Assembly: GCF_004010195.1 (NCBI RefSeq)
Contig: NC_057717.1
Span: forward strand, 103,612,631-103,676,630
Direction of reading: 5' to 3'
DNA: 64,000 bases
From: Chiloscyllium plagiosum
Taxonomy: Eukaryota
Shown: positions 1 through 64,000 of the stretch, piece after piece
Numbering within the stretch: position 1 is the stretch's first letter
How the letters are laid out: each line of letters starts with the position of its first letter
Program-made: the position numbers and the translations under genes
Notes under the pieces: generated by a model
Database searches by the model: none
Seen by the model: only the letters and a program-made list of their open reading frames with translations
Told to the model about the DNA's origin: nothing

Positions 1-84
1 AGATTGGTTCCTGCGATGGCCGGACTGATATAAGAAATGACAAGCTTTCAGAGTGCTGCTCCTTCGTCAGGTGAAGTGTCACTC

Positions 85-119
85 TACCTGATGAAGGAGC
101 GGCGCTCCGAAAGCTAGTG
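85..119 (+). ncRNA. Minimal type-I hammerhead ribozyme motif (family A)
   Basis: TAC-CTGATGA-A-GGAGC GGC GCTCC-GAA-AGCT-A-GTG. Confidence 0.7.
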
Positions 120-305
120 CTTTCAAATAAACCTGTTGGACTATAACCTGGTGTTGTGTGACTTTTGAACTTGTCCACCCAGTCCAACATTGGCACCTCC
201 ACATCGTCAAGTAGGAATGAATTGGAGGTGCCAATATTGGACTGGGATGAACAAAGTTAAAAGTCACACAATACCAGGTTATTGTCCAACAGGTTTATTT
301 GGAAG

Positions 306-340
306 CACTAGCTTTCGGAGCGCTGCTCCTTCATCAGGTT
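306..340 (-). ncRNA. Minimal hammerhead motif (family A)
   Basis: Reverse complement AAC-CTGATGA-A-GGAGC AGC GCTCC-GAA-AGCT-A-GTG. Stem I is only 2 bp. Confidence 0.65.
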
Positions 341-379
341 GAGGTAAACCTGTTGGACTATAACCTGGTGCTGTGTCAT

Positions 380-810
380 GTAAGAAGGGGCGAGATTCGT
401 TAGGACTGTATTCTTTGAAGTTTAGCAGAATAAGGGAGAATTTTATATAAATCTACAAAATGCTAGACAGGTTAAACACAGGAAGGATGTTCCCAATGGT
501 CAATGAGTGCAAAATCAAGGGGTTACAGTGTAACGGATAAGAGGTTTGGCCATTTAGGACTGAGATGAGGAGAAATGTATTCACCCCGAGAGTGGGGAGC
601 CGATGGAATTCTCTGGCACAGAAATTAATTCAGGCCAAAACATTGAATGTTTTCAAGAAGGAGTTAGGTGTAATTCTTAGGGCTAAAGGACATGGGGAGA
701 AAGTGGGGGCAAGAGACTGAGTTGGAAGACCAGCCTTGATCGTATTAAATGGTGGAGAAGTTTCAAAGGGCTGAATGACTTATTCCTGCTCTTCCTTTCT
801 CTGTTTCTAT
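380..810 (+). mobile_element. CR1 LINE 3' fragment
   Basis: Degenerate RT C-terminal region (aggactgagatgaggagaaat) and 3' UTR like the CR1 at 43.3-43.7 kb. Confidence 0.75.
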
Positions 811-889
811 GAACCCCTTACTATTGGCGCTAATTTAATTAAGACTGGCCATTCAGCTGACTGAGTCAACCCTCTAGCTGTAGCTGGAG

Positions 890-1218
890 GGAGGCAATGG
901 TCTAATGGTATTATCACTGGCCCACTATCATAAAGATAATATTCTGGGGACCTGGGCCAAGGTAGGTGGTGAAATTGGAATTCAATAATAAGATTTGATA
1001 AAAATCTGGGATTAAGAGTCTAATGGTGACCATGACTGGATTGTTGGAGAAACCTCCCTAATTCACTAACATCCTTCAGGGAAGGAAACTGCCATCCTTA
1101 TCTGGTTTGGCCTACATGTGATTCCAGACCCACAGCTAACGTGGTTGACTCTTAACTAGGATGGGCAATAAATGCTGACCTCGCCAGCGATGCCTGCATT
1201 CCATGAATAAAAAAAAAC
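890..1218 (+). mobile_element. tRNA-type SINE with core gggaaggaaactgccatccttac..ccagacccacagc and atgaat/polyA tail
   Basis: The same core recurs at about 4710, 12530, 19215, 31560(-), 54365-54650, 56280-56880 and 62880-63360(-). Confidence 0.7.
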
Positions 1219-1335
1219 ACTTGATTGGCATGTTGTAACCCAGAACCAGGGATAGTCACGGTAATTTTTTTCCCCAAAATTCTCTAGTGCATTGTATAGA
1301 CTTTGGTCATGCAATCAAAGAAGGATAGCACTCAC

Positions 1336-1421
1336 CTATCTTGCTTGGAGCGTTTGTCCACAGTCATTAAACGTAGCTCTCCATCTGTTTTGGGTCGGCC
1401 GTAACCAGCTAATGATTGGTT
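1336..1421 (-). CDS. vav1: VAV1-like exon 13 (PH start): NQSLAGYGRPKTDGELRLMTVDKRSKQD(R)
   Basis: 86 nt, catcctag| and |gtgagt, phase 0/2. YGRPK.DGEL is the VAV PH motif. The gene continues left of the window. Confidence 0.94.
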
Positions 1422-1874
1422 CTAGGATGTGACAGAGCGGTTCGTATAAAACGTGAGAATGATACCTCCTTTCAATGTAATTTCCTCAAATGAAGAGATT
1501 GCACTGACTGATTGCTTTATTGTCTTGAGAGAGGTCAATGATCACAATCACAGTAGTGGGCTGTTGTGGTCGATAAGGTTTGATGAACCGAGATGAAGTG
1601 GAAATTGTCTGGTTCTCAGTGAACAGCTGACTAGCTCAGCTGCGTGATTACAGGCTTATACAACAGAATTGAAAATGGTCATTGAATACGCTGTCTGGTT
1701 GACTCAGTACCACAGCATGCATTGGGTTCAGACACCCAACCCCTTTGTGGAGCCAACATCCCAGATTGTTCTGAGAAACGGTACTGAATCATCTGGCAGA
1801 AAATAAGGGCCATTTGGCCCACTGTGATTGTGCAAGCTCTTTGGTAGAGCTGTCCCATGTTAACAATAGAACGT

Positions 1875-2505
1875 CACAGAGTCATAGAGTCATAGAGATG
1901 TACAGCACAGAAACAGACCCTTCCATCCAACTCATCCATGCTGACCAGATATTCTAAGTTAACCTAGTCCCATTTGCCAGCACTTGGCCCATATCCCTCT
2001 CAACCCTTCCTATTCATATACTCATCCAGATGCCTTTTAAATGTTGTAATTGTACCAGCCTCCACCACTTCCTCTGGCAGCTCATTCCATACACGTACCA
2101 CCATCTGTGTGAAGAAGTTGCCTCTTAGATCTATTTTAAATATTTCCCCTCTCACCCTAAACCTGTGCCCTCTAACTTTGGATTTTCCATCCCAGGGACC
2201 TTGTCTATTCACCCTTTCCTTGCACCTCAGGATTTTATAAACCTCTATAAAACCTCTGACACTCCAGGGAAAACAGCCCCAGCCTGTTCAGCCTCTCCCT
2301 ATAGCTCAAACCCTCCAACCCTGGCAACATCCTTGTAAATCTCTTTATCAATCCTTTCAAGATTAAGAATATCTTGCCAATAGCAGGGAGGCCAGAATTG
2401 AATGCAGTATTCCAAAAGTGGCCTCACCAATGTCCTGTACAGCGGCAACATGACCTCCCAACTCCTTTACTCAATGCACTGACCAATAAAGACAAGTGTA
2501 CCAAA
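1875..2505 (-). mobile_element. CR1 LINE 3' fragment
   Basis: ORF 2000..2212 encodes RGHRF..DLRGNFFTQ.VVRVWNELPEEVV, a CR1 ORF2 C-terminus, followed by a (ctatgact)n tail. Confidence 0.85.
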
Positions 2506-2725
2506 CACAGATCGACTTTGAGACATCTGACCATTGCCAGTAATTGTCCTAAATCCAAAGCAACAAACCTCATATGTAACTGCTCTGGCACAAGTCTTCA
2601 GAGGGCCTCTGTTTCAGAAACCTGAGATTGTCAAATTTCTCTCTCACTCTGTACTAAACTTTGTACAACAACCTGATAAAACTTATTAGTCATTTTTTTA
2701 AAGCTTTTACAAACTTCAGACTCAC

Positions 2726-2812
2726 CAGATTTTCTATCGATAACTGGAAGCTTGTGATTTGTTTGAGAGTCTCACTATCACGTTTCACTTCATTTACACA
2801 TTGGGCCAAATC
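2726..2812 (-). CDS. vav1: VAV1-like exon 12: DLAQCVNEVKRDSETLKQITSFQLSIENL
   Basis: 87 nt, cttttag| and |gtgagt, phase 0/0. DLAQCVNEVKRD marks the end of the DH domain. Confidence 0.96.
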
Positions 2813-2909
2813 CTAAAAGTAAGGAAATGAACACAGAGAAATGCAAGTGTGATCCTCAAAGTAAGTCTTCACATATTGGAGAGAAGGCTGAAAGGCAATT
2901 TCCACTCAC

Positions 2910-2978
2910 CCTCATCGAATCCAGAGCTGTTCGGAGGTTCCCCTGTTCTGTTTTGTCGGTGGTGTGTTTCACTAACTC
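2910..2978 (-). CDS. vav1: VAV1-like exon 11: ELVKHTTDKTEQGNLRTALDSMR
   Basis: 69 nt, caacag| and |gtgagt, phase 0/0. Confidence 0.95.
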
Positions 2979-3329
2979 CTGTTGTGACACATCAGAAGGT
3001 TCTTGTTAACACAGTAACGTCAATATGACTGCTCTGATTCACAAACCCCAGCCCAGCTTGGACATAGATTGGGTGCTCCTTCATCAAACCCCCGGAACTG
3101 CTTTCCCTGTCAACACTCAGGAGTGCCTTCACCACATGGACTGCAGCAGCTCAAGGAGGTAGCTCACCTCTGCCATTGCCAGGGTAACTAGCATTGAGTA
3201 ATAAATTCTGGAGATGCCTACTTCCTGATAATTACATCTTTTTTTAAAAAAAACATCATTCTTCCCTCCATGAAAATTGGGGCATCTTGGGATGTTTGAT
3301 GTAGGATAGACAGCGTAGACATGATCATT

Positions 3330-3630
3330 CTCTTGATCCAACCTCTCCTGTCAGGTGGAAGATACAGAAGTTTGAACACACACACCAACAGGTGCAGGAA
3401 CAGCCAATATTAGACTGATGAATGGACCTCTCTAATTTCCAATAATGTTGATTTTGCTTCTGTACATCTCCTGTACAGCATAACCCTGTATGTCTCGTTC
3501 TGACTAAGCACCAGATGATTTGTATGCCCTTGTTTGCCTTGATCTACCTGTAGTGCTCGCAACACAAGACTTTACACAAGACTTACATACCTGTGGCAAC
3601 AGTAACTCAAATCAAATCAACTCAAATCTA
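3330..3630 (+). mobile_element. Rex1/Babar-like LINE 3' end
   Basis: Similar to the 3' part of the element at 37.1-37.4 kb; aaatcaaatcaa tail. Confidence 0.55.
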
Positions 3631-4359
3631 TGAATGCAGAAATGGTGCAAGCTCATTCTACAAGAAACACAATTAGCCTCTTACAATGCCCATGCATACA
3701 GGAACAGGAACAGGAAATCTTCTTTCCTTTACTCCCTTTTGAGGTTGGAGATGCTAAACATGATTACTCCAATCCTCCAAGCACATTGGCTGAGATCCAG
3801 CTAACTGACGCTGTGATCTTCCTAACACGTGTTAACCTTGGCAGAAGAGAAATTAAAATTGTTCATCTCGCCACAATCTTGCTTCTTGCAAGAACAATTT
3901 TACCTCCTTGAGGTCCACCGAAGACTGAAAGACTATAAGGAACAAAATTCGACCATTTACCCCCTTGAGTTTGTTCCCCCATTTAATAAGATGATAGTTG
4001 ATCTGGTTATAACTTCAAATGGACTTTCCTACATGCCCCTTTTCCACTTGAGTCCATCCACCTCTACCTTAAAAATATTCAAAAATGCTTCCACCATCTA
4101 GAGAGTTCCAAAGGCTCAGAAACCTCTAAGAGGAAACAGTTTGTCTAATCCCTGTTTGAAGTGGGTGACCTCTCATTTTGAAATGGTTTCTGTTCTAAAT
4201 TCTCCCAGAAGGGGAAATATTGGCTTTACGTCCACCCCGTTAAGACCACTCAGGCGAAGGTTTGAGATAGACTGCGAGCTAGCCAGTTTGATAAACCTCT
4301 GCGCTACTGGCTGTGATGAGAAGTATTTGCACAATGGCCGGTAACTGAGAATTGACTAC

Positions 4360-4455
4360 CTGAAGCAGAAGGTGATACTTGAGGACTCTTTGCATGGGCA
4401 CCATCAAGAGATCTCGTAGGGTGAACCGTCCATTGTTCGCTCTGTTGGAACATTC
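4360..4455 (-). CDS. vav1: VAV1-like exon 10: [32 protein letters not shown]
   Basis: 96 nt, ctctcag| and |gtagtc, phase 0/0. [12 protein letters not shown] is the VAV1 form; from memory VAV2 and VAV3 have GKF..DLLVVP. Confidence 0.97.
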
Positions 4456-5500
4456 CTGAGAGAAAACAGAGCAAGTGATAATTAACCCAGCAGCCTTAGA
4501 GGGATCTTACACGTTGTTTCTGCCGGTTGAATAATTAGAAGATGGACTTTGCGAAGACTTTACAAAGTGAGTCTTGTCATCATGATGTATTCTTTTATAG
4601 AACAGTCTCATCAATGGGACCCATCCTGTAAGCACACAACCCCCTCCAACCTCTTCTAACAGAGCAGTCTCCCCACAGGAACCCTCTCCCAACTTCACTT
4701 CACCTTTTGGGAAGGAAATCCGCCATCCTTACCTGGTCTGGCCTACATGTGACTCCAGACCCACAGCAATGTGGTTGACCTCCAACCTCCCTCAGGGCAA
4801 CTAGGGATGGGCAATAAACACTGATGTCCACAACCCATGAATGAATTTTGAAAAAACATTATTTCAACTTTATAAAGGGTTAATCTCCAAAGGGACAACA
4901 TTCAGGGAATTTCACACTGCCAGCATTTAAATGCAGTTGGTCTTCTCTAAATGTAATCTATGGTAAGATCCAAGGATCAAAATTTCTGTTGAAGGAGCAG
5001 AAAGCTACAACAAAACATTAGAAGACAAACGAGAGCCAGTACCGATCTAAGTTACAGCCTGACAACTTCCCAACCAGTCCTGGTTGTTGTGAACTTGCTC
5101 ACTGTTGGGTCTCACCAGCTTGTTGTCAGGTGTGACTCAGCATCACAGGGTCACATTGGGTTCAGACACTAAGCCATTTGAGGAGCTGATCTGAAAAAGC
5201 ATATCGCATCAACTAGCTCAGAAAGAGGCCATCAGCCCAACATGGTGCAAGCTCTGTGGTGCAGTTATCCAATTCGTTCCACTCCGTCTATGTCTTTGCC
5301 CATTTTTGTACTATTGTGTGTAAGTCTCATAGTTGCAGAGGTGCCACTGGTTTCCAAGCATGTTCCAGGTTTACTTATGAGAGTTTCTGCAAACGGAAAA
5401 TTTCTGCACTTATGCTAACATCTTAACTTCTGTTCAATGAAGCTCTGAGTCCACACCGAGGATTAACCAATCAAGCACAGTTCATTAGATCTGTAGTGAT

Positions 5501-6027
5501 TGTAACAAAGTCAGCATGGTGGACCTAGAGAGTAGGAGAGTTTCCTGATTGGGGCTGTTATCCTGGTCCAATCAGGGAGCCCTGGCTGACAGATATAAAC
5601 AGTAGGGTAGGTGGGAGGGGCGGGGGCTTGCTGGGTCTGTATTGTCTGCACTCTTTAATGTAACTGGACTGTCTTATGTACAAATGTCATTGTTGATGTC
5701 TCTTTATATTTTAAATGTGAAACTGGGATTTGAAGTTTGTCCCCATCTCCCTGTAAACCGTTTGAACGGTAGGGTTTGGGGCCTAGCTTTGCTGCTCCTC
5801 TCCCTTGTAAAATTGCTGTCTCTTGTGTGCAGCTGTAAACATAACTGTTTGTTGTAAACTGTTTTTGTAATTTGTTTAATAAAATTTAAAAAAATAACCA
5901 GGAGGGTTAGAGGTTCTGTTCACTCTGAGGGCTAGTTCTGAGGGAGCTGGATCAGTGTCAAGGACTCTTCATTTGTAACTGAAGGAAAACTTGGTGATGG
6001 TATACTGGTCTCTGTGGAGTTATTTCA
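5501..6027 (+). mobile_element. Probable solo LTR interrupted by a polyA-tailed insert (about 5603-5897)
   Basis: TGTAAC...TTTCA ends, internal ctgattgg/ccaatcag and gatataaa. The insert ends in aataaa plus an A-rich tail. No clear TSD. Confidence 0.5.
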
Positions 6028-6233
6028 AAATCAACTACCAGACACACTTATCAAACACAGAGCACAATTGAACACCACATTCGCCTTTTTCCAAATTTTA
6101 ATACACTTAATCCTCTCACTCAACTTGCTCTTGTTAAAGTTCTGAAAGTTCTGGAAACTCACAGAGTACCAATCAGCAGCAGAAGAAAGAAATGTTTGTG
6201 GATGTGTTTCAGCCACTGTGGAAAGGGTCTTAC

Positions 6234-6333
6234 CTGTAGCTTCATCTGAACATCTTCCCTTATGCTCGCGATCTTGTCCAGGTGTTTGGTAGCTGCCTCG
6301 ACTTGGCTGCAGTATCGTCCGTACAGTAACAAC
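6234..6333 (-). CDS. vav1: VAV1-like exon 9: LLLYGRYCSQVEAATKHLDKIASIREDVQMKLQ
   Basis: 100 nt, cctcaag| and |gtaaga, phase 2/0. YGRYCSQVE and REDVQMKL are VAV1-type. Confidence 0.95.
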
Positions 6334-6476
6334 CTTGAGGTGACCACAAGAAAAGGAGGCCATTAGTGAGCACAGCAGACGAAAGTCACGGTCAGTCAAT
6401 ACCCATCTCCCACCATAAACCACCACTGTCAGATAGCAGCAGAAACTGAATGAAAGAGGCACACACCACTAAATTA

Positions 6477-6600
6477 TGATGTGGAGATGCCGGTGTTGGA
6501 CTGGGGTGTACAAAGTTAAAAATCACACAACACCAGGTTATAGTCCAACAGGTTTAATTCAACCTGTTGGACTATAACCTGGTGTTGTGTGATTTTTAAC
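6477..6600. mobile_element. Family A PLE-derived foldback insert with 12-bp TSD
   Basis: accactaaatta at 6465-6476 and 6599-6610; perfect 40-bp inverted repeat inside. Confidence 0.8.
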
Positions 6601-7159
6601 CACTAAATTAAGTTGTCTTGTTTCTTCTTAAAATAAACGAGATTAGTTAAAGGGAACTTGCTGTATTGAATGTGGCTCCTGCTTATCATACAATTCAACA
6701 TTAACTGCATGACAAAAGGGATTCACTGGTTGTCAAAGCACTTTCCAACATTCTAAGGTTGTCAATGTCGATCTATAAAATTAAGGCTTTTTTTAAAATC
6801 CTAGACAAGGAGATTAAGGTCTCAAATTGTAGAAGGATGAACTTAAGAACAAATCAGGGTGTCTTTCAAGCAATAGTAAGGACAGATCAGTGTAGGTAAA
6901 AGACCCAGACTCTGTAAGAGGTAGGTCATCTGGTGAGATTGTAGGAACAGCTTAAAGGGATGATTCATGTTGGGCCAAATATCTGTGTTTTGTGTCTACC
7001 TCCGAGGCACCGCATCTTGAAACCAGTTCAAAAAGTACCACAACAGGTCTCGCTGTTCATGGTGCAAAGACGAGGAGTTCTGTCCACACAGAATCAGTTA
7101 CCATACAATGCAGTGACTTCAACCAAACTTCTTCACCTCCAGGTCTCTCTTTAGACTGA

Positions 7160-7350
7160 TTTGAAAAACGTGGCGCTGGAAAAGCACAGCAGGTCAGGCA
7201 GCATCCGAGGAGCAGGAGACTCAATGCAGGTCTGATGCCTGAAACGTCGACTCCCCTGCTCCTCGGATGCTGTCTGACCTGATGTGCTTTTCCATCACCA
7301 CACTTCATCGACTCTGACTCTCCATCATCCCCAGTCCTCACTTTTTCTCT
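7160..7350. mobile_element. Family B PLE-derived inverted-pair insert
   Basis: gctggaaaagcacagcaggtcaggcagcatccgaggagcagg followed by its reverse complement; hammerhead core partly deleted. Confidence 0.75.
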
Positions 7351-7711
7351 CTCTACTTAGAGTGAGTTTGACCCACAGTGATCTCCACCAGGGATTGAGG
7401 AGGGAAACAGGTTCTGGATCCACCAGAGTGGGAAGTGTACCCTCGATGTTAGCTCCATTCCAACTGAAGCCGGAAGTTCAGCAAATACGACTCCGTAAGA
7501 AGTCTGGGATTTTCCCCGGCATGTCTCAGGAAGGAGCTACTGCTGCTGTTGGTGGGGTCTCCAATGTTCCTTCTGTCACACGGCTGACCAGAAATCACTC
7601 TCTCTTACCAAAATCCTATGGCATGGGTTTTGCAGCTTGATACTCAGTATTCTTGGCTATGCCTGAACACACCTCCCTTGGTCATCCCAAACTGAAGTGG
7701 GACTTGAACCA

Positions 7712-7787
7712 AGGTTAGGATTAGGATTCAATTTTGGGTTAGGACTAGATTTAGGTTTAGAGTTAGGGTTAGGGTTAGAGTCAGGGT
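7712..7787 (+). repeat. Short degenerate TTAGGG-like tract
   Basis: ggttaggattagg...gttagggttagggttagagtcaggg. Confidence 0.75.
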
Positions 7788-7964
7788 TTCTGGTTTGGAG
7801 GCAGGGACAGTACTTACTGCATGATTATCAGGAGGGGACTGACTTGTCTGGTTGAGCATTTCGATCACATTTGGGAATGTGATTGAGCCCTAACCCTATC
7901 CCCACAAAGGCCGGTCGCTGGGTCTGGCGAGAGCCCTCACATAGACTAAGAAAACTCAATCGCA

Positions 7965-8228
7965 GTTGAAAGGGTTTTGAGAAAAGATTTACAAGGATCT
8001 TGCCAGGAGTGGAGGATTTGAGCTACAGGGAGAGGCTGAATAGGCTGGGGCTGTTTTCCCTGGAGCGTCGGAGGCTGAGGGGTGACCTTATAGAGGTTTA
8101 TAAAATCATGAGGGGCTTTGATAGGATAAATAGACAAAGTTTCTTCCCTGGGGCGGGGGAGTCCAGAATTAGAGGACAAGAGGGGAAATATTTAAAAGGG
8201 ATCTAAGGGGCAACTTTTTCACACTTTT
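7965..8228 (+). mobile_element. CR1 LINE 3' fragment
   Basis: ORF 8000..8206 encodes LSYRERLNRLGLFSLERRRLRGDLIEVYKIM. Confidence 0.85.
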
Positions 8229-8285
8229 TTCAATGGAAGTGATCACATCGCTTTAATCCAATTGATCATGCAGCCACCCATTCAC

Positions 8286-8389
8286 CTTTTCTTGTAATTG
8301 TTGAAGATTTCATAGAGATTCTGGGCATTGTTCATTTTGATTGAGATTTGGATTTCCTCCAGTAAACTTCTGTGCACATTCAATAGTTC
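8286..8389 (-). CDS. vav1: VAV1-like exon 8: ELLNVHRSLLEEIQISIKMNNAQNLYEIFNNYKK(R)
   Basis: 104 nt, ctcctcag| and |gtgaat, phase 0/2. Carries the NLY..F..YK DH motif. Confidence 0.93.
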
Positions 8390-8592
8390 CTGAGGAGAGA
8401 TGGTTATAAATTAATGGTATTGCTGAGTTCTTATTGTTCATGTCCACAATCAACAGATAAACAAGAGATAGCAGAATATAGAGAGATAACTGCAGCTTTC
8501 CCTCAAAGTTCAGCTGTGTGCTAGGAATCTCAACAATTAATAATACAAACTCAAAGCAGCAATTGCTCCAGAGTTAGAGGTTTGATTCAGAG

Positions 8593-8922
8593 CCCTAATC
8601 CTGAACCTTATCCTAGCTTTAATCCTAACTCTAATCCTGACCCTAACCCTAACCTTAATCCTAATGCTACTCCTGACTTTAATCTTAAAGCTGATCCTGA
8701 TCATAATTCTGACCCGAACCCTAACCTTAACACTGATGCTAATCCTGACCCTAAACCTAACCTTAATCCTAACCCTAATCCTACCCTTAATGCTAACCCC
8801 AACCCTGACCTTAATCCTAATGCTAATCTTGACCTTAATCTGAACCTTAATCCTGATTTTAATGATGACCATCACCCTAACCTTAATCTTAATACTAATC
8901 CTGACCTTAATCCTAACCCTAA
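8593..8922 (+). repeat. Degenerate hexamer array, telomere-like (CCCTAA/CCTTAA/TCCTAA/TCCTGA)
   Basis: About 55 hexamers in register. Explains the low-complexity ORFs 8537..8944 and 8582..9013. Confidence 0.9.
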
Positions 8923-9407
8923 TTTTGCACAGCCCATTCCCCATATCCCTGTACAGGTATACTGCTGGGAATCAGAAATCTATCAGTCTCTGAGTATCAG
9001 TATCAAAGACTGAACTTCCACAGCCCTTAGTGATAGACAAATTCAAAGATTCATAATCCTCTGAATAAAAAAAGCCTCCTCATCTTAGTCCTAAGTGGCA
9101 TCCCATTTATTTTTTATTTGTGCTCCATGGTGTGTGTTTGGGGACGTGCGTTTGTTTACTTTCGGTGACCACTTTGCTTGACCAGTTCAGCTTGATGCGA
9201 TGACCCAGGGAAAAGCCCAAGACACTGGGGCTTGGATCTACAGCAAAGGGGAAGGTGTTCTGTGATTGCTGGGATGTGATAAAGCCTTACAAGTAAATCT
9301 GCAAAGCTCAGAGGCACATGATATACACAACAAACAACACTTGTTGTTTATGAGTCCTGTGCAGTATGGGCATCATCAAACAAAAAATTGTGTACTCATT
9401 TCCTAAC

Positions 9408-10289
9408 TGTTGTGTCACTTGAAGAGGCTATTTTGGCCTGCCTTTTTTTATAAGAGTGGTTGTAAGGCAGAGGTATCGAACCAGTGACCAGACCACTTAG
9501 TAAACAGATTGGGAGGCCTTGGATTTTATGAATGCAGCCTGAAGGGGTAACAAGAAGTCACGCTTTCAAGGTGAGAGGTGAAAGGTTTAAGGGGGATACA
9601 CGCGCCAAGTACTTTACACAGAGGGTGGTAAGTGCCCAGAACGTGTTGCCAGCAGAGGTGGTAGAGGCAGGCACGGTACAGATGCATCTGGACAGATGCA
9701 TGAGTAGGTGGGGAGCGGAGGGATACAGATGCTTAGAAATTGACCGACAGGTTTAGACAGTAGGTTAGGATCGGCTCAGGCCTGGAGGGCTGAAGGGCTG
9801 TTCCTGGGCTGTAAATTTTCTTTGTTCTTTGTTCTAATTAGGTGTGGCCAGCTCTCACAGATCAGCAGCTATTGGGATCTCGACAGAGTCGGTAGCTTCA
9901 GTGAATGTCTCCTGGCTGCTACTCTGTCTCTGAATTTTCTCTTGATGTTTTTCGTCCTCCTGGTGGGAGAACTGCATGTGAGAATCTGTGTCTGAATTTG
10001 TTAAGGGGTGTGTTTTTGTAATGTTACAACGTTGGAACAATTCTTTAGTAATAGTTATTGTATCTATCATTCTGTTAGGCTTTCCAATAGATTAGTTATT
10101 CTAACTTCCTCTTTCTTTGGTTGGATTTTAGCTGCAGTGTTTAAATAAATTGTGTTTTACTTAACATAAAGTAGTTTGACCATCGCATCGGGAACAGACA
10201 CTTTATATTTGTTTTTAAAATAAGAAAATGTTAGAGTTCAGGGTCCCTTGGTAAAATATTTTTGGGGAGGTCTGGTCTGGTCCATAACA
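9408..10289 (+). mobile_element. Solo LTR interrupted by a CR1 3' fragment (9541-9835)
   Basis: TGTTGTG...CATAACA ends; 9840-10289 is clearly homologous to 49040-49539. Confidence 0.6.
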
Positions 10290-10850
10290 TTTTCTTATTA
10301 AATTGTGTACTTACTTAAGCAGAACAGTACAAGGAAAGAGTGTCAGAAAACGTTTTGATTTTAAGCTGCCAATGTTAGTTTCAAGTTTTCTCAAGACCGT
10401 ATAACCTCGTTCACTTTGAGGATTTCCAGTTATTTCACCTCCCCCTGTCCCGGAACCACTACCCTCAATTCCTTTGAAGTGGGTGACTGCTGCATTATGA
10501 AGCAGTGCTGTGGGGTGGTTTGTAATGGACATGACCGGCCAGACTGTTTTTCTGGGGAGCCTTCACAATAACACTGATGGAAGAGATATCCATCTCCTCC
10601 TGGATGAACTGATTTAAAGCTGGACCCTTGAAACAAAATTCCAGGAGCCATGTTTTAACTCATTGTCCCTGCACAGTGAGGGTCAGAGGTCATGGTATGC
10701 CCATGATGCACACCTAGGGGCCAATGACCTGAATGGACAGAGGCACTGACGGAAACTGAATAATCAACTGGTCATCTCAATGTGAAATCGATCAATCAAT
10801 TCAGTTTAAATTAAAGATTGAATCAGCGCCAATGCCAATAAGTGACTCAC

Positions 10851-10919
10851 CTCGATGTTCAGGAATATGTTCTCTAAGTCGTACGTATTGAGAAACCGAT
10901 GTAATGGTCTAAAAAAATG
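10851..10919 (-). CDS. vav1: VAV1-like exon 7: HFFRPLHRFLNTYDLENIFLNIE
   Basis: 69 nt, ttttacag| and |gtgagt, phase 0/0. Confidence 0.94.
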
Positions 10920-11070
10920 CTGTAAAATGGAAATGGAGATTGCTTTAAAAACTCGTGATTAACACTGACCCCCAGAGGAAAAGACAGACCCAGTGTATGA
11001 CTGACTGGACATCCAAAGAAGCTGACCCAGATTGGCCCATGAGGCCTGGACTCTCAGGCTCCGATCCTAC

Positions 11071-11169
11071 CTGATGTATGGACTCTAATGTTTCCGTGTA
11101 CTTCTCCTCCGTCTGTCTGATTTCCTGAAGGCAGCAATTCCGTTTGTCTAAGTCAGTCATTTTCTGAGG
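11071..11169 (-). CDS. vav1: VAV1-like exon 6 (DH start): PQKMTDLDKRNCCLQEIRQTEEKYTETLESIHQ
   Basis: 99 nt, tattccag| and |gtagga, phase 0/0. Overlaps ORF 10945..11160 and matches the VAV DH helix. Confidence 0.95.
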
Positions 11170-12030
11170 CTGGAATACAGATCCCAGTCAGTGAAGTGAA
11201 GACAAACATTTTTTACAAATATGCTCCCCTCCCACATATTTGAAAAAAGCGGGAAACTGACTCCGTCCACTCCTCACACGCCCCCACTCCCCACGTCCAA
11301 CTATTTTCCTTGGTCAGGAGACCAGCTGAGTTGGTGTGGGACACTGTTGAGTGATGCCACAGATGGACAGCAAACAGGGTGAGATGTTTAAGAGCTATCA
11401 TACGGAAAACTTGGCATAACGAGACCGGGAGTTGGTTTAGAAGCTTCGACATTTGAAAGCCATTTGGCACACCCAGTGGTCATGCAGCTCCTGAAAGAGG
11501 GAGGGAAGTCAGTGCGAAAATGGAGCCTGCACCCAGGTAGGAGAAGAGTGTTGAAGGACACCCTCATGGGGTCAGTGGGTGTGATTAAACACACAATCCT
11601 CGCTGGCCTGGGAGCAACTCAGTATCCATCAGGTTCACCACCCCTGCTTGCTCTTTTAACCTGACTGCCTCCAGGATGGGGATCTACGGGGTGAGGGTGG
11701 GGGTGGTGGAAGGGGGTAAGGTTGCTCTTAAGCTCCTCAAACTGATTGCCCTACAGACGCTTGTGCTTGGGTTCCATTTCAGCTGAGAATGGGTACATGT
11801 CCGGGAGGAAAGCAGCAAAACCAGAGCAGGGATTCCAGCTGCCCGTTACCCAATAGGGTCTTCATTAAGAAAGGGGATATTGTTGACCTATGGGCAGGGC
11901 AGGAACTGGGATGTCCTCTATGCTTGCTCACTCTGCTCAACATGGCGAGATGGTGGTGTAGAGGTGATGAAACCCATCTCAGTTCCAGTAACCCTGCCCA
12001 TTTAGGGCCACGGGTTCAAATCCCACTGTA

Positions 12031-12400
12031 GAATAGAATTCCTACAGTGTGGAAACAGGCCCTTTGGCCCAACAAGTCCATACTGACCCTCCAAAGAGTA
12101 ACCCACCCAGACCCATTCACCTATCCTGTTGCTCTACATTTTCTCCACGACTAATGAACCTAAACATTCCTCTACATTTTCTCCCTGACTAATGCACACA
12201 TCGCTGAACACTATGGACAATTTTAGCACCGCCAAGTCATCTTCAGACTATGGGAGGAAACCAGAGCACCCGGAGGGGCCCAATACAGACACGTCAAAAA
12301 CATGTAACTCTACACAGACGGTCGCCCGAGGCTGGAATTGAACCCGGATCCCTGGTACTGTGAGGCAGCAGTGCTAACCACTGAGCCACCATGCCACCCC
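12031..12400 (-). mobile_element. HE1/V-SINE-like tRNA SINE
   Basis: Reverse complement of the ggtggctcagtggttagcactgctgcctcacag head, degenerate V-domain and CR1-like tail. Confidence 0.8.
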
Positions 12401-12852
12401 TCATGGTTGCTGATGGAAATTAAGCTCAAGTTTAATTAGGGTGGATTATTAAGTTAGACATCAGTGATGGTGATGATGGAGTTATAAGCAATTGTCTTAA
12501 TAACCAATCAGGTTCACTGTTGTCCTTGAGGGAAGGAAATCTGCCACTCTTACCCAGTCTGTCCTATATGTGACTCCAGGCTTACAGCAATGTGTTTGAA
12601 CCTTAGCCATCCTCTGAAATGGGTGAGGAAGCCAGTCAGTTTTAGAGTAATTAGAGAGGGCCTTGCCACAGTCATAGAGCCATGGAGATGTACAGCACGG
12701 AAAATGACCCTTCGGTCCAACTCGTCCATGCCGATCATAGATCCTAAATTAATCTAGCCCCATTTGCCATCCCATAAGTGAATAAAGGACAATTCCTCCT
12801 CAGTAGCAGATTGATTCAGGAGGAGAGGGACAGAGAGAATGAGAGCTCATAC

Positions 12853-12961
12853 CGCGGACAATGCAACCTCAGGCCTCATCAGATCTTCATAAATTTCACC
12901 TCCTTCATCATCCTCATTTTCCACACAATCATAAAGGTCATCATCTTCCTCTCCAGTGTCA
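12853..12961 (-). CDS. vav1: VAV1-like exon 5 (acidic region): DTGEEDDDLYDCVENEDDEGGEIYEDLMRPEVALSA
   Basis: 109 nt, cccaacag| and |gtatga, phase 2/0. Contains DLYDCVENE (Tyr160-equivalent) and EIYEDLM (Tyr174-equivalent). Confidence 0.96.
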
Positions 12962-13097
12962 CTGTTGGGATAAAAGGATACGGGATCATGTGAAAAGAGA
13001 GGTAGCCACAGCAAACTCCGAAGTCTACTTCAATAGGATCTACCTCCACACTTCACCACAGGCAACAAGTGAGGCTCAACAACTGAGGCGTCAATGT

Positions 13098-13560
13098 TAT
13101 AGAGTCACAGAGACGTATAGCAAGGAAACAGACCCTTCGGTCCAACTCATCCATGCCGACCAGATATCTTGAGTTAATCTAGTCCCATTTGCCAACACTT
13201 GGCTCATATCCCTCTAATCCCTTCCTATTCATATACCCATCCAGATTCCTTTTAAATGTTGTGATTGTACCAGCCTCCACCACTTCCTCTGGCAGCTCAT
13301 TCCATACACGCACCACCCTCTGTGTGAACAAGTTGCCCCTTAGGTCCCTTTTAAATCTTTCCCCTCTCACCGTAAACCTATACCCTCTAGTTTTTGATTG
13401 CCCCATCCCAGGGATAAGACCTTGTCTATTTATCCTATCCAATGCCCCTCATGATTTTATAAACCTGTATAAGGTCAGCCCTCAGCTTCTGATGCTCCAG
13501 GGAAAACGGCCCCAGCCTGTCCAGCCTTTCCCCATAGCTCAAACCCTCCAACCCCGGCAC
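13098..13560 (-). mobile_element. CR1 LINE 3' fragment
   Basis: ORF 13179..13442 encodes a CR1 ORF2 C-terminus. Confidence 0.85.
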
Positions 13561-14451
13561 CATAGTGGTCTGAATGCTGATTAGTTGATACGTGGAAAAT
13601 TCTCATCAAATCTTGCTCTTGGCTGATCAGTTTTCCCAGTACAGCATAGGTACAGAGAGAAGACCTCTTTAGTTGCAGCTCTCAGTGTGTAGACTACAGG
13701 GTCAGTGGGCATGCCAGGTTACAACAAGCCAAACTGAACCAACCAATCATGACTAATATGCCTTTACATCATAGCTTTCACAAGGTAAAGCATCCCAAGT
13801 TGACTCATTCCTGGGATGAGGAGTTATTCTTTGAGAGAAGGTTGGACAGGTCAGACCACCGGAACTTTGAAGAATGAAACATAAAAGGGACTCAGGGACA
13901 TGACAGGATATACACAGTCTGGATGTTTGTGTTGTCTGTGTATTGCGCCTTTAAGATGTTCCATCTTTAAGGATTCCATGTGCTATGTGTACACAATGTT
14001 GCAGCTCTGCCTACCATGGCATTGCAAAATGCACACATACATAAATTTGTTGCTTTGATATAATGTCTGCTTCGTAACTTATTGTGTGCTTTACTGTTTT
14101 TAAAACAAAACTAAGTCACAGAGTTAATCAGTCCTCGAAGTGAGACTGATCATTGAACTATTATCAGCAGGAGTGTCTCCGCCTGTGGGATAGACAACAA
14201 TAAGAGGTCTCCTTTTGAAGACAGAGATGGGGATTTGGTTTTCTTTCAGAGGGCTGTGACATTCTCTTCCTCAAAGAATAGTGGAGGCAGGGTCATTGAA
14301 TACATTCAAGGCTGAGTTAGACAGATTCTGATGGACAAAGGAATTAAAGTCTATTGAGGGCAGACTGGGAAGTGGGGTTAAGGCCACAACCAAATCAACC
14401 AAGATGTTATTGCATGGCCCAAAGGGCCGAATGGCCTTACCCTGCTCTGAA

Positions 14452-14765
14452 GGGCGGCATGGTGGCACAGTGGTTAGCACTGCTGCCTCAGAGCGCCAGA
14501 AACGCGGGTTCAATTGTCGACTCAGGCTCTAACTGTGTGGAGTTTGCACATTCTCCCCGTGTCTGCGTGGGTTTCCTCCGGGTGCTCCGGTTTCCTCCCA
14601 CAGTCCAAAGATGTGCAGGTCAGGTGAATTGGCCATGCTAAATTGCCCGTAGTGTTAGGTAAAGGGGTAAATGTAAGGGTATGGGTGGGTTGCGCTTCGG
14701 CGGGTCGGTATGGACTTGTTGGGCCGAAGGGCTTGTTTCCACACTGTAAGTAATCTAAATCTAAA
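14452..14765 (+). mobile_element. Full-length HE1/V-SINE-like tRNA SINE
   Basis: A box tggcacagtgg, B box gggttcaattg, V-domain tgtgtggagtttgcacattctccccgtgtctgcgtgggtttcctccggg, taatcta tail. Confidence 0.88.
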
Positions 14766-14789
14766 TACTTAATCTAAATACCTGTCTTG

Positions 14790-15240
14790 GACAGGATCCA
14801 GAGGAGGTTTACAAGAATGACCCCAGTGATGAAGGGCTTGTCATGTGAGGAACGGTTGAAGATTCTGGGTCTGTACTAGAAAGATGAAACTTACAGAAGT
14901 CTGGATAGAGTGGACGTGGAGGAGATGTTTCCGTCAGTAGGAGAGACTAGGACCTGAGTGCACAGCCTCAGGGTGAAGGGACGACCCTTTAGAACTGAGA
15001 GGAGGGGGAATTTTGTCAGCCAGAGGGTGGGGAATCTGGGGAACTCATTGCTGCAGAAGGATGTGGAGGCCAAGTCATTGAGTGTATTTAAGACAGAGAC
15101 AGATAGGTTCTTGATTAACAAAGGGATCAAGGGTTACAGGGAGATGGGAGGAGAATGGGGTTGAGAAACATATCAGTCATAATCAAATGGCGAAGCAGAC
15201 TCAATGGGCCGAATGGCCTGATTCTGCTCCCTTAGTCTTA
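14790..15240 (+). mobile_element. CR1 LINE 3' fragment
   Basis: ORF 14958..15164 encodes HSLRVKGRPFRTERRGNFVSQRV. Confidence 0.8.
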
Positions 15241-15785
15241 CTAATTTAGAAACTAATGCCAGCATGGTCAGCATGGGCATGGTGGGCCAAATGGCCTGTC
15301 CCTGAGCTGTACTGTTCAATGTTCATAGGAGCGTTACCTGACAAAGGCTGACATTGTGCTACATAAGGAGATATTAGGACAGGTTAAAGTTTGGCTCAGG
15401 AAGTTATTTTAAAGGAAGATCTGAATAGAAGAGGGAGACAGAAGACAGTGGGGTGAAGAGCTCAAGGAAGGGAAGTTAACAATCCAGCAGCTTAAGACGA
15501 GGCCACCCACAGTAATGAAACTAAAGGCGAGAATTGGAGGAACCCTGAGATTGTTGAGAATTGCGGAACTGGAAAAATGTTTGAGGTCGACCTTTGAAGG
15601 ATTGGAAACACCAGAGCAGATATGTGTAAACTCCAAGCTTTGTCAGACCGGTGTGAGTGTTGATCAGTGAGCAGTGGGAGCTTGGTAAATGGGACGTGCA
15701 GGTTAGGACGGGAGCAGCAGGCTTGATGAAATGTCATGTTTGCAGAGGGCGCAGGGTAAGAAAGATACAGCACTCTGTAACTTAC

Positions 15786-15851
15786 TCAATGACGTCAGAA
15801 AGACCACTGTAGATATCATCATCAGCCAAGCTGTCTTCTGTTGGAAAGGAA
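15786..15851 (-). CDS. vav1: VAV1-like exon 4 (acidic region): SFPTEDSLADDDIYSGLSDVI(D)
   Basis: 66 nt, ttattctag| and |gtaagt, phase 2/2. DIYSGLSD is the VAV1 Tyr142 motif. Confidence 0.94.
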
Positions 15852-15928
15852 CTAGAATAAAGATAGATTCTGATCATTTTCTTCATATGACATGCAATTC
15901 TCCCATAAATATGACAGCTGTTTAAATA

Positions 15929-16053
15929 GTATCCTGATGAAGGGCTTTTGCCCGAAACGTTGGTTTTCCTGCTCCTCAGATGCTGCCTGACCTGTTGTGC
16001 TTTTCCAGCGCCACACTAATCTTGACTCTAATCTCCAGCATCCACTTTCACCT
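15929..16053 (+). mobile_element. Family B PLE-derived insert with about 13-bp TSD
   Basis: agctgtttaaata at 15916-15928 and agctgtttgaata at 16054-16066. Confidence 0.75.
15931..15964 (+). ncRNA. Minimal hammerhead motif (family B)
   Basis: ATC-CTGATGA-A-GGGC TTTT GCCC-GAA-ACGT-T-GGT. Confidence 0.7.
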
Positions 16054-16824
16054 AGCTGTTTGAATATCCTGTTCGGACAATAGGGGTTAGCAGATGCAGC
16101 TGAAGACACATGGCCAAGGAGAGAGAGAGGGATGGGGGCAAAGGGTTTAACTTCCAGTAAAGAGTTACCGTTGACCTCAAAGAAAAACATATTTTCATAA
16201 CAATTCAGCCAGTAAAGCTGCTACAGTCAAATCAAAATCTTTAGCAAAAACAGAAATAATTTGCTTAGATTCTCATAAATTTACCAGGTTTTCTGGGGGA
16301 GTTCCATGAAGGTAGAGACAAGGAATACTCCGGTAAGTAAAATAAATAAATAAATAAATAGATAAATAAATAAATGACCTTGCACATAGGAATAGCTGTA
16401 TCACGGCTTGGCAATGGGTTAAGTGGAAACTTTCAATGTTCCCCACTAACAGGATGCAGCCATCAGGCAATACAGACGCTCAGCCCCATCACCCAAGTGG
16501 GTAATGTGGTATATGATTTTTAGTGCTAGCGAGATGCCGGGCTTTCCATCTCAAAGACTAATGGATCACATCACACGGATGTCCCTTTGGCTGTTCAATA
16601 TAAAAATGTTGTTCACCTTCCCATTGGTATTCTTGCAAAATGTCCTGATGAATAAGTGATGAAAAGACTTGACAAACTGTCACGGGTAACCTTCAGATGT
16701 CGAATCCTTGACCATCTTTATAGAGACTCATTAAGTATTTACCCTATTGTGTCTGAACAATGCATACACTGTTCAGAAGGAGAGTAAGATTAAGTGGTGA
16801 TAGCCATGTGGAGATTCCACTTAC

Positions 16825-16883
16825 CAGATCCCTTTCCTTTGCGCTATAGGAGTATATGATAAATAGGACAGAGTGTCGATGAC
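16825..16883 (-). CDS. vav1: VAV1-like exon 3: VIDTLSYLSYTPIAQRKGI(C)
   Basis: 59 nt, ctctttcag| and |gtaagt, phase 0/2. Resembles VAV1 VIYTLSALSWTPIAQNRGI. Confidence 0.93.
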
Positions 16884-17869
16884 CTGAAAGAGAGTGAGGA
16901 AAGAGAGTTACCTCCAAATCCATCCAGCTCAAGAATGCACCAAATATTGGTCAGTGATCCCGACCAACTCAATCTTGAGGTGACTGACTGTCAGGTTAGA
17001 GGAGACATTGCAAACCAATTATCAGAACTGGAGAAAAGATGGAAGGTAATGAAGGCTAGTACAGAACAAACCATGCACCCTGTACCCTGGGAAAGTGAGA
17101 ATTCACAGATTCATTCAGACGAACATAGGGGCGTGGATTGAAAGGAGGGGGCAGGAGGTTCAGAGAGGATGTGAGGGAAGCAATGTTTTCACTCAGGGTA
17201 GTAGATGCAGAGAGAGTTTGGTGCTGGAAAAGCACAGCAGGTCAGGCAGCATCCGAGGAGCTGGAGAATCGACGTTTCAGCTGCCTGACCTGCTGTGCTT
17301 TTCCAGCACCACACTCGACTTTGATCTCCAGCATCTGCAGTCCTCACTTTCTCCTGGTCAAGGCAGAGATCCTTGTAAAAGTGAAAAAACATTTAGATTT
17401 GCACTTGCAATGCCAAGCGAAGGGGCCAAGTGTTGGGAAATGACATGAGAGTAATTAGGTGGTTGTTGGACTAGCACAGTTTCAACGGGCCGCAGGGTCC
17501 TTTTCAGTGCTGTACACATCTGAAACTCTAAATACTTCACGAAATAGGAACAAGCCTTATGTCCCCCAACATTTCTGTATTGGTATTTATCCTCCAGGTG
17601 AGAAAATAGCCCGTCCTTTACCCATTGTCTTTCACCCGCACGTCCGATCTAATCTTCAAATGGCAGTGCGATTGACACCTTTCTCCCTCTCACACCCCAT
17701 ACCCCAGTGGAGAAGTGCTCACATAACTCCATGGTGAGGCCAGGGAGTAGACTTTGTTGCCACAGCTGGGAAACAGTAGGATAGTTGTGAGGCCTAGGTC
17801 CAAAGATTTGGATTCAAATCCCATCTCATACAGCGGCTGGTGGCACTTCAGTCCAATGAGATTGAAAGC

Positions 17870-19170
17870 TAGTCTCCTGGTGACCCTGACATCAGTGGTG
17901 GGTATGTTGTTGGAGGGGAGTCAAAGAGACTGGATTTACAAGCATTTGGAGGGACAATGACTGATTAGAGATAGTCAGCATGGTTTTGTGGGTGGGAAAT
18001 CATGTCTCACAAATGTGACTGAGCATTTTGAGGATGTTACCAAGAAGGTAGATGAGGGCAGAGCAATAAACGTCATCTACATTGACTTTAAAAAGGCAAG
18101 TTCTGCATGGAAGTCTGGTTATTAGTGAAGTTCGATCATGTGGGATCCAGGGACAGCTAGCTAACTGGAAACAAAATTGGCTTGACGGTGGGAGACAGAG
18201 GGTGGTGGTGGAGGATTGTTTTGCGGACTGGAGGCCTGCGAGCAATGGTGTTTCGCAGGGATCTATACAAGGTCCACTGTTTGTCATTTGTGGGTGAGAA
18301 CTTAGGAAGCACAGTTAGTCATTTTTACGCATGACGCCAATATTGGTGATAGAGTAGACAGAGAATAAGGTTATCTAAGAGTACAATGGAATCTTGATTA
18401 GCTGGGCCAGTGGGCCGAGGAGTGGCAGATGAAGTTTAATTCAGATAAACGTAAGGTATTGCATTTTGGCAAGGAAAAGAAAGTCTGTTGTCAAACAGAG
18501 AGACCTAGAGTGTCAGATACATGGTTCCTTGAAGGTGGAGTCACAGATAGTGAAGAAGGCATTTGGTACACTTGCCTTCACTGGTCAGAGCATTGAGTAT
18601 AGGGGCGTCATGTCATGTAGTACAGGACACTGGTGAGGCCTCTTTTAGAATACTGTGCCCAGTTCTGATAGCCCTGCAACAGGGAGGATATTAATAAATT
18701 GGAAAGGGTGAGGAAAAGGTGTACCAGGGTGTTGCTGGGATTGCAGCATTTGAGAAAAAAGAAGAGGATGGATCGGCTCAGTGGAGCGCTGGAGTTTGAG
18801 GGGTGACCTTATAGAGTTTCATAAAACCATGAGGAGCTTATATAAGGTGAATAGGAAAGGTCTTTTCCCGAGGGTGGGGGAGTTCAAAACTAGGGAGCAT
18901 AGGTTTAAGGTGAGAGGGGAAAATTTAAAAGGGGTCTAAGGGGCAACTTTTTCACCCAGAGGGTGGTTCGTGTGTGGAATCAACTGTCAGAGGAAGTGGC
19001 AGATGCAGATACAGTTATAACATTTAAATGGCACCTGGACAAGTACATGAGTAGGAAAGGTTTTGAGGGATATGGGCCAAACGCAGGGAAATAGGACTGG
19101 TTTAGTTTGAGAAACCTGGCCAGCATAGACAAGTTGGACCAAAGGGTTTGTTTCCCATGCTGTTTGACTC
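17870..19170 (+). mobile_element. Decayed CR1 LINE (RT to 3' end)
   Basis: NWLDGGRQRVVVEDCFADWRP..GVSQGS..GP, with many frameshifts. Confidence 0.85.
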
Positions 19171-19947
19171 TGTTGATTGTTGTAAAAACCCACCTAGTTC
19201 ACCGATGTCCTTTAAGGAAGGAAATCTGCCATCCTTACCTGGTCTGGCCTACATGTGACTCCAGACCCACAGCAAAGGGTTTGACATTTAATAGCCCATG
19301 GTAAGCGTATATAGTGATGGGTAACAAATGTTACCCATGACAGCAATGCCAATATCCCAGAAATAATACAATAAATAGCTTGACAGTGCTCTCAGTTATA
19401 GACATCACCTTCCCTGCTGGGGTATTTCTGAACTTAATCAATGCAGAACTCGCTCAGTAAAAAAAAATGCAGCTGAACCCAAACCAGAAAAAAAAAGCCT
19501 TTCTCTGTGAAAGGTCTGACTTCCGATATGTAGAAAGTTAAGAATAATTACTCCACACTTTGACTCACAGCCGAAACTGGTTTGTAACATTTCCTTCTTT
19601 CACAATACTTGCTGTCAGCCAAGCTAACACTCCAGTGAGAGGGTTACCAAACTGAACCTGCATCCCAGTCTCTCCCTCACACCTGCAAACTTTGCCCCGG
19701 GGAGGGGAGGTGTGGGTTTGTTCTGGAAGCTTCTATCGACACAATACCTGATGATTGTTTTCATTGCAGCCCCTCCTCTGCTTCTTCACTCTGTTCTGTA
19801 AAATGCAGGGTTTCAGCCATAACTTGCATTATCTCACGCACATCATTTCTTTCTGATTTAAAACACTTGCCCATCCATCCCTTCCCACCAATCACACTCC
19901 AATGCCCTAATACTAGCCAAAGTAAGTTAGCTTTCTTTAGCTTTAAT

Positions 19948-20700
19948 ATTTACAAGGACATTGACAGGGTTGGAGGGTTTGAGCTATAGGGAGAGGCTGA
20001 ACAGGCTGGGGGCTGTTTTCCCTTAAGCGTCGGAGGCTGAGGGGTGACCTTATAGAGGTTTATAAAATTACGACGGGCATGAATAGGATAAATAGACAAA
20101 GTCTTTTCCCTGATGTCGGAGAGTCCAGAACTAGAGGGCATAGGTTTAGGATGAGAGGGGAAAGATATAAAAGAGACCTAAGGGGCAACTTTTTCACGCA
20201 GAGGGTGGTACGTGTATGGAATGAGCTGCCAGAGGAAGTGGTGGAGGCTGGTACAATTGCAACATTTAAGAGGCATTTGGATGGGGATATGAATAGTTGA
20301 AAAATGTCGTGCTAGAAAAACACAGCAGGCTAGGCAGCATCCGAGGAGCAGGAGAATCGATGTTTCGGGCATAAGCCCTTCTTCAGGATTCCTGAAGAAG
20401 GGCTTATGCCCGAAATGTCGATTCTCCCCATTCCTGAAGAAGGGTTTATGCCTGAAACGTTGATTCTCCTGCTCCTCGGATGCTGCCTGGCCTGCTGTGT
20501 ATTTCCAGCACTACATTTTTCAACTCTGGTACTCCAGCATCTGCAGTCCTCACTTTCTCCTGGGGATATGAATAGGAAGGGTTTGGAGGGATATGGGCCG
20601 GGTGCTGGCAGGTGGGACTAGATTGGGTTGGGATATCTGGTCGGCATGGACAGGTTGGACCGAAGGGTCTGTTTCCATGCTGTACATCTCTATGACTCTA
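19948..20700 (+). mobile_element. CR1 3' fragment carrying a nested PLE-derived insert (20297-20560)
   Basis: ORF 20079..20300 encodes a CR1 C-terminus; the CR1 sequence resumes after a 15-bp TSD. Confidence 0.85.
20354..20391 (-). ncRNA. Minimal hammerhead motif (family B)
   Basis: Reverse complement GAATC-CTGAAGA-A-GGGC TTAT GCCC-GAA-ACAT-C-GATTC, with a 5-bp stem I. Confidence 0.7.
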
Positions 20701-22019
20701 TGCTGGCTAGCAATAATAACATGTATTGCCGTCCTTAATTGCCCCTGGAGAAGGTGGGGGTGAGCTGCATTCTTGATCCACTGCAGTCCAGGTGCTGTAG
20801 GTTGACCCACAATCCCCTTACGGAGGTAATTCCTGGATTTTGACCCAGCGACACCAAAGGAATGGCGATATAAGACCATAAGAGATAGGAACACGTGTAG
20901 GCCATTCTGCTTGGCTATTCTACGCAATCATAGCTGATTTGGTGATCTTCAATGCCTTATCTCCCTCACCCTTGATTTTCCTTACTGTCTATCTCAGCCT
21001 TAAAAATGCAACCTCTCCAGCCCTGTATGGTAAAGAATTCCACAGATTCAGCAATATCTGAGAGATAAAAAGTTCCTCCTAACCTGGCGCTCCCTTGCTC
21101 TGAGATTACGATCCAAGACTCCCTCACACAGGGAAACACTTCATTCACATCTACCCCGAAACCTGTTATAATTTCACTAAGGTATCCTCGCAATTCCAAT
21201 ATTTCTAAGTCAGGATAAGAGTGGTTCGGAGTGGAACATAGTGTTCTCTTATGTCTGTTGTCCTTGTCCTTCTGATTGTGGGTTTGGGAACTACAGTCAT
21301 AATAGCTTGGGCAGGTTGCTACAGCGCAACCTAGAGATGGCAACACAGCAGTGTGCTCTACTGGTTTCTCAATCAATCAAGCCTTGAAGGCTGAATGGAT
21401 CCCATGACTTTTTACTGATTGCGAGACCAGCTGTCTGACTGCACATTCCGATAACTGCTTCTGTCACGGGCACTGGGAAACACCACATCTAGTGAAAGGG
21501 AAAAACCTTCACAAAGTCTCACAACATCTGATGAGAAGTCTTAGACAGCCGAAAAAGAAGGGTTATTTTTGTCTCACTGCATTTTTATTTGAAATTAGTT
21601 TGCTCAATTTTCACAGCCTCTTCCGTTGCTGACTCTGCGCTGAGTGGGGAGTTGGCAAAGTCTAAACAGAGCGCAAAGAAGCAGAGCACGCAATACCCGA
21701 ATCACAGCCAGAGTGTGCTCCTTTAACTCCACTGGCAAACATCCTTGGGGTTGCTTTGGAGATGGCCAGGGCTTGGGGCAGAAGGAGGGACTGCAGAATT
21801 TTGCAATAGGGCGAATGGTTGGTAACACTCTGGGAAGAGTTCAGCAGTGTCAGTCACAGAATGATCACCCAGAGGGTTTTGGGGGGGGGGGGGCAGCGGT
21901 CGGAATGCATTCACTGCCAGGGGAGTTGAAGTAGGAAATTTCACAGTCTTTAGAAACTCAGATGATCATTTGAAGCACCGTAATACTCAAGCTTGTGGGC
22001 CTTGTGCGCAAGTGGGACC

Positions 22020-22345
22020 ACTCAGAATCTCCACAGCATGGATACAGGTCATTCGACCCAAAGAGTCCACCCCAACCTCCATAACGTATCCTGCCCAGAT
22101 CCATCCCTGCATTTCCCATGGCCAATCCACTCTAACCTGCACATCCCTGAACACTACGGGCAATTTAGCATGGCCAATTCACCCTGACCTGCACACCTTT
22201 GGATTGTGGGAGGAAACCGGAGCACCCGGAAGAAACCCACGCAGACTCGGGGAGAACGTGCAAACTCCACACAGTCAGTCACCCGAGGCTGGAATCGAAC
22301 CCGGGTTCCCTGTGAGGCAGCAGTGCTGACCACTGAGCCAACCTG
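22020..22345 (-). mobile_element. HE1/V-SINE-like SINE
   Basis: Reverse-complement V-domain and tRNA head. Confidence 0.8.
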
Positions 22346-22539
22346 TCACCTTAACGTTGTCAAGTGATGTATTTTGGAAGGTGCAGACTGGATAGGCCAA
22401 AGGGCCTTTCTGAATGTATGATTCTCTGATTCTAACACCTTCCCCCAGTGTTAACTCCATCCACTACAAGACCCATTGTCAGAGGTGGGGTGTTGGTGGA
22501 CAACCCAGGGTGTCGAACTGGTTGCAAAAAGCAATCCTC

Positions 22540-23312
22540 AAGGTCTACATTTGGTAAAATAAACAAGGAAAGACTTACACAAACAATGGTAGGGCCCTGA
22601 GTAGTGCTGTAAAACAGAGAGACCCAGGGGTTCATTCTTTGAAATTTGCATCACAGATAGAAGGGGTGGTTAAGAAGACCTTTAGCATGCTTGCCTTCAT
22701 TGCTCAGACCTTTGAGTACAGGAAGCTATGTTGAGGTTGTACAGGACGTTGGTGAGGCATCTTCTGGAGCACTCTGTCCAGTTCTGGTCACCCTGTTACA
22801 GGAAGGGTATTATTAAACTGGAGAGGGTTCAGAGAAGATTTACCCTGAGGTTGCTGGGAATGGACGGTTTGAGATATAAAAAAGAGACTGGAAAGGCATG
22901 GAACTTTATTCACTGGAGTGTGGGAGACTGATGGTGACTTTATTGATGTTTACAAAATCATGAGGGGCATAGATAAGGTGATTGACAAGGATTTTTCCCT
23001 AGGGTGGGATGGTGTCAAAACTAGTGGCATATTTTTAAGGTGAGAGGAGAAAAACTTAAAAAGGACTTGAGGGGCAACTTCTTCATGCAGAGGGTGGTAC
23101 GTGTATGGAATGAGCTGCCTGAGGAAGTGGTGGAGGCTGGTACAATTACAACATTTAAAAGGCATCTGGATGGGTTAATGAATAGGAAGGGTTTGGAGGG
23201 ATATGGACCAATTGCCAGCAAATGGGGACTAGATTAACTTAGGATATCTGGTCAGCATGGACGAGTTGGACCGAAGGGTCTGTTTCCATGCTTTATGACC
23301 CTATGACTCTAC
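22540..23312 (+). mobile_element. CR1 LINE 3' fragment
   Basis: ORFs 22728..22931 (LYRTLVRHLLEHSVQFWSP) and 23040..23237. Confidence 0.85.
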
Positions 23313-23784
23313 AACACAAGAAAAGGCCCTTCAGCCCATCGAGTCTGCATTGGGCAAAGACAATCATCTAACTATTCTAATCCCATTGCCTTGTGTGCCC
23401 TGTGCACATCGAAATCCTTCCTCCATGTGATGAGGGTTTCTGCCCCTCCCACGCTCACAGACAGTGAGTTCCAGACTCCTAACACCCTCCGGGTGGAGAA
23501 ACCTCTCGTCCACCTCCTCCATTTGTTTTACCAAATGCAATACCCAAACGTAGACCCCGAGGATTGTTCTTTTGTCACCTCCTCCTCTAAACCTCCTACC
23601 ACTTACCTTCAATCTACACTCCCTGATCATTGAACCCTCCACCAAGGGTGAAACATTCCTTCCTGCCTGTGCTATCCATGATCCAGAAATGGTTGGAAAT
23701 GAACCAGTTCCTGCAGGAAGTCCATTTTGAGGTACACAAGTGGGGTCAGCGCGATAAATCCCATTTGCAACTTCTCCTGGTCTT

Positions 23785-23925
23785 TCCAGTGCAGCGCAGA
23801 GGGTGTGCCGCACTGTCAGAGGGACCCTATGACAAATGAGATGTTAAACTAAGGCCTCAATCTTCTTTCTCAGGTGGATGTTACCAAGAACAAAAAATCC
23901 TGGGTGCTGCTTCTGATGAGAACTG
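23785..23925 (+). mobile_element. DeuSINE (SacSINE1/AmnSINE1-like) central-domain relic
   Basis: ccagtgcag..gcactgtcagagg..tgagatgttaaac..ctcaggtggatgt resembles the Deu domain as I recall it. A 3'-half relic lies at about 35190-35385. Confidence 0.55.
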
Positions 23926-24291
23926 GAGTGTTCTATTTCCAAATACCTCTTCTTAAATTTCCAGAAGACGTTTTGATTCACTTGCTCGCCAGTTTTCAAA
24001 TTAAGATACATTGCAATTTGAAAATTTGTTAGCGTTTTATTTAAAGGAACTTTTCTGCTTGTTTGAAGTTGTGAGCTTTCAGGAGGGCCTCGGAAGCCAG
24101 TAGAAGAGCTTTGGTCAAGTTTCTGTTGCTGGAACGTCAGGGGAAATGGAGTTATGGATGAAGAGAAGACAATCCTTGAAATAGCTGATGTAGACCATTC
24201 ATCCCCTTGGAGTGATTCCATAATCAATATGACGCTGGCTGATCTGTTTGTGTTTCAAATTCCACATTCCCATCCACCCCAATGATCATGA

Positions 24292-25205
24292 CGTGGAGGT
24301 GCCGGTGTTGGACTGGGGTGGACAATGTTAACAATCACACAACACCAGGTTACAGTCCAACAGGTTTAATTGGAAGCACTAGCTTTCGAAATGCTGCTCT
24401 TTCGTCAGGCCATTGATTGGTACCGAACTTGGCTATCAGCCTCTGCTCGCCCACTTTGTGTTGTTGTCTGTCCCAAAGTCCGCCTTGGAGGATGGTCACC
24501 TGAAGGTCCGAGGTCGAAAGTCCCTGACTGCTGGTGTTCCCCGACTGGAGGGAACATTCCTGTCTGTTGATTGTTGTGCGGAATCCATTCATCCGTTGCC
24601 ATAGCCTCTGCTCGGTCTCGCCAATGTCCCATGCCTCAGAGCATCCTTGCCCGCAGTGTGTGAGATAGACAACGTTGGCCGAGTCACATGAGTACCTGTC
24701 GCGTACCTGGTGGGTGGTGTCCCCATGGGTAATGGTGGTGTCCGTGTCGACACTCTGACACGTCTTGCAGCGTTTGCCGTGACAGGGTTGTACGGTGTTG
24801 TCCTGAGAGTCGGGCAGTTTGCTGCGAACAATGATCTGTTTAAGGTTCGGTGGTTGTTTGAAGGCGAGAGGTAGAGGCATGAGGAAGGTCTTGGCGAAGT
24901 GCTCATCCTCATTAATAATGTGTTGCAGGCCGCAAAGAACATGGCGTAGTTTCTCCGCTCCCGGGAATTACTGGACAATGAAGGGTTACCGAAACTGATA
25001 TGGTCATTCTAAAAGATGAAAGACTTAAACCAAACGTGTTGAATATTATATTCCATGATACTGCAATCCTGTTGCTATAAATTCTGTGACATATGATCCT
25101 GCTCCACTATCACCTGATGAAGGAGCAGCGCTCCGAAAGCTAGTGCTTCCAATTAAACCTGTTGGACTATAACCTGGTGTTGTGCGATTTTTAACTTTAT
25201 CCACC
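24292..25205 (-). mobile_element. Truncated Penelope-like retroelement with GIY-YIG endonuclease fragment and inverted pLTRs
   Basis: ORF 24350..24880 encodes AFKQPPNLKQIIVRSKL..PC..KRCKTC..CDSANVVYL.HC...IGET..RL..RMNG. Family A pLTR at both ends in opposite orientation. Confidence 0.9.
25111..25145 (+). ncRNA. Minimal hammerhead motif (family A, intact)
   Basis: CAC-CTGATGA-A-GGAGC AGC GCTCC-GAA-AGCT-A-GTG: stem I CAC/GTG, 5-bp stem II, palindromic AGCT. Confidence 0.8.
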
Positions 25206-25566
25206 CCAGTAAACCCCAGCCTCACAAGAATTCATTGTCCCTCTTTCTCAAAAGAGCTCAATGAGCTCTTCTCTACTGTATTCAGAGGTAGTGTTCCAAA
25301 TTCAGACAACCTTCCAGAAGAAAATTATCCTTCTCATTTCTCTCCCATATATTATCTGAACAATCGACTTAGATGGTAATACACACCTCTGGAGCAGGTG
25401 GGACTTGAATCTTGCCCACTCCGGCTCAGAGTTAGGGACATTATACAAAAACCCTCATCGCCATGGCCTTAAAGTGGCCTTATAATTTTAAAAGTATGGC
25501 TCAATTAGGATTTAACGGACAGCTTTCTCAAAGAGCTAGAAAAGGTGCAATGGGAATCTAGTCTAG

Positions 25567-25665
25567 ATCAGAGTGGTGCTGGAAAAGCACAGCAGGTCAG
25601 GCAGCTTCCGAGGAGCAGGAAAATCGACATTTCGGGCAAAAGCCCTTCATCAGGAATGAGGCAGG
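25567..25665 (-). mobile_element. Family B PLE-derived fragment with hammerhead motif (25622-25657)
   Basis: Reverse complement attcctgatgaagggcttttgcccgaaatgtcgatt. Confidence 0.75.
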
Positions 25666-26696
25666 GAACCTCCATATTCTCCACCCCGGGACATTTTGCC
25701 ACAATGGGAATCTGCCCTGGCACTGTAGGTGGGTGCCAGGGCACAATGTCCCAGTATAGAGACACGCAGGTCTCACGGAGGTCCCTGGATAAACAAGCAT
25801 TGTGGTTAGCCTCTGGCAAATCATTTCCCTTCCGAGGGATCAATATCCCTCCTTTGGATGGGAGCCAATCTGCTGAATAAAACGTAAACATTAACTAGTT
25901 ATAACTAAAATGTCGGTGGGTGTTGCCATATTGTACTAAGCTAGAGAACTGGGAGATTGAGAAACTGGCAGAAATAGAGAGGGAGAGCATAAGAGAGGTT
26001 TGGAGATAGAATTCTAGAGCTCAGAGCCATTTAATCAGAGATGCTCAAATGGCCAGGATTAGAGGAACACAGAAATCCTGGTATGGGCTAGAAAGTTGGA
26101 GAAGATTACTGAGATTTCAGTGGGGTTTAGAGCTGGACGAGATTACAAAGATTAGGGATTGTACGGCTGGAGGGAATTACAGAGGTGGAGGATTGTAAAG
26201 TTGGAGGGGAATCACAGGGATTGGGAATTGTAGGGCAGGAAACGATTATTGAGTGTGTATTCTGGCAGGAGGAGGCTACAGTGTTCAGGGAGGTTGCATG
26301 GTTGTAGGGGATTACAGGGAGAGGGAGGGATTTAATTGCACAGGGATTTTTAACAAGAATGAGAATGCTGAATTGGAGGTGCATAGCCAGGCTTAGACAA
26401 CATACCTCTAAATAGCAGCATTTTACACCATCTCACTGCAATATACTTTTGAACAATTTCTGAACAACGTTGTATCACAAAACATGTATTTCAGCCAAAC
26501 TGGACTCTTTGACAGTGGGCAATGATTCTTTTATTCTGCCTTCCTCAAAGTGCATTTTAAGTTTATTTCAATTACAACCTGAGCCTGGTCAGACTCACGC
26601 CGTCACCTCATACATAAACTGAGTCATTTTTCTCCAATGCAATATCTTCTAGAATTAAAGGGACCACTTTGCAATATCCTGACTATTAATGGTTGC

Positions 26697-26698
<2 letters not shown>

Positions 26699-26732
<34 letters not shown>
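26699..26732 (+). repeat. (GA)n microsatellite
   Basis: Direct read. Confidence 0.95.
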
Positions 26733-26735
<3 letters not shown>

Positions 26736-27764
26736 AAGCAGACACAAGCTTCTAATAACATCACAAGAAGTTTCATTTTGTCTACTCTCATTAGTGAGTT
26801 TGAGGAAAAGAAGTATTGGATTAATAAGGACATAAAAATAGCACAGATCATAATTTATGTATGCTATCTAATAAGCAGGGAAGGAGTTTCACAGAAGCAA
26901 TTTAATCACCAATCATCCTTTACATTGCCAGCACTAGAATAAATATTACATGATAAGTGTAGGTATTATTCCTTGTTATATATCTCTTATGTACTTTTGA
27001 AAAGCAACAAGTCAGATTGGTGGGGGAGAGGTCAGATCACAACAACAGGTTTGAGGCAGTAGCTAATTTCTGAGTATTAATTAGTCTCCAAGTGAACTAT
27101 TGCAATCAGATTCTAGCCTGTAATTCACTCCTCTTGTTTAAAAACCGTCCATCACCCTTCTTATGATGCAGGCTGGTTCACTCACTCCTGGTATCAATAA
27201 TGTTAAATATAAACTTCGCAAGCTCCTCAATTAGAGAGTCTGCCCTGTGATTAGCTCCAGGCCATCCATTATTCTACCCATCAATCTCTTGACTCACAAA
27301 AGTAAATTTTAGCCTGTAGCTCCCTCTCAGCTCTGCACAATTTCATAAATCAATCAGGGAGTGCTGCTAAGACTTTGCAACCCACCCACTTGCAGGGAGC
27401 CAGGAAGTGAGTCATTTTTAAGGATTCAGAGAAATTAATCTTGTGGACATTGACAAAGTAATTTGCACTCTCTCCATCCTAAGCCGCAGAACATGGCGTG
27501 GATGTGATCACTGCAGCAATTTTCTTAAACCAATCAGAAGCACAAAGCCAACCAATCAGAGGGAACGACCTGGCATACGAAATGGTAACACCCACCAACA
27601 TTTTAATTACAACTAGTTTGCAATTATGTTTTATTGTAGATTTCTAAGCAGATTGGATCCCACCAGAGCAGGGATATTGATCCCTCAGAATCGAATGATT
27701 TCCCAGAGGCTATCCCTAGCACTTATTTAGCCACAGATCCCTGGTGAGAGGCGTATCTCTATCT

Positions 27765-28970
27765 GCTGTTCAGTTCTGGTCTCCATATTACAGGAAGGAT
27801 GTGGAGGCTTTGGAGAGGGTGCAGAAGAGGTTTACCAGGTTGCTGCTTGGAATAGAGAGTATGAGCTTTAAGGAGAAGCTAGAAAAACTCTGGAGCAGGA
27901 GAGGCTGAGGGGAGACTTGATAGAAGTCGATAAAATTATGAGATGCATAGATAGGATTGACAGTCAGAACGTTTTTCACTCCTCAGCCCGTTGGCCCAAT
28001 TGATCAAGACCCCTTTGTAATTTTGGATGACCCTCTTCACTGTCCACTAAACACCAACTTTGGTGTCATCTGCAAACTTACTAACCACGCCTCCTACATT
28101 CTCATCCAAATCATTTATATAAATGACAATCAACAGTGGACCCAGCACCGACCCTTGAGGAACACCGCTGGTCACAGGCCTCCAGTCCGAAAAACAACCC
28201 TCCACCACCACCCTCTGTCTCCTACAGTCAAGCCAATGTTGTATCCAACTGGCAAACTCACCCTGAATCCTATGTGATCTAACTTTACTAACCAGTCTAC
28301 CATGCGGAACCTTGTCAAAGTCTTTACTAAAGTCCATGTAGACAACCTCTATTGCTCTGCCTTTATCTATCTTATTGGTCATATCCTCAAAAAACACAAT
28401 CAAGTTTGTGAGACATGATTTCCCAATGCCAACAAAACCATGCTGACTAACGCTAATCAGTCCTTGCCTCTCCGAATGCATGTAAATCCTGTCTCTCAGA
28501 ATCCCCTCCAACAACTTACCCACCATTGATGTCAGACTCATTGGTCTATAGTTCCCAGGCTTCTCCTTACAGCCTATCTTAAATAAAGGCACAACATTAG
28601 CCACCCTCTAATCCTCCACCATCTCACCCGTCGCTATAGATGATACAAATATCTCTGCTCAGGACCCTGTAATTTCTTCCCTAACTTCTAACAAAGCCCT
28701 GGGATAAACTTTATTAGATCCTGGAGACTTATCTACCTTTATGCTTTTTAAGAAGTCTAGCATCTACTCTTCTGTAATGTGGACTGTTTACAAGATATCA
28801 ATATTTATTTCCCTGTGTTCCCTAGAGTCCATGTCTTTCCCCACAGTAATTACTGAAGGGAAATCTTCATTTGGTGTCTCTCCCATCTCTGTGGTTCTAT
28901 AGATGGATAATCTTTAAGGGCCCTTGTCTCTCCTGAGTTGCTCTTTCACCCTTAATGTATTTGTAGAATC
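27765..28970. mobile_element. Two CR1 fragments: 27765-27977 (+) and about 27985-28970 (-)
   Basis: ORF 28047..28604 encodes [46 protein letters not shown] (RT domain). Confidence 0.9.
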
Positions 28971-29828
28971 GTTGTTGATGTCAATTATAAGGTAAAATAT
29001 TTTTTGATGTAAATTAAATGATAAAACAGTTGGTATTTACACACAGTAGATTCTGAGGCACAGCAGGTAGTGATCCTGCCTCAGAGCCAGACATTCCATG
29101 TTTGAGTCCCACACTAGGATTGATGGCCCTAGGTGATGTGTGTGTAATGTGGACAACACACTCCATATGCTGGTGCTAAGAGTGAGTGATTCCTGGATGA
29201 GATGGAAAGAACATTGAAGACTCTGCCATCACGTTCCATAGCTCCGGGCTACAACGTGCCGGTGAAAATGTGGACTGCCCTGGGGCTTCAGGGGAGTGAG
29301 ATGGAGTTGGCAGGATGTCTTTATCCTGGGGTGGGAAATGCAGGAACCTGTCTTCTTGTCCTCGCTAGGGAAGAGTGTGTAGCAGTGATGGTCAAATCTA
29401 TTACCTTTATTCAGAACATCTGGGTAACATAATGCACTGAAATTGATTGCTGTAGATTTCGGCAAATTAAAACATAGCCTACTAAGGTATTGAATTAATT
29501 GCTGGTATGGAGAATTGAGAATTCCCAGGGCAGGTCTAGGCTAGACTTAGTACAGAACTTGATGCCTTATGGTGGAAAGGATAGAGGGTTATGGCCATGA
29601 TTTACCAAGATAGTTCTGAAAGGGATAGAGATCGGATAGAGATCGGAAAAGCAAGAGTAGAGATCTTTTCCAAACAGAAGGCTGAGAGGGGTGAGCTAAT
29701 CTAGGTCCTGGAAATCTCTGAAAGGTTTCAGTCGAGTGGATATTCCCTCATGGAGGGAGGAGACTGTCAGTATGATGCAGTCACCAAGAAATCCAATCAG
29801 GAATTCAGGCAAAAGGTCTTCACAGAGA

Positions 29829-29939
29829 GAGAGCAAGGAGAATGTGGATGTCACTCCCACAGGGAGAGCAAGGAGAATGTGGACGTCACTCCCACAGGGA
29901 GAGCAAGGAGAATGTGGACGTCACTCCCACAGGGAGAGC
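29829..29939 (+). repeat. 35-bp tandem repeat x3 within a CR1 relic
   Basis: Unit gagagcaaggagaatgtggacgtcactcccacagg. Confidence 0.92.
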
Positions 29940-30824
29940 TGGAGGTGAGTAATCCAGATACAATGAAGAGGAAACTAGACAAGTAGATGAAAGAGAAGGG
30001 AACAGTTGGTTACAATGATAGACTGGAATGAGTAAAGTAGGGAGGAGGATCCAAAGGAGCATTCAGCCAAATGGCCTTTCTGAATATTCTATATCATTCC
30101 TTTTACTCTACTCTTAATGCCCCTTAATGCTAAAAGAACATTATCAAATCTTCAGTACTGCCCTCAGAGGTGCTAGAGTTAAATTTGATTTTCCTGGACA
30201 GGACTACAGACAACACCAGAGAGAAAAGGTACAGGGACTTTGGAAGAACTGAGCATTTCTTTAACTCTTTTGTGAACACATCCATTTTTTAGTTACCGCA
30301 AGTGAACTGCCTTAACTTTACAAACACTTCATTAACTGTTGGAAGACAGGGAAATGGAGCTGTGAGATTGCACAGAGGTGGCTGCAAACACTTGTGCCAC
30401 GTTGGTTCACACTAAGTCATTGAGATAGAAATGTGGAAACTCGAACCAATGAAGTGGAGGCAGGTCAGAGTCTATGGCCCCTCTTGTTGACTTTGCAACC
30501 TTTCTCTGGTTTTGTCAATTCTCCCAATGTGCAGTCTGGATTTTAATTCTGATGTAGCAGCTGTCTGTGAAAAAGCAGACCTCTCCATTCTCTTTCTGCC
30601 TGTTGACTGGCCAAAGTCTAATTCGCAACATTTTCTGCTTCCCGCATAGTGAGCAATGCGATTGCGTCCTGAGGATGGTAGGAGGATACAGTGAGAAGGT
30701 CCCTTTAACCATAAGAGGACACAAGCTTGGTCACATCTCCTGACCTGAACGGTTTCTCAAACTGCATGGATTGTTCTGCCCATGTCTATAACATTGGGTC
30801 AAAAACCTGGAAATTCCTCCCGAA

Positions 30825-31356
30825 AGAGAGAGTGTGTGTGTCTGTGTGTGTATATGTGTGTGTCTGTAAGTGTATGTGTGAGAGAGAGAGAGAGAATGTG
30901 TGTGTGTGTGTGTCTTTGTTTACCAGTTATCAGTTTAATTGTATAACACCACCAAGTTGCCTGCTTACCAGTTAACCAGTTTATCAGTTACCTGACTGAC
31001 TTATTTCACACCATGAACCCAAAATAAGTTAATGTGCTCACTCACTAAATGTTCACAAATAGCACTGAATACAAGGAAATAAGTAATCTACATCTGTGTA
31101 ACCACACACACACACATGTACACACACACACATACACACATACACACACACAGACACATGCTCACACACACACACACAGACACAGAGACACACACAGGCG
31201 CAGAGACAGACACACAGACATACATGCACAGGCACACAGCCACATACACACAGACATACACACACACAGACACACTCACAGACACAGATAGACAGACAGA
31301 CACACACACACACACATACAGATACATAAACACACACTCACAAACACACACACACA
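30825..31356. repeat. (TG)/(GA)-rich tract 30825-30912 and (CA)-rich tract 31101-31356
   Basis: Direct read; source of the CV and HT low-complexity ORFs. Confidence 0.92.
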
Positions 31357-31826
31357 TTCTTTCACAAATAAAACAAATACTGATTGTTTGGTGTGAATTC
31401 TTTAGGTGGAAGGGTATGTAGAGGGAGCTGTTCCGTTCAGATGGAGAGATGTTAGATATTGAGGGCAGCTTTAATACTCTCTCACAGCAACAGTAACAGC
31501 CCTGGGCCGGTGCCTGGGTCTCAGGCAGTGACTCGGGTCATATCTGGGAGTGTGTGTGCATTTCTTAATTAATTCATGGGATAAGGGCAGCACTAGCTAG
31601 GCCCAGCATTTATTGCCCATCCCTAATTACCCAGAGGGCAGTTAAGAGTCAACCCCCCATTGCTGTGGGTCTGGAGTCACGTGTAGGCCCAGACCGGGTA
31701 AAGATGGCAGTTTCCTTCCCTGAAGGATATTAGTGAAGGAGATGGGTTTCTCTCCCCCCAGACAAGCATAGAATCCCTACAGTGTGGAAACAGGCCATTC
31801 AGCCCAACCTGACCCACCATTCACAC

Positions 31827-32340
31827 AACCTAACCTGCACATCCCTGGACACTATGGGACAATTTCCCATGGCCAATCCACCCTAACCTGCACATCCTTG
31901 GGCACTATGGGACAATTTAGCATGGCCAATCCTCCCTAACATACACATCCCTGGGCACTATGGGACCATGGCCAATCCTCCCTAACATACACATCCCTGG
32001 GCACTATGGGACAATTTCGCATGGCCAATCCTCCCTAACATACACATCCCTGGGCACTATGGGACAATTTAGCATGGCCAATCCACCCTAACCTGCACAT
32101 CCCTGGCCACTATGGGACAATTTAGCATGGCCAATCCACCCTAACCTACACATCCCTGGCCACTATGGGACAATTTAGCATGGCCAATCCACCCTAACCT
32201 ACCTACACATCCCTGGGCACTATGGGACAATTTAGCGTGGCCAATCCACCCTAACCTGCACATCCCTGGGCACTATGGGACAATTTCCCATGGCCAATCC
32301 ACCCTAACCTGCACATCCCTGGGCACTATGGGACAGTTTC
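31827..32340 (+). repeat. 53-bp minisatellite, about 10 copies, derived from an HE1-like SINE segment
   Basis: Unit atggccaatccaccctaacctgcacatccctgggcactatgggacaatttagc, preceded by a reverse-complement SINE tail at 31770-31810. Confidence 0.92.
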
Positions 32341-32344
32341 AATG

Positions 32345-32600
32345 GCGGATGTGGAAGGATCCTTTGGGGCCCTGGGTGGAGAGGAGGTGTGGGGGGCAGG
32401 TTTTACACCTCTTGCAGTGGCAGGGGTTGGTGCTGGACGTGGGGGAGGGTTGATGTTTGTGAGGGGTGTGAACCTAACGAGGGAGTGGCTGAAGGAATAG
32501 TCTCTGTGGAACGCAGACAGGGGTGAGGAGAGAAGTATATCTGTGGTGCACGGGTCTGATAGTAGGTGACAGTAATGGCGGAGGGTATTGCGATGTATTC
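32345..32600 (-). mobile_element. Penelope-like ORF relic (RT-endonuclease linker)
   Basis: Minus-strand reading gives LRHYCHLLSDPCTTDILLSSPLSAFHRDYSFSHSLVR, resembling the PLE linker pattern HL..DP....I....P..AF.R..SL...LVR. Confidence 0.6.
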
Positions 32601-32771
32601 AGACACTCTGACTTCCAGTATCTACAGACCCCACTCTCTCCACGTTGATCCAAAGAGCCCAGCTAATGTTCTCAGTTCAATCTCACCACAGCAGATGGTG
32701 GCATATACATTCAAAAACATCTGGGATTATGACCATAAGACAATCACTGCTGGTTGGCACGGTGGCTCGGT

Positions 32772-32958
32772 GGTCTGTGTCCGTGTGTGTGTCTGGGTCT
32801 GTGTCCGGATCTGTGTCTGGGTCTGGGTCTGGGTCTGTGTCCGGGTTTGTGCACACACAGACACACACAGACACACATACACACACATACACACACAGAC
32901 ACACACACACATACACACCCACACACAGAGACACACACAGACACACATACACACATGT
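32772..32958. repeat. (GTCTGG/GTGTCC)n followed by a (CA)-rich microsatellite
   Basis: Direct read; follows a truncated SINE head ggcacggtggctcggtggt. Confidence 0.9.
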
Positions 32959-33109
32959 GTGAGGCTTTTTCAAAGATTTGTTACAGCAAGGCCTACTGAG
33001 GTTTCCCACTGTACCTTCTCAAACCCATCTCATTATTTACTTACTAAGACCCTATGGCTTCTCCTATGGCCAATTTGTGTCCATCTTAATCACACCACTG
33101 CCAGAACAA

Positions 33110-33668
33110 TCCTGCTGCGGCTGTGCAAGACAATGGTGTGGTCACATTTGGAGCACTGTTTACAGTTCTGGTCGCCCCCACCATAGGAAGGACATTAAAT
33201 TGGAAAGGGTGTGCAGAAAAGATTTACAGAGATGTTACCTGGACTGAGGGTTGGAGTTATAAGGAGAAGCTGAATAGGCTGGGACTTTTTTCACTGGAGC
33301 ATAGGAGATTGAGGGGTGACTTTATAGAGGTTTATAAAATCATGAGGGACATGGATAGGGTAAATAGTGGGGAAGTTAAAAACTTGAGGGCATAATTTTA
33401 AGGTGAGAGGAGAAAGATTTAAAAGAGACCTGAGGGGTAACTTTTTCACAGAGAGAGAGGCTCGTGTGTGGAATGAACTTCCAGAGGAAGTGGCATTTGC
33501 AGGTACACTTATAACATTTATAAGATGTTTGGATCAGTACATGAATATTAAGGTATAGAGGGCTATGGACCAAACGCAAGAAAATGGGAATAGTTTAGCT
33601 TGAGAAACTTGGTTGGCATGGACGAGTTGGACTGAAGGGCCTGTTTCTGTGCTGTATGACTCTATAAC
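33110..33668 (+). mobile_element. CR1 LINE 3' fragment
   Basis: HLEHCLQFWSP and LGLFSLEHRRLRGDFIEVYKIM. Confidence 0.85.
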
Positions 33669-35882
33669 TCACCACTCAGCAGATAGTTGCCATCTCTTTG
33701 GGATCTCACGCCTTCTTTGAGTGACTGATGTGCACCTGGACAGGATCTGGTATTCCTGCTCAGTCAAGGGCAGAGGGCACAGGAGAAGGGGTAGATGGAA
33801 CAGCATTTCTCTGACAGGAACTGGTGCAATGAAGACGTGCCCTCTTCCCAAAGGGTCACCAGAGGAGGCTGTGTGCCACAAGGACCTGCCGGTCCAGTGT
33901 GAGGCCTCCAGCCAAGTCAGTGCTGAGGAACACACAGCAGCACAGTCAATCACCTTCCCTGGCTGCCCGCGGGCAAGGGTCACAGCCCTCCCTCTGCCAC
34001 CTTGCGCTCGTTCTATCAGAGGAACTGCATGGACACCTTGCACCGAGACCTCCACCGCCCTCACTGTTGTCCATGTTCACCCCGCCCCTGTCATGAGGAG
34101 AGAGGCCCAGCCCTGGCAAGAGGAGACTGACCACAGCTGTAACACCATAGCATCCCACCAAGCATCTGCCAGCTACAGCCACTCGCCCTTTGACCTCTGC
34201 TATCCCTCTCAACCATTGGACACCGCACTGCCTGCCCTCTTTTCGGCTTTGCAGATTCCATAAATGGAGATTTAATGTACCATTTTATTTTTTTCTTCAC
34301 GCACTGATCCAGCTCCCTCAGAGGCAACTCTCAGAGTGAACAGAACCTCTGACACTTCAGTTTACTTATGTATATTTTTTTCTTTATTTTCCCCCAGACT
34401 ACCGCACAAAAGCGGTCGGGCTTATTTTTAACGTACCATTTTATTCGTGAACAGTGTCCTCTCAAAACGTACTCCCTGAATGGGCACATTTGCCCCATTC
34501 CGCCAAGAAACATTGAATTATTAATGGCTAACCAACCAAAGACAATTGCTGACGGTCACAGAAAAACTGACCTAATATGGTCATAGCCATGACCTACATC
34601 AGAAGGACCAAACATGGTGCCTGGGTCTCTCTGAGTCCGAAAACCTGACTCCACTGGCTATGCCACAACACACCGGATACACAGCCCTCTTTGCTATTTG
34701 CATATTCCTAAACCTGGCAGCCTCTCCTTGCATTGCATGTCGCTTTTGCAAACAACCGACGCTTGTTCTTCATTGCAAGAATTCTGCTTGAAAAATCTCA
34801 TCTTATCTCCTTTGATCTGCACCTCCTCCAGCAGAAACCTCAACACACTATTTGCACCATGCCCTGAAGTAAGGTACAGCTTTTGCGCATCCCCTGACGG
34901 CTCACTCTCCTACACATAGTTTTTAAAAAAAGCCCGTTCCCCGGTATTCCTGCTCCCTGGGGCACAAATCACCTCTTTCTCACCTCCCAGCCCTCGCGCC
35001 CCAGTGACTGTTGCCATGAATATAAACGGGAAACTATGATGGTGACAGCCAAAGGAGGAGGCATGGCCAAGATGTTGAGGAGATCTGCTCATTGGCCCTG
35101 CTGCCAGGGTGGTCGTCACTCTCCTTCCATGCAGCTGCTTGGGACAAGAGTGGGGTTTGAAGGGGCGTGGGGCGGGGGGGGGGGGAGAGAAGCCTCCCTA
35201 ACACCCCCAGCCAATATTTAACCCTCAGCCAATATCGCCCGAGCAGAGAGGGGATGTGAGGCAAGGGAGCCGATGGGACGTTGTCCCCTTGCATTTTGCT
35301 CATATCTTGTGATGTTGCGACTGCAATGACGGAATGCTTTGGGACACTTTGAAGTTGAGGTGCTATCCAGATGCAAGTCTTTCCCTTTCTGGTTATCATT
35401 ACCCAGACACCCCTTTTCCGTTAAGGTGGAACTCGAAGTGAGTGTTCATGCCCAGCCGCGGTTTGACACGGTGGAGTGGGGGTACAAGAGGGGGAGTGGA
35501 TGAAGAAAGGTCCAGCCCCCTTGGGTTGTGCTGAATTGGGCTTTGCGGGTTTTCGCTGCCTCTGAGTGACACGAGGCCCCGCGACAGGAAACACAGCCTC
35601 AGCTTCGAGAGGAAGAGGCTTCACGCTGCAGAAACAGACAGGAAGCCTTTCTATTGGTCGGCCAAGATGCTAGCTGCAATGCCATCAGCAGCAAAAACCC
35701 TTTCCTTCAGAACCCAGCCTTGGCTGATTGAGTTTCTGGCGTCAAATAAGAGGGATCCAAATGAGCGCACTAATTCCCTGCACCCAACCCCACCACACCG
35801 GTGAAATGACTTGAATTTGTGTAGCACCGTTCACCACCTCAGAGTGTCCCAAAGGAGCAATTTACAAGTTCCTTGATCTGCA

Positions 35883-36325
35883 GTCATGAAGACATACTGC
35901 ACAGAAACAGACCCTTTGGTCCAATCACTCCACACCCAACATAATCCCACATCAAACATGTCCCACCCATCTGCACTTGGTCCATATCCCTCCAACCCTT
36001 TCCTATTCATGGACTCATCCAAATGTCTTTTAAACATAACCATACCTGCGTCCACCCCTTCCTCTTGGCATATTTTTAAGGTGAGAGGATAAAGATTTAG
36101 AAAGGACACGAGAGGAACTTTCTTACTCAGAGAGTGGTCTGTGCGTGGAATGAACGGCCAGAGGAAGTGGTGGATGTGGATAGAGTTACAATATTTAGGA
36201 GAAATTTGGATAAGTTCACGAATAGGAAAGGAATATGGAGCAATCACAGGATGTGGGACTAGTTTGGTTTGGGATTATGTTCGACGTGGACTGGTTGGAT
36301 GGAAGGGGCTGTATGACTCTATGAC
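35883..36325. mobile_element. Back-to-back CR1 3' fragments (- then +)
   Basis: Both arms carry CR1 3' UTR sequence with ctatgact-type tails pointing outward. Confidence 0.7.
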
Positions 36326-36694
36326 TGTCACACTCAACATGTTGGCACACAGTGAGGCTGATGGTGTAGTGGCATTGTCACTGCTATGGTGATCCAGAAG
36401 ACCTGCCCAATGCTCTGGGGATCTAGGCTCAAGCCCCAACATCATAGTTGCAGTTTTTAAACCCAATAAAAATAAGGCCCATCTTTGAGGGGTAAAACTG
36501 TCAAATGAACCCTACTGCTTCAAGCTGCCTTCTTAGTTTTAAAATGGAGCTCCATACAAGCAGTACTTTCAGTTCCAAGTATTGTTTTTTTTTAATGAAC
36601 TGGGTTTATTCCTCACTCTACTTCTGCCCAGCTGAATGGCTGAGATTAAAAGCAACATTGGCGAGTAGGCGAGGTCCTTGTTAACCTTGTCTCT

Positions 36695-37412
36695 AATTCA
36701 CAGCGTAAACAATCTCTCCATCGACATCAGCAAAACAAAGGAGCTGGTCATTGACTTCAGGAAGTGGATTGGAGGGCACGCCCATCTCTGTATCAATGGT
36801 GCTGAGGTGGAGGTGGTCCGGAGCGTCAGGTTCCTGGGAGTGATGATCACCAACAATCTGTCCAGGTCCACCCATGTCAACGCAACGGTCAAGGAAGCAC
36901 TACCACGCCTCTCCTTCCTCAGGAGGCTACGGAAATTCAGCATGTCCTCTTACCGAAAGTCCTGTGTGGATGCAGAATGGTGTGGTTTGGCAACTGTTCT
37001 TCCCAAGACCGTGAGACACTGCAGAGAGCGGTGAACACAGCCCAGTCCATCACACGAACCAGCCTCTCATCCACTGACTCCACCTACACTCCCCACTGCC
37101 TCGGGAAAGCAGCCCAACATCATCAAAGACCTGATGATACTCTCTTCCATCGGGCAGGAGATACAAAGGTTTAAACACACTGACAAATACATTCAATAAT
37201 GGCTTCTTCCTCACTGTTATCGGACTTTTGAATGGACCTCTCAAATATTAATGATGATCTCTCTCTCTGCACCTTCTCTGCGGCTGTAACAATGTATTCT
37301 GCGCTGTGTTCTGCTGCCCCGATGTACTTTGTGTGGTAAGATCTGCCCCGTAGAGCACGCAAACAAACACTTTTCACTGTATATTGGTACACGAGACAAC
37401 AATAAATCAACC
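36695..37412 (+). mobile_element. Rex1/Babar-type LINE 3' fragment
   Basis: ORF 36678..37034 encodes NNLSIDISKTKELVIDFRK..INGAEVEVV..RFLGVMITNNLS..H....VK.A..RLSFLRRLRKF; aataaatcaa tail. Confidence 0.85.
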
Positions 37413-38882
37413 AATGGATCAATCTGAGCAGGAGAATGACCTTACTGGCACACTTTTAAAGAGTATAAACCTGGGACCAGACTCGCTCACATTCACCAAA
37501 AGGTGTGTGCCTCCGAACAGGTATTTTGCCCCTAACCCCCAACACCAGTTACCTGCTCCGGATACCCCTGTTGGTCAGTCAGTACTGCAGTGGTCAATAA
37601 CCTTACACTCTGCTCGGAAACATTGAGAAACCATCCCCATCACGCTGTGTCTAACATTCCCTTATCGGCATCAGTTGGCATTATCCCATTAAGCCTCCAG
37701 TAGCACATTAACAATTACAATGTTGTCACTGATTCTCAACTCATCTCTCATTTAATTACCAGGATATTAGAGTTGCAGACTGAATACAAACTAGGCAGGG
37801 GATGGTAGATTCCTGCAGAACCAAAGAGGTATGGTTCATGTCAAAGAGAAATCTGAATTTCTATGGTGCCTATCCCCACCTCAGGATGTCTGAAAGTGCT
37901 TTAAAATCAACTAAGGCATTGTTCAATGGCAGTTTTTGTTAGAATGTAGGAACCCCAACAGCGGGTTTCTACCCTGCAATGCACTAACCCCAAAGCCATC
38001 TGCTGGTTTAGTTGTTGGTTGAAGGACAAATATTGGTTAGGACTCTAGGAAGAGCTTAATTCCGTGCCAAAACCAGTTTGATAAGAACATAAGAACCAGG
38101 AGCAGGAGTAGGCCGCCTGGCCCCTCGAGCCCACTCCGCCTTTCAATAAGATCACGGCTAATCTTTTCATGGATTCAGCTCCACTTACCCTCCCTCTCAC
38201 CATAACCCTTAATTCCTTTACTGTTCAAAAATCTATCTTTGCCTTAAAAACACTCAACGAGGAAGCCTCAACTGCTTCACTGGGCAGGGATTACCATAGA
38301 TTCATAACCCTCTGGGTGAAGACGTTCCTCCTCAGATCAGTCCTAAATCTTATTTTGAGGCTATGCCCCCGAGTTCTAGTTTCACACCCCACCCCAGTGG
38401 AAACAACATCCTTGCTTCTATCCTTTATATGTTTCTGTAATTATTCTAAATTCCAATGTGTCTAGGCCCAGTCTACTCATTATAAACACTCCTGGATTTA
38501 CGGTGTAGTTAACATTCAGCTCATTTCCTCTTAAAACAAAAATGGGTAGGGATGAATATGTAATTAATTGTGTTTCTGTAAAAGCCAGTGCCTGTTTTTA
38601 GAATAAGGCTCAGTTTTAGGAAGTGAATTGGCTTCATTTTAAAACAACGAGGGTGTAGAAAGAACAATAAGAAATATGATCAAGGCGACAGGCAAGATGG
38701 TGGGTGAGCCAGAGAGTGTAACAACTGAAGTTCTGACTGGAAATCAGATGGTGACAAGCCTGTCTGGTTAACCACAATCGTTGACTTCATCGTAAGACCT
38801 TTAACTCAGTCCTTCTCCTTACAGAAAGAGTCATTCGCTGCTTCTTTCGTTTTTGCTGTAACCAGTGCCTGTACATTTCATT

Positions 38883-39296
38883 GCTGAAAATGTGTTGCTG
38901 GAAAAGCGCAGCAGGTCAGGCAGCGTCCGAGGAGCAGGAAAGTCAACATTTCGGACTGAAACCCTTCTTCAGGACTGGGGAGGGGGAGGGGGAGGGAGCC
39001 CAGAAGTAAATGGTGGGGGATGGTGATAAGTGGATGCAGGTATTGTGATTGGTCAGTGGTGAAGGGTGGGACTGATAGGTGAGAATCACTATCATCATTA
39101 GACTCCCAATTCCGGGTTCTTACTGAATTCAAATTCCACCTGGCCCCAGGGTTATGCTCTTTCCTCATTCCTGAGGAAGGGCTCATGCCCGAAACATCGA
39201 TTCTCCTGTTCCTTGGATGCTGCCTGACCTGCTGCACTTTTCCAGCAACACATTTTCGGCTCTGATCTCCAGCATCTGCAGCCCTCACTTTCTCCT
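38883..39296. mobile_element. Composite family B PLE-derived insert with 14-bp TSD
   Basis: ctgtacatttcatt at 38869-38882 and 39297-39310; hammerhead motifs at 38941-38976(-) and 39167-39202(+). Confidence 0.85.
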
Positions 39297-41489
39297 CTGT
39301 ACATTTCATTCCTGATAATAAGATGGGGCTGATAGGATTGATCAGGTGACAAAGCAGATGAACTTTTGAAGGAATGCAGAGGTGGCTGGAAATATCCACA
39401 CCCCTGCCTGCAGCTGCACACTGCCTGAATCCTGGGACCCCAGGCGTATCTCATCATGGTTTGGAGTCAGAGCGGTGCTGGAAGTCAGAGTCAATAGATG
39501 AGGTGCTGGATGAGCACGGCAGGTCAGGCAGCGTCCGAGGAGCAGGAAAGTCAACATTTCGGACTGAAACCCTTCTTCAGGACTGGGGAGGGGGAGGGAG
39601 CCCAGAAGTAAATGGTGGGGGATGGTGATGAGTGGATGCAGGTATTGTGATTGGTCAGTGGTGAAGGGTGGAACTGATAGGTGAGTATCACTGTCATCAT
39701 TCGACTCCCAATTCCAGATTCTTTCTGAATTCAAATTCCACCTGGCCCCAGGGTTATGCTCCTTATGAAGTCAGGCCCTTCCCCAGACTGACTGACTCAA
39801 ACCCAAGCCCTCAGAGTTTACCTGGGCTCTCTGGATTAATAAGGTAAAAACAATGACTGCAGATGCTGGAAACCAGATTCTGGATCAGTGGTGCTGGAAG
39901 AGCACAGCAGTTCAGGCAGCATCCAAGGAGCTTCGAAATACACCAGCAAGCCATCTTTTTGCAAATTCTTTCAGCTAGGTGTGTGATGGGGCAGGTTCAG
40001 CCTGGCGCTTGAACGGGCGAGATTAACACATGATCTGTAACCTGGCTACGATTAATCGGTTCGGCTGACCTGCCTATTGAACACATCCGATAGGGGGAGG
40101 TGGGGCACGGTGGCTTTCTACAAACAGCATGTTGAACTACAGGCTGTGGATGAAAAGCAGTGCTGACTCGTCCTAGATGTACTGAGGTGAGAGGTGTTTC
40201 CCTTGGCCCTTGGCCACAGTGAAGAGAATGAGAGCGTGTGAGGTTTGGCCAGATGTAACTGTGGTCAAAGGAACGAGACAAGTCATCGAGGTGATGAATG
40301 TGACCAGGTTGGGTGCATCAAGTCCAGAGCAGGCATTGCTGAGATGCTGTGGTCAATAACTGAACTTATGATTCATTCTCGTTTGACACCCTTGCAAATA
40401 AAAAGGCCTTTTTGTCTGATCATCCTCTGCTTTTACCTCTGTCATCAAAACCATTCTTAAGTCAGTCACTGGCAGCATCAGAATTCGATCTTGGAATAAA
40501 TAAACATTTTATCTGAAAATACATACTGAAACCTTTTGGAATAACAATAAATGAAAGCTCCATCCGGACATCCAAAGTGAAGGTTGGATCCCAAGGCGGG
40601 GTTCGTGAGCTGTAACTTTGGGCTCATTTACCCCAAAGGCAGTGACGAGAGAGCTCAGTCTGAGTTATAACACCATGTCTCATACAGACAGACAGATCCT
40701 GCTCTGACAGGTCACCACTGCCCCTTCACCAAAGCCCTCCTTCCCACTGCCCATCCCAGTATCCCCACCCAAGCCTCCCATTCACTGACAGAACGTGACA
40801 ATTTCCATCCTGGGTCCTGGTGAGAAACAGTTCGGGAGGAGTTGGTCTGGAGAGAGAAAGGAAGTAGGTACCATCCTGACTCAGAAATATATCACCACTC
40901 GTTCAGTGTCACTGGGTCAAAATCCAGAAACTCCCTCCCTGAGGGCACTGTGGTCGTATCAACATCCCAAGGACTGCAGTGTTTCAAGAAGGTCACTTTT
41001 TCCAGGGCCATTAGGGACGGCCCAGCCAGTTAACCCCCACATCCCGTGAGCAAATAAAAACAAATAACAAATGAAATATTAGCTGCGATCGAACAGTGGA
41101 ACAGTGGAATTAAGCCAATGGGCCAAATGGATTAATTCTGCTCCTGTGTCTTATGGTTAAAAATAAATAATCTCAACTACAGAATGGTGGAAGCAAAACA
41201 CAAATTTGTCCCCCCCTTTTAAGGAGGAAACATTTTTAAAAATGTGTGCTGTGATTTAACTGTGATCTCAGTAATTGCATGATAGGACTCTGCTGGAAGG
41301 TCTGAAACCTTTCCAGCTCAGACCATCCTGCATTGCAGCCCTAACATATATATAAATGCTGTTTAAAAAACACTGAAAAGGCTGACCTGAGCTAATACAA
41401 CGAACAAAAGGACCTTTCTATCATCCCAAGTCCAATTATAAATCCCAGTTCCCATCTCAACTAACTCAAAAAAGATTCAGAGTGCTTTA

Positions 41490-43692
41490 TTCAGTTGAAT
41501 AAAGGGAACTATGGAGCTATGAGGGAGGAGCTGGCCAAAGTTCAATGGTGCAATACCTTAGCCGGGATGACTGTGGAGGAACAATGGCGGATATTTCTGG
41601 GTATAATGCAGAAGATGCAGGATGAGTTCATTCCAAAAAGGAAGAAAGATCCTAGGAGGAGGCATGGGTGGCCATGGCTGACGAGGGAAGTTAAGAAACA
41701 TATAAAGTCAAAAGAGAAAAAGTATAACATAGGAAAGATAAGTGGGAAAACGGAGGACTGGGAATCTTTTAAAGAACAACAGAGGATTACTAAGAAGGAA
41801 ATACGCAGAGAAAAAATGAGGTATGAAGGTAAACTGGCCAAAAATATAAAGGAGGATAGTAAAAGCTTTTTGAGGTATGTGAAAGGCAAAAAAATAGTTA
41901 AGACTAAAATTGGGCCCTTGAAGACAGAAACAGGGGAATATATTACGGGGAACAAAGAAATGGCAGAAGAGTTGAATTGGTACTTCTGATCTGTGTTCAC
42001 TGGGGAAGACACAAGCAATCTCCCTGAGGTAACAGTGGCTGGAGGACCTGAACTTAAGGGAATTTATATTTGCCAGGAATTGGTGTTGGAGAGACTGTTA
42101 AGTCTGAAGGTTGATAAGTCCCCGAGGCCCGATGGTCTACATCCCAGGGTACTGAAGGAGGTGGCTCGAGAAATCGTGGATGCGTTGGTGACTTTTTTCC
42201 AGAGTTCGATAGATTCAGGATCATTTCCTCCCGATTGGAGGGTGGCTAATGTTGTACCACTTTTTAAGAAAGGAGCGAGATAGAAAGCAGGAAATTATAG
42301 ACCAGTTAGTCTGACCTCAGTGGTGGGAAAGATGCTAGAGTCTATTATAAAGGATGAAATTACGACACATCTGGATAGCAGTAACAGGATAGGTCAGAGT
42401 CAGCACGGATTTATGAAGGGGAAATCATGCTTGAGTAATTTCTGGAATTATTTAAGGATGTAACTCTGAGGATGGACAAGGGAGATCCAGTGGATGTAGA
42501 GTACCTGGACTTTCAGAAAGCCATTGATAAAGTCCACATAGGAGGTTAGTGAGCAAAATTAGGGCGCATGGTATTAGGGGCAAAATACTGACTTGCATTG
42601 AAAGTTGCTTGGCTGACAGGAAACAAAGAGTAGTGATAAATGGCTCCTTTTCGGAATGGTAGACGGTGACCAGTGGGGTACCGCAGGGATCAGTGCTGGG
42701 ACCGCAACCTTTTACAATATATATTAATGATATAGAAGATGGTATTAATAGTAACATTAGCAAATTTGCTGATGATACAAAGCTGGGGGGCAGGGTGAAA
42801 TGTGAGGAGGATGTTAGGAGATTACAGGGTGACCTGGACAGGTAAGGTGAGTGGTCAGATGTATGGCAGATGTAGTTTAATGTGGATAAATGTATGGTTA
42901 TCCACTTTGGTGGCAAGAACAGGAAGGCAGATTACTACCTAAATGGAATCAACTTTGGAAAAGGGGCAGTACAAAGAGATCTGGGTGTTCTTGTACACCA
43001 GTCAATGAAGGTAAGCATGCAGGTACAGCAGGTAGTGAAGAAGGCTAATAGCTTGCTGGCCTTCATAACAAGAGGGATTGAGTATAGAAGAAAAGAGGTT
43101 CTTCTGCAGCTGTACAGGGCCCTGGTGAGACTACATCTGGAGTACTATGTGCAGTTCTGGTCTCCAAATTTGAGGAAAGACATTCTGGCTATTGAGGGAG
43201 TGCAGTGTAGGTTCACAACGTCAATTCCTGGAATGGCGGGACTACCTTACACTGAAAGACTGGAGTGACTGGGCTTGTATACCCTTGAGTTTAGAAGACT
43301 GAGAGGGGATCTGATTGAGACCATAAGATTATTAAAGGATTGGACACTCTGGAGGCAGGAAACATGTTTCCGCTGATGGGTGAGTCCCGAACCAGAGGAC
43401 ACAGCTTAAAAATACGGGGTAGACCATTTAGGACAGAGATGAGGAGAAATTTCTTCACCCAGAGAGTGGTGGCTGTGTGGAATGCTCTGCCCCAGAGGGC
43501 AGTGGAGGCCCAGTCTCTGGATTCGTTTAAGAAAGAGTTGGATAGAGCTCTCAAGGATAGTGGAATCAAGGGTTATGGGGATAAGGCAGGAACAGGATAC
43601 TGATTAAGGATGATCAGCCATGATCATATTGAATGGTGGTGCAGGCTCGAGGGGCTGAATGGCCTACTCCTGCACCTATTGTCTATTGTCTA
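41490..43692 (+). mobile_element. 5'-truncated CR1 LINE, 2.2 kb, with few disabling changes in ORF2
   Basis: Consecutive ORFs 41495..41989, 41993..42283, 42882..43268 and 43340..43603; QGSVLGP and FADDTK RT motifs; (ctattgt)n tail. Confidence 0.95.
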
Positions 43693-44064
43693 CCTGTTCT
43701 GTCCGAACCAGTGCACCTTCAGTATCGAAGACCACATCAGTTCTTCAACCTTTGGACTAAGGTGTCAATAAAATAATTATCTGCATAAAATTAAACAATT
43801 CAATCCATTGGATCAATGGTGACAGGGGTGGGGTCATGTGGGAACGTCTGAAATGATCTACCCCAGAGAGTTGTGGAGGCTAGGTCACTGAAACTATTTA
43901 AAGAGGATAGCTTTCTGAAATAACGGGCAGTTGAGGTCTAGGACTAACTGGCATGGGAGAGGAGGTGAGGCTGGGGGCAGATCAGTCATGGTCTGGTTGA
44001 ATGATGGGGCAGGCTTGAGGGACTGAATGGCCTATTCCAATTATCTCCATCTCAAGATAATTAG

Positions 44065-44956
44065 GACAAAGAAAAAAGAAAATTTACAGCCCAGGAACAG
44101 GCCCTTCGGCCCTCCAAGCCTGAGCCGATCCAAATGTACTGTCTAAACATGTCGGTCAATTCCTAAGCATCTGTATCCCTCTGCTCCCCACCTACTCATG
44201 CATCTGTCCAGACACATCTTAAATGAATCTACCGTGCCTGCCTCTGCCACCTCTGCTGGCAACGTGTTCCAGACAACCACCACCCTCTGTGTGCCGTGTG
44301 TATCCCCCTTAAACTTTCCATCTCTCACGTTGAAAGCGTGACCTCTCATTATTGAATCCCTCACCCTGGGAAAAAGTTTTTCTCTATCCACCCTGTCTAT
44401 ACCCTTCATGATTTTGTGAACCTCAATCAGGTCCCCCCTCAATCTCCTTTTTTCTAATGAAAATAAACCTAACCCCTCTTCATAGCTAGCACCTTCCATA
44501 CCAGGCAACATCCTAGTAAACCTGCTCTGCATCCTCTCCAAAGCGTCCACATCCTTTTGGTAATGTGGTGACCAGAACTGTACATAGTATTCTAAACACG
44601 GCCGAACCAATGTCTTGTACAATTTTAACATGACCTGCCAGCTCTTATACTCAATACCCCGTCCAATGAAGGCAAGCAGACCATATGCCTTCTTGACCAC
44701 TCTATCCACCTGAGCAGCAACCTTCAGGGTACAATGGACCTGCACTTCCAGATTTCTCTGCCCATCAACTTTTCCCAAGGCCCTTCCATTTACAATATAG
44801 TTTGCTCCAGAATTAGACTTCCCAAAATGCATCACCTCATTTGCCCAGATTGAACTCCATCTGCCACTTCCCCACCCAACTCTCCAGTCTATCTATATCC
44901 TCCTGTATTCTCTGACAGTCCTTTATGCTTTCTGCTACTCCACCAACCTTCGTGCC
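44065..44956 (-). mobile_element. CR1 LINE 3' fragment (ttctttg-tail subfamily)
   Basis: ORF 44143..44835 is a 230-aa CR1 ORF2 C-terminus; same subfamily as 9541-9835. Confidence 0.92.
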
Positions 44957-47154
44957 ATAATTAGCTTGTGCATGCATCAGTGTGTCCTACTGACTGTGGG
45001 GTCATACGTGCAAGAACGGGAGACTTGGCAAGAAGGGGCTTGTGATCGTACGAACATGTGCACATCAGAATCAGGAGGCCATTCAGCCCTTCGAGCCTGC
45101 TTCACCACTCAACAAGGTTCGTGGCTTATCTGACTGTAACCTCAAATCCCCATTTCCACCTGAACCTGAGAACATTTCTTTAACAAGACCTTTTCTTTCT
45201 GTGGTGTCACTGGTGTAAATCGGGAAGAAAAGCAGCTCAGCATGTTAATCCGAAAGTACCCTGACAGTACAGGGCTTGGACTGGCCAAACAGTTAACTCA
45301 GAGAGAGGAAGGAGCTCTGATAAAGATATCAGACTTTGATTGGCTGTTTTTTGTTTGTTCTAAGAAATCAATGCATCAAAAACTACTTTAAAATAGCACC
45401 ACAGGGGGTCAATCAACCTTTTGCTAAATTGTGTGCACACTTGAGTGAGAATAATCCAAGGCAAGCAAGTCAAATGTTGCAAAGGGTCTTGGACGAATAA
45501 TAACTGTTTTCAAAGAGGAAGGACCATATTAGGTGCGAACTGAAGTTTCTCAATTTGCACCTTGCGTTGTTACAACCTTCCTTCGGCAGTTCAAAGTTAT
45601 TGCATCGCACAGGCACACCACACCAAAACATCTCTCTATACGCTCTATTTCCCACCAGAAACCACCAACAGCAGTAAAAGAGTTGCACTCTCAACATATG
45701 CAGCAACTTAATTGCATCCTGACAGAGTTAGCGGAACCAAAATAAAAACACACTCATTCAGCCGTTGAGAGTTGACTTAAAAGTGACAAGTCAGACCTGG
45801 TGGTGAGAGCAAAATAATCGATTGCCATAAACACCCACAGCAGCTCCAGTGAAGGGCCTTTACTGTAATCCCGCTCTACGCTGCTAATGAGGAGAAATGA
45901 TTGACTCAATCTGCTGGGAATACAAGGTGGAATCTCGTTGCGATATTTCACCCAGCCTTGCCAATCTGTGAAAAGAGCTCCCAGTCTGAATGGAGTGTCT
46001 TCCTTTTATATTCATTTTGTGGGATGTGGGTGTCACTGGCCAGGCCCAGCATTTATTGCCTGTCTCTAGCTGCCCCTGGAGAAGATGGTGGTGATCTGCC
46101 TTTTTGAACCGCTGCAGGGTGTGGAGGGGCAGTGCTGTTAGGGAGGGAGTTCCTATATTTTGACCCAGAGTCACCAAAGGAACGGCGATATATTTCCCAA
46201 GTCAAGGTGGTGAGTGGCTTGGAGGGGAACTTGCAGGGGGTGGTGTTCCCCTTGTCTGCTGCCCTTGTCCCTCTAGATGGAAGTGGTTATGGGTTTGGAT
46301 GGTGCTATTTCTGGACGTTTGATGAATTGCGGAGCATCATGTACACACTACTGCTACTGAGCATCAGTGGTAGAGAGAGTGGATACCCGTGCTGCAGATT
46401 TTGTTCCCTAACAGCACGGTATGAGCCCGAGGGACCACAACAGCTCAGGAAGGCAACTTACCACAACCTTCTCCAGAACAATCAAGGACAGACAATAAAT
46501 GCTGGGCCCAGCCAGCGACATCTACGTCCCATTAACAAATATTTTTAAAAAGTTGAAGATCTGCATTAAAAGCAGGAGATCAGCAGGTCTGGCAGCAACT
46601 TTGCAGAGAGAGAGAGAGAGAGAGAGACTGAGTTAACATTTCAGGTCAGCGACCTTTCTTCAGATAGTGAAATGTTAAATGTGGAATGTGAGCAATAAAG
46701 AGTGGGATTCCTTTTTTGAAACAAAAATGACCTTCAGGGAGAGGGGTGACTCTGACCAACCCCATTGGTTGGCTATTCCTCAGGTGTCCTGGTAACACAA
46801 CATCGTAACAGCACCAAAGGTGTTGGGGGATGGGGACACTTCACCCATTGTGTCTCTGCTAGCCCTCTGAAAGACCATTGTGCCACTCTTCGGCCTCTTT
46901 CTCTGTACCCTTCCTTGTTCCTCCTTCCTTTCTCGATAGGAAGTCAACTCCCCTCTGTGTTTTGTAATTGAACTCTGTCCCCAGCAAGCTCTTGGGGAGG
47001 GGTAGGGGGGGAAGCTTTCTCGATCTCGCTGAGTGAAGACTGCTTTCCCCTGTGTCTCCATCCCTTCCATTGCCACCCAATCCCATGCTCCCAGCCTATC
47101 CCCATGACCCTGCCTTGACCCTGCCTTGACCTTGACCCACACATCCCTAAGGAG

Positions 47155-47723
47155 ACTTGCTTTCAATGCTCAGAGCTTTTGAGCACAGGAGCTGGGACAT
47201 TGTGTTGAGGTTGTTTGGAATGTTGATGAGGCATCTTTTGGAGTACCGCATACAATTTTGGTCACCCTGCTACAGGAAGGATATTATTAAATTGGAGAGG
47301 GTTCAGAAAAGCTTTACCAGGATGTTGCCTGGAATTGAGGGTTTGAGTTATAAGGGAACGTTGGGACTTTTTTCACTGGAGCAGGGGAAGTTGAAAGGTG
47401 ACCACATAGAGCTTTATAAAATCATGAGAGGCATAGGTAAAGTGAATGACAATCATCTTTTTCCTAGGTTGGGGGAGTTCAAAAGTAGGGTGCATTTCTT
47501 TGAGGTGAGAGGTGAAATATTTAAAAAGCTCTTGACGTGCAACTGTTTTGCACAGAGGGTGGTTTATATGTGGAATGAACTGCCTGAGGAAGTGGTAGAT
47601 GCAGGTATAGTTACAATATTTAGACACAGACATGAATAAGAAAGGTTTAGAGGGATCTGGGCCTTGTTTTAATTTGGGAACCCTGGTTAGCATGGATGGG
47701 TCTGTTTCCATGCCGCATGACTC
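47155..47723 (+). mobile_element. CR1 LINE 3' fragment followed by an HE1-like SINE relic (47725-47880, -)
   Basis: ORF 47157..47639 encodes a CR1 C-terminus. Confidence 0.88.
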
Positions 47724-48890
47724 TAATCCACCCTAACCTGCATACCTTTGGACTGAGGGAGCAAACTGGAGCACCCGACAGAAACAGGAAGAATGTGCAA
47801 ACTCTACACAATCACCCAAAGGTGGAATCAAACCCACGTCCCTGGTGTCGTGAGACAGTAGTGCTGACCACCGAGGCACCCTGTCTATCCCTCTTTAAAA
47901 GGTATTCAGTTGGGTTTTTGCTTACAGACTTTCACAGTGACATTGTGTGGTTCAGACACAGAAACTTCCAGATCTATTGTAGAAACATACAATACAAAAG
48001 AGGATCTTCAACCCACAAAGTGGGCACTGCCAACATAATACAACTACCTCCACTCATCCCACCTTCCCACACTTGCCCCACAAACTGAATCTTGTGACAT
48101 TTCAGGTGTTCATCCGAGTACTTTTTAAAGGTTGTGAGATTTCTTGCCTCAACTACTGTCCCTGGCACGGCATTCCAGATTCCCATCATCCTCTGGGTGG
48201 AAACACTATGCCTCAAATCCCTGCTCAACTTCCTGACTGAGTTGCAAATCTCATCCTGGTTGCCAGTCCAACACAAAAGTCCTTATTTCACTGCCCTATG
48301 ACTGAATAAACCAGTTCCCTACAACCTTAGAAACAGACATCCCTCAGAGCATCTCATACACGAACAGTTGCTGGGTAACTCAGAACTGAAACATGCCCAG
48401 AAACAGAGGCATGTTGCCAGGCATCTGCTTTTACACTCATCAGGACCCACCCTAGAATGCCACAGGAGAAAAGGATGCTGATTGGTTGGTTCGTCAGCCC
48501 TGATTGGACAACTAACAAATGATTGAGACTAAATCCGTTGTGCTTGTGTCAGCTCATCTATATTGGCTTGAAGCTTGCTCCAGGAGCAAAAGGAATATAT
48601 TCAGTTATTGCACTTAATGAGCGACCCAGAAATATGTGGAGCCTATATAACGCACATTGCTTTCTACATAGCAATGCCTCAGCCAATCAGCACTCCTTCC
48701 CTTGTGTGATATAAATTGTTGCGATTGTTTGAAATTTGGAATTCTTGCGTTTGTCCTGATAAGCATAGACAGAGAGCTTCAATGAAACATCTCTTTGATT
48801 TAATCTAATAGATTCTATAAGATAACTAATCGGGCCATTAACTGAAACAAAAATATTGTTTAATATGCCAAAAGGTAACAGGGTAGCAAT

Positions 48891-49539
48891 TGTGATGATG
48901 CTGTAACTTTAAGAGGTGTGTATTATCCTGGTTTCTTTTAGAGAGAGATTGGTGGACAGATAGTGAGTGGTCTATGAGAAGGAAAACAACTTGTGAGGCC
49001 TTGGGGACTCTTTTTTAAGTTGGAACAATAGAAGCAGCCTGACTGGGTGTGTTCAAGTTTTCCTAAATCCAGGATTTTTTGAATTAGCTTTCAATAGTTA
49101 TTGCTGAGGTCTCAGCAGGGTTGGAAGGCAGTGAATCTGTCCTGGCTGCTACTCTCTCTCTCTCCAAATTGTCTTTTGATTTTCCCTCCTCCTAGATTGG
49201 AGAACTGCATGTGAGATAATCTGTTTTCTGAATTTTCCTTTTTGCCAGAGGGTGTGTTTATGGGATGTTACTCTATTGGAACAGTTAATTATAAACAGTT
49301 ACTATATCTATTATTCTGTTAAGTTTTCCAGTAGAGTTGTTATTTCAAGTTCCTCTTTGTTTCGTTGTATTTTAACTACAGTGTTTAAATAAATTGTGTC
49401 TGGCTTAACCTCAAGTGGCTTGACCAATTGAATTGCTTCTGGAATATTACACCTTACATTTACTTTTAAAACGAGGAAAGGTTATGGTCTAGGCTATCTT
49501 CTCAATATATTTTTAGGAGGACTGTTCTGGTCCATAACA
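48891..49539 (+). mobile_element. Solo LTR, about 650 bp
   Basis: TGTGATG...CATAACA near-inverted ends, caat/caag imperfect 4-bp flanks, internal aataaa; second copy at 9.4-10.3 kb. Confidence 0.65.
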
Positions 49540-49743
49540 CAAGCAATAATCGTAAAGGACAGTATCAGGAGATTTGTAATTTCAGGATGTCATTGGCTGG
49601 ACCAGCATTGGTTCCCAATTCCTCTTTGCCATTGAGAAGATGATAGCAGGCTGACTTCCTCCCACAATGTTATTCATTCCTCCCAGGACTGAGCACATCA
49701 CTGGACAGGCCAGCATTTGTTGCTTGTCCTTAATTGAACTGAG

Positions 49744-49938
49744 TCAAAAAGTGTGGCGCTGGAAAAGCACAGCCGGTCAGGCAGCATCCAAGGAGCAGGA
49801 GAGTCAACAGTTCAGGCAGAAGCCCTCCATCAGGAAGCCTTTCATCAGCTTCCTCGGATGCTGCCTGACCGGCTGCGCTTTTCCAGCGTCGCACTTTTCG
49901 ACTCTGACTCTCCACCATCTTCAGTCCTCATTTTCTCC
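49744..49938. mobile_element. Family B PLE-derived inverted-pair insert with 14-bp TSD
   Basis: ttaattgaactgag at 49730-49743 and ttaattgcactgag at 49939-49952. Confidence 0.8.
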
Positions 49939-51479
49939 TTAATTGCACTGAGGGGCTCACACAGCCTGTTCAGTTAAGAGTGACTGACCAACAGTTAACA
50001 TTGCTTTGGGTCTGGATATATACATATGCCAGACTTCCTTTCCCCGAAGAGGCATTAGCGAATCAGATGTGTTTCTGAAACAAACCATTATAGTTTACTT
50101 TCCAGATATATTCATTGAATTCATATTTCACCAAGCACCATGGTGAACCCATGTCCCCCAGAGCATTAACCTGAGCCTCTGCATTACTAGTCTGAAACAT
50201 TACCCCCAAGCCAGAGGTCTTCCCCCTACTCATTGATGATAGTCACCATTATTGAGAGCAGCGTTTTTTATTGCAGATATATTAATGTATTGAAATGGAG
50301 ATTGCCCCAGGGGTGGGATCTGAGCACATGGCTGTGAAGCATTAGTCCACACCAGAAGGAAGAACAGTCAATTGAACGCCCATCGTGTGGATGATTTGAG
50401 GGGGATGGGGGGGAGATGTCATTCGCTGTCCTCCTCCTTTCTGCTCAAAGGTCAGAAAGTATCAGGAAGCAGCGTTTTCACCTACATCAGAAGGCTGGAT
50501 CAGGTTCCAAGGAAATGCACATGAGACAAGGATTCAGGATCCACACAACAAAGCAGCCAGATACTGCAAAGGCAAAATGTTAGGGTTGGCGTTGTGGAAG
50601 GAAGAGATTAAACAGGCGCCTTAATCTGAGCCAGTTTGACAATGAGGAAAGATTAGGGAGGCTGAACAGAAGGAGCTCACCATCATCAACAGCAAAGCTC
50701 AGATGTATTAAACGATTCAGATCAGACAAAGTGATTTTATGACTGTGTCATTATATAATTAGAAAGAACGGTGCTGGGACAAATTACAGAACAGCAGGGG
50801 GGATGTCATTATTGCAGGATCCCAGAAAATAGAAGGGTATTTATGTTGCAAAGCAAGAGCCAAGTTAAACCCTGCAGCCTCGCCCACTCACGTTGATCTC
50901 GTTTATCAAGGGGAAACATGAGACAGGAATATTAGATCGGCACCAGTGAATTTAGCTCAACTCTCCCAGCCGTAAATCTCATTAAAGTCTGCCAGCATAT
51001 TTTTGAAGTTTTTGCTGGCTCCCTCCATTTTCCACCAACTTCGCCATGTTACAGTGCCATTCGGACCACATTCAGAAAACCGCCCACGTGGCGTTTTGGC
51101 AGCACATTCACCTGACCGAGTCATTTCAGTGAGCAGTGAGTCCCACTTCATGTCTAGCTTGTACCTGGGCAGGGATGGCCGAACCCTCTCCGACCTACTG
51201 TTCAATTATTCCGTCTTCGATTGTGTGAGTTTGTGCACCAGTGATGCTTACCGCATTTGATTTGTTACGCCTGGGCGAGGACTCAGAGAAAAATAGACAA
51301 ACTGGAGAAAGGGGGGAAAAGCAGAGCTGAAACATGGAGCAGACATTTCAAAGCACTCAATAATCAAATGTTGAATGGAGGTGGAAGCTATTATTGTCGA
51401 TGCAAGCTGAGGATGTGGAGGTGTCGGTGTTGGAGTGGGGTGGACAAGGTCAAAGGTCACGTGATACCAAGTTATAAGC

Positions 51480-51775
51480 AAATAGATTAGACTCCCTACA
51501 GTGTGGAAACAGACCCTTCGACCCAACAAGTCCATATCAACCCTCCAAAGAGTAACCCACCCAGACCCACGCACCTACTCATGCATCTATCACTATGGGC
51601 AATTTAACATGGCCAATTCACCTGACCCACACATCTTTGGATTGTGGGAGGAAACCCAGGCAGACACGGGGAGAATGTACAAACTCCACACAGACAGCCG
51701 TCTGAGGCTGGAATCGAACCTGGGTCCCTGGCGCCGTGAGGCAGCACTGCTAACCACTGAGCCACTGTGCCACCC
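51480..51775 (-). mobile_element. HE1/V-SINE-like SINE nested in a family A PLE relic (51410-51895)
   Basis: The family A sequence gtggaggtgtcggtgttgga..accaagttata resumes after the SINE as ggtttatttggaa. Confidence 0.78.
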
Positions 51776-52786
51776 ATGGGTTTATTTGGAATTAAAGTTT
51801 TCGGAGTGTTGCACCTTCGACAACTGAAGCTCCAAAGCTTGGGATTTCAAGTAAACCTGTTGGACTATAACCTGGTGTCATGTGACTTCTGACCGTGTAA
51901 ACAAGAGAGAATGTTTCCTTTGTGGGGGAGAAGACAGAAACAGGGGGCAGAGCAGAAAAGGAAGGGGCCTCTCGCTTGAATCAGAGATGCGTAAATTTAT
52001 TTTTCTCTGTCTGAGGAATTCTTCACTCCAGGTAATGGTGGAGGCAGAATTATTGGATATTTTTAAAACTGAGTTAGAAAGATACTTTGAAATTGCAAGC
52101 TTTCAGAGCCCTAAAACCTTGCGATTTCAAATAAACCTGTTGGACTATAACCTGATCTCGTTTGGTCTTTGACCTTGTCCACTCCAGTCCAACTCCAGCA
52201 CCTCCTGATTGACAATAAAGGAGGTCAAAGTGTAAGGAGAAGTAGGTGGGAACTGAGGCTACTGTCCTATCAGACACAGTCTTATCAGAAGGCAGAACAG
52301 ACTCGAGAGGCCAAATGGTCCTAAGTTGTGTGTTCATATCACGGCATACCCCCAGGGATGCCATAGGGTCTTTTGGAGGGGCAGTCACATCAGCTCAAGT
52401 ACTGTACAAAGTTAGCTGGTGTGTGCAGCTGTTCACCCAGGCAACATTGCCAGCAGCTGTGTAGTTTCACTGCACAAAAGACCCACAAAAGATGGAACAT
52501 ATCCAAGTATGAATCACTTCAATTCCAAGGTATGGGGTTATAAAAAAGACATGAAGTAAGACACTCCATTTTCTGTTTCTAACAGCATCTCAACCTCATG
52601 CAGGCTTCATGGCCATGGTTTCCCCTGAATAACTTCAGGCAGTTACAAAATTCATGCCGGCTTTTTTCCTTAGAAATAGAGCTGCTTCAGCTCACTCTTG
52701 TGGCTTGGTCAAAACCCAGCATGTGGGAAAATGATTACGTTTCATTTCACACTTGTAAGATTTCAGCCTGGTTCTATTCTAGCTCT

Positions 52787-52875
52787 GTTCCTTGGATGCT
52801 GCCTGACCTGCTGCGCTTTTCCCAGCAACACATTTTCAGCTCTGATCTCCAGCATCTGCAGCCCTCGCTTTCTCC
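52787..52875 (+). mobile_element. Short family B insert with 14-bp TSD
   Basis: tctattctagctct at 52773-52786 and 52876-52889. Confidence 0.8.
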
Positions 52876-53084
52876 TCTATTCTAGCTCTTTCAGGTGAGA
52901 CATTAGACTGAGACTGTCCACTCTGTTGGACATGAAAGACTCCACCCCAACATTTCATCGAAGATGAATAGAGTTCTTTGTGGATAACAGTTACATTCTC
53001 AAAGAACACTAATGCAGGTTGGACATTGAGCGCTTTCTGTGTGCACATTAGCTTTCTATAGGTGAACTGGGGAACTTAATTATA

Positions 53085-53845
53085 GAATTGAGGCATGGAC
53101 TATTTTCTAAATGGGGAGAAAATTCAGAACTCTGAAGTGCAAAGAGACTTGGGAGTTCTAGTCCAGGATTCTCTCAAGGTAAACTTGCAGGTTGAGTCAG
53201 TAGTTAGGAAGGCAAATGCAATGATAGTATTTATTTTGGGACTTTAATGTAAAAACAGGGATGTACTTCTGAGGCTCTGTAAGGCTCTAGTCAGACCACA
53301 TTTGGAGTATTGTGTGCAGTTTTGGGCTCCATATCTCAGGAAGGATGTATTGGCCCTGGAGTATGTTCGGGGAGGTTCGTGAGAATGGTCCCAGGAAAGA
53401 ACAGCTTAATATCTGAGGAACGTTTGAAGTCTCTGGGTCTATACTCAATGGAGTTTAGAAGGATGAGGGGGGATTTCAGTGAAACTTACAGAATACTGAA
53501 CAGCCTGGACATTGGGAACATGCTTCCATTGGTAGGAGAGATGAGAACCCTGAGGGCACAGCCTCAGAGTAAAGGGAAGACCTTTTCGAACAGAGATAAG
53601 GAGAAACTTCTTCAGCCAGAGAGTGGGGAATTGAGGGAATTCATTGCTGCAGAAGGCTTTGGAGGCCAGCTCATTGAATGTATTTAAAACGAAATAGATA
53701 GATTCTTGAGTATCAAGGTGATCATGGGTTAGGGGGAGAAAATGGGAGAATGGGATTGAGAAACTTATCAGCCATGATTAAATAGTGGAACAGACTCAAT
53801 GGGCTGAATGGTCTAATTTCTGCTCCTATGTCTTATGGTCTTATG
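53085..53845 (+). mobile_element. CR1 LINE 3' fragment
   Basis: [13 protein letters not shown] and EFRRMRGD motifs; (tcttatgg)n tail. Confidence 0.85.
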
Positions 53846-55140
53846 ATAAGCGGATGCTTATTTAAAACTGAGATGTGAAGGAATTTCTTCTCCCAGTGAA
53901 CGGTTGGGGATCCCTTCCGCAGAGAGTTGATCACTGCAGGCTAGATCACTGAAATAGCTAAAGAGAAGATAAGTGGATTTTTGGAATGTCAGGGAGTTGA
54001 AAGTTAGAATGAGCTGGAATGAAAGAGGGGTTCAAGTCTGCTGCAGATCAGTCATAGTCTTGCCGAATGGTGAGCTAGGCTTGAGGGGCCAAATGGCCTA
54101 CTTAAGTTCGAGTGTACATCGTTTGGAGCAGCGACCTTTCCAATTCATTCATGGGATGATGTCACCGCTGGCTCGGAAGGCATTTATTGCCCATTCCAGA
54201 GTCTACTCCATTGGTGCAGATCTGGAGTCACACGTTGGCCATACCAGGTAAAGATGGCAGATTTCCTTCCCTAAAGGGGACCAGTGAACCAGGTAGACTT
54301 TTATCACCATGGCCAACATTAGGCAAGCAAAGTGGGTGGGTGCCTGGTGACCTGTTTAACAGGATTCTGGTTCGAATCCTTCTACAGCAGATGGTGGAAT
54401 TTGAATTCAATAAAAATCTGGAATTAAGAGTCTAATGATGACCATGAATCTGGTTTCAATTGTCAGTAAAACCTATCTGGTTCACTAATGTCCTATTAGG
54501 AAGGAAACTGCCATCCTTACGTGCTCTGTCCGATATGCGACTCCAAACCCACAGCAACATGGTTGACGCTTAACTGTCCTCTGGGCAATTAGGGATGGGC
54601 AACAAATGCTGGCCTAGCCAGCGATGCCCTCATCCCGTAAATGAATAACGGAAGAAAAACACTCCACATCTCCGAGAGCTACCAACTCTGTTAGTGGGGA
54701 CTACTGCTGAGTTGTCATCCTTGCGAACATAGGAGTGTGAAAGGGAAACTGCTAGAGTCATCTTGCACCTTCCACAACTTGAGGATGTGCCAATACACTC
54801 AACATCCAACCGGAAACAGGTACCTTTGTGTGCCATTCCGCCAAACTTCTCACCCATTGCCAGTGGGAAAACTGGAGCCAGTGACCTTGATAACCACACT
54901 GCTGTTAATTGGTTGCATAGTCAGATAGTTCAGGTTATCAAACCGATACCTGACCCCTTTGCAAATGGTTCAGCAGAATTGACCATCGACTCAATAAACA
55001 TATATTCACAAAGGAACAACTGAAGTAGCTCAATAATAAAAGGGTTGAAAAAATAATTTGGCTTCCCACAGGTTTTCATTTCCTCTGGAACCCAGGCAGT
55101 GCAGAGAATGAAATTTCAGACTATAACATAAACACTGTAC

Positions 55141-55257
55141 CTTGGCAAAATCGCGTACATCGAACAGATCGAAGGCTTCAAACAGTTCACTCTTCTTCAT
55201 GTTGAATTTTTCGCAGCACGCGTTTAAAAAGGTCCGGATATTCTTGAGGCAAAGGAA
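55141..55257 (-). CDS. vav1: VAV1-like exon 2 (CH domain): [39 protein letters not shown]
   Basis: 117 nt, tttacag| acceptor and |gtacag donor, phase 0/0. Translation matches the VAV calponin-homology motif [11 protein letters not shown]...[11 protein letters not shown]. Confidence 0.95.
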
Positions 55258-55659
55258 CTGTAAAGCAAGACGGGGCAGATACAGACAGGGTCAATTAACG
55301 GAAAGACCACCCTCACGTTAAAACGTTTTGTGTATATTCCTGTCCCCAATTCTTCCTGCCTGTCGCGACAGGTTTGTCATCACAACTTTTTGAGTTGGGA
55401 GAAAGGCAAAGTCAGAGACTGAGGAAGTCTGAAAAAAGACTCTGGATTCACATAGCGCCTTCCACAGGATGTGCCAATACACTCAGCGTCCAATCAGAGA
55501 CAGCACTGCAATACTAGAGTATCTGTTGTTGATAACACTCCTTCAAAGGGCTTGGAGTTGTTTCACTCTGCTTAGGAAGTGCTATGTAAATACAAAATAT
55601 TTTTGTTGCCACATGCTAACCTTGCCAGAAGATGGCCATAAAACCAGCAGGGTGTAGGA

Positions 55660-56215
55660 GCATGGTCAGTGAGACATGGCTGACCTAGTAACTCCATTTT
55701 CCTGCTTCTTTTTTTACCTCGTAACCCTTATTGATTAAACCTCTTCCTGTCTCAGTCTTGAATATATTTAATGACCCAGCCTCCACAGTCCTCTGCAGTA
55801 AGGAATTCCACACATTCACTCCTGGCTGAGAGGAAAACATCCTCCTCAGCTCTGTCTTAAATGCACAACTCCTTACTATTAGAATATACGGTCTGGTCTT
55901 AGGTTCCCCCACAAGGGGAAACAACCTCTCCACATCTCCCTTTTCAGGCCCCCTAAGAGTTTTTAATGTTTCAATAAGGTCATCTCTCATTCTTCGAAAC
56001 TCCAATGAGTAGGCCAAACCTCCTCAACCTCTCCCTCATAAGATAGTCCTTCCAAACCTGATATCAGCCAAGTGAACTTTCTCTGGACTGGTCCAATGCC
56101 AGTATATCTTTCTGTAGATAAGGGAACCAAACTGTGGTCTGTACAGTCTTAGCAAGACTTCCCTTTTTTTTTATTCCAGTCCCTTTGAAATAAAGACAAT
56201 GTTCCACACACCTTC
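55660..56215 (-). mobile_element. CR1 LINE 3' fragment
   Basis: ORF 55685..56017 encodes YSLEFRRMRDDLIETLK..VWNSL. Confidence 0.82.
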
Positions 56216-56914
56216 CTCATTTCTCACTGGACTTGGAGCATTCTTTTTTTGTGATTTATGATTTACATTTATGAAGGAGAGGTGATGGACTATTATTGCT
56301 GGACTATTAATCCAGGAGACTCTGATAATGTTCCAGGGGCCTGGGTTTGAATCCTGCCATGTCATTTAAAAGGCATCTGGATGGGTGTACGAGTAGGAAG
56401 GGTTTGGAGGGATAAGGGCCAAGTGCTGGCAGGTGGGACTAGGTTGGGTTGGGATGTCTGGTCAGCATGGACGGGTTGGACCGAAGGGTCTGTTTCCGTG
56501 CTGTACATCTCTATGACTCTATGACTGATGGTAGAATTTGAATTCAATAAGTATCTGGAATTAGAAGCCTAAAGGTGACATTGAAACTGCTGCTGACTGT
56601 CAGGAAAAAAACCCAACTGGTTCACTGGGGAAGGAAACCATCATCCTTACCCAGTCCAGACCCACAGCAATGGGAACCAAAAGCATAAATTGCTGGAAAA
56701 GCTCAGCAGATCTGGCAGCATCTGTGAAGAGAAATCAGAGTTAACGTCGAGGGACCCTTCCTCAGAACTGTTTATCCCACAGCAATGGGGATTGACACTT
56801 AACTGCCCTCTGGACGATTAGGGATGGGCAACAAATACTGGCCTGGCCAGCAATGCCATCAACCTGTGAATGAATAAAAAAGTATATAGCACCCCCCACC
56901 CCCCCCCAATCCCC

Positions 56915-58960
56915 CTCTGCAGTTTTTTCCCCGTTTAACCAATATTCAGCTCCTCTGTTCTTCCTGCCAAAGTTTGGCATTATATTCTACCTACCAAGTT
57001 TTTGCTCTGTCACTTAACATAACTCTTTGCGTCATCTTCCCCTACTTGCCTTCCCACCATTTCTTTTGGGTCATCTGTAATAGCCCATTAACTTTCCTCA
57101 CCTAAGACCCTATTGTCTTGCCAATGGTGACTGCACTAGTTACAGCATGCCATCTTGAAAATGCTCCCTTTATCTCAAACTCTCTGTCTTCAATTGATTA
57201 TCAAATCCTCCATATTAGTCCCTGCACAATGAGCTCTTATTAAATACCCTTATGTGCAGTACCTTACTGAATGCTGTAAATCCAAAATACATTACATTTA
57301 CTTGTCCCCCTTTATCGATCCTGCTTGTTACATCCTCAAAACAATTCTAATGAACTTGCCAGGCACATTTTCCCCTTCATAAAGTCTTGCTGATATTGCG
57401 TGTTGGCATTAGAAATTTCTAAATGCTCTACTATTACAGATATTTTCTGTTCAGATGCATTATTACAACCCCTGGAGCAGGTGGGACTTGAAACCAGGCC
57501 TCCTGGCTTAAAGGGGTGGACATTACTATTATACCTTTTAGAATAGAGTTAAATAATCTCAATAACAGATGTTACACTAACTAAGCTACAGTGACTTGCT
57601 TTTTATTGCCTTCCCTTTAAAATAAAGGTGCTACACTGGCTGGTTTTCCATTGTCTTAGACTTTTCTGAATCTAAGGATTCTTGGTCAATGACGATCAAT
57701 GCATCAATTGTGTCTGTAACTATTTTCTTTAATATCCAAGGATGGATCCCATCTGGTTTGGGGAATTTATCAGCCTTTAGCCCTATTAGTTTCCCTGGCA
57801 CTTTTTCTCCAGGAATAATTATAGTGTTTATTTCCTCTCCCCTTTTGCCATTTGATTATTTCACATTTCCGGAATGCCAGTAGTGTCTTCTCCTGTGATG
57901 ATTAATGCAAAGTATTGATTCAATTCCTCTTCCAATTCCTGGCTCCCCATCATTATTTCCCCAGCCTCATTTTCTTGGGCTCTCTCTTCCTTTTTATACA
58001 TTAAAAGAAATTTGTACTGTCACTCCTGTTGTTACTTGTTAGTTCACCCTTATAGTTTATTTCTTCCCTTTTGTTTGGTTTGTTTGGTTAATTTTTAAAA
58101 CTTTCCTAGTCCTCTGACTTACCACTAAACTTTGTCCCGTTATAAATGTCTTGTTCAATTTGGTACTGCCCTTAGTTTCATTGGTTAACTGGATTTACTG
58201 TCTTCCAAGGATCCTACTTCCTCACTAAGATACAACTTTGTTCCATGTCACGAACTATTTTCTTAAATATCAGCCATTGCTCGTCCACTGCCCCTTCTGC
58301 TAAACTCCTTTCTCACTCCGACCAACTCTGCTCTCATTCCTTTGTCAGTTGCTTCAGAGCCAAGTTCTATCCTCTCAAATGGATCGTTAAGTTCTGCCAT
58401 GTTATGGTTACTGTTGCCTAATGGATCTTTTACACAGACCCTGCCTCATTACACATGTCCAGTTCCAAAATAGTCTGATTGAATCCATACTACGTTGTTC
58501 CATTAAACTGCTACAAATGTGAATTCTTCATCACTGCTCCTTCTGTCAAAGGTTGAAGACACTCATGATTAATTCATGGCTTTTTAATACTCTAGCATTA
58601 TCTCTTGATTTATTTTTCTGATGTACAGTATAGCTGCTGTTAGGGGGCCTGCAGATTACTCAATGCAATGTCTTCCTCCCCTTGCTATTTCTTACCTTCA
58701 TCTGTAAGGATTCAAGATTATCCAAACTGAAGTCATTGCTTGCTATTGTGTTTATTCTATCTCACATACTAACAAAGCTACCCTTCCTTATTTTCCTTCC
58801 TTCCTTTCTTTCGAAAAGTCACATGCCCCAGAATATTTAGTTATGAGTGCCGATTGCTTTGAAACAATGCTTATGTAATGGCTATAAGATCCTAACCATC
58901 AATGTCTATTTGTGCTTATAATTTATTTGTTTCATCCTGAATACCACGTGGATTCAAGTA
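56915..58960 (-). mobile_element. Old, heavily decayed CR1 LINE body
   Basis: Scattered reverse-complement RT and endonuclease-region similarity, for example ggatggatcccatctgg (K.P.PDGIHP). Confidence 0.6.
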
Positions 58961-58961
58961 A

Positions 58962-59770
58962 AGTCATAGAGTCATAGAGACATAGATGCATAATCATGTA
59001 GTACGCAAACAGACCCTTTGGTCCAAATAATCCACACCAACTATGTTCCCAAACTAAACCAGTCCCACCTGCCTGCGCCTGGCCCATATCCCTCCAAACC
59101 TTTCTTATTCATGTACTTATCTCTTTTAAATGTTGTGACTGTGCCCACATCCACCACTTCCTCTGGAAGTTCATTCCACACGTGAAACACTCTCTGTGTA
59201 AAAACGTTGTGCTTCACGTCCTTGGTAAATCTTTCTCCTCTCACCTTAAGAATAGTTTTGAACTCCCCACCCCAGGGAAATGACTCTTGTTATTCACCTA
59301 TCTATCACAGTTATATAAACCTCAATAAGGTCACCCCTCAGTCTCATGTACTCCAGCTTATCCAGCCTATTTTTATATCTCAAACCTTCCATTCCTTTTC
59401 AATATTTCTTTTCCCTTTCACCTTTCTTTGTTGCTGTGATTTAAAGGATCATTTGTTTTTTTTTTATGTGTGAGAAATATATAAACTAGCAGCAGGCATT
59501 GGTTTAGGGTGAGAGAGAAAAGATATAAAAGGAGCGACATTTTCACCCAGAGGGTGGTGCGTGTATGAAATGAGCTGCCAGGGGAAGTGGTGGAGGCTGG
59601 TACAATTACAGCATTTAAAAGGCATCTGGATAGATACATGAATAGGAAGAGTTTGGAGGGATACGGGCTAAGTGCTGGCAAACGGGACTAGATTGGGTTG
59701 GGATATCTGGTTGGCATGGACAAGTTGGACCGAAGGGTCTGTTTCTGTGCTGTACATCTCTCTGACTCTA
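58962..59770. mobile_element. CR1 3' fragments 58962-59380 (-) and 59495-59770 (+)
   Basis: ORF 59041..59244, plus a + strand CR1 tail. Confidence 0.82.
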
Positions 59771-60469
59771 AATAAGTCATTTGACTCTTTGAGACAGCTT
59801 TCTCCCTGGATCATTTTGCCCTACGAAACGTATCTAACTCTTTCTTGAAGGACATCAGTCCTGATTTTGCCTTTGACCCACATTTTCAGTTTTCTGTGTT
59901 CGGTCCCATGCACCCTATACTGAGACCTGCATGAAGTCACCTCTCGTTCCTACTGTCTCGGGTTTGAAGGCAATCTGTTTCTTAGATCCCTGCTGGTCAC
60001 CCGAAACTAGGGGAGTCCTGTTTGTAACATTGGAGAATGACATTGGGAAATCACATGGTTCTGGTGTTCACTGGTAGACCTTGGCAGGGGACGAGGGAGA
60101 AAGTCCACCCGCCAGTGGGCAAGGGAACATTGGCACAGTGGCAGCTGACTTCAAAATAAAGAAGCTTTATTCACGACTGAAAAATAACAGACACAACTGC
60201 AAAAGGAAATAGGTGGAGAGTGGGAGGAGGATGACTAATAGCGGGAATAAGGCTGAGAAACTGCAATACGAAATCAAACCTCAAACAAGTATCAATCAGC
60301 GAACAAGGAGTTTACAACAGAGAGAAGGAAGTGAACAATCAGCCATTAATCAGGTTGTAAGTCTGAGGTGCAATGTGTACAAATGAACAGGTCTTGATCT
60401 GAGTGGCAAGCACTGACTGTGTGGTACAGCAGGGAGCAGTACGTTAACCCTAGCTATTCACAGAGTACA

Positions 60470-61545
60470 TTAATCACTTTGATGAAGGACTCAAATGAAA
60501 AAGCTCCACGTTTGCAGACAACGCAAGGGTGGGAGGGCGAACTGCGAGGAGATTGCAGAGGTGCTCCAGTGCAATTTGGACAAGTTGAGTGAGTGGGCAA
60601 ATGAATGGCGGAAGTTGTACAATCTGGATAGACGTGAGGCTACCTACTTTGCTAGCAAAAACAGGAAGGCAGGTTATTATCCGAGGGGCGATAGGTTGGG
60701 AACGGGGCAGGTGCAACGAGACCTGGGTGTCCTTGTGCACCAGTCACCCATTCAGGTGCAGCAGAGGGTGAAGGTATAAATGCTACATTAACCTTCATCG
60801 TGAGAGGATTCGAGTGCAGGAGCAGGGATACCTTGCTGCAATTGTAGCAAGGGCCTTAGCGAGGTCACACCTGGAGTCTTGTGTCCAGGTTGGTCACCTG
60901 ATCTGAGGGAGGATGTTCTAGCAATGGAGGAAGTTCAGCAAAGGTTTACCAAACTGATTTCTGGGATGGAGGCACTGGTCGAAAGTGAGGACTGCAGATG
61001 TTGGAGATCAGAGTCAAGATCAGAGTGGTGCTGGGAAAGCACAGCAGGTCAGGCAGCATTCCGGGGAGCAGGAAAATCGACGTTTCGGGCAAAAGCCCTT
61101 CATCAGGAATGAGCAGGACTGGTGTATGAAAGGGGATTGGATTGGTCACTGGAGTTTAGAAGGATGTGAGGAATCTCGTAGAAACCGAAGAAATTCAAAC
61201 AAGACTAGACAGGGTAAGTGCAAAAGGGTGTTCCCTATGACCGGGGAATCCAAAACCCGGGGTCGCAGACTAAGGAAATGGGGTAAGCCGTTTCAGACAG
61301 AGCTAAGGAGAAACTTCTTCAGCCAGAGAGTGGGGGGAGCCTGTGGAATTCTCTGCCACAGAAAACATTTGAGGCCAAAACATTGAATGCATTCAAGAAA
61401 GAGTTAGATATGGCTCTTATGACTAAAGGGATCAAAGGGTGTGGGGTAAAAGTGGAAACAGCGTACTGAGTTGGATGGTCAGATTAAATGGTGGAGCAGG
61501 GTAGAAGGGCTGAATGGCCTACTCCGACCCCAATTTTCTATGTGT
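60470..61545 (+). mobile_element. Decayed CR1 with nested family B insert (about 60980-61112, -)
   Basis: LQCNLDKLSEWANEW..QRDLGVLVH; the CR1 sequence resumes after the insert. Confidence 0.82.
61075..61110 (-). ncRNA. Minimal hammerhead motif (family B, intact GUC site)
   Basis: Reverse complement ATTC-CTGATGA-A-GGGC TTTT GCCC-GAA-ACGT-C-GATT. Confidence 0.78.
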
Positions 61546-63361
61546 CTACAGAAGGAGCTCATTCTACACATCTGCACAAAGGTAGAATTAGCTAGTGAAT
61601 GTTGACCAGGGGGGGGGGTAACCTGCATGTGGATCCAGGAGATGTGGACAGAATCCTCAACAAATACTTTGCACACAACAAAAAAGAAAGATGAAGACAC
61701 AAGCTGGAGGACTTGTAAAATGTTAGAGAAAACTAACATGAAGAGAGAGGACATACTAGAGGGCTCAGCAGGCCAGGACGTGACATAATCCAGGCAGTTG
61801 AAGGAAGTGATGGAGGAGATATTTGAGGTCCTGATGGTATTTCTGAAATGTTCTCTGACCAGGAGGACAGGAGGATGCAAACATTGCGCAAGAGAGGGAG
61901 GAAGGGATAGACCAGGAAACTACAGGCAAGTTTGTCTAACCTCTTGAGAAGGAAGTTATTGGAAAGAATTCTACGAGATAGGGTATATCCGCACTTGGAG
62001 AGAGATGGGCTAATCCAGGAGAGGCAGTGCGGATTTGTTCAGGGAAGGTCATGTTTGACAAATTTGATGGAACGTTTGAGGATGTTTTGATGAGGGGACG
62101 TAAGTTGATGTGGTCTACGTGGAATGGTTTTGATAAGGTCACTAATAGGACACTGGTGAAGACCAGGGGATCTAAGGCAAAGTATTCCCTACGGTGCTCA
62201 ACTCTGTAAAGGTATCAAGCGCACTAATAGATGCCACATCCTCCTTCTGTAACGAACGTACCAACACCATTCCTTAAGTCTTGGCTTCAATGTGCATGAG
62301 CTGCTCCCTTGCCTCTATGGAGCATTTCCTCGATCATTTGTAAATTGACAACATTTCTCTAAGGGCTGTGAGACAATAGGAAGGTGAGGAAAGGAGGACA
62401 GGAAAGGATTTGAACATTTTGAAAGTGAGGACTTGGTGAACCGTTCCAGACTGAGTGTCGAGGGGAGTCTGACCGGCTGGGAGAGGAACCATTGGCAGTA
62501 ATTACCCGGATTTCTCCCAGAGAAGGAGGAATGGTGATCCCACTTGCCTGCCCTGACCCTATTAACACCAAACCTACCTTATGGCGCTCCCACCGGATTG
62601 AGAGGCCATGGAATCAGGCGGTTCAATCCAACAGAGGCAGCTCTGAACGGACCACATGTGGAGAAACAGATGGCACTGCAGCTAATTCTGGTCTGATCTC
62701 CCGCCCAATGTTACTTGAGGCAGTACAGCCACATTGAACTGAGGGCAAACTCAGTTCACTCAAACCTCTGAGGTTTTCATTCCCAGGGTGACTAATGCTA
62801 ACATTATCTGCATGGATTCTCTCAACATGCGTCACTCTAACTAGCTGCGTCTCTCCGGATTCCTTGTTAACCAGCCAAGGTTTTTTTTTTATTCATTCAC
62901 GGGATGAGGGTGTCACTGGCTGGACATCTCTAATTGCCCAGAGGGCAGCCATGAGCGAGTTCTGCATTGATTAAGTTCAGAAATAGCCCCAGCAGGGAAG
63001 GTGATGTCTATAACTGTGAGCACTGTCAGGCTATTTATTGTATTATTTCTGGGATATTGACATTGCTGTCATGGGTAACATTTGTTACCTATCACTATAT
63101 ACACTTAGCGTGGGCTATTAAATGTCAAACCCTTTGCTGTGGGTCTGGAGTCACATGAAGGCCAGACCAGGTAAGGATGGCAGATTTCCTTCCTTGAAGG
63201 GCATTAGTGAACCAGATGGGATTTTACCAACAATGGATTCATGTTCATCACTAAATTCTTGATTCCAGATTTTATTTTTATTGAATTTAAATTCCACCCT
63301 CTGCCACAGCAGGATTCAAACCCAAGTCCTCAGAATGTTACCTGGTTCTCTGGATAAACAG

Positions 63362-63893
63362 AGTCGAGAGTGATGCGGTACGGTGGCTCAGTGGTTAGCA
63401 CTGCTGCCTCACAGCACCAGAGACCCGGGTTCAATTCCCACCTCAGGCGACTGACTGTGTGGAGTTTGCACGTTCTCCCCGTGTCTGAGTGGGTTTCCTC
63501 CGGGTGCTCCGGTTTCCTCCCACAGTCCAAAGATGTGCAGGTTAGGTGAATTGGCCATGATAAATTGCCCGTAGTGTTAGGGGCAGGGGTAAGTGTAGGG
63601 GAATGGATCTGGGTGGGTTGTGCTTTGGAGGGTCGGTGTGGACTTGCTGGGCCAAAGGGCATGTTTCCACACTGTAAGTAATCTAAAAAAATCTAAGTGT
63701 GGTGCTGGAAAAGCACAGCAGGGTCAGGCAGCATCCGCGGAGCAGGAGAATCGACGTTTCAGGCATAAGCCCTTCATCAGGAACTGAAACGTCAATCCTC
63801 CTGCTCCTCGGCATGCTGCCTGACCCTGCTGTGCTTTTCCAGCACCACACTCTCGACTCTGGTCTCCCGCCCCTGCAGTGTTCACTTGCTTCC
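63362..63893. mobile_element. Family B inverted-pair insert containing a full HE1-like SINE (about 63373-63695, +)
   Basis: Imperfect TSD ctctggataaacag (63348-63361) and ctctagattaacag (63894-63907); hammerhead motif at 63749-63784(-). Confidence 0.8.
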
Positions 63894-64000
63894 CTCTAGA
63901 TTAACAGTCCAGTGATAATACCGCTAGACCGTCACCTCCCCTTCTTACTGCCTGCTCTCACTTTACAAGTATTGCTGGATTCTTAATGGGTGATATTCTG

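Follow-up and report, generated by a model that had tools for sequence, protein, structure and literature searches.

The window analysed here, a stretch of 64,000 nucleotides of the Chiloscyllium plagiosum genome (NC_057717.1, positions 103,612,631 to 103,676,630), contains real, scattered hammerhead ribozyme motifs, which are supplied by at least three families of Penelope-like elements (PLEs). We hold it very likely, jointly with the whole explanation of their origin given below, that the motif-bearing pieces are the 3′-terminal 85-130 nt of such elements. The copies are dead and heavily 5′-truncated, each inserted solo or as a head-to-head pair, and the preferred reading is that they come from autonomous PLEs as 3′ ends that were dead on arrival.

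Hammerhead motifs, families and core conservation

All 15 motifs listed in the initial annotation were recovered in the sequence, at an offset of a few bases. A loose CTGANGA..GAAA pattern matched the window 23 times, compared to 5.05 ± 2.24 matches (maximum 11) in 100 dinucleotide-preserving shuffles. A structural descriptor (CTGANGA, 0-1 extra nucleotide, stem II of 4-8 bp with at most one G.U, loop of 3-8 nt, then GAAA, NN, U and H) gave 12 matches in the window and 0 both in the reversed window and in 50 block-shuffled windows. The ANN′U palindrome is perfect in seven of the 12 and CpG-decayed to ACAU or AUGU in five (Table 1). Four more copies are too decayed for the descriptor, among them a family A motif at 24376-24408 (-) absent from the initial list, and some remnants are decayed further still. 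The Rfam hammerhead models gave no match in the window, neither at gathering score nor at E up to 10. The suggested check with Rfam Hammerhead_1 thus detected 0 motifs for a technical cause: the helix III hairpin is missing, such motifs are not scored and the models are blind to them.

Family A is marked by stem II GGAGC/GCUCC and the palindrome AGCU followed by A, family B by GGGC/GCCC and ACGU followed by C, and family C by (A/G)GGUC/GACC(U/C) and A(C/U)GU followed by U, while subfamily D, within B, has AGUC/GACU as helix I. The earlier claim of a constant core with family-specific stems holds across A, B, C and D. With at most three mismatches, 24 genomic matches were obtained for family C and 17 for subfamily D (reversed controls 0); both are genuine old families. 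The minimal type-I layout of PLE hammerheads was also correctly recognized, with an extra nucleotide after A9 (85/85 descriptor matches in a local sample of 296 kb), G10.1-C11.1, a short helix I, the palindromic ANN′U and no helix III hairpin. Helix I is weak, most copies of A and B forming three of its four pairs, monomer B motifs have a predicted alternative hairpin that buries core bases, and the fold energies of the motifs are ordinary (z -1.7 to +1.4).

In the comparison of family B with young copies, the core differs at 16/317 positions (5.0%) and the body at 204/1421 (14.4%, p 1.4e-6), in copies that were not picked by motif but whose BLAST alignment had to reach the hammerhead, which biases the test toward conserved hammerheads. 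Variable sites within the motif are N7 (12/29), loop II (27/116) and N17 (7/29), and the contrast of the core with N7, loop and N17 together (p 4e-11) suffers less from this bias of alignment choice. Family A showed no significantly better retention of the core than of the body (3/104 vs 30/490, p 0.24). The constancy of the core across families with different stems indicates that the hammerhead is kept under selection in replicating master elements. According to a published proposal for its role, long or tandem PLE transcripts self-cleave as dimers, and dimer cleavage of minimal hammerheads is attributed to Lunse, Weinberg & Breaker 2017 as cited in PMC6765202. The hammerhead copies in the host gene are relics and probably inert.

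Table 1. PLE-derived pieces and the host exon in the window, with the outcome of the structural descriptor
Position	Strand	Feature	Hammerhead and remarks	Descriptor
38..78	-	Family A fragment, inner arm facing 86-213	38-70 (GGAG/CUCU, AGCU, N17 = U)	match, perfect palindrome
86..213	+	Family A copy, -2..+129, with tail	88-120 complete	match, perfect palindrome
217..339	-	Family A copy, -2..+122, with tail	305-337 complete	match, perfect palindrome
339..379	+	Family A arm, +34..+75, without tail or hammerhead	head-to-head with 217-339	
4345..4476	-	Vav-type DH (RhoGEF) domain exon	host gene on - strand	
6474..6562	-	Family A arm, +34..+125, tail, without hammerhead		
6553..6600	+	Family A arm, +34..+84, without tail	duplication ACCACTAAATTA brackets pair 6474-6600	
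7170..7217	-	Family B arm, +33..+82, without tail		
7224..7344	+	Family B arm, +3..+125, tail	internally deleted	remnant, 7224-7262
15932..16042	+	Family B solo copy, -2..+110	15934-15965 (N17 = U); AGCTGTTT(A/G)AATA-like duplication flanks	match, perfect palindrome
17219..17278	-	Family B arm, +20..+81	begins exactly at G12	
17279..17361	+	Family B arm, +47..+133, tail		
20306..20388	-	Family B arm, -2..+82, without tail	20355-20386, palindrome decayed to ACAU	match, CpG-decayed palindrome
20388..20427	+	Family B piece, -4..+36	20392-20423 (AUGU)	match, CpG-decayed palindrome
20426..20557	+	Family B arm, -8..+126, tail	20434-20465	too decayed (two G.U pairs in stem II)
20306..20557	-/+	Family B composite	15-bp duplication TGGGGATATGAATAG brackets whole	
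24286..24409	-	Family A copy, -1..+123	24376-24408 decayed (stem II AGAGC/AUUUC)	too decayed
24416..24986	-	Remnant of PLE coding sequence covering a zinc-finger-like linker and the GIY-YIG endonuclease region	73% identity to longer copy's ORF	
25069..25223	+	Family A copy, -47..+111	complete motif at 25114-25146; opposes 24286-24986 head to head	match, perfect palindrome
25560..25671	-	Family B solo copy, -19..+92	25622-25653 (AUGU)	match, CpG-decayed palindrome
38884..38984	-	Subfamily D copy	38941-38972 (AGUC/GACU helix I)	too decayed (weak stem II)
39163..39292	+	Family B copy, -8..+126	39171-39202 (N7 = G, ACAU)	match, CpG-decayed palindrome
39476..39592	-	Subfamily D copy, local duplicate of 38884-38984	39549-39580	too decayed (weak stem II)
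39818..39939	-	Family B fragment from +29, without hammerhead		
46631..46665	-	Family C hammerhead, old family	AGGUC/GACCU stem II, AUGU, N17 = U	match (46631-46663), CpG-decayed palindrome
49741..49836	-	Family B/D arm, -3..+96	mutated core (CUGAUGG, GAAC)	remnant, 49800-49838
49847..49935	+	Family B arm, +36..+126, tail	pair with 49741..49836 bracketed by duplication TCCTTAATTG	
51408..51476	-	Family A fragment, +54..+123, without hammerhead		
51829..51902	+	Decayed family A fragment, +16..+91		
52114..52205	+	Decayed family A fragment, +22..+116		
52785..52877	+	Family B fragment, +35..+128	duplication TCTATTCTAGCTCT flanks	
56691..56771	-	Decayed copy, body ~ B +45..+77	family-C-like	remnant, 56737-56771
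61024..61128	-	Family B solo copy, -27..+82	61075-61106 complete	match, perfect palindrome
63696..63783	-	Family B arm, -3..+85, without tail	63749-63780, one G.U, intact palindrome	match, perfect palindrome
63786..63887	+	Family B arm, +20..+124, tail	begins exactly at G12	

Penelope-like origin of the pieces

The derivation from Penelope, as stated in the initial annotation, is supported by RT/GIY-YIG ORFs that lie upstream in those genomic A and B copies that are longer. One locus of family A, L072 on the - strand, contains an RT-like ORF (RVT_1 E 1.8e-4, under the Pfam cut-off) and after it a second ORF of 257 aa, in which a CxxxxxCxxC linker and a GIY-YIG-like motif can be recognized; this second ORF stops ~750 nt before the hammerhead. 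Longer shark proteins homologous to the L072 ORF, P0003 (881 aa, 40.2 bits) and P0001, exceed the cut-off for RVT_1, P0011 has GIY-YIG above the cut-off (34.7 bits) within the aligned region, and Atlas gave 0.97 to clusters whose members carry GIY-YIG in 26-27%. In the window, 24350-24967 (-) is 73% identical to the L072 ORF (E 4e-94), and this coding remnant abuts the hammerhead piece, ~800 nt of 3′ UTR being missing between them. In family B, an ORF whose end lies ~210 nt upstream matches this endonuclease region too (E 4e-8 with L072, 5e-5 with P0011). As the Pfam GIY-YIG model had no match on ORFs of the window or of the loci themselves, this assignment rests on the homologues and on motifs recognized by inspection of the sequence. 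No full-length element occurred among the long genomic copies examined, and many long B copies are unreadable (N) upstream.

The pairing of PLEs with hammerheads is already described in other animals. The minimal hammerheads of metazoan PLE terminal repeats (Cervera & de la Pena 2014, PMC4209133) share with those of the window the CUGANGA and GAAA boxes, a short helix I, an unpaired nucleotide between A9 and 10.1, the G10.1-C11.1 pair, a palindromic 15.2/16.2 instead of a helix III hairpin, families with co-varying stems inside one genome and a site beside the PLE ORF. Their copies are likewise mostly solitary and truncated, with opposite-strand pairs 100-700 bp apart or closer. Helix II, in contrast, has 4-5 bp in the window and 6-8 bp in the examples given there from flatworms and flies, and the copy number is far higher here, with ~33,000 (A) and ~95,000 (B) genomic matches to one 32-mer per family against ~4,000 motifs in coelacanth and ~9,000 in Xenopus. 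Among the titles surveyed on hammerhead ribozymes or Penelope in sharks, none concerned hammerheads in sharks.

Insertion anatomy and templates

The 5′ ends of copies form a truncation series extending into the coding region: -5 to past -700 for family A (34 copies), -18 to -455 or beyond readable sequence for family B (33 copies). The 3′ ends are bimodal (~+75..+97 vs +122..+136), and the gap is the 30-40 nt PLE "tail", which in head-to-head pairs is present on one arm and absent from the other (14/14). Exact duplications of at least 9 nt flank 11 of 51 composites and none of 51 in a shifted control; such target-site duplications enclose whole pairs as well as solo copies. This anatomy matches published PLE hallmarks, as outlined by Craig 2021 and in Mob DNA 2024 (PMC11167929). 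Each head-to-head inverted pair represents one insertion event. Going by the known biochemistry of the element, the PLE enzyme would nick both DNA strands and reverse transcription would begin inside the RNA at either of two neighbouring sites, so that ends with or without the tail would be produced. A miRNA-like Rfam match at 6474-6600 is the fold-back of a family A pair.

Nearly half of the fragments (37/77; 31/55 B, 6/22 A) have their 5′ end within -13..+10, at the first bases of helix I, as have 16 of 28 pair arms within -10..+10, a pile-up that may partly reflect upstream sequence differing between subfamilies, the junction being certain only with a partner arm or a duplication. Four B fragments begin exactly at the base of helix II, and starts at the predicted cleavage site account for at most 1/55 B and 0/22 A fragments. 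Since the ends lie at helix I and almost never at the cleavage site, the templates were mostly uncleaved RNA; the copied RNAs began a few bases ahead of helix I. A distinct 'mini' class beginning at the hammerhead exists.

A comparable system is the Poseidon PLE of Anolis carolinensis (PAc), in which reverse transcription is initiated internally (Mob DNA 2024, PMC11167929). There, as in the window, reverse transcription can start at two adjacent sites ~110-120 nt downstream of the hammerhead, the 'tail' lies between these sites, both DNA strands are cut and extended, and the main template is uncleaved RNA, PAc RNA ends being absent at the cleavage site. The PAc ORF begins within the hammerhead, whereas in family B of the window translation read from the AUG of CUGAUGA meets a stop after 17 codons. 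The one-arm-only tail and the pile-up at helix I come from the genomic sequence analysed here and are not drawn from that paper; the pile-up, the starts at the base of helix II and the near-absence of starts at the predicted cleavage site go beyond the known picture.

Self-standing elements and host-gene function as alternatives

The short copies could instead be a self-standing non-autonomous element of ~85-130 nt, SINE-like or retrozyme-like, its unit spanning the hammerhead to the reverse-transcription start site, with own source genes and spread in trans by PLE enzymes. We regard this as unlikely, although 5′ ends cluster at helix I in both families, short solo copies bearing target-site duplications occur and copy numbers are very high; as the 'mini' class exists, a short template could conceivably be mobilised in trans. 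Against it, the same exact 32-mers also lie in copies whose upstream part includes 3′ UTR and ORF, the 5′ ends additionally form a continuous series, and the short copies have no upstream sequence capable of a promoter role. Non-LTR retrozymes of animals were reportedly treated by Cervera & de la Pena in 2020. Like the window copies, they have a type-I hammerhead, a presumed dependence on PLE enzymes and a kinship with PLE terminal repeats, from which the preprint of Li, Clavereau & Pollet 2026 derives them, reporting retrozymes in its single cartilaginous fish. There they are tandem arrays with units from cleavage site to cleavage site and circular RNAs. The window copies, however, are dispersed, solo or in inverted pairs with target-site duplications, and their boundary is the reverse-transcription start site, not the cleavage site. 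No tandem array of the window contains a hammerhead, and the only one in the sampled loci that does is a two-unit duplication of 357 nt; the retrozyme-like reading, put forward in the initial annotation, is not supported.

The motifs had been placed in vav1 introns; one Vav DH exon was indeed found (E 8e-16 with PDB VAV chains, next family 0.005), but this exon does not separate VAV1, VAV2 and VAV3, and no SH2 domain matched within the window. It is highly improbable that the host gene co-opted sense-strand hammerheads as intronic self-cleaving regulators of Vav pre-mRNA. The exon does sit on the - strand, which holds 10 of 16 motifs, four of them complete, and a review describes amniote genes with conserved hammerheads in their introns. 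However, 10 against 6 is no orientation bias, minimal hammerheads reportedly require a nearby second copy and even then cleave poorly, the same sequences occur ~128,000 times in the genome, and the window copies decay ordinarily, chiefly by CpG loss.

Hammerhead motifs and their families

The loose pattern CTGANGA..GAAA was matched 23 times in the window, compared with 5.05 ± 2.24 matches in shuffles. We further used our own structural descriptor, which asks for the core boxes (with one additional base allowed), a base-paired stem II, GAAA, any two bases, a U and then a non-G. It detected 12 sites in the window, whereas neither the reversed window nor any of 50 block-shuffled windows gave one; on the local sample it gave 85 matches and on the reversed sample none. 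All motif places named in the initial annotation were recovered, off by a few bases at most. Copies too decayed for the descriptor were read from the sequence and are collected with the other features below. The descriptor matches carry the CUGANGA and GAAA boxes with U16.1 and H17 that characterize the minimal hammerheads of metazoan Penelope-like elements (PLEs). A search with Rfam (Hammerhead_1 and others), which had been proposed as a check, gave no match at gathering score, and the 19 matches with E ≤ 10 included no hammerhead family, as is expected because the motifs lack the helix III hairpin.

Features of the window located by coordinates
Feature	Position	Strand	Basis or remark
Decayed hammerhead copy, fails descriptor	20434	+	sequence reading
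Decayed hammerhead copy, fails descriptor	38941	-	sequence reading
Decayed hammerhead copy, fails descriptor	39549	-	sequence reading
Decayed hammerhead copy, fails descriptor	24376	-	sequence reading
Wrecked hammerhead remnant	49800	-	sequence reading
Wrecked hammerhead remnant	56737	-	sequence reading
Wrecked hammerhead remnant	7224	+	sequence reading
PLE ORF remnant, 571 nt	24416-24986	-	73% protein identity; joined directly to hammerhead piece
RVT_1 fragment of another retroelement	28047-28607	-	E 6e-22; no adjoining hammerhead piece
Vav-type DH exon, one	4345-4476	-	sequence match

Three families and one subfamily were distinguished. An unpaired nucleotide between A9 and 10.1 is present in 85 of 85 descriptor matches of the local sample. 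Helix II is closed by G10.1-C11.1 in families A and B; in family C the window copy has A-U at 10.1/11.1 and the genomic variants have G-C. In place of a helix III hairpin, the sequence at 15.2/16.2 is palindromic (AGCU in A, ACGU in B and C), which would let two copies pair; among the window descriptor matches the palindrome is perfect in 7 of 12 and CpG-decayed in 5 of 12. Helix I, which has 4-5 bp in the minimal hammerheads of PLEs, would here mostly have three of four pairs (AUUC/GAUU and CCAC/GUGC) and is not predicted by monomer folding, and monomer folds of the motifs by ViennaRNA showed nothing distinctive. The dimer, the form in which PLE hammerheads are expected to self-cleave, would be a pseudoknot. 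In subfamily D all four pairs of helix I can form, the U.U mismatch of family B being replaced by a G-C pair.

Hammerhead families and their matches in the 3.56-Gb genome
Family	Stem II	Palindrome	Cleavage-site base	Relation	Query	Mismatches	Matches
A	GGAGC/GCUCC	AGCU	A		32-mer	≤2	16,731 + 16,611
B	GGGC/GCCC	ACGU	C		32-mer	≤2	47,522 + 47,262
C	(A/G)GGUC/GACC(U/C)	A(C/U)GU	U		window variant	≤3	24
D				branch of B; helix I AGUC/GACU in place of AUUC/GAUU	window variant	≤3	17

Reversed-sequence controls for all four genome queries gave no match. The statement that the stems differ between families and yet stay paired is borne out at pairs 10.3/11.3 and 10.4/11.4, where both sides are changed with pairing kept across A, B and C, that is, across three families only. 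This covariation was taken from the descriptor output because an all-family MAFFT alignment put family A out of register. A covariance model built from 11 copies of B and D was discarded as too family-specific, family A scoring 8 bits with an E-value of 8.1; searching with it revealed no new family, its ten best matches being its own seed members.

Identity as 3′ ends of Penelope-like elements

Comparison of the window with itself reveals short repeats, ~90-130 nt long, with the motifs at one end. Genomic copies, 34 of family A collected by a 32-mer and 33 of family B collected by a 50-mer, have variable upstream ends (positions relative to the C of CUGA). These range from -5 to beyond -700 in family A; in family B they lie between -18 and -455 or run into masked sequence. 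The downstream ends fall into two classes ~35 nt apart, and none of the copies seen was full-length. The ORF upstream of family A contains a CxxxxxCxxC linker and a GIY-YIG-like motif, with an RT-like ORF further upstream; the order typical of PLEs, an RT-like ORF and then a C-terminal GIY-YIG-like region, was found in the copy at one sampled locus (L072). The RT of PLEs belongs to a clade related to telomerase. Longer shark homologues of the family A ORF (P0003 and P0001) contain RVT_1 above the Pfam cut-off, another homologue (P0011) contains GIY-YIG above the cut-off within the aligned part, and the protein atlas also points to a PLE. The ORF upstream of family B aligns to the endonuclease region of the same PLE ORF. 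Pfam's GIY-YIG model matches none of these endonuclease ORFs, so that the domain assignment leans on the homologues; over the whole genome it gave one weak, uninformative match. When 40 of the 115 window ORFs of at least 90 aa were searched with Pfam, a single RVT_1 fragment was obtained, which is unrelated to the hammerheads.

Several details of the surrounding sequence should be noted here. Stretches with 52-94% identity to the PLE endonuclease ORF occur in four annotated shark gene models (P0006, NOXP20-like; P0007, PPP1R12A-like; P0009, septin 5a; P0010, XRCC5) and are probably transposon pieces absorbed by gene prediction. The junction 24409/24416 connects the endonuclease-coding part with a family A hammerhead piece that starts at -1. 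About 800 nt of 3′ UTR are lost between the two, as if the enzyme, on reaching the end of one RNA, had switched to another, or as if a deletion had occurred. In 23 of 33 family B copies (L041-L069) the sequence upstream of the hammerhead includes a run of N (masked sequence), which comes to within 36-142 nt of the hammerhead in 15 copies and ends exactly at -66 in five; no such run occurs within 300 nt downstream.

The initial annotation had called the inserts retrozyme-like. Retrozymes are expected as head-to-tail arrays of hammerhead units that give circular RNA products; none of the nine tandem-repeat rows of the window contains a hammerhead, and this reading is therefore not supported. Among the sampled loci the sole tandem case is found at L025 (1409-2121), where a 357-nt unit with a family A end and hammerhead is present as a duplicate (2.0 units, 96% matches).

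Insertion ends and the template RNA

The anatomy of the insertions was studied in a small census of fragments not chosen by motif (22 of family A, 55 of family B). Its sources were the window, five 10-kb pieces drawn at random and 60 loci of 3 kb, in which only parts more than ~400 nt from the searched-for copy were counted. Three window copies are their own census references and show false extents of -300 to +150; their true extents were determined separately. Heavy 5′ truncation and adjacent inverted 5′-truncated copies, both typical of PLEs, were observed in the census and in the window. The 3′ ends are bimodal, at +75 to +97 and at +122 to +136, and in 14 of 14 head-to-head pairs one arm has the longer end with the additional tail and the other the shorter end; a complex composite with convergent arms (L010 2076-2676) was excluded from this count. 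Exact duplications of 9-15 nt flank 11 of 51 composites (solo copies or pairs); in a control with shifted positions the count was 0 of 51. Such duplications surround, for instance, the triple piece 20306-20557, the pair 6474-6600 and the pair 49741-49935. Since the duplications bracket whole pairs, a pair is a single insertion event.

Truncation at the 5′ end, an adjoining inverted truncated copy and a tail of 30-40 bp at one end are among the PLE features described by Craig et al. (2021). In vitro, according to one study (PMC11167929), a PLE enzyme cuts and extends both strands and uses two internal starts ~110-120 nt past the hammerhead. The anatomy seen here fits this behaviour.

One insertion (39163-39292 with its 3′ flank) has an apparent target-site duplication, TCATTCCTGA, which shares bases with the start of the hammerhead; this copy was either joined by microhomology or landed in an older copy. 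The relaxed Rfam search yielded only miRNA-like matches; those at 6522-6593, 7183-7287, 17221-17309 and 20362-20418 have E-values from 3e-6 to 0.7 and lie far below gathering scores. We rejected these as miRNA hairpins, since they correspond to the facing arms of head-to-head PLE insertions. For genome annotation, such pairs account for spurious miRNA-like hairpins at relaxed thresholds.

The 5′ ends are concentrated at the hammerhead: 37 of the 77 census fragments start at -13 to +10, in the 5′ strand of helix I. A different upstream sequence in older subfamilies could make part of this pile-up an artefact of alignment; where the junction is fixed by the partner arm, 16 of 28 arms end at -10 to +10. 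We infer that the template RNAs mostly had their start a short distance ahead of the hammerhead. Four of the 55 family B fragments start exactly at G12 (+20), at the base of the helix II hairpin on its 3′ side, a stop which suggests that this hairpin forms in the template RNA and at times halts the enzyme. Hardly any fragment starts at the predicted cleavage site, which is +28 in family B and +29 in family A (at most one of 55 fragments in family B, none of 22 in family A), from which it would follow that the ribozyme had seldom cut before copying. Rare cutting is also indicated for an anole PLE, in agreement with the ends read here: in that work, catalytic mutants inserted normally and RNA ends at the cleavage site were not found (PMC11167929).

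It is a tentative and rather unlikely possibility that the RNA copied by shark PLEs has the hammerhead at its extreme 5′ terminus. The start, by transcription or by processing, would then lie 2-8 nt upstream of C3 in the 5′ strand of helix I, where family B and subfamily D read TCATTC, TTATTC or CCAGTC, a stretch that we presume to resemble an initiator element. Any truncated copy keeping the 3′ UTR would fire off short RNAs consisting of the hammerhead and an enzyme-entry module of 85-130 nt, and the PLE enzyme would copy these to their end. Such copying would explain why about half of the fragments start at the hammerhead and why there are more than 100,000 of them in the genome. The stop at +20 and the scarcity of cleavage-site starts would both fit this reading. 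A search of sequencing runs listed no RNA run; runs from other organisms had shares of 0.06-0.11, which are small.

Sequence constraint, earlier work and genomic surroundings

Differences from young family B copies were counted among unselected copies that reach the hammerhead. In family B, 16 of 317 bases at the 11 core positions are changed (5.0%), compared with 204 of 1421 in the body (14.4%; p 1.4e-6). The variable positions are changed more often than the core (p 4e-11), with 12/29 at N7 (41%), 27/116 in loop II (23%) and 7/29 at N17 (24%). The extra base after A9 is unchanged in all 29 copies (0%) and in nine of nine unselected family A copies. In family A core and body do not differ significantly (3/104 versus 30/490, p 0.24). 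Judged from such substitutions, the pattern is one of a hammerhead apparently maintained in replicating lineages and is silent on dead copies. The latter decay, chiefly at the CpG of ACGU.

The link between PLEs and minimal hammerheads is already known. Work from 2014 (PMC4209133) described them in the terminal repeats of PLEs from flatworms, insects, fishes, coelacanth, frog and reptiles, and they were later covered in reviews. Animal retrozymes have been linked to PLEs in a preprint, with one cartilaginous fish included (Li, Clavereau & Pollet 2026). A literature search, exclusive of supplements, found no paper on these motifs in sharks. The shark case adds to a known kind; it contributes a cartilaginous fish in which the copy numbers are very large, and is by itself ordinary annotation. 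Two by-products are possibly useful to students of PLE mobilisation. The natural insertion ends agree with the in vitro picture from the anole, with two start sites, both strands primed and an uncleaved template. They further suggest that the template has a defined start on the border of the hammerhead, which bears on the purpose of the ribozyme.

With respect to the host gene, 10 of 16 hammerhead motifs lie on the strand of the Vav exon, which means no orientation bias. The gene region also contains a degenerate telomere-like tandem repeat with CCCTAA/CCTAAT variants (8593-8923, ~28 units of 12 nt). Other tandem repeats of the window are a 53-nt repeat at 31829-32340 (9.7 units, 90% matches) and a 35-nt repeat at 29829-29939 (3.2 units, 98% matches). 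Outside the window, L073 1-1504 (-) shows open frames of 408 and 455 aa with a repeated peptide-like unit (…YSTAHHTVLL…) and is a tandem repeat open in several frames.
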